NCBI GenBank assembly: GCA_963704725.1
Contig: OY969934.1
Coordinates: 2,784,001-2,848,000, forward strand
Direction: 5' to 3'
DNA length: 64,000 bases
Origin: an uncultured Actinomycetes bacterium
GTDB lineage: Bacteria > Actinomycetota > UBA4738 > HRBIN12
The translations under genes were made by a program, and so were the position numbers. Below are positions 1 through 64,000 of this stretch, piece by piece. Each line of letters starts with the position of its first letter. Position 1 is the stretch's first letter. The notes beneath the pieces are model-generated. The model was not told the DNA's origin and did not search any database. It saw nothing but the letters and a program-made list of their open reading frames with translations.

Positions 1-2
1 TG

Positions 3-443
3 AAGGAGGTCCCCGAGATGCTCGTCGCGTCGACGACGCGGCAGGCCTCACTGGCAACGATCGGCAAGGAGGTTCAGGAGGGGTTCATGACCCTCATGCA
101 GGCGATCGGGCCCGTGGGCTTCGGCCCGGGGATGCCCGGCGTCGTCTATCACGACGTCGTCGACGAGTGGACCGACGGGACGATCGAGGTGTTCGTGCCG
201 GCCGCGAGGTCCTTCGATCCCCCGGAGGGCGTCGGGGTGAAGACGATGCCCGCCAGCACGGTGGCGTTCACGATCCATCGCGGACCGTACGAGGAGTGCG
301 CGGCCGCCTACCAGGTCCTCACCGCGTGGATCCAAGAGCACGGGCACGAGCACGCCGGCCCGCCGAGGGAGCTGTACCTCAACGACCCGCACGAGGTCGG
401 TGAGGAGGAGGCTCTCACCGAGATCCAGTTCCCGATCCGCTAG
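3..443 (+). CDS. GyrI-like small-molecule-binding domain protein, probably the C-terminus of a MerR-type regulator (5' partial)
   Basis: Frame is open to the window edge. HRGPYEE..AAY..L.AWI..HG....GPPRELYLNDP...TEIQFPI is a GyrI-like effector-domain signature. Confidence 0.8.
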   Translation, partial: KEVPEMLVASTTRQASLATIGKEVQEGFMTLMQAIGPVGFGPGMPGVVYHDVVDEWTDGTIEVFVPAARSFDPPEGVGVKTMPASTVAFTIHRGPYEECAAAYQVLTAWIQEHGHEHAGPPRELYLNDPHEVGEEEALTEIQFPIR

Positions 444-538
444 CCCCCGCGGTGGCTCGGCTCAACACGGGAAGTCGTCCGCGCACGACCCGGAGCCGCA
501 GGCCGTGGGCCGTGATGTGAACTCGTAGACCCCGGTCC

Positions 539-1486
539 CTACGCCACGCGGAGCGGGTAGCCGTAGCGCGGCAGGAGCGGGAGCGTGATGAGGTCGCACA
601 CGAGGCGGTCGGTCCGGCGTTGCGAGCGGATCCACTCGTCGTCGCTCGACAGCTCGACAGGGCCATGGCGGAACCGGGAGGGGTTGCCGGCGAAGCTGTG
701 ATTGGGTGGCAGCTCCACGGTGCGGTCGTCGACGAACGGCGGTCCCGGCCGATCGCGTCCGATCGCGTCCGCGACCACACCGACCGTGTGGCGGGGGGAC
801 GCCACGAAGTCTTCGTATCGAAGGCGCACGGCCGGGCCTCGCCCCCGTCGACGGAGCCGGTCGGCCCCGAGGTTGCAGACGACCCAGTTGACGCTGCTGG
901 ACGTCGGGCTGTGCCGCGGCATCGTTCGGCCTTCGCCGGGCCCGGCGCTCCGCGTCCGCTGCCAGGAGAACGCCGTCGCGCGCGGGTCCCGGATCATGTG
1001 GACCAGGACCGGCGGGCCTTCCGACGCGAAGCCGGCGAGCGCGCCGTACCCGGCCTTCTTGGAGCTGTCGACGACGACCGGCGCGCCGCTCACGTGCGCG
1101 ATCGAGCGGTAGAGACACCGCAGGGCGGCGATGGATCGGCCGAACGGCTCCTCGGGCAGGTCCGAGGGCGACGAGGCACGCACCACCCGGCGCGTTCGCC
1201 GGATCCGGATCGCCTCCGTCTGCCACGCCCGCACCTCACGCAGATCCCGCGAGGGGAGCTCGGCGTCGGCCATGAGCTCGTCGTGGACCTCGGCCCAGAA
1301 CGGGCACTCGGCCAGGGACCGGCCGCACCCGCAGGCGTGCTCGGCACGGCCCATCCGGCTCCAGAAGTGGCGGAGCTCGCCGGCGTCGAACACGCCCGGC
1401 AGCGCGCCGAGGATGTTGCCGAGGATCGTGCTGCCGCTGCGGCCCCACGCGGCGATGTAGACGAGCTTCGGCGCGCCTACTCCCAC
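539..1486 (-). CDS. Sulfotransferase (PAPS-dependent)
   Basis: 5'-PSB loop [22 protein letters not shown] motif, [15 protein letters not shown] (3'-PB), LRYEDF. Likely GTG start at 1486 overlaps the end of guaA. Confidence 0.85.
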
Positions 1487-3015
1487 TCGATCGTGCCCGG
1501 CGGCTTGGAGGTCACGTCGTAGGCGACTCGGTTCACGCCGGGGACCTCCCGCACGACACGCCCGGCGATGCGATCGAGGATGTCGTACGGCAGGCGGGCC
1601 CAGTCCGCCGTCATGGCGTCCTCGCTCGTCACCGCTCGCAGGACCACCGGGTGCTCGTACGTCCGGCCGTCGCCCATGACCCCGACGCTCCGGACCTCGG
1701 CCAGCAGGACGCAGAATGCCTGCCACGTCTCGCGGTCGAGTCCGGCACGCCGGATCTCCTCGCGGACGACGTGATCCGCCGCCCTGACGATGTCGAGGTT
1801 GTCCGCGGTGACCTCGCCGACGATGCGCACGGCGAGGCCGGGCCCCGGGAACGGCTGGCGCTGCACGATCTCCTCGGGCAGCCCGAGCTCCGCGCCCACG
1901 GAGCGGACCTCGTCCTTGAACAGGTCCCGCAGCGGCTCCACGAGCTCGAGATCCATGTGTTCGGGCAGCCCGCCGACGTTGTGGTGGCTCTTGATCCGGG
2001 CGGCGGTTCGCGAGCCGCTCTCGATCACGTCGGGGTAGAGCGTGCCCTGGACCAGGAACCGGGCCCCTCGATACTCGCGGGCAACCTCCTCGAACACGCG
2101 GATGAACTCCTCGCCGATCCGGCGGCGCTTGTCCTCGGGACCCGTGACGCCGGCCAGCCGTGCCAGGAAGCGGTCAGCCGCCTTCACGTGGACGAGCGGC
2201 ACCTGGAAGTGGCGGCCGAACGTCTCCTCGACCTGCTCCGGCTCGCCTTCGCGAAGGAGCCCGGTGTCGACGAAGACGCACGTCAGCTGGTCGCCGACCG
2301 CCTTGTGGACGAGCAGCGCCGCGACGGCGGAGTCGACGCCACCCGAGAGCGCGCACAGGACCTCGCCCTCGCCAACGCGTTCGCGGACCGCACTCACGCT
2401 GCGCTCGATCACGTTCGCCGGCGTCCATTCGGGCATCAGGCCGCAGCCGTCGTAGAGGAACCGCTTCATCACCGCGACGCCCTTGGGCGTGTGCGCGACC
2501 TCGGGGTGGAACTGGACCGAGAACAAACCGCGCTCCGGGTCCTCCATCGAGGCGACCTCGATCGCGTCCGTGTGCGCGGTCACGCGGAACCCCGCCGGTG
2601 CGCGGGTCACGCCATCGCCGTGGCTCATCCAGACCGGCTCCTGGATGTCGAGCTCTTTCAGCAGGACGCCCGGGTCGTCCACGTGCAGGACGGTGCCGCC
2701 GTACTCGCGCCGCCCCGTCGCCGCCACCTCGCCGCCGAGGGCCTGGGCCATGAGCTGATGGCCGTAACAGATCCCGAGCACGGGAACCCCGAGCTCGAAG
2801 ACGCCGGGGTCGACGGAGGGAGCCCCCACCTCGTAGACCGAGGCCGGCCCGCCCGACAGGACGATGCCGGCGGGACGCAGCGCGGCGAGCTCCGCCGCGC
2901 TCAGGTCGAACGGGACGATCTCCGAGTACACGTGGCACTCGCGGATGCGCCGCGCGATGAGCTGTGCGTATTGGGCGCCGAGATCGACGACCAGGACCGG
3001 GCGCGGCGCGGGCAT
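1477..3015 (-). CDS. guaA: GMP synthase (glutamine-hydrolysing)
   Basis: [48 protein letters not shown]-terminus. Confidence 0.98.
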
Positions 3016-3057
3016 GGCGAGAACGGTAGCAGCCGAACGCGACGGCCCGGGATCGGG

Positions 3058-3705
3058 TTATCGGCCCTCGGCCACGTGGCCGGTCTCGGTGACCCGCAGG
3101 TCCGTCAGCCCCGAGTGCAGGCGCTCGCCCTCGACCATGATCGTCGCGTCCTGGAGGTAGCCGAGCTCCGCGAGCCGCTCGAGCACCCGCCGGAGCGAGT
3201 CGATCGGCTCCTCCACCATCGTGTCCAGGACAAGCTCGGGATCCACGGGCGGCTCGTACGGATCGTCGACGCCGGTGAAGCCGGTGATCTCCCCGGCGAT
3301 CGCCTTCTTGTACAGGCCCTTGGGGTCGCGGTTCTGCGCCAGCTCGTCGAGCGTCGCGTAGACGTACACCTCCACGAACGCGCCGATCATCGCGCGCACC
3401 TCGTCGCGCGTCGCCTTGTACGGGCTGATGGGGCAGCAGATCGCGGCCACGCCGTTGCGGGTCAGCAGGTTGGCCACGTAGCCGATCCGCAGGATGTTGG
3501 TGTCGCGGTCCTCCTTGCTGAACCCGAGACCCTTGCTGAGGTTCTTGCGCACCTCGTCACCGTCGAGGATCTCGGTCTTCAACCCTCGCGCCTGGAACTC
3601 GTGGTAGAGCATCTCGGCGATCGTGGACTTGCCAGACCCGGACAGGCCGGTGAACCAGACGGTGAATCCCTTCTTCTCACCCGAGCTCGGAAACGCTTGC
3701 GTCAC
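3058..3705 (-). CDS. cysC: Adenylyl-sulfate (APS) kinase
   Basis: [15 protein letters not shown]-loop, [40 protein letters not shown] start overlaps the upstream stop (GTGA). Confidence 0.95.
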
Positions 3706-5099
3706 AGGAAGCTCCTCCCTACGGCGCCCTCCGGCGCCTCCACCCCGAACAGCTGCATGATGGTGGGCCCCACGTCGACCAGGTGCATCCCGTGGGTCTC
3801 GCCGAGCCGTTGGCCCGGCACTCCCGACATGGCGAAGACCCCGGTGCGATCGTGGTTGGCGCCGTCGGGCCCGGTGTCGTTCTCGTACGTGTAGATGCTG
3901 CGGTTGCCGACCGAGCCGACGGAGCGCCAGGCGAGGTCGCCGAAGTAGACGATGAGGTCGGGCGCGACGCCCCGAACCTCGGGATAGACGTCCTGGGGCT
4001 TCAGAACCTTCGTGCCGAGCGGCTCGCCGTCGGGACCCGGGGCCGCCTCGAGCCGCTCGATGAGCTCGTCGCGCGTCTGCTCGTAGCGAACCGGCTCCAC
4101 GATGCCCTGCGGCTCGCGACCCTTGACGTTCAGGAAGAGCCGGCCGTAGTAGCCACCGTCGCCCCACGCCACCGTCTGGCTCCAGTCGATCGCCGCGTCC
4201 TTGATGGGGATGACCTTCGAGGGCTGCGCCTCGAGCGTGAGGTAGCCCTCACGGATCAGCCAGTCGTTGAAGCAGAGCCCGCCCATCATCGGACGGGCAC
4301 CATGATCGCTCATGACGATCGTGATCGCGCCGTCGGGCAGGACGTCCAGGAGCGCTCCCACCTCGTGGTCCAGGAATCGGTAGTAGTCCTGGAATGCGGA
4401 CTCGAAGCGGTTCCCCGGCTCGTACAGCGGATGCCGCGGATCCCAGTGCTGCCAGAACACGTGGTGGAGTCGGTCCGGGGCGATCTCGCACAGCATGAAG
4501 AAGTCCCACGGCTTGCTCGTGGCGAGCCGGCGGCCGACCTGGAACCGGCGCTCCGTCATCTTGAAGACCTGGTCGAGCGCCACGTCGTACCCGGCGCGCC
4601 GGAAGTCCGGGATGTCGAAGATGTAGTCGTTGCCCTCCCCGAGCTCCTCGCAGATCTCCGTCTCCAGCTCGGCCGGGTACGCCCACGACTTGGCCGACGG
4701 CGGCGTGAGGAAGCACCCCACGCGCCACCCCGGGAACTGCTTCGGGGGCGGGAACGAGGGCGGGACGCCGATCAGCATCGAGCGCAGGCCCTTGGCGGCG
4801 ATCGCGTCCCATACGGCCGGTTCGGTGATGGCGCCCGAGGTGGCGATGGACAGGCCGTCGTACGTGGAGTCCTTACGGTTGCGGAACCCGTAGATCCCGA
4901 GCTGTCCGGGCGTCTTGCCGGTCATGGCGCAGGCCCAGGCGGGGACGGTGATGGGAGGGGTGATGCTCTCCAGATCGCCCCACATCCCCCGCTCCATCAG
5001 CGCGTGGATGTTGGGCGTCTCGGAGGCGAAGTCGCGGAACAGGAGCTGGGGGGTGGCGCAATCCAGCCCGATGACCGCGACCCGGGGCGTGTCGGTCAT
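3702..5099 (-). CDS. Alkaline-phosphatase-superfamily protein (type I phosphodiesterase / nucleotide pyrophosphatase)
   Basis: [15 protein letters not shown] (Thr nucleophile), DRLHH, MSDHG, GANH metal-binding motifs. Confidence 0.85.
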
Positions 5100-5215
5100 G
5101 CGCAGTCCTTCTTCGAACGGATCGGTCCAGGGGAACGAGGAGCCCCGACGGGGTCCCCGAAACGCCATGCTACCAACGGCTCGATGGCGCTCACGACCTG
5201 GGAGAATGCGCGGCC

Positions 5216-5611
5216 GTGAGGATGCTCCGAGGCGCGCTCCGCCTCCAGGCCGTCGTGTGGGCGCTCGCCGGCGTCGCCCTGCTGGCCGCCCCCGGGTGGC
5301 TCGTCGAGTCGGTGATGGACCAGCCCCCGCCCGGCGAGGCCGCCTGGCTGCGACTGTCCGGGGTGGCGGCCGTGGCGCTCGCCGGGCAGATGGTGCTCGT
5401 CGGCCACCGGGTGGAGGAGCTGTGGTGGTGGTCGTGGACGTTCGTGCTCCTGGAGGTGGGGGCCGTGGCGGTCCTGGCCGCTGGGGCGGTGGCGCCGCCC
5501 CGTGGAGCCCCGGCCTGGCCCTGGTGGGCCGCCGCGGTGGTCAACGGCGCGCTCGGCGTCGCCGAGATCGTGGCGCTTGCCAGGGCCGGCACCGAGCGCT
5601 CGCCGGTCTGA
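5216..5611 (+). CDS. Hypothetical membrane protein (~4 TM)
   Basis: 131-aa ORF with alternating hydrophobic segments, followed by a strong hairpin. Confidence 0.6.
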   Translation: MRMLRGALRLQAVVWALAGVALLAAPGWLVESVMDQPPPGEAAWLRLSGVAAVALAGQMVLVGHRVEELWWWSWTFVLLEVGAVAVLAAGAVAPPRGAPAWPWWAAAVVNGALGVAEIVALARAGTERSPV

Positions 5612-5631
5612 GCACAGCCAAAGGGGCCCCT

Positions 5632-5662
5632 GAGCTGCCTCGAACAGCGTTCGAGGCAGCTC
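5632..5662 (+). terminator. Stem-loop, probable intrinsic terminator
   Basis: Perfect 14-bp inverted repeat gagctgcctcgaac-agc-gttcgaggcagctc, 20 nt after the 5611 stop. Confidence 0.65.
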
Positions 5663-5707
5663 CGACTCACCTGCGCAGTGGTGAGGGGAAACCGTCCATT
5701 CGGCCCA

Positions 5708-5737
5708 TTGCAGGCTGTCGGCCGGGCGGCCTACACT
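5708..5737 (+). promoter_or_regulatory. Putative sigma-A-type promoter
   Basis: TTGCAG-N18-TACACT upstream of RBS AGGAG and the ATG at 5766. Confidence 0.4.
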
Positions 5738-5765
5738 AGGTCGTCCTTTCGACGTAGGAGTGTGC

Positions 5766-6017
5766 ATGAGAAGGATCGCGCTCGTGGTGGGGTCCGCGTT
5801 CGGACTGCTCATGGCGATGGCTCTGCCCGCCCTGGCCGGCTCCGAGCTCCCGCCCCCAAACGGCCCGGACGTCTTCGGCGACGTCGTCACTCCCCCGGGC
5901 GGCACGGCCTTCACCGGGTCGGACGTCTTCCCGTGGCTGCTCGCCATCGGCGTCCTGCTCCTAGTCGGCACGGCCCTGCTGATCGCAAGCCGGCGGCACC
6001 TGGCCACCAGCCGGTAG
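5766..6017 (+). CDS. Very small secreted, putatively sortase-anchored protein (TAFTG motif)
   Basis: Signal peptide ending ALA, ~26-aa Pro/Gly-rich mature part, TAFTG (LAFTG-like), hydrophobic helix, basic tail RRH. RBS AGGAG. Confidence 0.7.
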   Translation: MRRIALVVGSAFGLLMAMALPALAGSELPPPNGPDVFGDVVTPPGGTAFTGSDVFPWLLAIGVLLLVGTALLIASRRHLATSR

Positions 6018-6056
6018 CCGCTCACCGCACCATCGATCGCCGAGCCGCACCGCCGA

Positions 6057-7994
6057 TCAACCCGGCGTCAGCAGCCGCCACAGTCGCGTGAGCGCTGGCG
6101 GCCGGAACGGCACGACGATATCCAGCCGTCCCTCGAGGGCTCCCTGCCACGTCGCCGTGTCCTGGCTCGAGCGGACCCCGGGCGAGGCGTCGGTGACGTC
6201 CATCCCCTCCGGGAGATGGACGATCACGCTCGTCAGGTCGGGGCGGATCGTCGGCTGGTCGAGCAGGGTCAGGCGGTAGACGCCCCCCAGCGACCCACCC
6301 TCCCAGGCCCGCGGCACGTACCACGTGAGCGCCAGCTCGCTCGTGCCGCCGCTCGGCGTGCGGAAGTCGTCCTGGAAGAACGGATAGCCGAGCTCCGTGC
6401 CCGTCCCCACCCCAATCTCGGCCCCGTCGCGCTCGGCCCGGATCAATCGGCAGCCGGAGGCGCAGTAGACGTTGACGATCTGGGCGCTCTCCCCCGCCGC
6501 GGAGAAGCTCTTGTAGGGCCCGATCACATACTTCGGCTCACCGGTAGTCGGCGCGTGATTGGTGAGCGTGACGGTCGCCGTGGCCCGTGCCGAGCCGTCG
6601 GTCCGCAACCACACCTCGTACGTGACGGAACGATCCTCGTAGAAGTCGACCTTGTTGCCGCCCGAGCTGTTCTCGACGACCGAGAGCAGGTCGCCCTGGT
6701 CCGCTCGCAGGGCGCCGCCCGCGCCGGTGCGCTCGAGCGCGGCCTGGATCGTGGGATCGGCGCTGTAGACGAGCACGTGTCCCGCGCCGGCGACGCGCGC
6801 GAGCGTCCGCACGTCCCCGGCGTCCAGCTCCCCTCCCTGCAGGAACCGGCCGACGACGGTCTGGGCGACCGCGCCGAGGAGCCGCTTGCGAGCCTCCGGG
6901 TTCGTGAGCAGGGAGTACGCCTCGTTCGCGGTGAAGGCCACGACCCGGTCGGCCGTCAGCGTCACGTCCAGCCCCGGCACGGCGGCCGGGCCGGTCAGCC
7001 GCATCAACGCCTCGAGCGCGAACGGATCCGACAGGATGACGCCGTCGAGCCGGTCACCGGTCGCGACGGCGTACGCGTCCACGATGGCCTGCGCGGCCGT
7101 GGGGAAGTCGGGCGTGACGTTGATCGCCAGCCAGAAGCGGCCGTCGCCGCGGAACTGGTCGTAGTTGCTCGCGTACTCGTCCGTCGGCCCCGGGACGTCC
7201 TCGACCGAGAGCAACGGAAGGCTCTGGATCGGCCGGAACGCCGAGAAGTCCAGGACCCCGTCGTCGATCGTCAGGATCGCGTAGGCACCCACCACCCCGC
7301 CGGTCCCCCGGAGCTCGGCGGGGTTCTGCGCGCCGAAGAAGTAGCGGCGGGTTCCGTCGGCGCCGAGGAACTCGGGGAGCCCGTCGAGCACGGCGGAGGC
7401 CGTGTCGAGGAGGTCGTCGAGCGAGCCGATCTCCTCGCGCGCATCCGCCATCGCCGACCCGACCGGTCCGAGCAGCAGCGTCTCCGGAGCCCCGTCCAGC
7501 TCGTCGGCGGCGAGCCCGACCTCCCGTGCCGCGGCCGCGACGGTCGGCGCGAGCTCCTGGATCGGCTCGACGGGGATCCGCCCGTGGCTCGGGGCGAGGG
7601 CCGAGATCCCTCCGGCCACATCGAGCGCCTCGGCCAGGGTGGATCCGGCGGTCGAGACGCGGACGCCGGCATCGGCGATGGCCCCGACGGCGTCCGGGGT
7701 CCTCCCGAGCAGCGGGACCCGGCCGGCGATCCCCAGCCACGGGCCGTTCGCGTCGTCCCGGGCATCCCGGAAGCTCGAAGCGGCACGCCTGAAGTCGGCG
7801 CCGGCGGCGGTCGCATCCCCCTTCGCGAGCATGTCGCGGCCGTGGGCGAGCGCGTCCCGTCCCTGCGTGAGCGACCGGCGCGCCGACAGCGCCGAGCGGA
7901 TCCCGCCCAGGCCGAGGACCACGAGGACGCCGAGCGCGAGCACGAGCCCGATGCGGACGCGCCGGGCGCGCAGGAGGGCTCCGACCCGACGCAT
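6057..7994 (-). CDS. DUF4012 domain membrane protein (polysaccharide-locus associated)
   Basis: N-terminal TM, long helical region, QNPAELRGTGG, NVTPDFP, DGVILSDP, GGNKVDFY. Confidence 0.85.
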   Translation of the reverse strand: MRRVGALLRARRVRIGLVLALGVLVVLGLGGIRSALSARRSLTQGRDALAHGRDMLAKGDATAAGADFRRAASSFRDARDDANGPWLGIAGRVPLLGRTPDAVGAIADAGVRVSTAGSTLAEALDVAGGISALAPSHGRIPVEPIQELAPTVAAAAREVGLAADELDGAPETLLLGPVGSAMADAREEIGSLDDLLDTASAVLDGLPEFLGADGTRRYFFGAQNPAELRGTGGVVGAYAILTIDDGVLDFSAFRPIQSLPLLSVEDVPGPTDEYASNYDQFRGDGRFWLAINVTPDFPTAAQAIVDAYAVATGDRLDGVILSDPFALEALMRLTGPAAVPGLDVTLTADRVVAFTANEAYSLLTNPEARKRLLGAVAQTVVGRFLQGGELDAGDVRTLARVAGAGHVLVYSADPTIQAALERTGAGGALRADQGDLLSVVENSSGGNKVDFYEDRSVTYEVWLRTDGSARATATVTLTNHAPTTGEPKYVIGPYKSFSAAGESAQIVNVYCASGCRLIRAERDGAEIGVGTGTELGYPFFQDDFRTPSGGTSELALTWYVPRAWEGGSLGGVYRLTLLDQPTIRPDLTSVIVHLPEGMDVTDASPGVRSSQDTATWQGALEGRLDIVVPFRPPALTRLWRLLTPG

Positions 7995-8039
7995 CTCGAC
8001 AGCTTCCTCTCGTCCCGCCCCGTCGCGAGCGCCGGGGAC

Positions 8040-8072
8040 GCGCGAGGGGACCGGTTCCCGGTCCCCTCGCGC
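8040..8072 (-). terminator. Stem-loop downstream of groEL
   Basis: Perfect 15-bp inverted repeat gcgcgaggggaccgg-ttc-ccggtcccctcgcgc, 25 nt after the groEL stop. Confidence 0.7.
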
Positions 8073-8097
8073 TCGGCCCTCGCGACGATCGGTTGCG

Positions 8098-10126
<2,029 letters not shown>

Positions 10127-10189
10127 CCGTTCCCTCCTTGTGCCTGTTGCGTCCACGGTCCCTCGCCGGGGGTCGCGCGCTCAGCGCGC

Positions 10190-10216
10190 TTAGCACTCCC
10201 GGCGGGTGAGTGCTAA
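10190..10216. promoter_or_regulatory. CIRCE element (HrcA operator)
   Basis: Exact TTAGCACTC-N9-GAGTGCTAA upstream of groES; an additional half-site GAGTGCCAA at 10231-10239. Confidence 0.97.
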
Positions 10217-10248
10217 CAGGATAGCCACGCGAGTGCCAAGGGTCAACG

Positions 10249-10282
10249 CCTGAGGCCGGAGCCCGAAGGCTCCGGCCTCAGG
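10249..10282 (-). terminator. Stem-loop terminator with C(UUCG)G tetraloop
   Basis: 15-bp perfect stem cctgaggccggagcc with minus-strand loop TTCG, 30 nt after the 10313 stop. Confidence 0.75.
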
Positions 10283-10312
10283 TGGATCCGGTCCGACCCG
10301 GCCCGAGGGCCG

Positions 10313-11686
10313 TCAGGCCTCGCAGGAGTGGACCTGGTTGGTGCCCGGGCCACCGCTGCAGGTGTCCTCGGCCGGCCCGCCCCGCAGGGCGTCGTTCCCG
10401 GGTCCGCCGAACAGCACGTCGTCGCCGCCCCCGCCGCGCATGGTGTCGTTGCCCGATCCCCCGCGCATGGTGTCGTTGCCGGCTTGGCCGGCGATGCCGT
10501 CGTTGCCGGCCCCCCCGAGGAGCCGGTCATCCCCGTCGCCGCCGAGGAGGTGGTCGTTGCCGCCACCGCCGCGGATGGCGTCCACGCCCGGGCCGCCGAT
10601 GATCTGATTGGCGCCGCCGTCACCGACGAGGCTGTCGCCGAAGTTCGACCCGAGGACGTTTTCGACGCCGGTCAGCGCGTCAGCGCCGTGTCCACCGCTC
10701 GATGTGCCGGCCTCGAGGTCCACCGTGACCGCCGACTCGGCGAGCAGGTAGCCGGCGGCGTCGATCCCGCCGAGCCCGTCGATGGTGTCGTCGCCCTCGA
10801 GCCCCGTGAGGACGTTGTCCCCCTCGTCGCCGATCAGAGTGTCGGCGAAGGCGGAGCCCGTCACGTTCTCCAACCCGACCAGCGTGTCGGCTCCGTCGCC
10901 GCCGCTCGTCGTCCCGGCGTCGAGACTGACCGAGACCCCCGCCGGGGCGCCGAAGAAGCTAGCCGTGTCCACGCCAGGACCGCCGTCGAGATGATCCGCC
11001 CCCAGGCCGCCGTTGAGGATGTCGTTTCCCGGACCACCCGTCAGAGAGTCGTCTCCGGCCCCACCCCGCAAAGCGAGCCGGCCGTCCACGAAGGCTCCAC
11101 CCGTTCCCTCGCCTCCCGCGCCTGAGAGCAGGTCGTTGTCCGCGTTGCCCTCGACGTTGAGCCTCTCCGCGCCCGCGACCGTGACGTCGACGTCGTCGGC
11201 CGCCTCCCCCGCGTTGAGGTTCACGCCGTCGACGCCCACCACAAGATGATCGCCCGCCACCCCACCGGCGATCGTGAGGTTGTCGTCCTCACCGCCGCCC
11301 AGGTCCACGGCGAACTCGATCTCGGAACTCCCATCCGGTTCCGCCGTGGCTCCCGGCGCGAATGGACCACCGGCGAGGCTGATCCGGAACTCCTGGGTCC
11401 CGTCGTCGCCGCTCACGACGACCGTGTCGGTCGTCGTGACCGCGGCCGTTCCGCACCGAACGGCGGTCGCCTCCCCGACGCCGAAGAGGATCATCCCCTC
11501 GTCCGCACCCGTCCCCACCACCAGTCTCGCGGTATCCCCGTCTGCGGGCAGGGTGACGGTCACCGAGCCGTCCGCGAACCCGCACGTTGCCGTCGCCGCC
11601 GCCGGGACGGCAGTCATCGCCGCGAGGAGTACGACCACGACCGCCGTCACCGACCACGCGGCTCGTCTGACGCCACGTCCACTCAT
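10313..11686 (-). CDS. Secreted calcium-binding protein with RTX/hemolysin-type repeats
   Basis: Signal peptide, many GGxGxDxLx nonapeptides, and two 'V.VDL.AG...GG.G.D.L.G.ENV.GS' units. Confidence 0.9.
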   Translation of the reverse strand: MSGRGVRRAAWSVTAVVVVLLAAMTAVPAAATATCGFADGSVTVTLPADGDTARLVVGTGADEGMILFGVGEATAVRCGTAAVTTTDTVVVSGDDGTQEFRISLAGGPFAPGATAEPDGSSEIEFAVDLGGGEDDNLTIAGGVAGDHLVVGVDGVNLNAGEAADDVDVTVAGAERLNVEGNADNDLLSGAGGEGTGGAFVDGRLALRGGAGDDSLTGGPGNDILNGGLGADHLDGGPGVDTASFFGAPAGVSVSLDAGTTSGGDGADTLVGLENVTGSAFADTLIGDEGDNVLTGLEGDDTIDGLGGIDAAGYLLAESAVTVDLEAGTSSGGHGADALTGVENVLGSNFGDSLVGDGGANQIIGGPGVDAIRGGGGNDHLLGGDGDDRLLGGAGNDGIAGQAGNDTMRGGSGNDTMRGGGGDDVLFGGPGNDALRGGPAEDTCSGGPGTNQVHSCEA

Positions 11687-11814
11687 CCTGCCCTCCCGTC
11701 TCGAGCCATGGCCCGGAGACAACCTGCCTGCGCCGGAACGCGCCGGGCCGATTCTAGGCGCACGCCGAGGGCGTCCTGGAGAGCGGCGTCTCACCACGGT
11801 CGCTGCGGGCAGGG

Positions 11815-14646
11815 TTATCCGACGTGCGAATCCACGACGACGTCGTCGAAATTGGTCGTCCATGTTCGAGCCGATGTGTCACCGATCTCGACGCGGCCCA
11901 CCGGGGTCGTACCCGTATCGGCGGCCCAGTCGTCGATCACCACGCCACCATCACGGAGGAGATCCCACGTGGTCGACGTTCCGATCGTCCCGCACAGCTC
12001 CACCGAGTGCCACCCAGGCGTCAGGCTTCCACTCGCGCTCCGCTGCACGCCGGACACGTCGGACTTCACGAAGAGCGTTCCGTTGGCGCTGAGGAACACG
12101 CGCGCGACGGGTCCGTTGGTCGCCGTCCGGAGCCGCATGACGACGATGGGTTCCGCCGCATGGCTCTCGACGTTCAGCGAGAGGCTCATGCAGACGGTGC
12201 TCTGGGGAGCTGCGAGATTCACGGCCGCAAACGCGCTCTGTCCGGCGACCGATCCCCGTGCGCTCGGCGGGGTCGTCGCCCCGTTCCCGGGATCGATCGT
12301 CAGGCGTGTGACGGTCGTCCAGGCCCCGAATCCGGCGCTCGAGAAGTCGTCGGCGAAGAACGCGGCGACCGTGGTGATGGGATCCGAAGAGGCACTCGCC
12401 GGGCCGGTGTTGTCGGACTCGTCCGTGGCGGTGACCATGTACGTGTGCGTGCTCCCCGGAGCGAGCCCCGAGTCATTGAAGCCGACGATGCCGGTCGAGC
12501 TGCTCACCACGGTCCCCACCGGGCTCGCGTCGCCGTCCCGGTAGACCCGATACGTCAACTCGGAGCTCACGTCGTCGGTCGATGCCGCCCATGAGAGGTC
12601 GATCGACGTGCCGGCGTTGCTGACGCCCGTCGGCTTGCCCGGCTGAGTGGGCGGCGTCGTGTCCGCCGCCGGAGCCGACGCGAATGCGAACAGGCCGCGG
12701 GAGGCCCAGTTGTAGCCGTCCACCGCGGGGCCACCGATCACGACGGGAGCGCCGGATGGACTGCCGTTCGCGAAGGCCACCCTCGAGAGGGCGCCGTTCG
12801 ACGAGGCGAAGTAGAGCTGCCCGCTCGACAGTGTCATCCCGCGCACCGCACCCCAATCGACGCCGTCGGCGTTCGTGCTCGAGACGAACAGGCTCGCGCC
12901 GACGATCTCGCTCTCGAAGGTGAAGTAGCGGTAGTACAGCCGCGGATCTCCCTGAACCGTGTAGTAGATCCGAGCGCCGTCGTAGAACATGCCGGTCGCG
13001 TTCTGGAGCTGGGTCGTGAACGCCGGAATCCGGATGGTGGTGCCGGGGATGAAGAAGCCGTTGGGCGGCTGGACGTTGAGCCCGTGCAGGTCGAGCGGGA
13101 TGGCCGGGCCGACCGTGGAACCGTCGAACGTGCGGCGGTAGAGGTTCCCGTCGCTCCACCCCGTGTAGAGCTGGCCGTCGAGAGCCAGCACGCCTCGCGC
13201 CTGCGACCAGTCGACCCCGGTGGGCACCACGGAAGCGGGGCCGAAGGTCGCCCCATCGTATCCGCGACGAACCATGTTCCCGCCCAGCTCGAGGTTGACC
13301 AGGTCGGCCGGGAGTGATGCGGTCTGGGCGACCGGCGGTGTCGATCCCCCCGCGACCGGGAGGAAGGCGAGCTTCTGGCGCGTTTCGTTGGCGAACAGGT
13401 CCGTATCGCTGCCGATCCACAGGCCCTGTGGCGTCGCGAGGAAGGCGAAGACGCCGTTGCCGCGCGAGCGGGTGGGGTCCCACGTGAACGGCATCCCATT
13501 GACCGGGTCGAGGGCGGCGATGCCGACCCGGTCGACGGCGCCCGGCCCGGGGTTGTCGCCGCGGTACGGGTTGTTCTGCCAGCGCTGGTGGCCCCCGGCG
13601 TACACCGCCGTGCCCGTCGCCGCGACCTGGGTGAGACTGTCCCCACCGGTCCAGTCGACCCAGGTCGGGGTGAGCCCGGACCCGGTCGCGGAGGTCTCCC
13701 ACCGCGAGATCGAGTCGCAGAGCCGGTTGGCCCGGTACGCCCCCGTGGTTCCGATCACGAAGTAGGAGCCATCCGGGGAGAAGTCCACGTCCCGCATATA
13801 GGTGTCGTAGGTCGGAGAGCACCACGAGGTGGTGGTGTTGGGGACGACCTGGGGGTACATGTCGGTCTGCCAGTTCGCGATCGTGGCGGACGTCGGGCCG
13901 AGGTCGAACATGACGATCTGCTTGTGGTCCGTTCCGCTGACCCGCTGGAAGTTGCCGATGGCGATCATCCGGGAGCCGTCCGGCGTGATGTCGAAGTTCA
14001 GGACGCGCTCCTTGTTACCGGTCCGAGGATCCGTGAAGGAGAAGTTCAGGTAGCTCGTGTCGACGTTGCCGGTCGTTGGGTCGAGCGTCGCCAGCGCCTG
14101 GATCGGAACCCCGCGGATGGCGGTGAACGATCCCGCCACGAACAGCCGATTGCCACGAAGTGCCATGTCGTGGACGAAACCGCCGGTGTTGGCGTTGAAC
14201 GCGGTGATCACCTGGCCCGTCGAGACGTTCAGCTTGACGATCTTGCGGCGGCTGACGCCGTTCACCGTGTTGAAGGCCCCGCTCGCGTAGACCGACCCGT
14301 CCGGCGCAGGCAGGAGCGCCAAGACCTTCGCATCGAGCACCGGCGCGAAGGTCAGGCTGATGACCCCCGTGGTGGCGTTGAAGGCGAACAGGTACGTCCG
14401 GGTCAGAGTCGTCGAGCTCCCTGCCTCCCGGACCTGGGTGAAGTCGCCCCCGACGACGATCGTGTCGCCGATCTGGACGATCGCGTTCACCTGCCCCCCG
14501 GCGGTCAGGACGTTCGGCGTCCAGTTCACAGGGTTGTCGCTCACGACGACGCCGTGAGGCGTATCCGTGGCCTCCGCCGCGACCGGCACCAGCCCCACCG
14601 CGGCAACGAGGCACACCACAGGCATCAACAACCGGCGTCGCACCAT
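11815..14646 (-). CDS. Secreted beta-propeller + FN3 + shared C-terminal beta-sandwich domain protein
   Basis: Signal peptide, propeller blades (IVVGGDFT, VYASGAFN, FVAGSFT), FN3 (DTTPPTQPG..LSWAAS..YRVYRDG..YMVTA.D), C-terminal FADDF...NFDDV domain. RBS GAGGAGG. Confidence 0.8.
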   Translation of the reverse strand: MVRRRLLMPVVCLVAAVGLVPVAAEATDTPHGVVVSDNPVNWTPNVLTAGGQVNAIVQIGDTIVVGGDFTQVREAGSSTTLTRTYLFAFNATTGVISLTFAPVLDAKVLALLPAPDGSVYASGAFNTVNGVSRRKIVKLNVSTGQVITAFNANTGGFVHDMALRGNRLFVAGSFTAIRGVPIQALATLDPTTGNVDTSYLNFSFTDPRTGNKERVLNFDITPDGSRMIAIGNFQRVSGTDHKQIVMFDLGPTSATIANWQTDMYPQVVPNTTTSWCSPTYDTYMRDVDFSPDGSYFVIGTTGAYRANRLCDSISRWETSATGSGLTPTWVDWTGGDSLTQVAATGTAVYAGGHQRWQNNPYRGDNPGPGAVDRVGIAALDPVNGMPFTWDPTRSRGNGVFAFLATPQGLWIGSDTDLFANETRQKLAFLPVAGGSTPPVAQTASLPADLVNLELGGNMVRRGYDGATFGPASVVPTGVDWSQARGVLALDGQLYTGWSDGNLYRRTFDGSTVGPAIPLDLHGLNVQPPNGFFIPGTTIRIPAFTTQLQNATGMFYDGARIYYTVQGDPRLYYRYFTFESEIVGASLFVSSTNADGVDWGAVRGMTLSSGQLYFASSNGALSRVAFANGSPSGAPVVIGGPAVDGYNWASRGLFAFASAPAADTTPPTQPGKPTGVSNAGTSIDLSWAASTDDVSSELTYRVYRDGDASPVGTVVSSSTGIVGFNDSGLAPGSTHTYMVTATDESDNTGPASASSDPITTVAAFFADDFSSAGFGAWTTVTRLTIDPGNGATTPPSARGSVAGQSAFAAVNLAAPQSTVCMSLSLNVESHAAEPIVVMRLRTATNGPVARVFLSANGTLFVKSDVSGVQRSASGSLTPGWHSVELCGTIGTSTTWDLLRDGGVVIDDWAADTGTTPVGRVEIGDTSARTWTTNFDDVVVDSHVG

Positions 14647-14918
14647 CCCGATCGGATCCTCCTCGAGTTCGAAATCCAGCCGCCGGGCGTTCGGAGGGCA
14701 CACCGCCGACTCCCGGGCCGTTCAACGTAGCTCGGGTGCCACTCAAACACATCCGTCGTTTGGACTACGGGCATGTGTCGTTTTGACCACCTTTCGGCGC
14801 ACGCCGGGACTCGTGAGCCCGGTGAACTCACCACCGGTGGAGCCGCGGCGCGGTGGACCGGAGGCCGGCCAGGAGCATAGGGTGGCCGCCGGGCGCAGCC
14901 ACGACGGGGGGAGCCGCC

Positions 14919-17108
14919 ATGGGAACGGACAGCGAGGCGCGGTCCAAGCGGTACGGGTCGGGGTTCGGATGGCCGCAGCGCCGGAGGTGGATGGGCCTCG
15001 CCTCCGCGATCCTGATCGGCAGCCTCACCCTCGTCGCCTCGCCGACGAAGAGCGGCGCGGCGCAACAGTGCGGTGCCTCGGCCGGATACAGCATCTGCCT
15101 GAACGTCCCGACCGGCACCCTGAGCGGGGACGTCACCATCTCGGTCACCGTGAACGGATCCACCGCCGGCATCAGCGAGATGATCTTCTCGTGGGGGGCG
15201 ACCGCCTCGAACGCCAACCAGCTCCTCAGCGACTTCGAGGCTCCCTACACGTTCGTGTGGCGAACGTCTCAGTACCTCGACGCGACCCAGTTCGTGAACG
15301 CCCGCGTGGAGCGCGGCGGCACGACGGTCGGCGCGCCGGTGGCGCTGCAGACGACCCTCGAGAACGGGAACGACGCCAGCGTGCCGCAGAGTCCGGCGGA
15401 CTGGAGCCAGCTGTTCTCCCCGCGACCCGCGTCCGGGGATCCCGTGGTCGCGGCCGCCGGCGACGGGGGCGACGGAACCACGCGATCCAACGCCCTCGCC
15501 GCATCTGTCGGGGCATCGGAGGCATCGGTCCTGCTGTACCTCGGCGACCTCTACGAGCGGGGGACGGCGGCGGAGTTCGACTTCAACTACGGGCGTTCGT
15601 CGTTCGAAGCGGGCGCGCGCCAGTGGGGAGCTCTCGCCCGGTGGACCAAGCCGACCCTCGGCAATCACGAGGGATTCAACATCCCGACCTGGCGCAACTA
15701 CTGGCACGGCCGCCCGAACTGGGAAACGTTCGTCTACGGCGGCGTCCGGTTCTTCGACCTCAACAGCGAATGCAACCGTGTCGGCGGCTGCGGGACGGCG
15801 AGCGCGCAGTATCGATTCGTGGCCAACGCGCTCGCGGCCAACACGCAGAGCTGCATCGTCGCCTTCTGGCATCGCCCGGTCCTCAGCGTGTGGCAGGACA
15901 CCCCGACGATGGAACCGCTCTGGAAGCTGCTCGCCGACAACGGCGGCGACCTGGTTCTCGACGGTCACGACCACACAGCGCTGCGAACCGCCCCCCTGAA
16001 CGCCGCGCTCCAGGTGGGGCAGCCCGACTCCCACATGGTCCAGCTCACGGTGGGAACGGCCGGACACCAGCTCACGTCCGTGTCGGACAACGACCCACGG
16101 TACGCGTGGCACCTGACGGGCACGGCCGGCGCCGCCTACCTCACGCTCGTCGGCGGAGCATCCGGCCAGGCCGGCCGACTCGACGTAGAGTTCCGCAACC
16201 AGACCGGTGCGGTCGCCCCCGGCTCGGCGTTCAGCGTCGACTGTGGAGGTGCCCCGGACGTCTCACCGCCGAGCGTCCCCGGAACGCCTGTGGGATCGAG
16301 CACAACCCAGGGCGCGATCGACCTGATCTGGGCGGCCTCCACGGACGATCGCGCGACCGCCATCACCTACCGCGTCTACCGCGACGACGGGTCCCTTCCC
16401 GTCGGAAGCGTCACGAGCGCGTCGAGCTCGACCGTCTCGTTCACCGACTCGGAGCTGGCGGGCGGATCCACCCACACGTATCGGGTCGACGCGGGCGACG
16501 GCAGCAACTGGAGCGACCCGAGCGCCGCATCGGATCCGATCACCGTCGTGGAGGCTCCCGGCCCGGTCTTCCAGGACGGCTTCGACGCCGGTCTGGCCCA
16601 GTGGACGAGCGTCACGAACCTGACGGTGGACGCCGCGAACTTCCCGCCGAGCGGCTCGGCGCCGAGCGTGCGGGCCTCGGTGAGCAACCTCCGGGCCTTC
16701 GCCTACCACGACCTCGGCGCGTCCTATCCCTCGCTCTGCGCGAGCGAGGCCGTGAACCTGTCCTCGATCTCGGGCAGCGCCGTGGCGCTGCTGAAGATGC
16801 GCACGGCCACGAACCAGTCCGTGGGCCGGGTGTTCGCCAATCCCTCCCGCGTCCTGCACGTGCGTGCGGACATCCCGGGGATCACGTTCTCCTCCGGCGT
16901 CGCGCTGCCCGCAGGCTGGAGCACGGTCCGTCTGTGCGGTGTCGTCGGGACGTCGGGGACCTGGACGCTGTTCCTGAACGGCTCGCAGATCGGCTCATGG
17001 AGCGCGAACAACGGCACCGCGCCGATCACGCGGGTGCAGATCGGCGACGACGCCGCCAAGACCGTCACGCTCAACATCGATGACGTGGTGGTGACCGACG
17101 CCGTCTGA
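14919..17108 (+). CDS. Secreted calcineurin-like metallophosphoesterase with Ig-like, FN3 and shared C-terminal domain
   Basis: Metallophosphoesterase motifs AAGD, LGDLYE, LGNHE, WHRP, GHDH; N-terminal signal; FN3. Start could be 14853. Confidence 0.85.
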   Translation: MGTDSEARSKRYGSGFGWPQRRRWMGLASAILIGSLTLVASPTKSGAAQQCGASAGYSICLNVPTGTLSGDVTISVTVNGSTAGISEMIFSWGATASNANQLLSDFEAPYTFVWRTSQYLDATQFVNARVERGGTTVGAPVALQTTLENGNDASVPQSPADWSQLFSPRPASGDPVVAAAGDGGDGTTRSNALAASVGASEASVLLYLGDLYERGTAAEFDFNYGRSSFEAGARQWGALARWTKPTLGNHEGFNIPTWRNYWHGRPNWETFVYGGVRFFDLNSECNRVGGCGTASAQYRFVANALAANTQSCIVAFWHRPVLSVWQDTPTMEPLWKLLADNGGDLVLDGHDHTALRTAPLNAALQVGQPDSHMVQLTVGTAGHQLTSVSDNDPRYAWHLTGTAGAAYLTLVGGASGQAGRLDVEFRNQTGAVAPGSAFSVDCGGAPDVSPPSVPGTPVGSSTTQGAIDLIWAASTDDRATAITYRVYRDDGSLPVGSVTSASSSTVSFTDSELAGGSTHTYRVDAGDGSNWSDPSAASDPITVVEAPGPVFQDGFDAGLAQWTSVTNLTVDAANFPPSGSAPSVRASVSNLRAFAYHDLGASYPSLCASEAVNLSSISGSAVALLKMRTATNQSVGRVFANPSRVLHVRADIPGITFSSGVALPAGWSTVRLCGVVGTSGTWTLFLNGSQIGSWSANNGTAPITRVQIGDDAAKTVTLNIDDVVVTDAV
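16557..17108 (+). repeat. 552-bp direct repeat, copy 1 (C-terminal domain coding sequence)
   Basis: Identical by eye to 19612-20163 (offset 3055); alternative-frame translations in the ORF track are also identical. Confidence 0.95.
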
Positions 17109-17177
17109 GACGGCCCGGTCCCCGGGCATGCGGGCAGTATGGTTACGCGGCGATCGCCTTCTCCGGTGCGTCGGGGC

Positions 17178-18209
17178 TCACGGTTTCGGAGACCTCGTCG
17201 GCGTCGGTGAGGGCGACGGGTTCGGTGAGGACCCCTGCACGAAGTGGGGGTCGCGACCCATCTGGCCGAACGCGTTCAGGGCCGAGGTCGAGCTCCGGAC
17301 TCGCCAGTCATACTCGCGCCTGCTGTCGAAGTACACGACCGCCCGTATGTTGGGGAACTGCGTCTTCAAGGCGTCGCGCGCTGCGAGGAACCACGCGGCC
17401 TTGTCGCCGGCGTTCCGCTCCAAGACGCCGTACTCCGCGATCAGCAGCGGCTTGCCGCGCGCGGTTCCCCAGTCATAGAAGGACTGGAAGATCGTGGCGA
17501 AGCTCCGCCACGGGTCGCCGGCCCGGCCGGGCGCCCAGTTGTAGCCGTCGGAGCAGATCCAGTCGACGAAGGAGTCGCCGGGGTAGTACGGCTGCGCCGC
17601 TCCGCTCTGGAACCCGTAGGCGGTGGGGCACCACGCCCAGCTCACGTTGGTCGCGCCCCGCGCCCGGAAGATCGAGACGATGTGCTTCCAGGCGGCGACG
17701 AACTTCGTCGGCGACTTGGACCAGCTCGCGTTCGACGTTCCGTCCATCTCCGATCCCCAGCGGATGAACACCGGCCGCCCCAGCGCCGCCACGGCGTCGG
17801 CGCGGGCACGGATCCACGCGTCTTGGGAGCCGCCGTTGATGGCGTCCGTGTCGAAGCCCTTCCACGCGATGAGGGGGATCCGTCCCCCGTTGAGCTGCCA
17901 GCTCTCCCACCATCCGGGGAACGAGCCGTTCCACCGGTAGAAGAGTTGAGCGATGTCGAGCCCTCGGCCGATGTCGCGCTCGAGGTTGAGATAGGCGTTC
18001 CGTTGGTCGGCCGCCGTCCACGTGCTGACGGGGGGCGTGTACGTGCCGAAATATGCCTTGCCCGGAGCCGGCAGCGCAACGGCGGCCGACGTCGCTTTGG
18101 CGCTCGTCAGCCACCGCGATCCGACGGGCGAGACGACGGCGAACACCAAGAAGAGGATCAGGACAACTCGCTGCCAACTCACCCCACGCACGTCACTTCG
18201 AAGGCTCAT
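17178..18209 (-). CDS. Secreted glycoside hydrolase family 26-like protein
   Basis: FIRWGSEMDG (acid/base), AWCP, YYPGDSFVDW..DGYNW, LIAEYG (nucleophile); ends in a Pro/Ser linker. Confidence 0.85.
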   Translation of the reverse strand: MSLRSDVRGVSWQRVVLILFLVFAVVSPVGSRWLTSAKATSAAVALPAPGKAYFGTYTPPVSTWTAADQRNAYLNLERDIGRGLDIAQLFYRWNGSFPGWWESWQLNGGRIPLIAWKGFDTDAINGGSQDAWIRARADAVAALGRPVFIRWGSEMDGTSNASWSKSPTKFVAAWKHIVSIFRARGATNVSWAWCPTAYGFQSGAAQPYYPGDSFVDWICSDGYNWAPGRAGDPWRSFATIFQSFYDWGTARGKPLLIAEYGVLERNAGDKAAWFLAARDALKTQFPNIRAVVYFDSRREYDWRVRSSTSALNAFGQMGRDPHFVQGSSPNPSPSPTPTRSPKP

Positions 18210-18585
18210 CGCGCCCTCCTTTTCGGTGTAGGTCGGATCGATGGATCCGACGCGCCTACCGGGATGATCCTTCTTGCTCCCCCCACCTCCTCATCCTTCC
18301 CCGTCGCCGTGGTGAGCCAAAAGTCCCTCCCGTGCAGGGACCTCTCGGCGCGCGCGCGAAGACATCGAGCCGTCGGGGGGGGGAGGGTTTCGTGCGAACG
18401 CACGAGCTTCACGGATCGCGAGCCGTCGCGGCTACCGCACTGTCGAGCCTTGGAGCCTACGTTCCTGGGCGGTGGGGATGCAAGCATCGCCGCGATACCC
18501 ATCGATGCGGTGCTCCCTCGTGCAATGCTCGTAGGCCCCTTGACCGACGGATGTACCCTGGGTCCGCGGAGAGGGGGATGACGCA

Positions 18586-20163
18586 GTGACCCACGGCGAA
18601 TTCGTCGCACCGGTTCACGCACGCCACCACCGCTTGCGCGGAGCCGTCGTCTTCGTGCTCGGGATGGCGTTGGTCGTCACGTCGACGATCCCGGCGACGG
18701 CCGTCGCGCGGCCGGCCGGCCCGCTCGCTCGCGAATCGGGCGCATGGTTCGGCGCGACCGCGAATCAGAACCTCGCCGACGGCGGATCGGGAACGCGCTC
18801 GGAGGTCCAGGCGCTCGAGACCGACCTCGGCAGGAAGATCGACGTCGACAGCCGCTTCTACACCTGGAACCAGCAGATGCCCTCCGCCCAGGAGGCATGG
18901 GATCTCGCGAACGGCAGGATCCCGATGCTCACGTGGGGCAAACCCGACGTCCTCACGATCACGTCGGGGTCCCAGGACGTCTGGATCCGGGCGCAGGCGC
19001 AGCGTCTCGCCCAGCTGCCGGGTCCGTTCTTCTTCCGATACTGGGCCGAGATGGACGCGGACTCGACTGCGTCGAAGGTTCACTCGCCCTCAGACTTCAT
19101 CGCGGCGTGGCGCCGGGTGCACGACATCTTCGTCCAGGAGGGCGCGACGAACGCCGTATGGGTCTGGTGTCCCACCGCGTGGAAGTTCGTGACGGGCGGC
19201 CCGTTTCCCCCCGTCTTCTATCCGGGAGACGCCTACGTCGACTGGGTCGCGGCGGACGGGTACAACTGGGCCCCGAACAAGCCGGGCACGCAGTGGCGGT
19301 CGTTCGCCCAGATCTTCCAGGCCTTCTACGACTGGGCCGCCACCGCGGGGAAGCCGATCATGATCGCGGAGACGGGGGTCCTCGAGCGCAATCCGGGCGA
19401 CAAGGCAGCGTGGATCACCGATGCGCGGAACATCCTGGAGACGAGCTTCGCCATGGTGCAGGCCTTCGTGTACTTCGACACGCAGCTCGTCCACTCGGGG
19501 ATCACCTACAACTGGCGCCCCGACTCGTCGACGACCTCGTACAACGCCTTCAAGGCGATGGCCACCGACCCGTACTTCAATCCGGGGTCGGCGCCTCCGC
19601 CCCCGCCACCCCCCGGCCCGGTCTTCCAGGACGGCTTCGACGCCGGTCTGGCCCAGTGGACGAGCGTCACGAACCTGACGGTGGACGCCGCGAACTTCCC
19701 GCCGAGCGGCTCGGCGCCGAGCGTGCGGGCCTCGGTGAGCAACCTCCGGGCCTTCGCCTACCACGACCTCGGCGCGTCCTATCCCTCGCTCTGCGCGAGC
19801 GAGGCCGTGAACCTGTCCTCGATCTCGGGCAGCGCCGTGGCGCTGCTGAAGATGCGCACGGCCACGAACCAGTCCGTGGGCCGGGTGTTCGCCAATCCCT
19901 CCCGCGTCCTGCACGTGCGTGCGGACATCCCGGGGATCACGTTCTCCTCCGGCGTCGCGCTGCCCGCAGGCTGGAGCACGGTCCGTCTGTGCGGTGTCGT
20001 CGGGACGTCGGGGACCTGGACGCTGTTCCTGAACGGCTCGCAGATCGGCTCATGGAGCGCGAACAACGGCACCGCGCCGATCACGCGGGTGCAGATCGGC
20101 GACGACGCCGCCAAGACCGTCACGCTCAACATCGATGACGTGGTGGTGACCGACGCCGTCTGA
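18586..20163 (+). CDS. Secreted GH26-like glycoside hydrolase with shared C-terminal domain
   Basis: RYWAEMD, WVWCP, FYPGDAYVDW..DGYNW, MIAETG; poly-Pro linker; duplicated C-terminal domain. Confidence 0.87.
   Translation: MTHGEFVAPVHARHHRLRGAVVFVLGMALVVTSTIPATAVARPAGPLARESGAWFGATANQNLADGGSGTRSEVQALETDLGRKIDVDSRFYTWNQQMPSAQEAWDLANGRIPMLTWGKPDVLTITSGSQDVWIRAQAQRLAQLPGPFFFRYWAEMDADSTASKVHSPSDFIAAWRRVHDIFVQEGATNAVWVWCPTAWKFVTGGPFPPVFYPGDAYVDWVAADGYNWAPNKPGTQWRSFAQIFQAFYDWAATAGKPIMIAETGVLERNPGDKAAWITDARNILETSFAMVQAFVYFDTQLVHSGITYNWRPDSSTTSYNAFKAMATDPYFNPGSAPPPPPPPGPVFQDGFDAGLAQWTSVTNLTVDAANFPPSGSAPSVRASVSNLRAFAYHDLGASYPSLCASEAVNLSSISGSAVALLKMRTATNQSVGRVFANPSRVLHVRADIPGITFSSGVALPAGWSTVRLCGVVGTSGTWTLFLNGSQIGSWSANNGTAPITRVQIGDDAAKTVTLNIDDVVVTDAV
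19612..20163 (+). repeat. 552-bp direct repeat, copy 2
   Basis: Identical by eye to 16557-17108; identity ends exactly at the TGA stop. Confidence 0.95.
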
Positions 20164-20181
20164 CGTATCGTGGGCGCCGAC

Positions 20182-21017
20182 CTAGGAGATCTCGGGAAAG
20201 CCGTTGGGCGACAGCGCCGGTTCGTCCGTCCAGAACGTTGCGGCACCCACCTGACTCCCCGACCGGCCGATCTGGAACCGGTCGACCGGACCACCGAGGA
20301 CCCGTCCCACGGCCGAGGTCGTCGATTCGGTCGGGTTCGCGGATCCCCCGTCATGGAAGAGCCGCAGCACGAGGACGCTTTCGGCCTGATCAACGAACCA
20401 CTCGAGCCGAACCCACCGGCCCGTGGCGATCTTCTGTTTGGTCACCAGGGCGCTCCCGTTGCCTGAGTCGACGACGCGGACCCATCCGCCCGAGAGGACG
20501 TCGATGGCGAACCGAAGGGTTCCGGAGCCGGTTCCCTGAACGATCCGCGCGGCCGATCCCGGTAAGAGTCGAACCAGACATAGACGCGGCCGCACCACGC
20601 GCGCTGGGACGTCGGCACGCTCCAGCCGTAGTACGAGTCCTCGCCGGGGCCGACGACGTGCCGGGCGGACGCACCACGGACCGCGCGACCGGCGTCGTAC
20701 GTGAGCGACGCGCCGCCCGTGACGGAGACCACGCCGAAAGCCGTTCCGCTCAGCCCACCCGAGGTCGACGACGTGACCGGTGCGCCCTGCGGGCCGGCAT
20801 CGAGGGTGTTCGACCATGCGCCGATCGAACCTGGGCTCGGACTCGGCGAAGGGGCGGGCGACGGGCTGGGAACCGGGGTCAGGCTCGGCAAGGGGTTCGG
20901 ACTCGCCGACGGGCCCGGGGCCGTGATCGTCGGCCCCAGGTACGGATCCGCGCCGATCGCCCGCGCCTCGGACCGACGCCCCTCGGCGTTCCACGTCAAT
21001 CGGTCCGGGCGGGTCAC
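20182..21017 (-). pseudogene. Truncated, frameshifted remnant of a secreted glycan-related protein (GH26 tail + Pro/Ser linker + beta-sandwich domain)
   Basis: RAIGADPYL resembles the GH26 end motifs of its paralogs, then a PS linker. One frame reads ..RVYVWFDS and another continues LPGSAARIV..RWVRLEW..FWTDE; 1-nt shift near 20568. Confidence 0.6.
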
Positions 21018-21054
21018 CGCCTTCAGGGAGGGCAGGGAATCCGATCGAGCTAGT

Positions 21055-22082
21055 TGTTCCGCTCCACGGCATCATTGACGGACCCGGTCGATCGGTCGGG
21101 CGCCGTTCAAGCCGCCATGTGGACGCTCGCGATTGTAGAAGTCGACGAACGGCTGGAGCGCTGCCGAGCGAGCTGAGTCGGATCGATAGGGCCTCGCGTA
21201 GGCCCAGCCGTTCAGCAGGATCTTGACCATCGCCTCCGCCTTGCCGTTGGTCCGTGGCGTGTAGGGCCGGGTCCGGATGTGCCGGATCTGCCGGCGCCCG
21301 AGCTCGGCGGGGAACGCGAGCGAGCGGTAGGGATTCCCGTTGTCGGTCATCACGCGCCGGACGGTGATCTGGTGCCCGGCGTAGAACTCCAGGGCCCGTC
21401 CGAGGAATGCGACGGCGGTCTCGGGCCGCTCATCGGGCAGCTCCTCGACGTAGGCGAGCCGAGAGTGGTCGTCCACGGCGACGTGGACGACGCTCCATCC
21501 CAAGCGCGTCTTGCGGCCCCTCTGCGAGAGGTCGAAGCGCCAGCCGGCGCTGCGGCCCATCCGGCCGATCTTCTTGGTGTCCAGGTGCACGAGATCACCC
21601 GGGGTGGGCCACTCGTAGCGGTTCGGATCGGGGCGTGGCTCAAGACGCGGCAGCCGCTGCAGCCCGAGCCGGCGGAGCACCCGGTAGACGCTGGATCGGG
21701 CCAGATGCAGCATCCAGGCGATCCGGTGCGACCCCAGGCGCTGGCGCCGCAGCCGTTCGATCTGCCGCACGACCGAAGCACCGAGCCGTCGGTGGATCGT
21801 CCGGGGCCGTGTCGACCGATCCGAAAGACCCACCTCACCGAGCTCGCGGTACCGCCCGACCCACTTGGAGGCCGTCTGACGACTCACGTTGGCGGCGCGG
21901 GCCGCCGCCGTCACCGTCCAACCCTGCTCCTGCACCCGGAGCGCGATCGTCAGGTGCGAGTGAACCGACAACCGGGCGCTGCCATGCTGAGCCATGAGGG
22001 CCCTCCTCTCGGTCCGTGGCTTGGACACCTCGAACCGAAGGGCAGGGCCCTCTACGTGTCAATGATGTGGTGGGGCGGAAGA
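21055..22082 (-). mobile_element. IS481-family insertion sequence (~1028 bp)
   Basis: Imperfect terminal inverted repeats (GTCAATGATG..GTGG.GCGGAA.A), TGT terminus, and 6-bp target duplication GCTAGT at 21049-21054 and 22083-22088 (NCTAGN pattern typical of IS481). Confidence 0.92.
21072..21995 (-). CDS. IS481-family transposase
   Basis: N-terminal HTH (VSRQTASKWVGRY..GL.DRS.RP); integrase core LVHLDTKK, VDDHSR, VMTDNG, PRTNGKAE, YN.ERPH. Confidence 0.95.
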   Translation of the reverse strand: MAQHGSARLSVHSHLTIALRVQEQGWTVTAAARAANVSRQTASKWVGRYRELGEVGLSDRSTRPRTIHRRLGASVVRQIERLRRQRLGSHRIAWMLHLARSSVYRVLRRLGLQRLPRLEPRPDPNRYEWPTPGDLVHLDTKKIGRMGRSAGWRFDLSQRGRKTRLGWSVVHVAVDDHSRLAYVEELPDERPETAVAFLGRALEFYAGHQITVRRVMTDNGNPYRSLAFPAELGRRQIRHIRTRPYTPRTNGKAEAMVKILLNGWAYARPYRSDSARSAALQPFVDFYNRERPHGGLNGARPIDRVRQ

Positions 22083-22362
22083 GCTAGTCCGGCTGGTGAG
22101 CACGGGCGGACGGCAGAATCCCCCGGCGGTGAATGCTGGATCCCCCCGAACGACCGAGGCCGTTCGCCGGCCGGCCGGCCGATCCACTACGCCCTTCGGT
22201 CGAGCATTCTCGGGGACCTCCGGCTGATGAGTTGGGTCCCTCGATGTCGTACTCTCAGCTGGCGGCCGGGTCGGGGGGACGCCGGACGAGAACGCCACGC
22301 GGTCACCCGATTCCCAGAACCGTCATGAGGATGCTGCCACCCATTCCAGACCCGTACTCGCG

Positions 22363-22884
22363 ATGGAGCGGCCGATGAGGATCGGCTCGCGAAACCAACG
22401 CCGTTCGCCGGGACGACCGGATGCCAGCCCTCGTCGGCGGGCTCTCCTCGTGTGCTCGAACGGCGGTCACCTGCTCCAGCTCAAGGCGTTACGGCCGTGG
22501 TGGGACGGGCTGGACCGCGTGTGGGTCACGTTCCGACAGGCCGACGCCGAGACGCTGCTCGCGGGGGAGCGCGTGGTCTGGGCGTTCCACCCAACGCAAC
22601 GGAGCCTCCTCAACCTGTTCCGCAACGCCGGGCTCGCCTGGAACACCCTTCGCCGCGAGCGGCCCGACGTGGTGGTGTCGACCGGGGCCGGCGTCGCGCC
22701 GCCGTTCTTCCTCATCGCGCGCCTGCTCGGGATCCGCACCGTCTACGTGGAGGTCTTCGATCGCATCGACAGTCGGACGCTCAGCGGTCGGTTGTGCTAC
22801 CCGCTGAGCGACCTCTTCCTGCTTCAGTGGGAGGAGCAGCGGGGCTTCTACCCGAAGGGGGAGGTCATCGGTGCCCTCCTCTGA
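22363..22884 (+). CDS. PssD/Cps14F/Alg14-like glycosyltransferase subunit
   Basis: CSNGGHL.QL, PDVVVSTGAGVA, YVEVFDRI...TLSGRL, QWEE. Start may be 22375. Confidence 0.9.
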   Translation: MERPMRIGSRNQRRSPGRPDASPRRRALLVCSNGGHLLQLKALRPWWDGLDRVWVTFRQADAETLLAGERVVWAFHPTQRSLLNLFRNAGLAWNTLRRERPDVVVSTGAGVAPPFFLIARLLGIRTVYVEVFDRIDSRTLSGRLCYPLSDLFLLQWEEQRGFYPKGEVIGALL

Positions 22885-23458
22885 GGCGCCGGGCGGGCCG
22901 ACTCCCAGCCTCTTCGTGACGATCGGCGCGTCCCACTACCCCTTCGATCGCCTCCTGGGCTGGATCGACGCCTGGTTGCGGACGCCCCTGGGCAGGGGCA
23001 TCCCCTGCCTCGCTCAACACGGCACCTCCCCGCCGCCTGCGAGCGCCGAATGTCACCCGTACCTCGGCTTCGAAGCGGTCGAGGCTGCGTTCCGCCGGTC
23101 CGACCTGGTTGTCTGTCACGGTGGACCGGGGACGATCATGCTCGCCCGCCAGTTCGGGCTGAAGCCGATCGTGGTCCCCCGGGTCAAGGCGTACGGCGAG
23201 AGCGTGGACGATCATCAGGTCTCGTTCGCACGGATGATGGCCGCGCGCGGCGACATCGAGCTCGCGGAGACGGAGGCTCGGCTCCGCGAGCTGATGGACG
23301 ATGCCGTCGAGCGGCGCCTCGACCTTCGACTGGCCTCGGCCAACGGCGACGTGCCCGACTCCGTCCGCCGATTCGAGGAGCTCGTGGACGAGCTCCTCCG
23401 CCGCAGGCGTCGTGGGTCGACGGCCGCGACGCAGCGCTCCCCCCGGAGGTCTCGATGA
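22871..23458 (+). CDS. PssE/Cps14G/Alg13-like (GT28 C-terminal) subunit
   Basis: FVTIG..YPFDRL, QHG, VCHGGPGTI, VVPR...GESVDDHQ. Confidence 0.9.
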   Translation: MPSSEAPGGPTPSLFVTIGASHYPFDRLLGWIDAWLRTPLGRGIPCLAQHGTSPPPASAECHPYLGFEAVEAAFRRSDLVVCHGGPGTIMLARQFGLKPIVVPRVKAYGESVDDHQVSFARMMAARGDIELAETEARLRELMDDAVERRLDLRLASANGDVPDSVRRFEELVDELLRRRRRGSTAATQRSPRRSR

Positions 23459-24453
23459 GTCGATCGGCATCGACCTCCGCGGACCGACTGTCCGCGGCCG
23501 ACGGCCCGGCCGGGCCGTTCCGGATCCTGTTCATCGGCGGCTGCGGCCGAAGCGGGAGCACGCTCCTGGACCGGATCCTCGGACAGGTGGACGGACTGTG
23601 GTCGGTTGGCGAGATCGTTCACATCTGGCGACGGGGGGTCGGGGACGATCAGCTGTGTGGGTGCGGGGCGGCGTTCCACGACTGTCCGTTCTGGACGCAG
23701 GTGGGCGATGAGGCGTTCGGCGGATGGGACATGCTCGACGTCGAGGCGATCCTCCGGTTGCAGCAGAAGGTGGACCGTCACCGGTACGTCCCACTCATGA
23801 TCGCTCCGTGGCTGTCCCATTCGTACCGCCGGGACCTCGAACGGTACGCGGGATACCTCGCCCGCCTCTACGGAGCGATCCAGAAGGTGAGCGGAGCGGA
23901 GATGATCGTCGACTCGACCAAGCACGCGTCGTACGCGTTCCTCCTCCGGCACGTACCCGGAGCGGAGCTGCGGATCGTGCATCTCGCTCGCGACCCTCGC
24001 GGGGTGGCGTACTCGTGGACCAAGGAGGTCGCGAAACCCGAGGTGATCGACCATACCGAGTACATGCCCCAATACCATCCGAGCAGGATGGCCGGGCGAT
24101 GGGTCGTGTACAACCTGCTCTTCCACTTCCTCCGGGTGACCGGGACCCGATCGATCTTCGTGCGATACGAGTCGTTCGTCCGGGGGCCACGACGGGAGAC
24201 CGAACGGATCCTGTCCCTCGCCGAGCCGATGCCCGGTCCGGCCGATCTCGGGTTCATCGACGGAGGAGCGGTCGAGCTGCTCCCCACGCATACGGTGGCC
24301 GGCAACCCGATGCGGTTCAAGCAGGGGCGGCTCGCTCTTCGTATCGACGAGGCCTGGCGTACGGCGATGCCCTCCGGCCAGCGCGCGCTCGTCACCGTCC
24401 TCACGTGGCCCCTGATGCGCATCTACGGATATCGCGTCCGGGGAAAGGTGTGA
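23455..24453 (+). CDS. Sulfotransferase
   Basis: FIGGCGRSGSTLL, CGCG..CPFW, IVDSTK, HLARDPRGVAYSW, VRYE, HTVAGNPMRF; paralog of 539-1486. Confidence 0.88.
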   Translation: MSRSASTSADRLSAADGPAGPFRILFIGGCGRSGSTLLDRILGQVDGLWSVGEIVHIWRRGVGDDQLCGCGAAFHDCPFWTQVGDEAFGGWDMLDVEAILRLQQKVDRHRYVPLMIAPWLSHSYRRDLERYAGYLARLYGAIQKVSGAEMIVDSTKHASYAFLLRHVPGAELRIVHLARDPRGVAYSWTKEVAKPEVIDHTEYMPQYHPSRMAGRWVVYNLLFHFLRVTGTRSIFVRYESFVRGPRRETERILSLAEPMPGPADLGFIDGGAVELLPTHTVAGNPMRFKQGRLALRIDEAWRTAMPSGQRALVTVLTWPLMRIYGYRVRGKV

Positions 24454-25388
24454 GCGAGACCGCGCCTCCCTCCCCGGGCACCACGCTCCCTCGGGTGAGC
24501 GTCGTCATCCCAACGCGCGACCGTCCGGAGCTGCTGCGGCGCGCCGTCCGGGCCGTGCTGGATCAGCGGTACCCGGGTCCGATCGAGTGCCTGGTCGCGT
24601 TCGACCAGTGCGAGATCCGGCTTCCCGAGCTCCCTCCCGTCACCGACCGCGTGCTGCGCGGCGTCGTCAACGACCGGACGCCGGGCCTGGCCGGAGCCCG
24701 GAACACCGGCGCGCTCGCCGCCCGAGGCTCGTACCTCGCGTTCTGCGACGACGACGACGAGTGGGATCGTGACAAGCTCGGACTCCAGGTGCCCGCCCTG
24801 ATACGGGCACCCGGTGCCTCCGCAGCGACGAGCGGCATCCTGGTCGTGACCGGCAAGCGAGAGATCCCGCGATTGCCCCCGAACGAGCTCGTGACCCTGG
24901 ACGACCTCACCCGCTCTCGCCGGATGGATGTGCACTCGAGCACGCTCGTTGTCGAGCGGGAGCGCTTCCTGGGCGAGATCGGGATGATCGACGAGGAGAT
25001 CCCCGGCAGCTACGGCGAGGATCTCGACTGGATCCTGCGCGCCGCGGCGGCCGGTCCGCTCGTCTCCGTCCCGCGGCCGCTCGTTCGCGTGTACTGGCAG
25101 ACATCGTTCTTCTCAGGTCGGTGGGAGACCATCGTGCTCGCGCACGAGTACCAGCTCCGCAAGCACCCCGAGCTTTCCCGGAACCCGCGGAACCTGTCGC
25201 GGATGTATGGTCAGATCGCCTTCGCGCATGCCGCGCTCAGCCGCAGACGGCAGGCGCGGAGCTGGGCGAACCGGTCGATCCGGCTCGACTGGCGGCAGCC
25301 TCGAGGGTACCTGGCACACCTCGTCACCATCGGCCTGTCACCGCGCTTCGTGGTCAGGACCCTCAACGCCACCGGCCGGGGGATGTGA
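24450..25388 (+). CDS. Glycosyltransferase family 2
   Basis: VSVVIPTRDR, AGARNTG, AFCDDDD (DxD), GEDLDW. Confidence 0.9.
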   Translation: MSETAPPSPGTTLPRVSVVIPTRDRPELLRRAVRAVLDQRYPGPIECLVAFDQCEIRLPELPPVTDRVLRGVVNDRTPGLAGARNTGALAARGSYLAFCDDDDEWDRDKLGLQVPALIRAPGASAATSGILVVTGKREIPRLPPNELVTLDDLTRSRRMDVHSSTLVVERERFLGEIGMIDEEIPGSYGEDLDWILRAAAAGPLVSVPRPLVRVYWQTSFFSGRWETIVLAHEYQLRKHPELSRNPRNLSRMYGQIAFAHAALSRRRQARSWANRSIRLDWRQPRGYLAHLVTIGLSPRFVVRTLNATGRGM

Positions 25389-25389
25389 C

Positions 25390-26706
25390 GTGCAGGGCAC
25401 CCTCGCCCCCTACCCGGCCGGACCGGCGCTCGGCGTTCGGCGATCACGAGGGTCGTTGCCGGGATGGCCCCTCTTGATCATGTTCGGGTTGTTCCCCGTG
25501 TGGTGGGCGATGGGCCTGAGCGCGTTCATCTGGCCGATCTTCGCCGTGCCGATGGCCCTGAGCCTCTTGCGCCGCAACGTGCGCGTGCCGAGGGGCTTCG
25601 GCATCTGGCTGCTCTTCCTCTTGTGGATGCTGGGCAGCGCCACCCAGCTCGGGGAGGCATCCCGGGGCATCACGTTCGGCTACCGCGTGGGCATCTACCT
25701 GGCCGCTACGACGATCTTCCTGTACGTCTACAACTCCTCGCGAGATTCCCTCCCCGATCACCGCGTGATCCTCGCCGTCGCCATGTTCTGGATGGTCGTA
25801 ACGGCGGGAGGTTTCCTGGGACTGCTCGCGCCGCGATTCGAGTTCCGGAGCCCGGTGGAGGCGATCCTGCCGGGGGGGCTCGCGCACAACGCCTTCCTCC
25901 ACGAGCTCGTACACCCCGCGGCCTCGCAGGTGCAGAACATCTTCGGCTACGACACGGCCCGGCCCAAGGCCCCGTTCGAGTACACGAATGTGTGGGGCGC
26001 CGTGTTCGCCTTGAGCACGCCGTTCGTGATCCTGGCGTGGTCCGTGACGCGGAGCCCGTTGTGGCGCTGGGCCATCCGGCTGTTCCTCGTTGCGGCCGTC
26101 GTGCCGGTCGTCGCGTCGCTCAACCGCGGGCTGTGGCTGAGCCTGGGCCTCGGGCTCGTCTTCGCCGCCGCGCGCATGGCTGCCGCGGGGCGGGTGCGCC
26201 CCCTGTTCGGGCTCATGATCGGATTGGTCATCGCCGTCACGATCGTGTTCGCGTCGCCCCTGCGTGGTCTGATCGAGGCCCGATTCTCGACGTCGCACAG
26301 CGTACGGGGGCGGGAAACCCTGTACTCCGAAGCAACGGAGGGGGCGCTGAAATCTCCGCTCCTCGGATTCGGATCACCACGACCGTCGGAGAGCGACCCG
26401 AGTCTGCCGGAGGTCGGCACGCACGGCCAGCTCTGGTTGGTCATGTACTCCCACGGCTTTCCCGGCCTCGCCCTCTACATCGGGTGGTTCGGCTGGTGCT
26501 TCTGGTTGACGCGGAGGGGGCGGAGCCGCCTGGCCTTCTGGTGCAACGTCGTGGTCTTCATCTCGATCGTTCAGCTCCCGTACTACGCACAACTCCCCGC
26601 GCAGATCCAGGTCACCATGGTCGCCGCGGCGCTCGCGCTCCGAGACATCCAGCGCCCGCTCGAGGAGCCGGAGCCCGCTCTCTCATCGCCATCGGCCACG
26701 CGATGA
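25390..26706 (+). CDS. Wzy-type polysaccharide polymerase / O-antigen ligase family membrane protein
   Basis: ~10-12 TM segments; RPKAPFEYTN, ASLNRG, R..LY......SPLLGFG, GTHG motif of the Wzy_C family. Confidence 0.8.
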   Translation: MQGTLAPYPAGPALGVRRSRGSLPGWPLLIMFGLFPVWWAMGLSAFIWPIFAVPMALSLLRRNVRVPRGFGIWLLFLLWMLGSATQLGEASRGITFGYRVGIYLAATTIFLYVYNSSRDSLPDHRVILAVAMFWMVVTAGGFLGLLAPRFEFRSPVEAILPGGLAHNAFLHELVHPAASQVQNIFGYDTARPKAPFEYTNVWGAVFALSTPFVILAWSVTRSPLWRWAIRLFLVAAVVPVVASLNRGLWLSLGLGLVFAAARMAAAGRVRPLFGLMIGLVIAVTIVFASPLRGLIEARFSTSHSVRGRETLYSEATEGALKSPLLGFGSPRPSESDPSLPEVGTHGQLWLVMYSHGFPGLALYIGWFGWCFWLTRRGRSRLAFWCNVVVFISIVQLPYYAQLPAQIQVTMVAAALALRDIQRPLEEPEPALSSPSATR

Positions 26707-27947
26707 CAGCGATCGGAACCTCACGTGCGCTAGGCTCCGACCTCGAGTGGCTTCGATCCGTTCTGTGGTCGCACGCCGACCTCCGTGTCACCTTCGATGA
26801 GGAGCCGCCGGCCGGCTTCCGCCGCGTCCTCACGTACGGCGCCGTCCCGAGCGCTCGGCGGCCGCGACTGCTCGTTCCGTTGCTTGCACCCGCGGCCCGG
26901 CGCACGGCGTTCTGGCAGTTCAACGACGGGATGACGCAACGAGCGCGGATCTCCAAAGCGGGCGCCGGCCTGGCGGCTCGGTTCGCGGCGCGGGTGCTGG
27001 TGCGGGATCGGATCCACGTCCACGTCTCGGCCATGCGCTCGCGAGAGGAGCTCGCCGGGCTGTTGCCGGAGTCGGGCCTCGCCGCGATCCTTGGTCGTCG
27101 CGAGGTCCCGGTGGCCATCACCTTCGGGTCCCCTCGACCCAACCGGAAGCCGGTCCTGCAGGCGATCGAGCGCGGGGGCGAACCGATCGCCTACATGAAG
27201 GTGGCCTGGAACGAGCTGACCACGGATCTCGTGCGCAACGAGGCCGCGGTCCTGCGGCGCTGGGCGGAGGCCCCGCCTCAGAGGTTCCGCGTGCCATCGC
27301 TCGTCCACGACGGCCTGTGGCTGGAACACGAGATCGTGGTGACGCAGGCGTTCCGGCACCACCTGTGGCGAAGCGGCCCGCTCGATCGGCTGCCCCCGGT
27401 TGAGGTGCTGCAGGAGGTGTCCTGCCCAGGGGGCGTCGCCACACGGCCGCTGTCGTCGCTCGGATCGTGGACGGACATCCAAGACCAGCTTGCCGCACCG
27501 TACGACCGGCCGGGGGAGGAGGCCGTCGCCCTCGCCGGGCGGTTCGAGGCGGAGCACGGCGACACCGAGATCGTCGCCGGCGCGTGGCATGGTGACTGGG
27601 CTCCGTGGAACATGTCGCGGACGCGCACCGGCCTGATCGTGTGGGACTGGGAGCGTGCGCGGTCGGGTGTTCCCGTCGGCCTCGACCTCGCCCACTTCGC
27701 CTATCAGCTCGGCGTGCATCGGTCGGGGCTGGGTCCGGTGGACGCCGCCCGAGGCGCCTGCCGTGCCGACCTGCCCCTCGCCCATCTCGGTGTCGTCGCC
27801 GGATCCTGGCGGGCGATCGTCTGCCTGTATCTGTTCGAGCTCTACCGACGCTACGCGGACGGCGCTCGGGAGGGTGTCGCGGAGGCCGACGCCGGGACGC
27901 GCCGGCAGATCCTGGCGGCGATCGAACGCACGGCGGCCGAGGCGTGA
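26703..27947 (+). CDS. Aminoglycoside-phosphotransferase-like kinase
   Basis: YMKVA, NEA, Brenner motif WHGDWAPWN, VWDWE, GLDLAHF. Confidence 0.75.
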   Translation: MTAIGTSRALGSDLEWLRSVLWSHADLRVTFDEEPPAGFRRVLTYGAVPSARRPRLLVPLLAPAARRTAFWQFNDGMTQRARISKAGAGLAARFAARVLVRDRIHVHVSAMRSREELAGLLPESGLAAILGRREVPVAITFGSPRPNRKPVLQAIERGGEPIAYMKVAWNELTTDLVRNEAAVLRRWAEAPPQRFRVPSLVHDGLWLEHEIVVTQAFRHHLWRSGPLDRLPPVEVLQEVSCPGGVATRPLSSLGSWTDIQDQLAAPYDRPGEEAVALAGRFEAEHGDTEIVAGAWHGDWAPWNMSRTRTGLIVWDWERARSGVPVGLDLAHFAYQLGVHRSGLGPVDAARGACRADLPLAHLGVVAGSWRAIVCLYLFELYRRYADGAREGVAEADAGTRRQILAAIERTAAEA

Positions 27948-28828
27948 GCGTGCGCGCGAAGCTCATCCAGGGCACCCCGAAACCGGTGCGGCGTGCCCTG
28001 AAGACCGTGATCCGCGCCGTCTACGTGATGCCCACCAGCCCGGCCCGGCTGCTGCCGGACTTCCTCATCATCGGTGCGCAGCGATGCGGCACGACGTCGC
28101 TCTACAACTACCTCGGGCAGAACCCTGCCGTCGGACCCCTCGTGCTCGAGAAGGGGGCGCACTACTTCAGCACGAATTACGACAAGAGCCTGGGCTGGTA
28201 TCGATCGCACTTCCCGATGCGGTGGCGGGCCGCCGCGGAGCACCGGCGGGGGCGCCCCTTCGTCACCGGGGAGGGGAGCCCGTACTACGTGTTCCACCCT
28301 CTGGCACCGCAGCGCGTGGCGGAGACCGTCCCCGAAGTGAAGCTCCTGCTGATGCTTCGCGATCCCGTCGAGCGCGCCTACTCGCAGTACCGCCACGAGG
28401 TGGGACGGGGCTTCGAGCACCTCCCGACGTTCGAGGAGGCGATCGACGCCGAGCCGGGACGGCTGGCCGGACAGCGGGAGCGCATCCTCGAGGATCCGGG
28501 TTACCGCAGCTTCGAGCACCAGCACTATTCGTACCTGGCCCGGGGCCGGTACCTGGAGCAGATCCTCGCCTGGCAGGCGCTGTTCCCGCCGGAGCGGATG
28601 CTCATCCTGCGGTCCGAGGACTTCTTCTCGGACCCGGAGTCGAGCTATGCGAAGGTGCTCGTGTTCCTCGGCCTCCCGCCGTGGCGCCCCCGGGCGTTCG
28701 CGCGCTACAACGCCTCGCGTCCCGCGGCGTTGAACCCGCAGACGCGAGAGCGGCTCGAGGGGTACTTCGAGCCCCACAATCGGAGCCTGGCCGAGCACCT
28801 GGGGATCGAGCTTGGCTGGAGCTCCTAG
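27944..28828 (+). CDS. Sulfotransferase, heparan-sulfate-sulfotransferase-like (Sulfotransfer_1)
   Basis: PDFLIIGAQRCGTTSLY, K..HYF, TGEGSPYY, LRDPVERAYS, Y..RGRY.EQ, LRSEDF. Confidence 0.88.
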   Translation: MSVRAKLIQGTPKPVRRALKTVIRAVYVMPTSPARLLPDFLIIGAQRCGTTSLYNYLGQNPAVGPLVLEKGAHYFSTNYDKSLGWYRSHFPMRWRAAAEHRRGRPFVTGEGSPYYVFHPLAPQRVAETVPEVKLLLMLRDPVERAYSQYRHEVGRGFEHLPTFEEAIDAEPGRLAGQRERILEDPGYRSFEHQHYSYLARGRYLEQILAWQALFPPERMLILRSEDFFSDPESSYAKVLVFLGLPPWRPRAFARYNASRPAALNPQTRERLEGYFEPHNRSLAEHLGIELGWSS

Positions 28829-30448
28829 GTGACCGCACAGGACGTCCCGACCCCCGACCGGATCGCCGAGCCCGCGTCGCCCTCGCTCGACGCGGGGCCA
28901 CCCTCCTCGACGCACATCTCATCGATCGCCTCCGGAGGCGCCCTGAATCTCGGCGGCGCGGCGGCCAGCGCGATCCTCAACTTCGCGCTCGTGACGATCC
29001 TGACGAGAGGGCTCGGCGCCGAGGGTGCCGGAGCGTTCTTCGTCGCCCTGGCCCTGTTCAGCCTCCTCACGAACACCCTGGAGCTCGGCGCCGACACCGG
29101 TTTGGTGCGGACGGTCTCGGCATACGTGGCGCTCCGCCGTCATCGCGACCTCCCCCGGGTGATCGCGATCGCGGTCGGGCCGGTTCTCGGCGCAGGGGTC
29201 GCGGCCGCGATCGCGATCTACGTGTTCGCGGAGCCGTTCGCGCGTGTCTTCGCCGGGGGAACTCCGGGCCCGGTCGCGGATCTCGTCCGCGTGTTCGCGT
29301 TCTTCCTGCCCTTCGCCTCCGCATACACCGTCGTTGTGGCGGCCACGAGAGGGTTCGGGACGATGGTGCCGTCCTTCCTGATCGACCGGATCGCTAAGCC
29401 TCTGCTGCAGGTAGTCGTGGTATCGCTCGTCGTGTGGATCGGATGGGACGCCTCCGCGCTTGCGATCGCATGGGCGGGCCCGATCACTCTCGGCTTCGTG
29501 GCCGCTCTGCTGACTACCATTGCCCTGCAACGTCGTGCGACCAGGAACGCGCGCGCGCCGCTCCTGGAGCCGCAGCGACGGTGGGATCTGGCCGGCGATT
29601 TCTGGCGCTTCACGGCTCCTCGCGGCCTGGCCGGCATGTTCCAGGTCGCCGTGGTGTGGATCGACACGCTCCTGATCGGTGCCCTGCGATCCACGCGCGA
29701 GGCTGGGATCTACTCCGCCGCGACGCGGTACATGCTCGTCGGGACGTTCGCGACGGTCGCGATCTCGCAGGTGTTCGGGCCCAAGATGAGCGAGCTCACC
29801 GCGCTCGACGACCACGAGTCTGCGCGTTCCGTCTATCAGAGCACGACGGCCTGGTACGTGGCGCTCACCTGGCCGCTCTACCTGACCTTGGTGATCTTCG
29901 CGCCCGTGCTCGTGTCGATCTTCGGCCGAGGGTTCCTGCCGGGGGCGAGACCGCTGCAGATCCTCGGCCTGACCATGCTCGTCGCGACGGCGTGCGGACC
30001 GGTCGACGTGGTGCTCCTGATGGCGGGGAAGAGCTCGTGGAACCTGCTCAACACGGTGATCGCCCTAGTGCTCAACGTGGGGCTCAACCTCCTCCTGATC
30101 CCCCGGCTCGGCATCTCGGGCGCCGCGATCGCATGGGCGGCCAGCATCCTGTCGAACAACCTCCTGCCGCTCTTCCAGAGCTGGCGGTTCCTGCACCTGC
30201 ACCCGCTGGGGCACGGCCTCCCTCGTGCGGCGCTGGCCGCCTCGGCAACCTACGGAGCGCTGGGACTGGGTGCCCGGATTTGGCTCGGACCCACGATCGC
30301 CGCCTTCGTCGTATCCGCTGTGCTCGCCACGTTCGCCTACGCGGGCCTGCTGTGGCGCTTCCGCGAGACCCTGAACGTCCGGGTGGTGCTGGACGTGTTC
30401 CGTGAGCGACGGAACCGACGGGACCCCGTGACCCCCGCCGACCGCTGA
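28829..30448 (+). CDS. Wzx oligosaccharide flippase (MOP family)
   Basis: ~12-14 TM segments; LTRGLGAEGAG.F, IDTLLIG, AGIYSAA, LNLLLIPRLGISGAAIA. Confidence 0.88.
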   Translation: MTAQDVPTPDRIAEPASPSLDAGPPSSTHISSIASGGALNLGGAAASAILNFALVTILTRGLGAEGAGAFFVALALFSLLTNTLELGADTGLVRTVSAYVALRRHRDLPRVIAIAVGPVLGAGVAAAIAIYVFAEPFARVFAGGTPGPVADLVRVFAFFLPFASAYTVVVAATRGFGTMVPSFLIDRIAKPLLQVVVVSLVVWIGWDASALAIAWAGPITLGFVAALLTTIALQRRATRNARAPLLEPQRRWDLAGDFWRFTAPRGLAGMFQVAVVWIDTLLIGALRSTREAGIYSAATRYMLVGTFATVAISQVFGPKMSELTALDDHESARSVYQSTTAWYVALTWPLYLTLVIFAPVLVSIFGRGFLPGARPLQILGLTMLVATACGPVDVVLLMAGKSSWNLLNTVIALVLNVGLNLLLIPRLGISGAAIAWAASILSNNLLPLFQSWRFLHLHPLGHGLPRAALAASATYGALGLGARIWLGPTIAAFVVSAVLATFAYAGLLWRFRETLNVRVVLDVFRERRNRRDPVTPADR

Positions 30449-30535
30449 GGCGGGTCGCTTGCCCCGACGGCGTCCCCTGCCCTAGGCTGACCGCCGGTCG
30501 GCGGGGAGCGCGACGAGCGTCGAGGGGGTGCTCAG

Positions 30536-32140
30536 GTGGGCAGGCTCACGTCCGGCGAGATCGAGGGAACCGAACCACTCCCCTCCCGGTCGAGCGCCCG
30601 TGAGATGCCCGCCCGTCGCGGACCCGGCCGCCGGGCTCGTGCGTTCGAGATCTCGGTGCTCGTCCGCGCGGCCGTCGGTCTGTCGATGATCGCGGCAATC
30701 GTTGTCGTGCCGGGCCGCGGCGTTGCGGAGGTGCCGGTCCTGTTCGGCTCCTCGGCCGGGCAGCGGGGAGACGAGTCGCCGCGCGATGCCGTCGAACGGC
30801 TGGAGGGGGAGATCGGCCGGCGGCTCGCCGTGGTGCGCGTCTTCAAACGCTGGGACGCCGGGTTCCCGACCGACTACGAACGGTGGCTCCGAAGCACGGG
30901 CCACATGCTCTTCCTCTCGGTGGCGGCCCAGCGCCTCGATGGAAGCAACGTCCCATGGCGCGCGATCGCGAACGCGCAACCCGGTTCGGACCTCTACGAC
31001 CGCATCGTGAGCTGGGCCAATCGTGTGCATGCGTACGGCGCCTCCCTCTACTTCTCATTCGACCCCGAGCCCGAGACGGGCAACCTCGGGACGATGGGCG
31101 GGCCGGCCGACTTCGTGGCCGCTTGGCGGAACGTCGTCTCGATCTTCCGCGACCGAGGAGTCACGAACGCACGGCACGTGGTGACGTTCACCGCGTACAC
31201 GTACGGGCGCACCGACTCCGGTGGCATATCGGCCTGGTACCCGGGTGACGAGTTCGTCGACGCGCTGGGTACCGACGGATACAACTTCTTCGGCTGCAGC
31301 CCCGGGCTGAACGGTTCGTGGCGAGAGTTCGCGCAGATCTTCGAACCGGTCCGGCAGTTCGGCCTTGCGCACCCCTCCAAGCCGATCGTCGTCGGGGAAT
31401 GGGGCTCCGTGGAGGACCCCGGCTCCTCCGGCCGGAAGGCCGAGTGGATCGACGGCGCTCGCGCCACGCTGCAGTCGCCCGGCTGGGAGCAGTTCGATGC
31501 GGCGCTGTACTGGCACTCGCAGACCCCAGGCTGTTCGATCTGGGCCGACACCAGCCAGTCCTCGATCGCCGCGTTCGCGGCGATGGGAACCGATCCCTTC
31601 TTCTACGGAGGAGCACCGCCCACGATCGCCTCGATCGATCCGCCTGCCGGGAGGGTGGGCACGGTCGTCACGATCCACGGTTCGGATCTCGGGAACGTCC
31701 AGGCCGTGACCTTCGACGGGGTGGCGTCGGCGTTCTCCGCGGGAACACCCTCCACGCTCACCGCGACGGTGCCGGCGGGCGCCACGACCGGTCCGATCGA
31801 GGTGGTGACGCAGGCCGGCCGGGCCTCCGGCCCCATCTTCGCGATCGTGCACGGGCGGCACGTGTCGATGACTCTGCGGGAGTCCCCGCCCGCCGCGTCG
31901 GGCGCGATCCGGGTCGAGGACGGGTTCACCGCCTGCATCCAGGAGCGTTCCGTGAAGGTTCAGCGCCGCGTTCCCGGCTCACGGTGGAAGACCGTGGTCA
32001 CCGCCCTCACTCACCCCGACGGGACCTTCCGCGTACATCTGCACCACCGTTCGGGTGCCTACCGCGTTCGGCTCGGCCGCGAGACGCTCGCGTCCGGCGA
32101 CATCTGCGGCCGGTCGAAGTCCCGCATCCGGCACCTCTGA
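30536..32140 (+). CDS. Secreted GH26-like hydrolase with IPT/TIG domain and basic C-terminal beta domain
   Basis: FSFDPEPE, WYPGDEFVDALGTDGYN, VVGEWG; IPT motif PTIASIDP..G..GT.VTIHG..L..V..VTF.G. Start uncertain. Confidence 0.8.
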   Translation: MGRLTSGEIEGTEPLPSRSSAREMPARRGPGRRARAFEISVLVRAAVGLSMIAAIVVVPGRGVAEVPVLFGSSAGQRGDESPRDAVERLEGEIGRRLAVVRVFKRWDAGFPTDYERWLRSTGHMLFLSVAAQRLDGSNVPWRAIANAQPGSDLYDRIVSWANRVHAYGASLYFSFDPEPETGNLGTMGGPADFVAAWRNVVSIFRDRGVTNARHVVTFTAYTYGRTDSGGISAWYPGDEFVDALGTDGYNFFGCSPGLNGSWREFAQIFEPVRQFGLAHPSKPIVVGEWGSVEDPGSSGRKAEWIDGARATLQSPGWEQFDAALYWHSQTPGCSIWADTSQSSIAAFAAMGTDPFFYGGAPPTIASIDPPAGRVGTVVTIHGSDLGNVQAVTFDGVASAFSAGTPSTLTATVPAGATTGPIEVVTQAGRASGPIFAIVHGRHVSMTLRESPPAASGAIRVEDGFTACIQERSVKVQRRVPGSRWKTVVTALTHPDGTFRVHLHHRSGAYRVRLGRETLASGDICGRSKSRIRHL

Positions 32141-32195
32141 CGCGCCCGGACGGAACGCCCCTGCAGACGGGTCCCATCCGGTCTCGCAGCGCTGC

Positions 32196-34700
32196 TCAGC
32201 CGGCTGTCTGATCGATCTGGACGTCGTCGAAGCTGGCGGTCCAGGTCTCCCCCGCCGGGCTCCCGATCTCGACACGCCCGATCGGGATCGTGCCGGTGTT
32301 CGCGACCTGCCCGGTCACGATCTGCACGCCGTCCCGGTACAGATCCCACGGGCCGGCGGTACCGACGATTCCGCACAACTCCAGCTCGTGCCATCCGGAA
32401 CCGAGCGCCACGCCGGAGCTGAACGTCGTGCTCGAGACGTCGGACTTGAGCTGGAGGATGCCGGAGGCGTTCACGAGCAGCCGGGCGATCGGGCCACTCC
32501 CCGACGTGCGCCACCTGGTCAGGACCATCGAGCCGCTTCGAGCGGTCACGTTCACCCGGAAGCCGACGCAGAGACTCCCGTACGTCGCTCCGAGGTCCTT
32601 CGTCGCGAACGCGCTCTGCGACGTCGGGTTGCCGACCGCGCTGGGCGGCGCGGGATCGCCCGCGCCGGCGTCGATCGTGAGCCGGGTGACGCTCGTCCAG
32701 GCCGAGAAGCCGCCCGATGAGAAGTCGTCGGAGAAGATCGCCGACTGGACCACGATCGGATCGGAGGCGGGGCTCTGGGAGCTCGCGTTGTCCGCGGCGT
32801 CGACGGCGTCGACCGTGTAGGTGTGGCTGGATCCGGGGACGAGCCCCGAGTCGGTGAACGATGCGAGCGTGGACTGCCCGATCGGCCTCCCATCGCCGTC
32901 GCGGTAGATCCGATAGGTGACCGGCGGCGAGTCGTCGGTCGACTCGGCCCAGGCGATGAGGACGGTCCCGAGCGACGGGCTCGAGCCCACGGGCCGGCCG
33001 GGAACGCTCGGGGCGGTCACGTCGGGCCCGGAGCTGTCGCCGACCGCCTGGTCGACTCGCACGTCGTCGAAGTTGGCCGTCCACGTTCCCGCCACCGGGC
33101 TCCCGATCTCGACGCGACCGATCGGGGTCACGCCAGTGTTGGCGATCCAGTTCGCGACGACCGGCGCGCCGTCCCGGTACAGGCTCCACGCCCCGGACGT
33201 TCCGACCGTTCCGCAGAGCTCGAGCTTGTGCCACCCACTGCCGAGCGCGACACCCGAGGTGGATGTCACACCGGAGACGTCCGACTTCACCTGGAGGATC
33301 CCCGCGCTGTTCACGAGCATCCTGGCGACGGGGCCGCTCCCCGGGGTCCGCCACCGCGTGAGGACCATCGAGCCGGACCGGGCCGTGACGTTCACGCGGA
33401 AGCTCACGCACAGGCTGCCGTACGAGGCGCCGAGATCCTTCAGGAGGGTCGCGCTCTGAGCGGCTGCGTTTCCGAGTGCGCTCGGCGGAGAGGGATTCCC
33501 AACACCGCCGTCGATCGTGAACCGCGTCGACGACGTCCACGAGGAGAGGTTGCCCGAAGAGAACCCGTCGACGAAGATGGCGGACTCGACCGTGACGGGG
33601 CTCGAGGGCGCGCTCTGGGCGCTTGCATTGCCGACGGCGTCGACGGCGTCCACCGTGTAGGTGTGGCTCGAGCCCGGGTCGAGACCCGGGTCCGTGAACG
33701 AAGCCGTGGTCGACTGCCCGATGGGCGTCCCTCCGCCGTCCCGATAGATCCGGTACGTGATGGGCGGCGAGTCGTCGGTCGACGCGGCCCAGCTCAGCGA
33801 CACCGTGCCGAGCGCAGAGCTCGCGCCCACGGGCTGGCCGGGAACGCTCGGCGGCAGGACGTCGGGCGTCGCGTGCTCGCCGACGGCCTGATCCACACGA
33901 ACGTCGTCGAGGTTCGCCGTCCACGTACCGGCCACCGCACTGCCGATCTCCACCCGCCCGATCGGGATCGTGCCGGTGTTCGCCGTCCAGCCGGTCACGA
34001 TCTGCACCCCGTCCCGGTACAGGTCCCACGTGCCGCCGACGGTGCCGCAGAGCTCCAGCTTGTGCCAGCCGGTGCCCAGCGCGACGCCCGAGGAGAACGT
34101 GGTGGCGGCGAAGTCCGAGCGGATCTGCAGGATGCCGGAGCTCGAGAGCAGGAGCCGGACGATCGGTGCGCTCCCTGCCGTCTGCAACCTGCTCAGCACC
34201 ATGGACCCGGTACGCGCCGCCACGTTCACGCGGAAGCTGACGCACGCGTCCAGGTAGCTCGAGCCGAGCTCCTTCACCGCGAAGGCGCTCGTTCCGGCGG
34301 GGTTCCCGGCGGCGCTCGGCGCGGACGGATCGCCCACGACGTTGTCCACCGTGAGCGCGGTCACCCCGCTCCACAGCGAGAAGTCGCCGTTGGAGAAGTC
34401 ATCCGCGAAGATCGCGGAGTCGACCTCGATGGGATCGGAGCTCGTGCCGATCTCGCTCGCGTTGCCGAGGCCGTCCAGCGCCTGGACGGCGTACGTGTGC
34501 ACATCGCCCGGGTTCAGTCCCTGGTCGAGGTAGAACGTGCCCGTCACCTGGGCGACCGGCACCGGCTGCCCGTCGCGGTAGATCCGATAGAAGATCGGAG
34601 GGTTGTCGTCGGTGGAGCCGGGCCAGCTCAGCGCGATCGTCCCGGCCTCGGTGCTCAGGCCGGTCGGCTTTCCGGGAACCGTCGGTGGCGCCGTGTCCAG
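32196..34700 (-). repeat. Three tandem diverged ~840-bp FN3 + C-terminal-domain units
   Basis: Repeated D..PP.VPG.P.G..LSW..STDD.PP..YRIYRDG...SAIF.D.FS.G...LELCG...RVEIGS...DDV..DQ. Confidence 0.9.
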
Positions 34701-37700
34701 CGGGACCGATGTGAACGCGAAGATGCCTCTGGACGTCCAGTTGAAGCCATCGGACGCGGGGCTCGCGAGCGTCTCCGTGCCCGGCACGGGCGCAGAACCG
34801 CCCATCACGGCGCCGTTGGCTCCGAAGTCCATGGCGTACAGGTTGCCGTCGATCCTGGCGAAGTAGAGCTTGCCGTCGACCATGGTGACGCCTCGCACCG
34901 AGCTCCAGTTGAGCCCGTCGCCGGATCCGCTCACGGTCCATACCTCGGCGCCGACGATCCGCGACTCCTGCGTGAAGTAGCGGTAGTACATCCGTGCATC
35001 GCCCTCGACCGTGTAGTAGATGCCGTGATTAGCGTAGAACATGCCCGTCAGCGTCGCGACGGGGAAGTTCGTCAGTCCGAACAGGTTCACGTCGAGCTGG
35101 GGTCCGAACAGGTTGCCGCTGAACCCGCGGGCGGTGAACCGTCCGTCGCTCCACCCCGTGTAGACGACGCTGTTGAGGGCGAAGGCGCCCCGGACGTTCG
35201 TCCAGTCGATCCCCGCGGTGGTCAGGGACTCGTGCGGCGAGAAGGCGGTCCCGTCGAACTGCCGCCGCTCGATGTGGTCGGTCGGCGTGGGCGTCACGGG
35301 CGCCACGTCCGTCCGGACGATCTCGATGGCGTTGAGCAGCGGATTCTCGGAGAAGTGGGCGAAGTCGACGTCCACGTTGCCGTCGCTCGTGACGTCGAAG
35401 GTCTTGACGGTGCCGGTCCTGTCTCCCACGTCGTCGACGATGTTGTAGTCGTCCAGGACGAGCGAGCCGTCGACCCGAACGTCGAACGCCCGCGGCGTGG
35501 CCGACCCGGGACCGGTGCAGGAGCACTGGTTGGCGAAGTACAGCCGAACCTGGGTCGGCACGCCCGACGGGACCGTGAAGTTCCACTCCATCTCGTTCCC
35601 GCCGCTCGGGTCCCACCGCTCGCTGAGGTACACCGAGGAAGGCGTGGAGGTCGGCACCGGCCCGGCGGGCTGGTACTGGACGGCGAAGGGCTGGTTGTAG
35701 GTGGCGGAGTTGCTCCCGGTCGAGTGGAAGACCGCCCCCGGCGACGAGGAGCCGCTGTCCGCGAGCCACCCCGGACCGCAGTCAGTCGCCGCGATGGCCG
35801 GACCGCCGGCGTTCACGCGCTGCAGGATCGACGGATCCGTTCCGGGGCAGGCCGGGAACGGCCCCGGCTCGACGTCGGTCCGCACAATCTCGATCGCGTT
35901 GACGATCGGATTGTTCGCCACGTGGGCGAAGTCGATGTCGACGTTCCCGTCCGCCGTGAGGTCGAACGACTTCATCGTGCCGGCGCGATGGCCCGCGTCC
36001 GGGATGATGTTGTAGTCGTCCAGCACGAGCGCGTCGTCGATCCGCACGTCGAACGCCCGCGTCGAGCCGCCCGGCCCGGTCGTACTGCTGTTGTTCGCGA
36101 AGAACAGGCGAACCTCGATTGGCGTGCCGGCGCCGACCGGAACGTTCCATTGCATCTCGTTTCCGCCGATCGAATCGGACCGATCCGTCGCGAAGACCTC
36201 GCGCGGCGTGGTGACCGGCACCGTCCCGATCGGCTGGTACCGGACGGTGTAGTCCGCGTTGAACGACTCCGCGTTAGAGCCGCTCAGGTGGAACGCAGCG
36301 CCCGGGGAGCTGTTGGTGCTGTCGCTGATCCAGTTCGGGCCGCAGTCGATCGACGGAATCTCCGGCCCGCCCGCGTTGGCCCGGAACAGTACCGACGCGT
36401 CGGGAGCGTCACAGCGCACGCCGTTGAAGTTGTACAGGTCGGCGGGGAGGTGGTACGAGGCGTCCGAGGGGACGGTCGTCCCGCCCTCCACGGGGAAGAA
36501 CGCGATCTTGCGGTGGGTCTCACCGCCGATGTGGTCCGTGTCGCTGCCCACCCACAGCCCCGCGGGCGTGGACACGAGCGCGAAGACACCCTTGCCGCGG
36601 TCGCGGCCGGGGTTCCAGGACAGCGGGACCCCGTTGGCGGGATCGAGCGCGGCGATCCCCTCGCGCACGACCGCCCCCGGGCCGACGCGGTCGCCGGCGA
36701 AGGGGTTGTTGAACCAGCGGTTGTGTCCCGCGGCGTAGATCGCGATTCCGGTGATGGCGACGGTGTGGATCGAGTCGCCGCCCGTGTAGTCGACCCAGGT
36801 CGGCTGGAGGGCGGAGCCCGAGGCGTCCGAGGGCCACCGCGAGACCGTGTCACACAGCGTGGCGGCCGAGTACGCCCCGGTCGTCCCGATGACGAAGTAC
36901 GAGCCGTCGGCGGAAAACTCGACGTCGCGCATGTACGTGTCGAAGGTCGACGAGCACATCGGCGTGAACCGATCGGTGGACCAGTCGGCGACGCTTGCGG
37001 GGGTCGTCGTCAGGTCGATGACGCCGGCCTGCCACCGGGTGAGCCCGGCGATCTTCGTGAAGTTGCCCAGCACGACGAGCCTCGTCCCGTCCGGGCTCAC
37101 CGCGATGTCGGTGATCCACGGGGGGTCGGTGGGCCGCCGCGGGTCCGTCACCGGGAGGTCGAAGTTGGGATCCGGGTCGCCGTTCGTGGCGTTGACGGCG
37201 GCCAGGAGCGAGCGCGGCGTCTGCTTGATCTGGAGGAACCGGCCCGCCACGTACAGCGTGTTGCCGAACACCTCGAGGTCGGTCACGGGATCGTCGGGCG
37301 AGGATCGGAATTGGTTGATCCTGGTCCCGGTGTTCGCGTCGAGCTTGACCAGCCGCCGGACGTTCTCACCGTTCACGGTGCTGAACGCGCCCCCGACGAA
37401 GACGTTGCCGTCCGGCGCCAGCTCGAGCGCGTTGACGGTCCCGATGATCGAAGCGTTGAAGGCGGGGTCGATGGCCCCCGTGGTGGCGTCGAACGCGAAG
37501 ATGTTGTCCTTGGCGATGGCGGGGCCGCCGCTCGCGGCCTGGACCTGGGTGAACTCGCCGGCGGCCACGATGCGCCCCCCAACCGGCAGGATGGCGTTGA
37601 TGACCCCGTCCAGCACGTGGGGTGTCCAGTCGACCGGGTTCGACGAGACGACGACCGCGTGCGGCGTGTTCTGGACGGCTCCCGCCGGGACGGGCACGCC

Positions 37701-37766
37701 GAATGTCGCGAGCACGATCACGATCAGGGACGCCGAGAGCCCGGCGCGGCGAGGGCGAGACGACAT
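32196..37766 (-). CDS. Large secreted protein: beta-propeller, 2 malectin-like domains, 3x (FN3 + shared C-terminal domain)
   Basis: Paralog of 11815-14646; two 'R.NAGG...VRL.FAN...RAFDV...NP..NAIEIV' malectin-like units; three ~840-bp tandem units. RBS GAGGAGG. Confidence 0.85.
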   Translation of the reverse strand: MSSRPRRAGLSASLIVIVLATFGVPVPAGAVQNTPHAVVVSSNPVDWTPHVLDGVINAILPVGGRIVAAGEFTQVQAASGGPAIAKDNIFAFDATTGAIDPAFNASIIGTVNALELAPDGNVFVGGAFSTVNGENVRRLVKLDANTGTRINQFRSSPDDPVTDLEVFGNTLYVAGRFLQIKQTPRSLLAAVNATNGDPDPNFDLPVTDPRRPTDPPWITDIAVSPDGTRLVVLGNFTKIAGLTRWQAGVIDLTTTPASVADWSTDRFTPMCSSTFDTYMRDVEFSADGSYFVIGTTGAYSAATLCDTVSRWPSDASGSALQPTWVDYTGGDSIHTVAITGIAIYAAGHNRWFNNPFAGDRVGPGAVVREGIAALDPANGVPLSWNPGRDRGKGVFALVSTPAGLWVGSDTDHIGGETHRKIAFFPVEGGTTVPSDASYHLPADLYNFNGVRCDAPDASVLFRANAGGPEIPSIDCGPNWISDSTNSSPGAAFHLSGSNAESFNADYTVRYQPIGTVPVTTPREVFATDRSDSIGGNEMQWNVPVGAGTPIEVRLFFANNSSTTGPGGSTRAFDVRIDDALVLDDYNIIPDAGHRAGTMKSFDLTADGNVDIDFAHVANNPIVNAIEIVRTDVEPGPFPACPGTDPSILQRVNAGGPAIAATDCGPGWLADSGSSSPGAVFHSTGSNSATYNQPFAVQYQPAGPVPTSTPSSVYLSERWDPSGGNEMEWNFTVPSGVPTQVRLYFANQCSCTGPGSATPRAFDVRVDGSLVLDDYNIVDDVGDRTGTVKTFDVTSDGNVDVDFAHFSENPLLNAIEIVRTDVAPVTPTPTDHIERRQFDGTAFSPHESLTTAGIDWTNVRGAFALNSVVYTGWSDGRFTARGFSGNLFGPQLDVNLFGLTNFPVATLTGMFYANHGIYYTVEGDARMYYRYFTQESRIVGAEVWTVSGSGDGLNWSSVRGVTMVDGKLYFARIDGNLYAMDFGANGAVMGGSAPVPGTETLASPASDGFNWTSRGIFAFTSVPLDTAPPTVPGKPTGLSTEAGTIALSWPGSTDDNPPIFYRIYRDGQPVPVAQVTGTFYLDQGLNPGDVHTYAVQALDGLGNASEIGTSSDPIEVDSAIFADDFSNGDFSLWSGVTALTVDNVVGDPSAPSAAGNPAGTSAFAVKELGSSYLDACVSFRVNVAARTGSMVLSRLQTAGSAPIVRLLLSSSGILQIRSDFAATTFSSGVALGTGWHKLELCGTVGGTWDLYRDGVQIVTGWTANTGTIPIGRVEIGSAVAGTWTANLDDVRVDQAVGEHATPDVLPPSVPGQPVGASSALGTVSLSWAASTDDSPPITYRIYRDGGGTPIGQSTTASFTDPGLDPGSSHTYTVDAVDAVGNASAQSAPSSPVTVESAIFVDGFSSGNLSSWTSSTRFTIDGGVGNPSPPSALGNAAAQSATLLKDLGASYGSLCVSFRVNVTARSGSMVLTRWRTPGSGPVARMLVNSAGILQVKSDVSGVTSTSGVALGSGWHKLELCGTVGTSGAWSLYRDGAPVVANWIANTGVTPIGRVEIGSPVAGTWTANFDDVRVDQAVGDSSGPDVTAPSVPGRPVGSSPSLGTVLIAWAESTDDSPPVTYRIYRDGDGRPIGQSTLASFTDSGLVPGSSHTYTVDAVDAADNASSQSPASDPIVVQSAIFSDDFSSGGFSAWTSVTRLTIDAGAGDPAPPSAVGNPTSQSAFATKDLGATYGSLCVGFRVNVTARSGSMVLTRWRTSGSGPIARLLVNASGILQLKSDVSSTTFSSGVALGSGWHELELCGIVGTAGPWDLYRDGVQIVTGQVANTGTIPIGRVEIGSPAGETWTASFDDVQIDQTAG

Positions 37767-38222
37767 CGGTTCCTCCTCGATCAGTGAGACGCGGGCGGGG
37801 CGATCGGCTGCAATCCGGACCCGGCGACGGGCAGCACGAAGCAGGCGCGTCGATCGGTCGATGGCGAAAACGACTCCCCTGCACTGCCCGTCGTAGGTCA
37901 CCCACCCTACCGGGGGCAGGTGGGCCCGGCTACGGCAGATGGTCCATACCTCGGCTCCACCGGTGGACCGGAACGTGAGCGGACGGCCTACGCCCTTCGC
38001 GGATCGGCGGGCGGGAGCGTTCGGGGCCGTGTTGCGGAGACGTGGAGTTTCGACGCACCCAACCCGCTCCCCACCGCCTCCCGCGAACCGCGCCGGGCAC
38101 GCAACCCGGCCCTTCTGCGCCGTCCTAGGCCGTTCGGAGTCGCACCTGCTCCCGACGGGTCATTGGGTGAGCAGCGGAGGCGGCGTATCATCGGCCGCAG
38201 CGAGCCAGCCTCTGGAGAGTCG

Positions 38223-39923
38223 ATGCCACCCCGAGATCCCTTCCTTCCCGTCCGCGACGACGGCATTGAGATCCAGGACTACCTGGAGGTCCTGCGGCGC
38301 CAAGCCCTCACGATCTCCCTGATCGCGATCATCGGCCTCGGCCTCGCGCTCGCGTACTCCGTTTCCCAGACCCCGACCTACACGGCGCGGACCGCGGTCT
38401 TGGTCCAGCCGCCGATGTCGAGCCAGGGCGTTCGCCTGGACCAGGCGATCAGCCTGGACACCGAGGCCCGCATCGTGACGTCGGCCCCCATCGCCCAGCT
38501 GGCCAAGGAGTCCCTGGGCACGACGATGACCATCACCCAACTCCTCAAGCACGTGAGCGTGGAAACGGCGCCCGACACCTTCATCCTGGACGTCCTGTAC
38601 TCCGACACCAAGCCGGTGGTCGCCGCGCAGGGAGCCAACGCCTTCGCCAACGGTTACCTCGAGTACAAGCGGAAGCAGGCGCTCGACAACATCGCCCAGC
38701 AGCGAGCCGTGATCGAGGACCAGATCTCCGAGCTCCGCTCGGTCGAGCGCGAGCAGAACGCGATCATCGAGCAGAGCACGCCGGGATCGCCCGAGTACGT
38801 CGCCGCCCAGGACCAGCTGAGCCGGATCGACGTCCAGATGGCCCTGTTCACGTCGCAGCTCGTGACGGTCGGCGGGGTCGTGGACCCGGGGAGCGTGATC
38901 CTGCCCGCGATGCCCCCCGCCTCTCCCTCGAGCCCCAAGCACGCGATGAACGGGGCCGTCGGCCTGTTCCTCGGCCTGTTCCTGGGGATCGTCGTGGCGT
39001 TCCTGCGGGACCGGGCGGACGATCGCATCCACGATCGGCGGGACCTGGCCCTGTACCTGCCGCTGCCGGTCCTCGCCTACGTCCCCCGGGTGCGGCCGCA
39101 GCAGGTGGGGGCCCGCCTGGTCGTCGAGAGCGACCCGAGGAGCCCCGCGGCGGAGTCCTACCGGACCGCCCGGACCGCGGTGCTCGCCATGGCGGCGCGC
39201 CGCAACATCAACGTGCTCGCGATCGTCAGCCCGATGCAGGGCGAGGGCAAGTCCACGACCGCCGCCAACCTGGCGACGGCCCTGTCCCACGCCGACAAGA
39301 ACGTACTGGTCGTGTCGGTCGACCTCAGGAAGCCTCACGTCCACGAGTTCTTCGGCGTGACCAACGACATCGGCCTGAGCGAGGTGCTGCGCGGCGACCT
39401 GGAAATCACGGACGCCATCGCCAAGAGCCGGCTTCCGAACGTCTGGGTCCTGCCCGGAGGTCACGCGCCGACCCATCCGGCGGAGCTGCTCCAGTCGCCC
39501 GCGCTGGCCGCCGGCTTCGCCCAGCTCCGCGACGCGTTCGACTTCGTCGTCCTGGACTGCCCCCCGGTCCTGGGGCTGTCCGACTGCCTGGCCGTGGTCC
39601 CGCTCGCCGACGCCGTCTTCGTCGTGGTGCGGGCCGAACAGTCCCGCGGCGGCGCGATCGTCGAGGCCTGCGATCAGCTGGCGCGGGTGGGGGCGCGGTT
39701 CGAGGGCGCGTTCGTCAACGGCATCCGCCTCCCCCGAGGGTGGAGGCAGCACTACGGGTACTACTCGGCGCCGCCCCAGCACCTCGAATTCGAACAGGGC
39801 CCTACCAGCCCACGCCACCTCGGCCCCCGCCCCGCTCCCGAGATCCAGGGGCGGAGCCTCAAGCGGCCGACCCGGCTGGGCGACGACAAATCGGGACGCC
39901 GCGCCGCGAGCGACGAAGGCTGA
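38223..39923 (+). CDS. Polysaccharide co-polymerase / tyrosine autokinase (Wzc-like)
   Basis: Wzz-like N-terminus (DYLEVLRR..TM..PTYTA), coiled coil, second TM, Walker A SPMQGEGKST, DLRKP, LDCPP, Tyr cluster HYGYY. Confidence 0.92.
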   Translation: MPPRDPFLPVRDDGIEIQDYLEVLRRQALTISLIAIIGLGLALAYSVSQTPTYTARTAVLVQPPMSSQGVRLDQAISLDTEARIVTSAPIAQLAKESLGTTMTITQLLKHVSVETAPDTFILDVLYSDTKPVVAAQGANAFANGYLEYKRKQALDNIAQQRAVIEDQISELRSVEREQNAIIEQSTPGSPEYVAAQDQLSRIDVQMALFTSQLVTVGGVVDPGSVILPAMPPASPSSPKHAMNGAVGLFLGLFLGIVVAFLRDRADDRIHDRRDLALYLPLPVLAYVPRVRPQQVGARLVVESDPRSPAAESYRTARTAVLAMAARRNINVLAIVSPMQGEGKSTTAANLATALSHADKNVLVVSVDLRKPHVHEFFGVTNDIGLSEVLRGDLEITDAIAKSRLPNVWVLPGGHAPTHPAELLQSPALAAGFAQLRDAFDFVVLDCPPVLGLSDCLAVVPLADAVFVVVRAEQSRGGAIVEACDQLARVGARFEGAFVNGIRLPRGWRQHYGYYSAPPQHLEFEQGPTSPRHLGPRPAPEIQGRSLKRPTRLGDDKSGRRAASDEG

Positions 39924-39951
39924 GAGCGGAGCGGGCTGGGGCGGGCGGGGC

Positions 39952-40794
39952 CTAGTAGGCGCCGCGTCCGGAAACGACCGCGGGAATGGTCTGCAGCAGG
40001 ATCCTGAGATCCTCGCGAACCGTCCAGGACTGGATGTACGCCAGGTCCATCTCGACCCAGGTCTCGAAGTCGAGGTCCGACCGCCCGCTCACCTGCCACA
40101 CGCAGGTGATCCCCGGGGTCACCGCAAGGCGCTGACGCTCCCGAGCACCGTAGGTCGCGTACTCGTCCGGAAGCGGTGGGCGCGGACCGACCAGGCTCAT
40201 GTCCCCCTTCAGCACGTTGATGAGCTGAGGCAGCTCGTCCACCGAGAGCTTGCGGATGAGGTGTCCCACGCTCGTGATCCGCGGGTCGTTCGGGATCTTG
40301 AAGATCGGTCCGGTGGCCTGGTTCAGGTGAACGATGTCCCCGCGATCCTCGTGGGCGTCCACGCGCATGGACCGGAACTTGAGCATCCGGAACGGCTCTC
40401 CGTCCCGCCCGATCCGCTTCTGCATGTACAGAACCGGTCCCCGAGAGGAGACGGCGACGGCACATGCCGTGACCAACAGGAGGGGCAGCAGGAGGACGAT
40501 CAGGAGCGCGCTGCCGACGATATCGATGCCGCGCTTCACGAAGAGCTGCCAGGATGCCGCCCCGAGCAACCCCCGGCGCTCGCGATGCCGCGCCGGGGCC
40601 TCGAGGACGACCAGATCGGTGGTCAGGTCCAGGACCGTCTCACCGCCGCCGCCCGACAGGGCGAGCCCGCCGATCGTGGGGGATGTCTCAACTGCCGAAA
40701 CCGAAAGCGAATCTGGAAACTGGGTGCCTTCGAGCCCCAGTGGACCGTTGCTCAAGTGCCTGCCCCTTCCGTGCCTGATTGCCCCCGAAAACAT
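39952..40794 (-). CDS. Priming sugar transferase (Bac_transf, polyprenyl-phosphate hexose-1-phosphate transferase)
   Basis: KRGIDI, GPVLYMQKRIG, KFRSM, DPRIT.VG, DELPQL.NVL.GDMSLVGPRP, PGIT..WQVSGR. Start uncertain. Confidence 0.93.
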   Translation of the reverse strand: MFSGAIRHGRGRHLSNGPLGLEGTQFPDSLSVSAVETSPTIGGLALSGGGGETVLDLTTDLVVLEAPARHRERRGLLGAASWQLFVKRGIDIVGSALLIVLLLPLLLVTACAVAVSSRGPVLYMQKRIGRDGEPFRMLKFRSMRVDAHEDRGDIVHLNQATGPIFKIPNDPRITSVGHLIRKLSVDELPQLINVLKGDMSLVGPRPPLPDEYATYGARERQRLAVTPGITCVWQVSGRSDLDFETWVEMDLAYIQSWTVREDLRILLQTIPAVVSGRGAY

Positions 40795-41080
40795 GAGGGT
40801 CGCTACCCCGAAGGTCCATCACCCCCCCGTTGGCGAAGGACCCGGCCGGTGACCCCCCGACCTCCGAGTATTGTGGGTCACCGGGGTTACAGCATCCTCG
40901 TGCAAATGAGTGATTCCTGGGCCATCCCTTAGTCCTAAGCCGCGTGCCGATTCCGAGCTATCCGGAGGCGCCGCGGGCTCGACTCGGGCCGGGCCCGAGA
41001 GGCCCAGGGTCCCGAGGACCAGCCAACCGTTGCGCTGAGGCGGTCCCCGCCCGGCCAAGAGAGGGGCCGGACCGCTCGGC

Positions 41081-42241
41081 TCAGTGCCCCATCCCGACCC
41101 GCTGCGCGGTCTGGTAGGTCTTGCCCTCGGTCTTGATGGAAGGGGCCACGACCAGCTCCGCCTTCTGGAACTCGCGGATCGTCGCGTAGCCCGTGGTGGC
41201 CATCGACGTGGCGAGCGCGCCGAACAGGTTGAACGTGCCGTCGTTCTCGTGGGCGGGCCCGACGAGGATCTCCTCGAGCGAGGCCGTCTGCTGCATCTTC
41301 ACCCGTGCTCCTCTCGGCAGGCTCGGATGGAACGTCGCCATGCCCCAGTGGTAGCCGCGGCCGGGGGCCTCGTAGGCCCGCGTGAGGGGGGACCCGATCA
41401 TGACGGCGTCCGCCCCGCAGGCGACCGCCTTGGCGAGGTCGCCGCCCGTGCGCATCCCGCCGTCCGCGATGACGTGGCAGTAGCGCCCGGTCTCGCGCAG
41501 GTGCTCCATCCTGGCCGCCGCGGCGTCGGCGATCGCCGTGGCCTGGGGCACGCCCACGCCCAGGACGCCGCGGGTGGTGCACGCGTTCCCCGGTCCCACG
41601 CCGACCAGGACCCCCACCGCACCGGTCCTCATGAGGTGCAGGGCCGTCGTGTACGAGGCACAGCCGCCGACGATCACCGGCAGGTCGAACGTCCGGATGA
41701 ACTCCTTGAGGTTCAGCGGCTCCGTCTGGCTGGAGACGTGCTCGGCGGAGACCACCGTTCCCTGGATCACCAGGATGTCGAGACCGGCCTCGAGCACGAG
41801 CTTCGCGTAGCGCTCGACCCGCTGGGGGGTGAGCGAGGCGCAGCTCGTGACCCCGGCCTCCTTGATCTCGCGGATCCGGTCGCCGACGAGCTCCTCCTTC
41901 ACCGGCTCCCGGTAGAGCTCCTGCATGCGGCGGGTGGCCTTCTCGTCCGGCAGCGAGGCGATCTCCTCGTAGACGGGCTCCGGGTCCTCGTACCGGGTCC
42001 ACAGCCCCTCGAGGTTCAGGCACGCGCTCCCGCCGAGGCGGGCGATCCGGGTGGCGGTCGCGGGCGACACCGCCGCGTCCATCGCGCTGGCCATCATCGG
42101 GAGGCGGAAGGTGTAGGCGTCGATCTCCCACGAGATGTCGACGTCGTCGGGATCCCGAGTTCGGCGGGACGGCACGATCGCCACCTCGTCGAACCCGTAG
42201 GCCCGCCGCGCGACCTTCGCCTTGCCGATCTCGATCTCCAT
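41081..42241 (-). CDS. GuaB3-family IMP dehydrogenase-related protein
   Basis: MEIEIG..K.ARRAYGFDEVAIVPSRRTRDP, QGTVVSAEH, LHLMRTGA.GVLVG, IADGG, HWG. Confidence 0.93.
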   Translation of the reverse strand: MEIEIGKAKVARRAYGFDEVAIVPSRRTRDPDDVDISWEIDAYTFRLPMMASAMDAAVSPATATRIARLGGSACLNLEGLWTRYEDPEPVYEEIASLPDEKATRRMQELYREPVKEELVGDRIREIKEAGVTSCASLTPQRVERYAKLVLEAGLDILVIQGTVVSAEHVSSQTEPLNLKEFIRTFDLPVIVGGCASYTTALHLMRTGAVGVLVGVGPGNACTTRGVLGVGVPQATAIADAAAARMEHLRETGRYCHVIADGGMRTGGDLAKAVACGADAVMIGSPLTRAYEAPGRGYHWGMATFHPSLPRGARVKMQQTASLEEILVGPAHENDGTFNLFGALATSMATTGYATIREFQKAELVVAPSIKTEGKTYQTAQRVGMGH

Positions 42242-42402
42242 GCCGCTTCCCCCGTTCCGAACCCGGCCCCAACAGCCCCGGATATGCAGCGGCGCCCACC
42301 CGCTCGCCGGATGGGCGCCGTCTCACTCCATCAACGGAAGGTACCACGGCCCACCGGCGGCTCTGGGGCTTCCGGAGACGCGGATCGGAGTCTGCCCGCC
42401 GC

Positions 42403-43728
42403 TCAGCGGGGGCTGGTCTCGCCTCGGCGCTCGGGCCGCCCGACCGACAGGTAGGTGAGCCCCGCCGCCTCCGCCCGAGCGGGGTCCAGGACGTTGCGGC
42501 CGTCGACGACGATCGGATAGGCCAAGAGCGACCGGAGGTGGTCCAGGTCCAGGTCGCGGTACTCGGGCCACTCCGCGCAGATGACGACGCAGTGGGCGCC
42601 GGCCAGCGCCTCGTCCACCTCGTCCGCGATCTCGAGCTCCGGAACGGCGGCTCGCGCCTCCGCGGACGCCACCGGGTCGTGTCCGACCACGACGGCGCCC
42701 TCGTCGACGAACCGACGCGCCAGCGCGAGCGCCGGAGCGCCGCGCACGTCGTCCGTCCCCGCCTTGAACGCCAGGCCGAGCAGCGCGATGCGCTTGCCCT
42801 CGAGGTTCCACACGGCCTCCTCGACCTTCGCCGCCACGGCGGTCACCGCGTGCTCGTTCACGAGCATGACCTCTCGCAGGAGCGCGAAGTCGTAGCCGGC
42901 GCGTTCGGCGATCCGATGCAGCGTGTGGGTGTCCTTGGGGAGGCAGTAGCCGCCGAACCCCAGCCCCGCCCTCAGGAAGTCCGGCCCGATCCGGGGGTCG
43001 GCCCCCATGACCTCGGTGATCCGGACCACGTCCGCGTCGGTGAGCTCGGCCACCCGGGCCAGCGCGTTGGCGAAGGAGATCTTCGTGGCAAGGAACGCGT
43101 TGGAGGCCAGCTTGGACAGCTCGGCGGTGCGCACGTCGGTCTCGATGAGCGGGATGCCGCGCTCGATCTGCGGACCGTAGAGCTTGCGCATCGCCTCGAA
43201 CCCCGGCTCGTCGTCCGAGCCGACCACGATGCGATCGGGCTCGAGGGTGTCGCGGACGGCGTGCCCCTCACGCAGGAACTCGGGGTTGGCGACCACGCTG
43301 AACCGCAGGCCGGGCCGCTCCCTGGCGATCGTGAGCCGGAGCCGGTCCGCCGTGCCGGGCGGGACCGTCGACTTCTCCGCGATCACCACGCCGGGAGACG
43401 CGTGTTGGGCGAGGTCGCGGCCCACCGCCTCGACGGCCGTGAGGCTGGCGTCGCCGGAGGCGGTCGTCGGCCGCCCGACGCAGATGAACAGAACCTCCGC
43501 GTCCCGCACGGCCTCGGCCGGGTCGGAGAGGAAGCGGAGGCGGCCTGTCGTGGCCTGCCGCCCGATCAGGTCGTCCAGGTCCGGCTCGTGGAACGGCGGC
43601 TTGCCCGCCCGCAGCAGCTCGATCTTGGACCGGTCCAGGTCCATGGCGACGACGTCGTGACCGATCTCGGCGAGCGCGGCCGACGTCACCAGGCCCACAT
43701 GCCCGACGCCGATCACCCCAACCTTCAT
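42403..43728 (-). CDS. ugd: UDP-glucose/GDP-mannose dehydrogenase family (UDP-glucose 6-dehydrogenase)
   Basis: GVGHVG Rossmann motif, EKSTVP, NPEFLREG, KLASNAFLA.KISF, GFGGYCLPKD, GLAFKAGTDD.R, DGRN. Confidence 0.92.
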   Translation of the reverse strand: MKVGVIGVGHVGLVTSAALAEIGHDVVAMDLDRSKIELLRAGKPPFHEPDLDDLIGRQATTGRLRFLSDPAEAVRDAEVLFICVGRPTTASGDASLTAVEAVGRDLAQHASPGVVIAEKSTVPPGTADRLRLTIARERPGLRFSVVANPEFLREGHAVRDTLEPDRIVVGSDDEPGFEAMRKLYGPQIERGIPLIETDVRTAELSKLASNAFLATKISFANALARVAELTDADVVRITEVMGADPRIGPDFLRAGLGFGGYCLPKDTHTLHRIAERAGYDFALLREVMLVNEHAVTAVAAKVEEAVWNLEGKRIALLGLAFKAGTDDVRGAPALALARRFVDEGAVVVGHDPVASAEARAAVPELEIADEVDEALAGAHCVVICAEWPEYRDLDLDHLRSLLAYPIVVDGRNVLDPARAEAAGLTYLSVGRPERRGETSPR

Positions 43729-43851
43729 GGCGCGAAGCATAGGACGGCCGACTCCGCCCCACCTCGGGAAGGAAGCGTGAACCCTCTGCCCCGTGCGGCG
43801 TGGGGGAGAACCCGTCTTTGTCCGCGGGCCTCGTGAGCGGACCATCTGCCC

Positions 43852-44169
43852 GTGGCCGCGATCGAGCAGCTCGGGCCGGCGGACGCCACGACCTGGCTGG
43901 TCCTGCACGGCCGGGTCTGGGAGGGTGACGAGCAGCGGCTCCTGGAGCGAGCGATCGCCGAGGACGGCGACGTCACCGTGGACCTGACCGAGGTCGACGA
44001 GCTCACGATCGGTGGGTGCTGGGCGCTGCGCAGCTTGGCGGATCGCATGTGGGAGCGCGGCCGCCGTCTCTCCGTCCTCATCCGGCCCGAGCACCCCTCG
44101 CGCGAGCTCTTGGTGCGAACCGGCACGCTGGGGCATCCCCGGATCCGGATCGAGGAGGCCTCGGGCTAG
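43852..44169 (+). CDS. STAS-domain protein (anti-sigma-factor-antagonist-like)
   Basis: L.G....VTVDLTEVD.L...G...L.......G.RL......P.RELL..TG pattern. Confidence 0.6.
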   Translation: MAAIEQLGPADATTWLVLHGRVWEGDEQRLLERAIAEDGDVTVDLTEVDELTIGGCWALRSLADRMWERGRRLSVLIRPEHPSRELLVRTGTLGHPRIRIEEASG

Positions 44170-44212
44170 CCCTCGTCCGATGCGGGGCCTGTGCTAGGCT
44201 CGCCCGTCCCCG

Positions 44213-45880
44213 ATGAGCCAAGAAGGTTCCCGCGTGAGCGACCGCGACACGCCGAACCCCGCGCCCGACCCCCTCACCCGCCGAGAGCTGCTCCGGGGCG
44301 CAGCTGCCGGTGCCGGGTTGCTGGCCCTCGGCGCGTGCCGGATGGCCGATGGCTCCGCGGCGCTGGCCGGGGAGCGTCCCTCGGTCAGCCGGCTCGGCGA
44401 GACCATCCGCGGCACCCATCGCGTCGGGGCGATGGAGATCGCGGCCGGCCGGACGCTGACCTTCGACCCGGCGGCCGACACCACGCTCGAGCTGACCGGC
44501 AACCTGGTGGTCCTCGGCCGCCTCCGGATGCGGCCGAACCCGGGCGTCGAGCACGTCCTGCGGTTCGTGGACGTCGACGAGGGCGCGTTCGTTGGCGGCG
44601 GCATGGACCCGCTGGACAGCGACGTCGGCCTGTGGGTCGTCGGCGACGGCGTGCTCGACATCCAGGGAACGGAGAAGGCCGCCTGGAACCGGGCCGGGAC
44701 GTCCGGCACGTGGGATCGGAGCGACGAGCTCGTCGTCGCGCCGGTGGATCCGGGTGACTTCACGCCGCGGCCGTTCACCCTCGGTGACCCCGTGCCCTCC
44801 TCCGGCCGTCGCCGGGCCGAGGTGCTGAACCTGACGCGCAACGTCCGCATCGAGGGCACGCCGGGCGGCCGCGCGCACGTCTTCATCCGGTCGACGCAGC
44901 CGCAGTCGATCCGCCACGCGGCCCTGCGGTATCTCGGCCCCCGGCAACCGGAGGGCGACGCCACCGTGGGCGTGCTCGGCCGGTACGGCCTGCACTTCCA
45001 CCACGCACACGGGGGCTCGCGGGGCAGCCTCCTCGAGGGCGTGGTCGTTCGGGACTGTGGCAACCACGCGTTCGTGCCGCACATGTCGTACGGGATCACC
45101 ATCCGCGGCTGCATCTCGTACGAGACGTTCGACGAGGCCTACTGGTGGGATCCGCACGACCCCACGGACGACCTCGTGATCGAACGATGCGTCGCCGCCT
45201 CGGTGCACTTCGACCCGGATCAGCACGGATACCGCCTCGCCGGCTTCCTGCTCGGGCTGGGGCGCCGGATGCAGATGCGGCGGTGTGTCGCGTTCGCGGT
45301 GCACGGCAACCGGGACGCGGCGGGCTATGTCTGGCCGGAAGCGCCGTCCGGCCTATGGAAGTTCGAGGACAACCTCGCCCACAACAACGAGTTCGCCGGC
45401 ATCTTCGTGTGGCAGAACGTCACCGAGCCGCACCGCATCGCCCGGTTCACCGCCTACCACAACGGGGCGGCCGGGATCATCCACGGCGCCTACGTGAACG
45501 CGTACCACTACCGGGACCTCGACCTGCGCGACCAGCCCATCGGCATCCAGCTCGTCGCCGCCGGCCGCCCCGACGTGGACGGGCGCTCACAGTCGTGGAC
45601 GAACGTCAACGGCGGGACCCTGGTGGTGGAGTCGCACAACCTGCCGGGCACCGCGCCCGTGTTGTTCCGCACATGCTCGTTCCCGACCGTCACGCTCGAC
45701 GATGGACAGGGGGACCCGGGCGCGATCGACTTCGTCGAGTGCGGGCTCGAGCCGGCGAGCTTCACGGTGACCTCCCTGAACCCCAACACCGTCGTGCGCG
45801 TCCAGCGCCCGGACCGCAGCGCGTTCGAGCTCACGGCGTCCGGCGTCCGCGACATCCGGGCCTTCTACCCGTACGTCTAG
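44213..45880 (+). CDS. Tat-exported lipoprotein with G8/TMEM2-fibrocystin-like right-handed beta-helix
   Basis: LTRRELL twin-Arg plus lipobox LGAC; AEVLNLTRNVRIEG, LGRYGLHFHH, beta-helix repeats (N.AHNN..GI.VW). Confidence 0.7.
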   Translation: MSQEGSRVSDRDTPNPAPDPLTRRELLRGAAAGAGLLALGACRMADGSAALAGERPSVSRLGETIRGTHRVGAMEIAAGRTLTFDPAADTTLELTGNLVVLGRLRMRPNPGVEHVLRFVDVDEGAFVGGGMDPLDSDVGLWVVGDGVLDIQGTEKAAWNRAGTSGTWDRSDELVVAPVDPGDFTPRPFTLGDPVPSSGRRRAEVLNLTRNVRIEGTPGGRAHVFIRSTQPQSIRHAALRYLGPRQPEGDATVGVLGRYGLHFHHAHGGSRGSLLEGVVVRDCGNHAFVPHMSYGITIRGCISYETFDEAYWWDPHDPTDDLVIERCVAASVHFDPDQHGYRLAGFLLGLGRRMQMRRCVAFAVHGNRDAAGYVWPEAPSGLWKFEDNLAHNNEFAGIFVWQNVTEPHRIARFTAYHNGAAGIIHGAYVNAYHYRDLDLRDQPIGIQLVAAGRPDVDGRSQSWTNVNGGTLVVESHNLPGTAPVLFRTCSFPTVTLDDGQGDPGAIDFVECGLEPASFTVTSLNPNTVVRVQRPDRSAFELTASGVRDIRAFYPYV

Positions 45881-46827
45881 GTTCGCCGCCGGCCTCGATC
45901 GCGGAGGGGTCGGACGATCCTGCGGTAGAGGGCGAGCGACGCCGGACCCCCGAGGACGACGAGCCAGGAACCCGCCACCTTCCCGTTCCACGGGTCCGTC
46001 GCGAGCGCCCGCGTCGCCGGGCGGACCGCCGGCCCCCACCGACCGGCCCGCAGGTACCAGATCCCGATCGCCGCGAGGTACTCGGCATGGCGTCGCGGGT
46101 GGCGGACGAAGGCGAGGCGGTGCTTCCGCTCGGTCCGGTCCATCGCGCGTGCCCGGGCCAGGGGGTCGCCGTGGATGTGCCCCAGGTGATGTCGGTTGAT
46201 CCGATAGGTGACGACGGGCAGTCCCTCGATGGAGCACGTCGCGTTCAGACGCAGCAGCAGCTCGCTGTGCTCGGCGCTCCGAAGCTCGTCGTCGAAGCCG
46301 CCGAGACGGACGAGCACGTCGCGCGGCACGACCAGGCTGTTGCCGACCCGAACGGGCGCGCCGTCGAGGAAGTAGTCCATCCCCCTGGGCATGGACCTGG
46401 GGAAGCGCGTGGCCTCGGTGGAGCCGTCCGCTCGCACCGTCTCGACCCCGCCCAGGACGGCGACGGGGGGCGGCAGCGTGGAGCGGGCGGCGGCCCGGAG
46501 CGACCGCTCCAACATGTCGGGCAGGAGCTCGTCGTCGTCGTCGAGGAACGCGACCCACTCACCCGTGGCCCGCGCCAACCCCGCGTTGCGGGCCGCCGAC
46601 ACGCCTCGGGAGCTCGACAAGCGCACCACCGACACGCGGGCGTCGGCGTCTTGCAGCTCGAACGGTGGATCGGATGCGTCGTCGACGATGACGACCTGCG
46701 ACGGCGGGACGGATTGCGCGAGGGCGCTGCGGAGGGCTCGGCGAGCCATCCCGGGACGATCGCGCGTCGTGATCACGATCGTCGCCAGGTTCGACGACGG
46801 GGTCTCGGAGACGGCGGGGTCGATCAT
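45877..46827 (-). CDS. Glycosyltransferase family 2
   Basis: IVITTRDR, VIVDDAS, GVSAARNAG, AFLDDDD, GGFDDEL. Alternative start 46851. Confidence 0.9.
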   Translation of the reverse strand: MIDPAVSETPSSNLATIVITTRDRPGMARRALRSALAQSVPPSQVVIVDDASDPPFELQDADARVSVVRLSSSRGVSAARNAGLARATGEWVAFLDDDDELLPDMLERSLRAAARSTLPPPVAVLGGVETVRADGSTEATRFPRSMPRGMDYFLDGAPVRVGNSLVVPRDVLVRLGGFDDELRSAEHSELLLRLNATCSIEGLPVVTYRINRHHLGHIHGDPLARARAMDRTERKHRLAFVRHPRRHAEYLAAIGIWYLRAGRWGPAVRPATRALATDPWNGKVAGSWLVVLGGPASLALYRRIVRPLRDRGRRRT

Positions 46828-47041
46828 CCCGCCGCCGTGTCGATCCGGCACAACGCCCGACGGCGGTACGAAGTCTCACCCATCGATCCGATGCTCCGAT
46901 GCGACCGTCTCGGTACCGTCCGCGCAGCGACCGGGGCGCCCGCGCAGGTGGGGGAACCTGGTTCGGCCGAGGCAGGGTGCGAGCCCCGGAAGGCCGGATG
47001 ACCGCGCGGGCGCCCCGGGTCGTGACCCCGCGGGCTCCCGG

Positions 47042-48601
47042 TCATGTTCGGACGGAGTGCGACCCCGCTCCCCGACGAAGGACGAAGCGGCGGAGCTTGC
47101 CGGACGGCGTCCTGGGGAGCTCGTCGACGACCTCGAACGCCTGCGGCACCTTGAAGCTCGCCAGCCGAGTGCGGCACAGACGCAGCAGCTCGCGCGAGAG
47201 CTCGCGAGGGTCGCGGTCGGACACGACGAACGCCTTGAGGACGGGGACCCCCGACCCGTCGTCCGTGGCGATCACCGCGGCGTCGACGACGCCGTCGTGG
47301 CCACGCAGCACGTCCTCGATCTCCGTCGGCGCCACCCAGATGCCGCCGAGCTTCACGAGGTCGTCGAGTCGTCCCGCGTGGTACACCCGGCCCTCGACGA
47401 TGCGGACGCGATCCCCCGTCCTCATCCACGAGCCCTGGTAGGCGCGCTCGGTGAGCTCGGGGCGCCGCCAGTAGCCCGCGAACGTCGTCGGTCCCCGGAC
47501 CCACAGCTCGCCGTGGTCCCCCTCGGGGATCGGCTGCCCGTCCCGGTCGAGCGCCGCGACCTCGTAGCCGTCCAGGGCCCGCCCCGCGCTTCCCGGGACG
47601 ATGTCGTCCGGCCGGTTCGACGTGACGTGGTGCAGGGCCTCCGTCGAGCCGAGCCCGTCGAGGAGCGACCGGCCGAAGGCGCTCCGGAAGCGTTCGTACA
47701 GATCGGTGTCCAGCGCCTCGCCGGCGCTCACGACCGCCCGGACCGAGGAGGGGAGATCGGCCCCGGACAGGCCGGCGAAGCCGCGGAAGAACGCCGGCAC
47801 GCCGAACAGCAGCGTCGGGTGGCTCCGGCCGAGGAGGTCGTTGACCATGGCGGGGATCGCCGGCGTCTCGGCCACGACCACGGAGGCGCCCACCGAGGCC
47901 GGCAGGTACACGGAGTTGCCGAGCCCGTAGGCGAAGAACATCCTCGACACCGAGAACGCGACGTCGTCCGCCTCCATCGCCAGCACCTGCGCGGCCAGCC
48001 CGTTGGGCGCGAACCGCAGGTGGCGATGTCGGTGCATCGCGGCTTTGGGCAGGCCGGTCGTCCCCGACGTGTAGAGCCACAGGGCGATGTCGTCCTCCCG
48101 TGTGGGCGCCGGCTCGAGCGTCGCGGGCCTGCCGCAAGCCTCCGACCACGAGATGGTCTCGTCCATGGGCTCGGGCTCGGCCAGCAGGCACGCCACGGAC
48201 GTGCCCTCGACCGCGCGGCGCGCGGCCGAGACCGACGTGGCGTCGCACACCAGCGCGCGAGCCTCGCTGTCGGTCAGGATGAAGTGGAGGTCGGAGGCCG
48301 AGAACATGGGCGCCACGGGGACGGGGACGAGCCCGGCCTTGACGGCCCCCCAGAACGTGGCGACGAACTCGAGGCGGTCGCGGGTGGCGATGACGACCCG
48401 GTCGCCGCGCTCCAGCCCCAGACCCACCAGCCCGGCTCCGGCCGCATCGGCCGCGGCCGCGACCTCCGCGTAGGACCACGCCCGCGCCGACGTCCGAAGG
48501 TAGGGCCGGTCGGACCGGCCCGGAGCGAGGTTGCGCTCGAGGAGGTCGACGGCGGCGTTGTAGGACGACGCACCGTTCTCGGTCGCGGCGCGCTCGCTCA
48601 T
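47042..48601 (-). CDS. Benzoate-CoA ligase family aryl-CoA ligase
   Basis: YNAAVDLL, WLYTSGTTGLPK, FFAYGLGNS, VSAGEAL, DGLGSTEALH, TGD, GR.DD..K, PRTPSGKLRR. Confidence 0.88.
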   Translation of the reverse strand: MSERAATENGASSYNAAVDLLERNLAPGRSDRPYLRTSARAWSYAEVAAAADAAGAGLVGLGLERGDRVVIATRDRLEFVATFWGAVKAGLVPVPVAPMFSASDLHFILTDSEARALVCDATSVSAARRAVEGTSVACLLAEPEPMDETISWSEACGRPATLEPAPTREDDIALWLYTSGTTGLPKAAMHRHRHLRFAPNGLAAQVLAMEADDVAFSVSRMFFAYGLGNSVYLPASVGASVVVAETPAIPAMVNDLLGRSHPTLLFGVPAFFRGFAGLSGADLPSSVRAVVSAGEALDTDLYERFRSAFGRSLLDGLGSTEALHHVTSNRPDDIVPGSAGRALDGYEVAALDRDGQPIPEGDHGELWVRGPTTFAGYWRRPELTERAYQGSWMRTGDRVRIVEGRVYHAGRLDDLVKLGGIWVAPTEIEDVLRGHDGVVDAAVIATDDGSGVPVLKAFVVSDRDPRELSRELLRLCRTRLASFKVPQAFEVVDELPRTPSGKLRRFVLRRGAGSHSVRT

Positions 48602-50235
48602 GCCTGAGCTTCCCTGCCCCGGGTGAGATCGGTCTCCCGATCGAGGATCCGCTCCCACACGGGGGTGGGGAGCGCCTCGATCACGACGAACATGACGACC
48701 CCGCCGATGGCCGCCCGGTAGCGCCGCCACACGTAGGGGTGGAGGGTGTCCACCTCCTGCGGGAAGCAGCGCCGGAACACCTCGTCGATCTCCCCCGCGG
48801 TCTCGTGCGTTCCGAACTCGAACTCGAGCTTCTCGATCCTGGGGTCGACGAACAGCTGCCCGAGGTTCAGGTGTGTCGCCTCGAGCAGCGCCGCGAGCGT
48901 GGGGTCGATCTGCCCCAGGTCCACGTACGAGAGGTTCCGTGACAGCCACACCGATCCCATGCGATACCCCGTGCAACGGGCCAAGACCTCACCGTCCTCC
49001 GACAACGGCGGGCTCAGCCACCGGACGGGCGGCTGGAGCTTCCACTGGGACACCACCTCGAGGTGCGGCGGGGCGCCGGTGATGGACTCGATCGTCTGCG
49101 CCAGGGTTCGGTCGGTCATCCGGAGCACGGCGGCGGGATCCAGGGGGAGCCCGGCGTCTCCCGCCTCGAACGTCCCCACGGTCCGGCCGACGGCGCGCGC
49201 GATCGGGCGGAGCTCGGACATGAGCTCGCGCATGGCCTCGATGTCGATCGCCACGCCGTCGGGGTCGTGGACGGCCTCGGTCCCCACCTCCAGGACGAGG
49301 CCGTCGGCTCCCGCGGCGACCGCGGCCTTGGCCATCGCCGGCACGGTGCCGACGTGAGGCGCCGTCTGCGACGGATCCGCGACGAGCGGGAGGTGGCTCA
49401 GCTGCTTGATGAGCGGGACGGCGTTGATCTCGAACCGCGGCTTGCGCAGCGCGTCGAACGTGCGGATCCCCGACTCGCACAGGATGACCTTCCCGTTCCC
49501 GTGCAGGAGCACGTACTCGGCGGCGAGAAGGAACTCCTCCACCGTCGCTCCCGGCCCGCGCCGCAGCATCACCGGATGCTGCGTCCGGCCCATGTCCCGC
49601 AGGAGGCTGAAGTCCTGCATGTTCCGGCTCCCCACCTGCAGCAGATCGGCGACCAGGACGGCCGCCGGGAGGTGGCTCGCGTCGGCGACCTCCACGCACA
49701 GCGCCAGCCCGTGCTCGTGCGCGATGTCTCGGAGCCGGGCCAGCGCGTCGGGGGTGAGCCCGGAGGCCGCGTCGCGAGGGGGGGTCAGGGCGATCTGCCC
49801 GGCGTGGAAGACGCGGCATCCCGCCTCGCGGAGCAGCGGCGCCAACAACCGGAACCTCGCGTCGCTCGCGGCGGCCCACCTCGAGCTCACGATGACGCCG
49901 AGCGGGGCCCGGCCCCCCAACCGGACGATCTCGGGCGGCGCGAGCCCGTCCCGTTGGAGCGCGATCTCGATGGCGACGTCCTCGTCGAAGAGCTCCCGGC
50001 TCGCCAGTCGGTAGGGAACGGAGACCTGCACGAGGCGGCGGACCGAGGGAAGGCGTTCGAACGGCTCGCTCTCCACGGGCCGCACGCCGTCGCCGAGCGG
50101 CACGGCGGCCCACCCGTCGCCCCGGGTCACCCGTGCGCCCGGGAGCAGGCCCCCAGCGACCGCGAGCACGTCGGCGAGGTCGGATTCCGCCGCCGAGGGG
50201 TCGAGCACGATGACGCAGGGGGCCGTGACCTGCAC
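48598..50235 (-). CDS. Degenerate DAHP synthase (class I-beta with N-terminal regulatory domain) fused to a chorismate-pyruvate-lyase-like domain
   Basis: PYRLASRE, QVGSRNMQ, ATVEEFLLAAEY, HLPLVADPS retained; GPC, KPRT, KRG, CERG, DPSH altered. C-terminal TD.TL...E....V.VVSQ..VLAR..SRN.S...LGQL resembles the UbiC/DUF98 fold. Confidence 0.7.
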   Translation of the reverse strand: MQVTAPCVIVLDPSAAESDLADVLAVAGGLLPGARVTRGDGWAAVPLGDGVRPVESEPFERLPSVRRLVQVSVPYRLASRELFDEDVAIEIALQRDGLAPPEIVRLGGRAPLGVIVSSRWAAASDARFRLLAPLLREAGCRVFHAGQIALTPPRDAASGLTPDALARLRDIAHEHGLALCVEVADASHLPAAVLVADLLQVGSRNMQDFSLLRDMGRTQHPVMLRRGPGATVEEFLLAAEYVLLHGNGKVILCESGIRTFDALRKPRFEINAVPLIKQLSHLPLVADPSQTAPHVGTVPAMAKAAVAAGADGLVLEVGTEAVHDPDGVAIDIEAMRELMSELRPIARAVGRTVGTFEAGDAGLPLDPAAVLRMTDRTLAQTIESITGAPPHLEVVSQWKLQPPVRWLSPPLSEDGEVLARCTGYRMGSVWLSRNLSYVDLGQIDPTLAALLEATHLNLGQLFVDPRIEKLEFEFGTHETAGEIDEVFRRCFPQEVDTLHPYVWRRYRAAIGGVVMFVVIEALPTPVWERILDRETDLTRGREAQA

Positions 50236-51047
50236 TAGACCGACCTGCCCACCGCAAGCGCCATGCTGCGGACCCGTCCCATGAACCCGCCGAACGTCGA
50301 GGACTCGAGCGACTGGTCGCCGTCGGACAGCGCCGCCGCGGGGTCGGGATGGACCTCGACGAGGACGCCGTCCGCGCCGGCCGCGATCCCCGCCAGCGCC
50401 ACGGGGGTGACGAGGTCCCGCCGCCCCGTGCCGTGCGACGGATCGACCACCACGGGCAGATCGCTGCGGAGCTTGATCTCGGGGATCGCCGCGATGTCCA
50501 GGCTGTTGCGGGTGGCCGGTTCGAAGGTTCGGCTCCCTCGCTCGCAGATCACGACCTGGTCGTTGCCCCGGACCACGATGAACTCGGCGGCCGCCAGGAC
50601 CTCGTCGATCGTCGCGGTGACTCCCCGCTTCAGCAGCACGGGTCGCCCCGACGCCGCCGCGGCTTCCAGGAGCGCCCGGTTGTCCATGTTCCGCGCGCCG
50701 ATCTGCACCATGTCCGCGTACCGGGCCACGGCGGCGACCTCGTCCGCGGACATGGCCTCGGTGACGACCCCCATCTCGAGCTCGTCGGCCACCTCTCGCA
50801 TGATGGCCAAGCCGCGCTCACCAAGACCCTGGAAGCTGTAGGGAGAGGTCCGCGGCTTGAACGCCCCGCCCCGCAGGAGCACGGCCCCCGCTGCGGCTAC
50901 CGCGAGCGCGGCCTCCCGGAACTGCTCGGGGCCCTCCACCGAGCAGGGGCCGGCGACCACGCGGACCGGATGACCGGCTCCGAAGGTGATGCCCGCGACG
51001 GAAACGCCGACCCTCGACACGGGCGCGTCCATGAGATCCGCACTCAT
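50235..51047 (-). CDS. aroF: 3-deoxy-7-phosphoheptulonate (DAHP) synthase, class I-beta, no regulatory domain
   Basis: [54 protein letters not shown] all intact. Confidence 0.92.
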
Positions 51048-51367
51048 CGAATCGTTCGATCCCCTGGGAAGGTGTCCGCCCAGTGTGAGGCACCGCGCCG
51101 TAGCTCACATACGACGACGGTCGTAAACCTCCTACCGCCGCCGCAGGAGCAGCCTCGGCCGGACTACCCGAATCCGGGGAGACCGTTCGACCCGGTCGGA
51201 CCCGGGCCCCCGCCGCCCGCCGAGAGGGCCTGTGAAGGGTCCCCCATCCGGCGTAACCGAACCGACGAATTCACCCGCACAGCCGAGCAAGACCTCGGGG
51301 TCGGCGGCCGATACCTAAGGGACCCATGCGGGCCATGCCCACATGGTCATCTCGAGGGAGGAGCAGC

Positions 51368-53023
51368 ATGTCGATCACCGGTCCACTTCACCGACGGGCC
51401 CGAGCGCTCACCGTCATCGCGCTCGTGGTGGCCATGGCAACCACGTACACGGTGGCTCGCGCATCGAGGCGACCCGCCGTCCCCTACAGCGATCGCTGCA
51501 CCGCCGGCGCCCCCGACGCCGACCGGGATCGGCTCCCCGACTGCTGGGAGCGCAAGAACGGGCTCGACCCGAGCCGGGCGGACGCCGGGACCGATCTGGA
51601 CCGCGACGGCCTCCGGGCGATCGAGGAGTTCGTCCTCGACATGCGCGGGGACGGCCGGCCCCTGTTCCCCTACCGGGCATCCGTCCGCGACAGCAACGGC
51701 AATGGGACGGCGGACGGCGATGAGGACCTCGACGGGGACGGGCTCTCCAACAGGTCGGAGCTCGAGAACGGAACCGACCCGTTCGATCCGGCCGATCCGC
51801 CGACGGCGGGCTCCAGGCCGAAGCCGAGCCCGAGCCCCTCGCCGACGAAGCCGCCCCACGGCCCACCTCCGTCGCCGACCACTCCACCGACCCCGAGCCC
51901 AACACCTTCGGTGCCGCCATCGCCGTCGCCGTCTCTGCCTCCGAGCCCCGGCCCCACGCCGGGCCCGTCGTCGTGCGCCACCCCGCCGAGCTCGATCGCC
52001 TCCGACGGGTCGCACGACGTGCGCGCCGAGCTGCAGGCCTTCATCGACGGGGTCCCGGACGGATCGTGCATCACGCTTCCCTCCGGGGCCAGGTACCGCG
52101 TGGACGACACCCTGTACCTCCGGGAGCGCCACGACCTGACGATCAACGCCGCCGGCGCCACGATCTTCACGGACACGCTCGACCCGATCAACCCGGACGG
52201 GAAGGGCGGGGGGAGCTCGGACCGACGCCAGCTCCAGATCCAGGGTGGGTCGAACATCACCCTGGACGGCCTGACGATCGACGGCCCCAACCCGACGGGC
52301 GCCTACCTCCAGGAGCGTGAGCCCGAGGCGGGCCTGGCCGTGCAGGGAACCCAGGTCGCCCTGCTGGCGAACCTCACGATCCGAGAGGTCTACGGCGACT
52401 TCGCGGTCATCACCGACTACAACCCTTCCCCGGGGAACCCCGCGACGACGATCCCCGCCCGGGGCGTCGTGCTCACCGGAGGCCATTTCGAGGTGGCCGG
52501 GCGTCAGGGCGTGGCGATGACCGGCAACTCGGAGAACACCACGATCGACGGCAACAGCTTCCGCGACATGTCCCGGTCGGGGATCGACATCGAGTTGCTG
52601 CCCGGCCGGACGGTCTCCGACGCCAGGATCACGAACAACGTGTTCCAGGAGTTCGGCCTGAACTGGATCGCGATGGGCGGCCGCTCATCGGTCAACGGCG
52701 CGTACTTCGGACACAACCGGATCGTCGGAGACACGATGCGCCTCAAGATCGGGCCTCCCGCCGGCGTGTACGGCGTCGTGCACCAGCACCTGACGTTCGA
52801 CGGCAACACCTCGGACGTGCTCGCTCAAGGCGACACCGCCCTGTTCAGCTTCCGGTACGTCAACCACGTGCTGATCGTGGGCAACGTGCAGCACTTCGCC
52901 CCGAACACCGCCGGCGTGATCGTCTCGGCGGACGGCGGGTGCGACTACACGGTGGAGAACAACGACTTCGCCGGCATGACGACGATGTTCGCGACGCCGC
53001 GCCCGCCCGCCTGCTCGGCCTGA
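51368..53023 (+). CDS. Secreted protein: DxDxDG Ca-binding (TSP3-like) repeats, Pro/Ser linker, pectate-lyase-like beta-helix
   Basis: Signal peptide; DADRDRLPD.WE, DLDRDGL, DLDGDGLSN..E...GTDP; PSP linker; LQAFID, G.SNITLDG, GIDIE beta-helix repeats. Confidence 0.78.
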   Translation: MSITGPLHRRARALTVIALVVAMATTYTVARASRRPAVPYSDRCTAGAPDADRDRLPDCWERKNGLDPSRADAGTDLDRDGLRAIEEFVLDMRGDGRPLFPYRASVRDSNGNGTADGDEDLDGDGLSNRSELENGTDPFDPADPPTAGSRPKPSPSPSPTKPPHGPPPSPTTPPTPSPTPSVPPSPSPSLPPSPGPTPGPSSCATPPSSIASDGSHDVRAELQAFIDGVPDGSCITLPSGARYRVDDTLYLRERHDLTINAAGATIFTDTLDPINPDGKGGGSSDRRQLQIQGGSNITLDGLTIDGPNPTGAYLQEREPEAGLAVQGTQVALLANLTIREVYGDFAVITDYNPSPGNPATTIPARGVVLTGGHFEVAGRQGVAMTGNSENTTIDGNSFRDMSRSGIDIELLPGRTVSDARITNNVFQEFGLNWIAMGGRSSVNGAYFGHNRIVGDTMRLKIGPPAGVYGVVHQHLTFDGNTSDVLAQGDTALFSFRYVNHVLIVGNVQHFAPNTAGVIVSADGGCDYTVENNDFAGMTTMFATPRPPACSA

Positions 53024-53251
53024 AGAGCGCGATCGGTCGACCCCGCCCTCGGCGCTCGGGGGCGGGGTTCCACCGGCGAGCATCCCCGGAGAAGGCGCCG
53101 GTCGCGAGGGCACGTCCCCGCGGACCCCGGCGCTCCCGTCACGTCCCGTAGGAAAAACACGTAGTCCAACGCATCCTTGGAGCGGTGCCCGCTCGATACG
53201 GTAGGTTGCTCAAGGCAGCGGCGAGGTAACCCCCCGACAAGGAGCCGGCTC

Positions 53252-53914
53252 GTGACCGATCGAGACACCCAGCCCCATCCCATCAGCCGCAGGCAGGTCC
53301 TGCGTGGCGCCGCGGTCGCTGGGGCCGTGGCGTGGGCGACGCCGGTGATCCAGTCGATCAATCCGACGCGTGCGTACGCGGGGACCCCGTCGCAGCAGTG
53401 CTACTCGGTGATCATCGACGCGAACGGGCAGTGCGTCCCCGTCCAGAACGCCGCGGCGTACAACTGCGTCACTCCGGAGCTCGGCGAGACGGACGGATGC
53501 GGCTTCGTGAGCGCGAGATCCGGCCCGGGTGGCGTCACGGTCGCCGTGGCCGAAGGGGTCCAGGTCGTCGACACGGGAACGAGCTCGGACGGGAACTGTC
53601 AGCCGGCGCTGTCGTCGGCGGACGCCCGGACGTGGGCGTTCTCCGGAGCGAGGGCCGACACCACGTCGCAGGTCGAGATGGTGGTCTGCGTCCCGATCGG
53701 CGGGGTGACCGGCCCCACGGGCGCGAGCGGTGCCACGGGAACCACGGGTGCCCCCGGCGCCCCGGGAGCGGACGGGGCCGGACCCACGGGCGCGAGCGGC
53801 GCGACGGGCTCCAGCGGCGCGACGGGCTCCAGCGGCGCGACGGGAGCCAGCGGCGCGACGGGCCCGAGCGGCGCGACGGGAGCCAGCGGCGCCAGCGGAA
53901 CGACCGGGAACTGA
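53252..53914 (+). CDS. Twin-arginine-leader secreted protein with 6-Cys domain and collagen-like G-X-T/S tail
   Basis: [33 protein letters not shown] leader; about 22 Gly-X-Y triplets at 53702-53911; RBS AAGGAG before GTG. Confidence 0.75.
53702..53911 (+). repeat. Collagen-like triplet repeat (9/18-bp units)
   Basis: Repeated agcggcgcgacggg(c/a) units encoding GAT/GAS/GSS/GPT. Confidence 0.85.
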
Positions 53915-53951
53915 CGGGACCGACGCGGCCGGCGGCGCGCGCGTGCCGCCC

Positions 53952-54821
53952 TCACCTGCGGGATCGCGCCACCTCGCGTTCGGGCGAGTCCCGCGAGGCG
54001 CCTCGGACGACCTCCAAGACGGATCGAACGGCCTCGTCCAGGTCGTCGATCCGGATCCGGTAGCATCGTGCGCCGCCGATCACGCGGCCGAGCAACTCGA
54101 TCCCCGCGGCGCCGAACCGGTCCAGATAGAAGGCGTTGCGGGCCATCACCATGAGCGCCTCGGCGCGGGCGATCGGCTCGAGCTCACCACCCGCGCCGGC
54201 CTCGTACCTCGGCGCGATGACGAACCGCACCGGACAGGGCCGTCCGAGAGCCCTGGCCCGCAGGTCGCTGGGCCGCACGTGGAACTGACGGCCCGTGGTC
54301 CATCGCATCCGGCTCGACTTCTCTTTGAACACGGCCTCGACGGAGGGCTTCGCCAGCCACAGGGACCGGGGGAAGGGCTGGAGCAGGCCGGTCCTCGGGT
54401 CGATCAAGGCCGCCTCGTCCGTGAGGTAGGCGCATCCGGCGCGCGTGAGCCCGGCGACGAGCGTGCTCTTGCCCGAATCGGGCGGCGCGGGAAGGACGAT
54501 GCCCGAGCCGCGCCACGACGCCGCGGCCGCGTGCACGGCGAAGAAGCCGTGATCCGAGCCGATCGCCTTCGTGCTGATGTCCCACAGCGTGAACTCGAGG
54601 ATCCGCGAGGGCGTTCGGCCGCGGTGCAGCGACGAGCCGTTCAGGTACACGGCCCACGGCTTCTCCTGCCCCGGCTCCCGGCGAAGCTCGTAGACGGGGA
54701 CCTCGGGGCCCACGTCCACCTCGAAGGGCGCGAGGAAGCGCCGGAGGAAGGCACCGAGCCGGGGGGACGCCACGATTCGGAGCGGATAGGCGAGGACCCG
54801 GTAGCGACGTTCGATCGACAT
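53952..54821 (-). CDS. HprK-related kinase
   Basis: VHAAAA..RG.GIVLPAPPDSGKSTL...L...G..YLTDE.A.ID, PFPR.L, P.Y..G. Alternative start 54878. Confidence 0.8.
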   Translation of the reverse strand: MSIERRYRVLAYPLRIVASPRLGAFLRRFLAPFEVDVGPEVPVYELRREPGQEKPWAVYLNGSSLHRGRTPSRILEFTLWDISTKAIGSDHGFFAVHAAAASWRGSGIVLPAPPDSGKSTLVAGLTRAGCAYLTDEAALIDPRTGLLQPFPRSLWLAKPSVEAVFKEKSSRMRWTTGRQFHVRPSDLRARALGRPCPVRFVIAPRYEAGAGGELEPIARAEALMVMARNAFYLDRFGAAGIELLGRVIGGARCYRIRIDDLDEAVRSVLEVVRGASRDSPEREVARSRR

Positions 54822-54896
54822 GGGTGGGGTGGCTGGTAGCGCGACGATACGCGAACCGCGCCCGGGGGCGCCGATCATCGGCGCGGCTTGGCAGTG

Positions 54897-55277
54897 TCAG
54901 GTGCAGTTGCAGGGCGTGCAGGGGCTCGCGCTGCACGAGCACGAGTTCAGGCCGGAGTCGAAGTCGTGATTCGCGTACCCCTGGCTGCGGCACAGGGCCT
55001 GGCAATCCGCGTCGTTGTTCGGGACGAGCGGAGGCGCCCCATTCGCTGCGCAGCTGCAGGCGAGGACGCCGGCCTTCGTGGGGCGCCAGCAGTAGCAGCA
55101 GTAGAACCTGGCCGAGCCCTGGACCGTGTGGGCGTAGGCCGGCTTCGCGATGCTCTGAACGGCGGGAGCCGCCCACAGGAGCGTGCCGCCCACGATCGCA
55201 CCGCGCCGAAGCAGGTCCCGGCGCGAGAGGCCGGGCTCCTTCCCCGGGTCGATCTTCTTCGGGGCGCGGTCCGTCAT
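54897..55277 (-). CDS. Small twin-arginine-leader Cys-rich protein / possible peptide precursor
   Basis: LSRRDLLRRGAIVGGTLLWAAPAVQSIAKPAYA leader (49 aa), then 77 aa with 12 Cys; RBS AAGGGGAG. Confidence 0.75.
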   Translation of the reverse strand: MTDRAPKKIDPGKEPGLSRRDLLRRGAIVGGTLLWAAPAVQSIAKPAYAHTVQGSARFYCCYCWRPTKAGVLACSCAANGAPPLVPNNDADCQALCRSQGYANHDFDSGLNSCSCSASPCTPCNCT

Positions 55278-55310
55278 CGGGGACTCCCCTTCGCCGCTCG
55301 TTCCTGGACC

Positions 55311-56549
55311 CTACGGTGCGTCCTCGCCGAGCCGGATGGGCTGTCCGTCGTATCTTTCCTGCGACGGCCCGTGTGACTTCTCCTGCCCCAGGTGGGCGCG
55401 GATCCGGGCGACCGCCTCACCGAGCCGCTCGACGTGAACCGCCGTCATGTCCGAGGTCAGGGGGAGCGCCAGCGCGGCCCGTGCTGCGGCCTCCGTCACC
55501 GGGAGGTCGACCCCGGCCGCGAGGGCTCGGTACGCGCGCATCTGGTGAACGGGCGGAGAGTAGTAGCGCCGGGTCTCGACCCCCTCCGCGGACAGGGCCT
55601 CCGCGAGCTCGTCGGCGGACAGGCCGAACGCCGCCTCGTCCACGAGGATCGTCAGGTCCTTGTACGTCGAGCGGTCCTCGCCTCGCACGTGCGGGAACCC
55701 GATGCCGGGGATCGCTCCCATCACGTCCCGGTACCGCGCCGCCATCTCGCCCCGCTCGGCGATCCGCTCCTCGAGGTCGTCGAAGGACGCCAGTGCCAGC
55801 GCGGCGTGCAGCTCGGACATCCGCGCGTTGAGCCCGACGAATCGGCAGTCGTAGTCGCCGGGGTTCCCGTAGTTGCGCCCGATCCGGCAGCGTTCGGCGA
55901 GGAGATCGTCGTTGGTGGCGATGATCCCCCCCTCGCCGGCGATGAGCGTCTTGGTGGGGGTCATGCTGAAGACCTCTGCGACGCCGAACCCCCCGACCTG
56001 CTGACCCGCTCGCCGCGCGCCGAACGCGTGTGCCGCGTCGAAGAAGAGCCCGATGCCGTTTCGGCTCGCCACCTCGGCCAGCCCCTGCACGTCGCAGGGA
56101 GCCCCGTACAGGTGCGTGGCGAGGATGGCCGAGACCCGCACGCCGATGGCGCGCTCGGCTGCGGTCGGGGAGAGCGTCAGGGTCCGGGGATCCACGTCCG
56201 CGAAGACCGGCCGCAGCCCGTTCCAGGCGACCGCGTGGGCCGTGGCCGCGAACGTGAACGACGGCACGATCACGTCACCGGAGACCTCCGCAGCGCGGAG
56301 CGTGAGCATCAGCCCGGTGGTGCAGGACGCCACGGCCAGGCAGTGACGGACGCCGAGGTACTCGGCGGCCCGCTCCTCGAGCCGGCGGACGGTCGGACCG
56401 TCGGTGAGCACGCCGCTGGACACGATGCGCTCGAGCTCGCGGGCCAGCGCGGCGGGGTCGGCGAACCGGGGACGCGCGAGGGGCAGGCCCCCGGGGAACG
56501 CCGGGCTCCCCCCTCGGGCGGCGGGCAGGTCCACGGCTTCAACGCGCAT
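55311..56549 (-). CDS. DegT/DnrJ/EryC1/StrS-family sugar aminotransferase
   Basis: ASCTTGL, VPSFTF.AT, DAAHAFG, FSMTPTK...GEGG (PLP Lys), GLNARMSE, ALPL. Confidence 0.92.
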   Translation of the reverse strand: MRVEAVDLPAARGGSPAFPGGLPLARPRFADPAALARELERIVSSGVLTDGPTVRRLEERAAEYLGVRHCLAVASCTTGLMLTLRAAEVSGDVIVPSFTFAATAHAVAWNGLRPVFADVDPRTLTLSPTAAERAIGVRVSAILATHLYGAPCDVQGLAEVASRNGIGLFFDAAHAFGARRAGQQVGGFGVAEVFSMTPTKTLIAGEGGIIATNDDLLAERCRIGRNYGNPGDYDCRFVGLNARMSELHAALALASFDDLEERIAERGEMAARYRDVMGAIPGIGFPHVRGEDRSTYKDLTILVDEAAFGLSADELAEALSAEGVETRRYYSPPVHQMRAYRALAAGVDLPVTEAAARAALALPLTSDMTAVHVERLGEAVARIRAHLGQEKSHGPSQERYDGQPIRLGEDAP

Positions 56550-56653
56550 CCATACCTCCATTCAGGTCGAACGTCGGCATGGCCCCCCACCGTGCCCCAG
56601 GGCACCGTAGTGAGCCCGCCCGCGCCGACCAAGGCTTCGGCAACGTATCTCCC

Positions 56654-57622
56654 CTACCGCGAACGCAGTGGTCCGGCCCGGTTGGCACGCCACAGAAGGA
56701 GAACCCCGGCCGACGCCGCGATCGCCGCCGCGGCCGCGATCGCGGCGGCGGCCGGCGTCGGGACCCTCGTCGCCGCCCACCCCAGCGCGGCCAGCAGGGC
56801 TCCGCCGGCGACCATGACCGCCGTGGACCGCGTCCGGCTCGAGAGCTGCAAGGTAAGGAGGTCGTACACGTGCGCGCGATCGCCCCCCGTCAGGGACTCG
56901 CGCCGGATCGCCCGCCGGATCACCGTCGAGCCGATCTCGAGCCAGAACACACCGAGACAGACCACGACGCCGAGCAGCGCGGGCCACGAGGGTGTGGCCG
57001 ACGCCGCGAGCAGCACGAGGGCTCCGGCGACGGCATACGCCCCGCCGTCGCCGAGGAAGACCCTCGCCGGCGGACGGTTCCACAGCAGGAAGGCCAGCAG
57101 GGCCGCCACGAGCGCGGGGCCCAGCGCCCCGGGATCCCCTTGCGCCGCAAGGATCAGCGCGATGCCGCCCGCCGCGACCATGGCGAGTCCGCCGGCGAGC
57201 CCGTCCTGCCCGTCCACGATGTTCACGGCGTTGGCCAGCGCGGGCACGGCGAGCACGACCGCCGCCTTGCCCACTCCGCCCAGCGGCGAGAACGTCACGC
57301 CCCCCACCGCCATCATGCCGCCGGCGACGAGCTCCACGGCCAGCCGGGCCAGGGCCGGCAGGCCCGCGAGGTCGTCGGCCGCGCCGACGGCGAGCAACGC
57401 AAGGATCGCCGCCACCGACCACAGCGCGGGGCGTTCGCCCACGATGGCGATCGCGGCGAGCGTCGCCGTCGCCACCGCCAGTCCTCCCGTGAGGGGCTTG
57501 GGCTCGGCGTGGATCTTGAGGCCGTCGCCCGACGGTCGATCCACGAGGCCCACCGCCGGCCCCACGCGGGCCAGCAGCGGCGTCAGGACGAGGCCGATGG
57601 CGAGGGCGAGGATGAACGGCAT
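56654..57622 (-). CDS. MraY/WecA-family undecaprenyl-phosphate HexNAc-1-phosphate transferase
   Basis: VDRP..KIH..P.P..GG, GAADD, NAVNIVDGQDGLA, WN.PPARVFLGDGG, DRAH; multi-TM. Confidence 0.88.
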   Translation of the reverse strand: MPFILALAIGLVLTPLLARVGPAVGLVDRPSGDGLKIHAEPKPLTGGLAVATATLAAIAIVGERPALWSVAAILALLAVGAADDLAGLPALARLAVELVAGGMMAVGGVTFSPLGGVGKAAVVLAVPALANAVNIVDGQDGLAGGLAMVAAGGIALILAAQGDPGALGPALVAALLAFLLWNRPPARVFLGDGGAYAVAGALVLLAASATPSWPALLGVVVCLGVFWLEIGSTVIRRAIRRESLTGGDRAHVYDLLTLQLSSRTRSTAVMVAGGALLAALGWAATRVPTPAAAAIAAAAAIAASAGVLLLWRANRAGPLRSR

Positions 57623-59431
57623 CGGTAGACGCAGACGTAGCTCGGCACGCCGTCGTGCAGCGCGATCTCTCCTCGCGGCTCGAACCCGACCCGTTTCACG
57701 ACCCGCCGCATGGTCAGGTTGTCCGCCGCCACGTAGCACTTGATCTCGTCCACCCCCAGCTCCTCGAGGGCGAGGAGGGCCTCGAGCGTCAGCTCGGTCC
57801 CCAGGCCCGGGGCGGTCTTCGGCCGGATGCCGATCAGCGTGTGCTCGGCGTCGGGCAGGCCCTCGGTCTGCTCCGGATACCGGAACAGCTCATACGCGCG
57901 GCGGAGGACGCCCGGGCGCAGAAGCCTGGGCGCGGCGCTGATCGCCGCGGGGACGCCGTACCGGAGCACGAACCGCCGCCGGAAGGCGCGCATCGAGACG
58001 GCACCCGACGTGTAGCCGATGACGTCCCCGCCGCGATCGGCCACGAACGTGGGGGTCGTGGGATCGTCGACCAGCGCTCGGAACAGGTGCCGCAGGAAAG
58101 GCTCCCCGAGCATGGGCAGGAACGCCTTCGTCATGACGCCGGCGTGAAGCGTTGCCATGGCCCGGACGTCCGCGCGCGTCGCCGGCCGGATGACCACATC
58201 GCGCAGCCCCTCCAACTCCACCGGCCGCACCCGCCGGCGCCGCTCGGGCAGGAGGGGGCGGTAGACGCCGACCACCCGCGACGCCACGGCGCGCTCGTCG
58301 AAGCGCTCCAGCGCGCGCTCCCGGGCGGCGCGCGAGAGACGGTCGCGCAGGCCGGCGTCACCCAGGAGACGATCGATCGCCTCCGTGAGCCCAGGCGCGT
58401 CGCGGGGCGGCACCAGCAGAGCCTCCACGCCGTCCCGCGCCACCTCGCGGCAGCCCCGGATGTCGGTCAGGACCATGGCCCGGCCCATGGCCGCCGCCTC
58501 GATGGCCGAGCGCGGCATCCCTTCCCGCCACGAGGGGAGCACGAACACGTCCATCAGCGCGAGCAGGTCACGGACATCGCTGCGGTAGCCGGCGAACACC
58601 ACGTCGGAAGCGACGGTCTCGCGCTCCGCGGCGGAGATCGCATCGTCCTTGTCGGGGTCGGACGGCCCGATGGCCAGGAACACCACGCCGGGGCGCCGGG
58701 CCCGGATGGCCCGAGCGGCGTGGAAGAACTCCCGATAGCCCTTCTCCTGCACCAGTCGCCCCACCATGCCCACCACGAGGGCATCGGGGTCGATGCCCGA
58801 GCTCGGCTCGAGCGGCGGCGAGCCGATCGGGATCGACGGCCGCGGCGTCGAACGTGGACAGGTCGGTGCCGTTGCCGAGGTGGTGGGACCTCCCCCGGCG
58901 GCCGATGCGCAGGCGCCGCGCCCACCGCAGATCCTCCTCGCTCTGGTAGAGCTCCGCGTGGCTGAGGCGCGACGCGAGCCACTCAAGGGTCATGACGGGC
59001 ACGCGCTTGCGCGCGGGGTCCTCGGGCGTCGCCCAGAACCCATGGACCGTGTTGACGACGACCGGCACGCCGGCCACCCGCCCCGCCACCCGCCCCATCA
59101 GCCCCGGCTTGGGGTTGTGGGTGTGGACCACGTCGAACCGCCCTCGTCGGAGGATGCCGACCAGTTCGACGAACGCCCGGGCATCGGCGGCGGGGCTCCA
59201 CGCCCTCGTGGCGTTGCGCCACGCGACGTGCTCGATGCCCTCGTGTCGCAGATCGTCGACCCACTCCCCCGGCGCGCTGATCGCCGTGACCTCGAACCCC
59301 TCGTCCCGAAGGCGGCGAAGCTGCTCGAGCAGCAGGAACCGCAGCGTGAGATCCACGGTCGTCACGTGCGCCACGCGGTAGGGCCGCCGCGCGACCTCGG
59401 AGGTGGCCGGTGAACGACCCGTCCGCGTCAC
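57583..59431 (-). pseudogene. GT4 glycosyltransferase fused to a C-terminal GNAT domain, split by a 1-nt frameshift (pseudogene or sequencing error)
   Basis: One frame reads VHTHNPKPG..GNGTDL..RAELG and another reads IDPDALVVGMVGRLV.EKG..LPSWREGMP..EA followed by GNAT. Removing one base from the ccc at 58796-58798 restores ELGIDPD. Confidence 0.8.
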
Positions 59432-60222
59432 GCCGGCGCCCATGGACCCCTGCGGAGCGCCCGATACGCCAGCCGTTCCCCGTCCAGCCGTCCGCGCGCC
59501 TTCGCCCGGAAGAAGAACCCACCGTCGCTGCGCATGATCGGGGTCCGCCCCAGACGGTGGGGGTCGATGCGCCCCGCCCGGTTGGTCTTCCACGCTTCCA
59601 CGGCGGCGGTGGCGAACCGCCGGCGCGCCGTGCGCTCGGCGGCGGGGGACGCTTTGCCCCACGGGAAGGCGAAGTGTGAGCAGCGGGTGCCCAGACGGTC
59701 CTCCACGAGCTCGGCGGACCGGCGCATCTCCTCCTCGCTCTGTTGCTCGCCGGCGCGGGACAGGTCGACGTGTCCATGGGTGTGCGAGCCGACGGTCACG
59801 AGCCCCGTCGAGATGGCCTCCTCGAGCATGGGCCACGTCAGCGCGCCGCCGGGCCCCACCCCCGTGCGAGGGTCACCGGCCTCGACGAACGCCGTCGCCA
59901 GGTACAGGAGCGCCGGCAGGCGGTGCCGGACCAAGCTGGGCAGCACCGCATCGTGGAAGTCGCGGAACCCGTCGTCGATCGTGATCACGACGCCCCCCCG
60001 CGGATCCGACAGGGCGTCCTCCAGCGTCCGCACGCTGCCCTCGGCGGCGAGTGACGCCAGATGCTCGTCGAACAGAGCGCCGGGCACGTCGATCTCCCGA
60101 TCCCCCGCACCCACGCGGTGGTAGCACAGGATCGTGACGTCGCCGGGACGTCGCCGCGTGGCCACGCCGAGCGGCAACGCCGCGACCTTCACCCCCGTTC
60201 GGACCAGGCCCTCGACCGTCAT
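59428..60222 (-). CDS. Polysaccharide deacetylase (CE4/NodB family)
   Basis: ILCYHRV, ITIDDG, GSHTHGH, FAFPWG. Confidence 0.88.
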   Translation of the reverse strand: MTVEGLVRTGVKVAALPLGVATRRRPGDVTILCYHRVGAGDREIDVPGALFDEHLASLAAEGSVRTLEDALSDPRGGVVITIDDGFRDFHDAVLPSLVRHRLPALLYLATAFVEAGDPRTGVGPGGALTWPMLEEAISTGLVTVGSHTHGHVDLSRAGEQQSEEEMRRSAELVEDRLGTRCSHFAFPWGKASPAAERTARRRFATAAVEAWKTNRAGRIDPHRLGRTPIMRSDGGFFFRAKARGRLDGERLAYRALRRGPWAPA

Positions 60223-61151
60223 GCCGTCTCGCTCGACGCCGGAGCGGGTGCCGGATCCCCTGCACCGCGTTCGGCGGCCCAGGCCACCACGGCCTCGACC
60301 ACCGCATCCTGGATCGGCGGGCTGAGGAACCCGTGGATCCTGCCGGGGATGGTCCGCACCTCCACACCATCCGGGGCCGCTCGCAGCGCATCCGCCAGCG
60401 GGCCGGCGGTCGCCTCGCGGTACTCCTGGAGGGAGGAGTCGTCGGTCCCGAAGATCTGGACGATCGGGACGCCGCGCTCGAGCAGCGCGCGCATCGGCCG
60501 CTCGTAGCTGGGACCCACCAGCGCCGACCCCGAGGATCGATCCTCGCTCCTGCGGAGCTTCGCGCGCGCGTACCTCGCGTAGCGCTCTCGGGATCGCCGG
60601 TCGAGCAGGCCCTTGAGCCGCCGCAGTCGGAGCGCCTCGACCGCGTACCTGCCGAGGTTCCACGTCGCCGCGGCGTTCGCGGCCTTGCGCCCGCCACGCT
60701 CGTGATCGCGCAGCGACGTCGCGAGCAGCACCACGGCGTCCACGTCCGAGATCTCGGCCGCCGCCGCCAGCGCGCTCCGGCCTCCGAAGCAGGACCCCAC
60801 GAGGATCACGCGCTCCACACCGAGCTCGTGGAACCTGGCCACGGCGGCGCGGACGTCGGCGTCGAACGGCCGGTCCAGCCGGAACCCTTCGACGAAGCCG
60901 GTGCTGTCGCCCGTGCCGTGGTAGTCGCACCGCAGCACCGCGTACCCCAGCCGAACCAGCTGGCGCGCCATGCGGACCGAGAGGCGATTGCGGTTGACCG
61001 TGAACGGCGTGCCCGCTCCGGGAAGGATGACGATGCCGGTCCGCACCGACCCGCTCTGCGGCAGCGTCACGACCCCGAAGAGCCTCGCGTCGGTCGTCTC
61101 GAAGAAGACCGGCAGCTCCGTGTATCCGGTCGTCACCATCGTGTCGCTCAC
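60219..61151 (-). CDS. Alpha/beta hydrolase, Cys-nucleophile type (exosortase-associated hydrolase-1-like)
   Basis: NRNR..V..AR.L...G..VLR.DY.G.GDS.G, elbow GSCFGG, IFG.DD, IHGF. Confidence 0.75.
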   Translation of the reverse strand: MSDTMVTTGYTELPVFFETTDARLFGVVTLPQSGSVRTGIVILPGAGTPFTVNRNRLSVRMARQLVRLGYAVLRCDYHGTGDSTGFVEGFRLDRPFDADVRAAVARFHELGVERVILVGSCFGGRSALAAAAEISDVDAVVLLATSLRDHERGGRKAANAAATWNLGRYAVEALRLRRLKGLLDRRSRERYARYARAKLRRSEDRSSGSALVGPSYERPMRALLERGVPIVQIFGTDDSSLQEYREATAGPLADALRAAPDGVEVRTIPGRIHGFLSPPIQDAVVEAVVAWAAERGAGDPAPAPASSETA

Positions 61152-62059
61152 ATCGTTCCTCCGCCGGCGCCCGCACCGATCCACGCCACCGTTCGGCCGA
61201 TCAGGGCGCCCGTCAGCGACCGCGTGGTCTCATCGACGTATCGCTCCTCGATGAGCCACCACGTCTCCTCCCCCCGGACACCCTCGGCGTCGACCCGGAT
61301 CCCGGCGGCGCGCCATCGCTCCACGAGCCGGTCCATGTCGGGACGCACCGAGCCGGTTGGACCCACCTGGACCACGAGCACGCGCCGAGGCGCGGACCCG
61401 AGCTCGGACTCGAGCGAGCGGCCGGCCGAGGAACGGTACAGGGGCGCGTCCAGCCGGTGCGCGACGACGTCCACGGACTCCCCCCTGCGGAGCTGCTCCT
61501 CGAGCTCCCTCCCCGACGCCGGACCTTCGACGCCCCGACGGATCTCCCGAACGAGCCGGCTCCGGAACGCGTCCTTGAAGAAGCCCGCCGAGTCGAGCAG
61601 GGGCTCCCACAGCGCGACCCCGGCCCCTGGAACCGCGTTCGCCGCCGATGCCGCGATCAGTGCGCCCCAACGGCATCCGACGATCGTGAGCGGCCCAGTG
61701 GGGGCCACGGCTCGGAGGTGCTCGATGCTCACGAGCGCGTCTTCCCGCATCGAGTCGAAGGTGAGATCGGCCGCGTCCCCGTCGCTGTTGCCCGAACCTC
61801 GATAGTGGAACCGCAGGGCGGCGAACCCCTGCCTCGCGAGGGCACGGGCGAGCAGGACCTCGCGCCGGTAGTTCTTCGCGAACTCTCCGAGCAGCGGTGA
61901 GCAGATCGCCACCGCGGCCCTGGGAGCCGATGCCGGCAGGTGGAGGTACGTGAAGATGCGGGCACCGATGTCGCCCCGGAACTCGGCGCGCTCGGTCGTG
62001 CCATCAGCGGCCACGGCGGTCGCCACCGCCGGTCCCGCCCGATCCACCTCGATCGCCAT
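61148..62059 (-). CDS. Alpha/beta hydrolase fold, Arg at nucleophile position (hydrolase-2-like)
   Basis: CSPLLGEF..NYRR..LAR.LA..G...LRF.Y.G.GNSDGD, elbow GCRWGA, LWEP, WW. Confidence 0.75.
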   Translation of the reverse strand: MAIEVDRAGPAVATAVAADGTTERAEFRGDIGARIFTYLHLPASAPRAAVAICSPLLGEFAKNYRREVLLARALARQGFAALRFHYRGSGNSDGDAADLTFDSMREDALVSIEHLRAVAPTGPLTIVGCRWGALIAASAANAVPGAGVALWEPLLDSAGFFKDAFRSRLVREIRRGVEGPASGRELEEQLRRGESVDVVAHRLDAPLYRSSAGRSLESELGSAPRRVLVVQVGPTGSVRPDMDRLVERWRAAGIRVDAEGVRGEETWWLIEERYVDETTRSLTGALIGRTVAWIGAGAGGGTM

Positions 62060-62088
62060 CGTCGCTCCTCGTCCGGTCGTGCCGTCCG

Positions 62089-63024
62089 TCACCCGGCCGT
62101 GCGCCGCTCGGCCGCCCAGCCGACGATCTCCTCGGCGACCGAGTCCTGGGCCGCCACCGTCGTGAACCCGTGGAGCTTGCCCGGCAGGACCGAGACCCGG
62201 ACGATCCCCCGCCCCTCGTCCAGGACGTCGGCGAGCCGGCCCCGCGCCGCCGGGAGGTACTCGTCCGTGTAGAAGCCGTCCTCGGCCCCGTAGATGAACC
62301 AGACGGGCACGCCGCGCTCGACGAGCGCTCGCAGCGGGCGTTCGAAGCTCGGCGCTACCTCCTCCGTGGAGGTGGGGCGGTCCCGCACCAGCCGGCGAAG
62401 GAGCGGCAGCTTGGCGGCCGTCACGCGCAGCTTGCCCCGCAGGTACTTCGCGTACGTGTGGCGCACACGCCCGTGTCGCAGCCCGCGCAGGGTGCTCGGA
62501 CGCAGCGCCACCCGCACGTACCGGGCGAAGCTCTTCTTGCGCGCGTAGTTCAGGCTCTTGTTCTCGCCGAGCGCGTAATCGCGAAGGGCCATGGCCACCG
62601 GGATCACGGCGTCGACGCCGTCGAGCTCGGCGGCGGCGGCGACCGCGGTCCGGGCGCCGAAGCACGATCCGGCAAGGATCACGCGCTCCACGCCGGCCCG
62701 CCGCAGGCACTCCACGGCACCCCGAACGTCGTCGATGAACGGGCGGTCGAGGCGGAACTCGTCGACCGAGCCCGTGCTGTCCCCGACCCCGTGGTAGTCG
62801 AGCCGGAACCCGGCGTAGCCGAGCGCCGCGAGCTCGCGGCAGATCCGGACCGACAGCCGGTTGCGGTTGATCGTGAGTGGCGTCCCGACGCCCGTGAGGA
62901 TGATGAGGCCCGTGCGCGCGACGCCCTCGGCGGGCAGGGTGAGGATCCCGAACAGGGTCTCGCCGCCGGCGTCGAAGTAGACGGGCGTCTCCACGTACGT
63001 GGTCGTCACGGCGAGCTCGCTCAT
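62089..63024 (-). CDS. Alpha/beta hydrolase, Cys-nucleophile type (hydrolase-1-like)
   Basis: Paralog of 60219-61151; NRNRLSV, DYHGVGDSTG, GSCFGA, YGAED, LHGF. Confidence 0.75.
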   Translation of the reverse strand: MSELAVTTTYVETPVYFDAGGETLFGILTLPAEGVARTGLIILTGVGTPLTINRNRLSVRICRELAALGYAGFRLDYHGVGDSTGSVDEFRLDRPFIDDVRGAVECLRRAGVERVILAGSCFGARTAVAAAAELDGVDAVIPVAMALRDYALGENKSLNYARKKSFARYVRVALRPSTLRGLRHGRVRHTYAKYLRGKLRVTAAKLPLLRRLVRDRPTSTEEVAPSFERPLRALVERGVPVWFIYGAEDGFYTDEYLPAARGRLADVLDEGRGIVRVSVLPGKLHGFTTVAAQDSVAEEIVGWAAERRTAG

Positions 63025-63929
63025 GCGACCTCCATCGGCGAGCGCTGCTCGACCCAGCGCGTGGTGAGCGAGATCAGCTCCTTCGTCAGCGGCCGCTGGG
63101 CCTCGTCCCTCCAGCGCTCGTCGACGAGCCACCAGCTCTCCTCGCCTCGCACCGCCGGCGTCTCCACGTCGAAGCCGTCCGCCCGCCATCGCTCGGCCTG
63201 GCGGGCGAGGTCGTGGCGCACGGAACCGGTCGGCCCGATCTGCACGGCCAGGATCGGCCGTGGCGCCGGGCCGAGCTCTCCCGCGATCGACCGCCCCACC
63301 GAGGAGCCATACAGCTGCGGCATCAGCCGGTGCCCGGGCACCTCCACGGGCGTTCCGTCGCGCAGCCGCTGCTCGAGCTCCTGGCTCGTCGGCGGATGCT
63401 CGACGCCGTCACGCATCGCCTTCACCAGGAGGTTCCGGAAGGCCGCCTTGAAGAACGCCGAGGCTTCCAGGAGCGGCTCGAGGAGCACCACCCCGGCGCC
63501 CGGATGCGCCGCAGCCGCCGAGGCGGCGATGAGCGCCCCCCACCGGGTTCCGAGGAAGAACCGCGGCCCCGGCGGGACCTCCTCGTCGATGCGCTCGGCG
63601 GCGGCCAGGGCGTCCTCGCGCATCGACGCGAACGTCAGGTCCTCGTCGTCTCCGTCGCTGTTTCCGGTGAATCGGTAGTGGAAGCGCAGGGCGGCGTACC
63701 CGCGATGCGCGAGCCGCCGCGCGATGAGCACCTCACGCCGGTAGTTGTGCATGAACTCGCCGAGCAGCGGCGAGCAGACGACCACGGCGCCGCGCGGCCG
63801 GGACGCCGGAAGGTGCACGAACGTGAGCACCCGGCCCCCCGCCGGGCCACGCAGCTCCGCGCGCTCCACGGAACCGTCTGCCGCGACCCGTGTCGCCTCT
63901 GCGGCGACGACGGGATCGGACTGGACCAT
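63021..63929 (-). CDS. Alpha/beta hydrolase fold, hydrolase-2-like
   Basis: Paralog of 61148-62059; CSPLLGEFMHNYRR, GNSDGD, GTRWGA, LLEP, SWW. Confidence 0.75.
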   Translation of the reverse strand: MVQSDPVVAAEATRVAADGSVERAELRGPAGGRVLTFVHLPASRPRGAVVVCSPLLGEFMHNYRREVLIARRLAHRGYAALRFHYRFTGNSDGDDEDLTFASMREDALAAAERIDEEVPPGPRFFLGTRWGALIAASAAAAHPGAGVVLLEPLLEASAFFKAAFRNLLVKAMRDGVEHPPTSQELEQRLRDGTPVEVPGHRLMPQLYGSSVGRSIAGELGPAPRPILAVQIGPTGSVRHDLARQAERWRADGFDVETPAVRGEESWWLVDERWRDEAQRPLTKELISLTTRWVEQRSPMEVA

Positions 63930-64000
63930 CGGTGCTCCTTTCACGGGCTGGGTTCGGCTAGCTCACCGGGGCCGCGCCGGCCTTGCGGGCGTGCCGGGCA

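Follow-up and report, generated by a model that had tools for sequence, protein, structure and literature searches.

An earlier note on this locus proposed that a dedicated shikimate branch supplies an aryl-CoA, probably 4-hydroxybenzoyl-CoA, for the decoration of a surface glycan. The locus raises the question of what a small set of aromatic-acid genes is doing among genes for glycan assembly. We addressed this question for the window (the whole stretch of DNA analysed, 64,000 nucleotides) and for related loci in other genomes.

Three coupled genes for a DAHP synthase, a fusion protein and a ligase

The genes at the centre of the proposal, together with the glycosyltransferase gene that follows them, are listed below.

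50235..51047, minus strand: core DAHP synthase (DAHPS; P0002, 270 aa), type I-beta, an extra copy and a member of the cassette
48598..50235, minus strand: fusion protein P0001 (545 aa), with only a partial DAHP_synth_1 match (residues 159-318)
49186..50235, minus strand: N-terminal 350 aa of P0001, a ferredoxin-like domain and then a catalytically degenerate DAHPS barrel
48598..49185, minus strand: C-terminal ~195 aa of P0001, chorismate pyruvate-lyase-like, DUF98/Rv2949c-like
47042..48601, minus strand: ligase P0003, aromatic-acid adenylating, AMP-binding, benzoate-CoA ligase family
45877..46851, minus strand: GT2 glycosyltransferase (Glycos_transf_2, 83 bits), co-oriented, 190 nt past the ligase

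The first three genes form a translationally coupled minus-strand trio, as the earlier note had it. Direct reading of the sequence reveals that the TAG stop codon of the DAHPS gene overlaps the GTG start of the fusion gene (TAGTG), and that the TGA stop codon of the latter overlaps the ATG at 48601 (ATGA), which is the likely start of the ligase gene; the longest ligase ORF begins with GTG at 48658. All other genes named in that note are likewise present on the minus strand at the positions it gave, and each gene that it named has a third-position GC of 0.90-0.94. No GT2 homologue adjoins the ligase gene in the other trio loci compared, and so this adjacency is not conserved.

P0002 is predicted to be an intact, core-only DAHP synthase that lacks a regulator. 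A DAHP_synth_1 protein, it passes the cut-offs of two family models, NCBIfam PRK08673 (368.9 bits, cut-off 335) and TIGR01361 (343.8 bits, cut-off 267.75), and in alignment with PDB entries 1vs1 and 3pg8 it retains all of [25 protein letters not shown] and SDG. The DAHPS of the proposed dedicated branch proves to be an extra copy, since a housekeeping DAHPS carrying a ferredoxin-like domain and sharing 46% identity with P0002 is encoded elsewhere in the genome (C1:1342840-1343859). The only chorismate synthase is also encoded elsewhere.

Residues 8-350 of the fusion protein align to the Thermotoga maritima DAHPS (1vr6/1rzm), relative to which several motifs are altered: GPCSVE to SSRWAA, KPRTS to LTPPRD, LLKRG to MLRRG, CERG to CESG, and DPSH to DPSQ. 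P0001 falls below NCBIfam cut-offs (216.8 bits against PRK08673, cut-off 335). Among 40 fused homologues, the catalytic Cys, the KPRT Lys and the CERG Arg are each kept in 0/40 and the His in 9/40. With these residues lost, the barrel is predicted to be catalytically dead.

A lyase-like domain and an aromatic-acid ligase

For the C-terminal domain of P0001, Pfam gave no match, including the chorismate-lyase models PF01947 and PF04345. A Foldseek search with its AF2 model (pLDDT 89.3) returned 2nwi (AF1396, DUF98) as the best match (E 1.2e-7), with UbiC (1fw9) at 4.3e-4. In VIA-align, 2nwi reached a Z of 16.4 (rmsd 2.8 Å, 152 aligned), compared with 11.8 and 11.9 for UbiC and the DasR effector domain, respectively. 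A profile built from 12 sequences matched 2nwi alone among 177,635 PDB sequences (E 0.0011) and 65 representatives among 1.84 billion proteins; 44 of these representatives were scanned, and three exceed Pfam's Rv2949c-like cut-off (PF01947 members). In the Atlas, the named clusters closest to the domain are Rv2949c-like and Chor_lyase (0.94). On the model and profiles, the domain is predicted to fold like a chorismate pyruvate-lyase, with DUF98/Rv2949c-like proteins as its nearest relatives. These alignments, profiles and structure model uphold the description of the middle gene as a degenerate DAHPS fused to a chorismate-lyase-fold domain.

An invariant Arg (R70 in alignment A2) lines up with an Arg in 2nwi, and an invariant Glu (E170 in the same alignment) is located in the last strand. 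In position, the two match Arg76 and Glu155 of E. coli UbiC, which bind 4-hydroxybenzoate (PMC7879144). Related domains also occur in other architectures: some stand alone, at about 180 aa, and in a 709-aa protein (P0132) the lyase-like domain is joined to an AMP-binding ligase. By precomputed Pfam domains, an 890-aa protein (P0074) contains DAHPS-like and ligase domains. The chorismate-lyase fold is common also to ligand-binding UTRA domains.

The ligase scores 408.5 bits against the TIGR02262 benzoate-CoA ligase family (cut-off 375.25), 312 bits against HbdA, a 3-hydroxybenzoate-CoA ligase model, and 270 bits against the FadD22 model. Among PDB entries it is closest to benzoate-CoA ligase 2v7b (309 bits), anthranilate-CoA ligase 4wv3 and BadA 4eat. 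Its assignment as a benzoate-CoA-type enzyme thus stands on the TIGR02262 score and these relatives.

These data bear on an alternative in which the C-terminal domain is a UTRA-type ligand sensor, the whole fusion is a regulatory subunit of DAHPS, and the ligase activates some other aromatic acid (for instance benzoate, anthranilate or 3-hydroxybenzoate) that is produced elsewhere or imported. UTRA effector domains have the same fold (Z 10-12), the fusion keeps a ferredoxin-like regulatory domain even though its barrel appears dead, and the ligase's best PDB relatives use benzoate and anthranilate, with 312 bits against the 3-hydroxybenzoate-CoA ligase model as well. However, we consider this alternative improbable: the DUF98 match lies well above UTRA (Z 16.4 vs about 11-12), sequence profiles reach only DUF98/Rv2949c-like proteins, the stand-alone forms and the lyase-ligase fusion better fit an enzyme that feeds the ligase, and the cassette encodes no other route to an aromatic acid.

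The trio in related genomes

Of 12 testable related loci, 10 have DAHPS immediately upstream of the fusion gene; the ligase gene lies immediately downstream of it in 12 of 13. Judged by this gene order, the trio is a conserved unit. In one locus (L027) a truncated fusion has neither a DAHPS nor a ligase neighbour, and in another (L010) the trio is broken. The C-terminal domain was found in only 3/401 genomes sampled from the phylum and in 0/22 of the same family, which marks the trait as rare and accessory.

Some ligases of the TIGR02262 family, for benzoate-CoA and 4-hydroxybenzoate-CoA, are catabolic, and membership of it would suit a ligase that serves the degradation of benzoate or hydroxybenzoate beside unrelated DAHPS genes. 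This explanation is highly improbable given the start and stop codons that overlap across all three genes, the conserved three-gene synteny, and a 104 kb read that showed no genes for a benzoyl-CoA reductase or oxygenase. We conclude that the trio is probably a dedicated module for making and activating 4-hydroxybenzoate.

Additional genes accompany the trio in relatives. In 5/9 related genome loci its neighbours are a small carrier protein and a flavin-dependent halogenase, as in known modules for halogenated-hydroxybenzoate natural products. Both the GxGxxG and the WxWxIP motif are present in the CmlS-like halogenases that border the trio in L005, L007, L009, L010 and L012, and these halogenases would count toward an aromatic substrate. 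A small PP-binding-type carrier is encoded just past the ligase in L005, L007, L010, L011 and L012. The presence of halogenase and carrier is typical of small-molecule pathways and points to a carrier, in place of CoA, as what is loaded.

A glycan island around the trio

The following genes lie upstream of the trio on the same strand.

53952..54878, minus strand: HprK-related kinase A-like protein (TIGR04352, 115.5 bits, below cut-off 200)
54897..55277, minus strand: small exported Cys-rich protein with a TAT-type signal, from translation
55311..56561, minus strand: DegT/DesI-like sugar aminotransferase (PF01041, 336.6 bits; TIGR04427, 338 bits, below cut-off 650)
56654..57739, minus strand: WecA/MraY-family polyprenyl-phosphate sugar-phosphate transferase (Glycos_transf_4, 85.5 bits; TIGR02380, 78 bits, below cut-off)
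57583..59410, minus strand: GT4 fused to GNAT (Glycos_transf_1, Glyco_trans_1_4, weak GNAT match)
59428..60222, minus strand: CE4 polysaccharide deacetylase (Polysacc_deac_1, 58.8 bits)

The GT4-GNAT gene, confirmed as an ORF at 57583-58986, appears frameshifted near 58800, with its N-terminal GT4 half in another frame. Glycan genes crowd the window and the DNA that continues it, and form an island of more than 85 kb. Its contents include WecA priming, many glycosyltransferases, sulfotransferases, tyrosine kinases, and the export genes Wzm/Wzt and Wzx, and it also holds a second acyl-carrier module, which is proline-derived. As the earlier note stated, the window holds no ACP or PKS, and tblastn with carrier proteins gives no hit there. 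The search that it recommended past position 64000 located a carrier protein 19.4 kb beyond the window end, which is part of the proline-type acyl module.

The glycan context of the trio is real in this genome, and much of it recurs. Three other genomes (G401, G402 and G403) share, no more than about 35 kb from the trio, a block comprising DegT, WecA, GT4-GNAT, deacetylase, GT2, a 457-aa membrane protein, GNAT, GT4s, UGDH, an A domain, a prolyl-carrier dehydrogenase and a carrier. The deacetylase has orthologues in all three of these islands, and the HprK-related kinase A-like protein has homologues in those of G401 and G402. The signal region of the Cys-rich protein shares 64% identity over 39 aa with L009:2725-3210. 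The 457-aa membrane protein, used as an island marker, lies about 26 kb from the trio in G406 and about 40 kb from it in G404. The placement of the trio in a large glycan locus holds here, and in 6/9 genomes examined the same island is on the trio's contig; in G405 and G407 the marker was not found. In G405 (L006), the trio has groEL on one side and a phosphodiesterase/APS-kinase pair on the other, and no glycan genes are close by.

Such an island could instead use 4-hydroxybenzoate as an aglycone, a primer or chain-end cap, or a terminal residue read by the Wzt C-terminal domain. Sugars are built on a phenol in this way in mycobacterial p-hydroxybenzoic acid derivatives and phenolic glycolipids. 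For the phenolic glycolipids of mycobacteria, p-hydroxybenzoate is made by Rv2949c and activated by FadD22 (PMC7205293). The ligase's FadD22 score, the Wzm/Wzt ABC exporter and the many GT4 and GT2 transferases are consistent with this arrangement. However, the Wzt_C match is weak and under its cut-off (22.8 bits, cut-off 30.4), there is no Pks15/1-type synthase, and the conserved partners of the trio are hydrolase-fold proteins rather than phenol glycosyltransferases. Moreover, a Bac_transf priming enzyme is present besides WecA, and ordinary polyprenol-linked initiation is therefore suggested. We regard an aglycone or cap as unlikely.

Hydrolase pairs and the fate of the activated acid

Four alpha/beta hydrolase genes follow in the window.

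60219..61139, minus strand: hyd1a, Cys-nucleophile hydrolase-1 type (TIGR03100, 70.4 bits, cut-off 168; DLH match)
61148..62059, minus strand: hyd2a, Arg-elbow hydrolase-2 type (TIGR03101, 91.2 bits, below cut-off 202.75)
62089..63024, minus strand: hyd1b, second Cys-nucleophile hydrolase (TIGR03100, 65 bits)
63021..63944, minus strand: hyd2b, second Arg-elbow partner (TIGR03101, 78.7 bits)

These are two hyd2-hyd1 pairs, and the hyd1b ATG overlaps the hyd2b stop codon. All four atypical hydrolases of the earlier note are present, but the Cys nucleophile it invoked is true of the hyd1 proteins only, which carry G-S-C-F-G (G-S-C-F-G-G in hyd1a) with the Cys invariant in 10/10 aligned homologues. 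The hyd2 proteins have Arg at the nucleophile position instead (G-C-R-W-G in hyd2a, G-T-R-W-G in hyd2b), as do 119 of the best 120 homologues in that column. A hyd1 model gave generic esterase matches only, and hydrolysis is therefore as compatible with it as acyl transfer. The trio is flanked by pairs of this type in 5/9 genome loci as well as in the window.

The halogenase and carrier genes beside the trio in relatives resemble known small-molecule modules, and a natural-product role is therefore a live rival. The trio and hydrolase pair, with halogenase and carrier in relatives, would make a diffusible (halo)hydroxybenzoate or hydroxybenzoate/pyrrole conjugate, and the glycan genes would be mere neighbours within an accessory island. 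One locus (L009) is a compact 11.7-kb set of an A-domain end, carrier, prolyl-carrier dehydrogenase, hyd2, hyd1, halogenase and trio, and the L006 trio does without glycan genes. Such a system would resemble the ambigol 3-chloro-4-hydroxybenzoate module or marine bromophenol/bromopyrrole clusters. Bromophenol products arise from clusters of chorismate lyase, flavin halogenase and P450 (PMC10579414). Nevertheless, neither a halogenase nor a carrier adjoins the trio in the window, the sole halogenase homologue being 38% identical and 68 kb distant, and the 104 kb read showed no PKS, NRPS condensation domain or P450. The glycan block accompanies the trio in most of the genomes examined, and in the window and in L008 the genes between hydrolase pair and trio are all glycan genes. 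We judge the small-molecule role somewhat unlikely.

We instead favour, with a probability of roughly 45%, an aromatic-acid supply and activation module that feeds acylation of a surface glycan. The extra, regulator-less DAHPS would raise carbon flow into the shikimate pathway, the remaining steps of which are encoded elsewhere. The C-terminal domain of the fusion would split chorismate into pyruvate and 4-hydroxybenzoate, and the dead barrel with its ferredoxin-like domain would probably bind to the active DAHPS or control it. The ligase would adenylate 4-hydroxybenzoate and hand the product to CoA, or possibly to the small carrier in relatives that have one beside the ligase. Transfer of the aroyl group by hyd1, with its Arg-elbow partner hyd2, is the most likely fate that we infer, the group being passed to a hydroxyl or a deacetylated amino group, either on the glycan itself or on its lipid-linked precursor. 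The glycan as acceptor is the more tentative part of this scheme, and falls somewhat short of an even chance. The locus thus hints that this actinobacterium may attach aromatic acids to a sugar polymer.

Relation to known modules

A dedicated DAHPS combined with a chorismate lyase and an adenylating enzyme is a known kind of module. The pathway was originally put forward as undescribed, which overstates the case for the supply part. What is new here, compared with modules of that kind, is the architecture of the fusion protein and the setting of glycan and hydrolase genes.

A coupled three-gene unit

Genes were picked by third-position GC, because the window is approximately 70% G+C, and were named with Pfam and NCBIfam models. 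Every gene listed in an earlier note on this DNA was recovered at the position assigned to it there. Three of them (hereafter the trio) form the subject of this analysis.

50235-51047, minus strand: DAHP synthase (DAHPS; protein P0002, 270 aa)
48598-50235, minus strand: fusion of a ferredoxin-like domain, a dead DAHPS barrel and a C-terminal lyase-like domain (P0001, 545 aa)
47042-48601, minus strand: ligase of the benzoate-CoA type (P0003)

The trio genes are translationally coupled, in that the DAHPS stop codon and the fusion start codon overlap (TAGTG), as do the fusion stop codon and the ligase ATG at 48601 (ATGA). A scan of 45800-55400, which found no promoter-like sites and four terminator-like sites (1.9 expected by chance), was uninformative.

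Predicted functions of the trio proteins

P0002 scores above the cut-offs of two type I-beta DAHPS models (PRK08673, 368.9 bits, cut-off 335; TIGR01361, 343.8 bits, cut-off 267.75). Its 270 residues retain every motif of the solved type I-beta enzymes: an alignment with 1vs1 and 3pg8 shows [25 protein letters not shown] and SDG conserved throughout. We take the Cys, His, Glu and Asp of these motifs to be metal ligands, and KPRS/T to be the phosphate-binding motif. A KDO8P/NeuB-type synthase identity for this protein was rejected, with KDO8PS models yielding 101-108 bits versus 344-369 for the DAHPS models. A second DAHPS, which carries a ferredoxin-like domain and is 46% identical to P0002, is encoded at C1:1342840-1343859 and is presumably the housekeeping enzyme. 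Chorismate synthase is encoded once, elsewhere in the genome.

Residues 8-350 of the fusion align with T. maritima DAHPS, ferredoxin-like N-domain included, and residues 1-350 fall below both DAHPS cut-offs (PRK08673, 216.8 bits against 335; TIGR01361, 181.8 bits against 267.75). This barrel has lost the metal-binding Cys and His, the Lys residues of KPRT and LLKRG and the Arg of CERG, and it retains the Glu and Asp. Among 40 fused homologues, the Cys, the KPRT Lys and the CERG Arg are each retained in none, and the His in nine. Because catalytic residues are gone across these homologues, the barrel is regarded as a conserved pseudoenzyme. DAHPS enzymes with chorismate-mutase or ferredoxin-like domains offer an analogy, on which the barrel might dock onto or regulate the free DAHPS.

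The C-terminal domain of the fusion (~195 aa) matches neither PF01947 nor PF04345, and no Pfam model matched either this domain or the 145-aa N-terminus of the fusion, even at E 10. A search of the genome with the PF01947 profile returned nothing, and a single-sequence phmmer search of the domain against the PDB gave chance matches only (E ≥ 0.13). Structure comparison matched the domain to 2nwi (DUF98; Z 16.4, rmsd 2.8 Å, 152 of 159 residues aligned) and to UbiC 1g81 (Z 11.8). A profile of 12 C-terminal-domain sequences (A2) has 2nwi as its sole PDB match (E 0.0011), and it reaches the proteins P0177 (E 1.6e-8), P0183 and P0184, which pass PF01947 with 34.2, 42.5 and 32.4 bits, respectively, against a cut-off of 22. 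The 65 representatives of the domain-profile matches are mostly stand-alone proteins of ~170-195 aa, together with a few 520-560-aa fusions; 44 were scanned, of which 41 match no lyase model and three pass PF01947. An invariant Arg of the domain is matched by an Arg in 2nwi, and the last strand holds an invariant Glu. In an excerpt of PMC7879144, Arg76 and Glu155 of UbiC are described as binding product, and the invariant Arg and Glu correspond to these residues by position only. The structure and profile evidence places the C-terminal domain as a predicted divergent, un-modelled sister of the Rv2949c-like chorismate pyruvate-lyases.

P0003 exceeds the cut-off of the benzoate-CoA ligase family TIGR02262 (408.5 bits, cut-off 375.25) over a full-length alignment (residues 32-529 on profile positions 2-507 of 508), and its nearest PDB relatives are benzoate-CoA and anthranilate-CoA ligases. 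A catabolic benzoate-CoA ligase was considered as a reading of P0003 and was rejected, given the overlapping codons and conserved gene order of the trio and a failure to find genes for benzoyl-CoA reductase or oxygenase in 104 kb of sequence.

We propose that the route would run from DAHPS through the shared shikimate pathway to chorismate, then to 4-hydroxybenzoate, and finally to an activated thioester. Given the folds, family memberships, gene coupling, synteny and domain fusions, we assign this chain a probability of roughly three in four. The earlier note had proposed that such a branch supplies an aryl-CoA for decorating a surface glycan. This proposal is supported in part: its first half, the supply and activation of 4-hydroxybenzoate, is well supported on these same grounds.

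Conservation of the trio

Among the best 120 matches to the fusion, 74 are 526-566 aa long (the window's own protein included), and nearly all come from metagenomes or from Actinomycetota metagenome-assembled genomes. A pseudo-DAHPS fused to the predicted branch enzyme is represented by at least 74 sequence clusters at 90% identity. For gene order, 14 further loci were compared (L004-L012, L014 and L025-L028). L015, from genome G120, was left out of all counts because its identities equal those of L012, and it is probably the same genome. L009 and genome G408 are flagged as unpublished. At least four loci came from a metagenome scan, with little effect on the counts.

Of the 12 loci with enough upstream DNA, 10 have DAHPS immediately upstream of the fusion; L010 (broken) and L027 (truncated) do not. 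The ligase gene immediately follows the fusion in 12 of 13 loci, with L027 again the exception. In one 709-aa protein (P0132), the lyase-like domain is fused to an AMP-binding ligase. The trait is rare: a sample of 401 genomes of the phylum yielded the C-terminal domain in three, and 22 genomes of the same family yielded it in none.

Genes surrounding the trio

The trio lies in an island of surface-glycan genes, whose minus-strand gene row runs at least 20 kb beyond the window's right end (loci L016 and L017). Features of the island include the following.

Window 539-1486, 23455-24453 and 27944-28828; L016 9754-10623 and 15352-16407: sulfotransferases (three in the window and a fourth near its left end)
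Window 3058-3705: APS kinase
Window 3702-5168: phosphodiesterase
Window 21072-22058, minus strand: IS481-type transposase, inside the polysaccharide island
Window 32196-38159 (ORF 32199-38159), minus strand: very large secreted protein, 1987 aa, with malectin, RGI-lyase beta-sheet and fn3 domains
Elsewhere in the window: Wzx-like flippase, Wzz/tyrosine kinase, Bac_transf priming enzyme, UDP-glucose dehydrogenase (UGDH), and large secreted carbohydrate-binding proteins
Past the right end, in order: GT2; 457-aa membrane protein; GNAT; three GT4; second deacetylase; sulfotransferase; Wzt and Wzm; NTP_transf_5 protein; UGDH; sulfotransferase; BD-FAE hydrolase; amino-acid adenylation enzyme; dehydrogenase; 81-aa carrier protein

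The many sulfotransferases and the APS kinase indicate that the polymer is probably sulfated. The 457-aa membrane protein, which has nine hydrophobic segments, served as a marker for the island in related genomes. G401, G402 and G403 have the entire block in synteny near the trio, and the marker lies ~26 kb from the trio in G406 and ~40 kb away in G404. In G408 it is on another contig than the trio, and neither G405 nor G407 yielded it. Counting the window's own genome, six of nine genomes link the trio to this island. In G405 (locus L006) the trio sits between groEL and a phosphodiesterase/APS-kinase pair. This pair directly follows the ligase, and a phosphodiesterase fragment is found after the ligase in L025.

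Several other features of the island were recorded. The GT4-GNAT gene (57583-59410, minus strand) is apparently frameshifted near 58800. Its N-terminal GT4 half shares the frame of ORF 58568..59836 and the remainder is read in ORF 57583..58986, owing either to a sequencing error or to a genuine break. A small exported protein (54897-55277, minus strand) has a TAT-type signal and, after it, a Cys-rich tail containing 14 Cys. Over 39 aa, the signal region shares 64% identity with a 162-aa protein (L009:2725-3210, plus strand) encoded between the dehydrogenase and hyd2 genes of that locus. Three genes are scattered through the island and recur in the G401 and G402 islands; they look to us like the uncharacterised 'HPr-rel-A' gene set.

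Window 53952-54878, minus strand: HprK-related kinase A-like protein
L016:12670-13797, minus strand: NTP_transf_5 nucleotidyltransferase
L017:8236-8517, minus strand: PqqD-like protein

Hydrolase pairs, halogenases and carrier proteins

Two pairs of alpha/beta-hydrolase genes are present in the window.

60219-61139, minus strand: hyd1a
61148-62059, minus strand: hyd2a
62089-63024, minus strand: hyd1b
63021-63944, minus strand: hyd2b

Besides those in the window, hyd2-hyd1 pairs occur near the trio in five of nine genome loci (two pairs each in L005 and L007, and also in L008, L009 and L010). The Cys at the hyd1 nucleophile elbow is invariant in all 10 aligned sequences. At the equivalent position hyd2 carries an Arg, both in 9/9 locus sequences and in 119 of the best 120 database homologues. 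The hyd2 family represents a conserved pseudo-hydrolase, invariably accompanied by a Cys-hydrolase. One hyd2 homologue, labelled exosortase A-associated hydrolase 2 by its source, has the Arg elbow in common.

The top NCBIfam matches of all four hydrolases are TIGR03100 (hyd1a, 70.4 bits; hyd1b, 65.0 bits; cut-off 168.45) and TIGR03101 (hyd2a, 91.2 bits; hyd2b, 78.7 bits; cut-off 202.75), all below cut-off. In these families, hydrolases 1 and 2 are described as products of neighbouring genes within a polysaccharide locus, and this pairing is found in the window and in the same five loci. A search for exosortase (PF09721) found nothing in the 95%-complete, single-contig genome. With a structure model of hyd1a (pLDDT 75.4), Foldseek returned generic esterases, lipases and dehalogenases with no specific lead, and an Atlas search with hyd1a returned generic alpha/beta-hydrolase clusters only.

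A CmlS-like flavin halogenase adjoins the trio in L005, L007, L009, L010 and L012, and has the GxGxxG and WxWxIP motifs, which we take to be signatures of the flavin halogenase family. A small carrier protein is encoded after the ligase in five of nine loci (L005, L007, L010, L011 and L012). The ambigol-type combination of halogenase and carrier is therefore present beside the trio in L005, L007, L010 and L012, and neither gene was found next to the trio of the window. These neighbours in relatives, together with trio loci that lack glycan genes, leave room for a small-molecule product, a reading that we consider rather unlikely.

A halogenase homologue is encoded ~5 kb to the left of the window (G000:C1:2778649-2779890, plus strand), near APS kinase/phosphodiesterase genes. 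It has the WxWxIP-like motif WIWQIP and is 38% identical to the trio-linked L005 halogenase, and a 55%-identical paralogue is similarly placed in G401 (L024).

A probable second acyl module beyond the window

The earlier note had suggested looking past 64000 for an ACP. A carrier protein was indeed found there, and it belongs to a second acyl module of the proline type, the genes of which lie in a row within the glycan island, 17-21 kb past the window's right end.

L016:16407-17630, minus strand: BD-FAE alpha/beta hydrolase
L016:17618-19219, minus strand: proline-type adenylation enzyme
L017:1236-2399, minus strand: enzyme like prolyl-carrier-protein dehydrogenases
L017:2399-2641, minus strand: carrier protein, 81 aa

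The carrier protein was recognized by a PP-binding match of 27.6 bits, and the best PDB match of the dehydrogenase is the prolyl-ACP dehydrogenase 4irn (374 bits). For the adenylation enzyme, the best stand-alone PDB match is the proline ligase 6o6e (365 bits), and its adenylation domain scores higher (447 bits) against multidomain linear gramicidin synthase chains. The set is conserved in G401, G402, G403 and L009. The evidence for one compact row that includes the trio (end of the adenylation domain, carrier, dehydrogenase, hyd pair, halogenase, trio) comes from L009. No PKS or NRPS was found near the module. This row of carrier, dehydrogenase, adenylation and hydrolase genes within the island, with no PKS or NRPS nearby, suggests a second, proline-derived acyl donor (pyrrole or dehydroproline).

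Possible fates of the aroyl group

Linkage to the island, the presence of two acyl modules with neither PKS nor NRPS, the deacetylases and the Cys-hydrolase pairs all favour decoration of a glycan by the aroyl group, a reading that we adopt tentatively as possible. As a third option beside a small molecule, the aroyl group could be an aglycone or chain cap, as in the mycobacterial phenolic glycoconjugates treated in an excerpt of PMC7205293.

Glycan decoration can be extended to a joint reading, improbable as a whole, in which the island makes a sulfated, aromatic-acylated surface polysaccharide. Its acyl groups would be 4-hydroxybenzoyl from the trio and pyrrole-2-carbonyl or dehydroprolyl from the proline-type module. 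They would be transferred by a new two-subunit acyltransferase, composed of a Cys-nucleophile alpha/beta hydrolase and its Arg-elbow pseudo-hydrolase partner. The active DAHPS and the dead-DAHPS/lyase fusion would assemble into a mixed complex, which would bring together the enzymes at the two ends of a private 4-hydroxybenzoate pathway and sense its product.

If this joint reading were true, it would provide the first function for the 'hydrolase 1 / hydrolase 2 / ligase' genes of exosortase-type exopolysaccharide loci, a widespread and uncharacterised cassette. Should glycan decoration by the aroyl group hold, it would offer a testable function for hyd1/hyd2 pairs, whose relatives stand unexplained in many exopolysaccharide loci. 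It would also give a five- or six-gene handle for finding bacterial polysaccharides decorated with aromatic acids; with such groups, soil biofilm matrices would differ in charge, UV absorbance, hydrophobicity and resistance to enzymes. The fusion would represent a new kind of pseudoenzyme, a DAHP synthase barrel devoid of catalysis and kept fused to the branch enzyme of its pathway. Were the product a small molecule instead, the cassette would still matter, as the mark of (halo)hydroxybenzoate natural-product loci that form an untapped family in uncultured Actinomycetota.

Comparison with known systems

The hydrolase pairs resemble the uncharacterised exosortase-A (PEP-CTERM) cassette of acyl-CoA ligase TIGR03098, hydrolase 1 (TIGR03100) and hydrolase 2 (TIGR03101), in that hyd1/hyd2 pairs lie beside an adenylating ligase within exopolysaccharide loci; moreover, the adenylation domain outside the window scores 329 bits against TIGR03098. 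However, the hydrolase scores here are below cut-off, the genome lacks an exosortase, the host phylum is of the Gram-positive type, and no PLP decarboxylase partner was seen.

The second module, with its carrier, dehydrogenase and adenylation domain followed by an alpha/beta hydrolase, is similar to PltF/PltL/PltE, PigI/PigG/PigA and AnaC/AnaD/AnaB. Unlike those modules, it is not followed by a PKS or NRPS and is flanked by sulfotransferase, UGDH and glycan-export genes. For clorobiocin and coumermycin, a pyrrole-2-carboxyl group is transferred to a sugar (CloN genes).

The fusion has the type I-beta scaffold and, by prediction, a chorismate-binding domain in common with the DAHPS-chorismate mutase proteins of the Bacillus/Listeria type (5j6f, 3nvt), and the same scaffold with a ferredoxin-like N-domain in common with T. 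maritima DAHPS (1rzm, 1vr6), which is regulated by that domain. It differs from both in that its barrel lacks catalytic residues and that catalysis falls to a separate DAHPS without additional domains, the gene for which lies immediately upstream. Its appended domain has a lyase fold rather than that of a mutase.

In natural-product 4-hydroxybenzoate modules, too, the genes for a dedicated DAHPS, a chorismate lyase and an adenylating enzyme are neighbours. The 3-chloro-4-hydroxybenzoate unit of ambigol reportedly comprises a DAHPS isoenzyme, chorismate lyase, adenylating enzyme, carrier and halogenase; the flavin halogenases and carriers of the related loci extend this likeness. Marine clusters that combine chorismate lyase, halogenase and P450 are described in an excerpt of PMC10579414. 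In contrast, the window copy lacks a halogenase, adjacent carrier, P450 and condensation enzyme, its lyase is fused to a pseudo-DAHPS, and it is embedded in a polysaccharide island.

An actinobacterial precedent for the trio is the mycobacterial pair of Rv2949c, a chorismate pyruvate-lyase, and FadD22, a p-hydroxybenzoyl-AMP ligase, the two of which supply phenolic glycolipids as well as p-hydroxybenzoic acid derivatives according to an excerpt of PMC7205293. Both systems have in common an Actinomycetota host, an Rv2949c-like lyase fold neighbouring an aromatic-acid adenylating enzyme and, as a further likeness, a product that for the mycobacterial pair ends in a cell-surface glycoconjugate. 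The trio differs in that its lyase, the fusion partner of a dead DAHPS, has diverged beyond the reach of PF01947, in its added dedicated DAHPS and lack of Pks15/1, and in a ligase of the benzoate-CoA type without the carrier domain of FadD22. Its partners are hydrolase-fold pairs and polysaccharide genes.

A limited full-text literature search found no report of hydroxybenzoylated or aromatic-acid-decorated bacterial polysaccharides. The earlier description of the pathway as undescribed is too broad for the combination of dedicated DAHPS, chorismate lyase and adenylating enzyme, which is a known design. What is new is the pseudo-DAHPS-lyase fusion, a lyase subfamily without a Pfam model, and the regular association with Cys/Arg hydrolase pairs and an island for a probably sulfated glycan.
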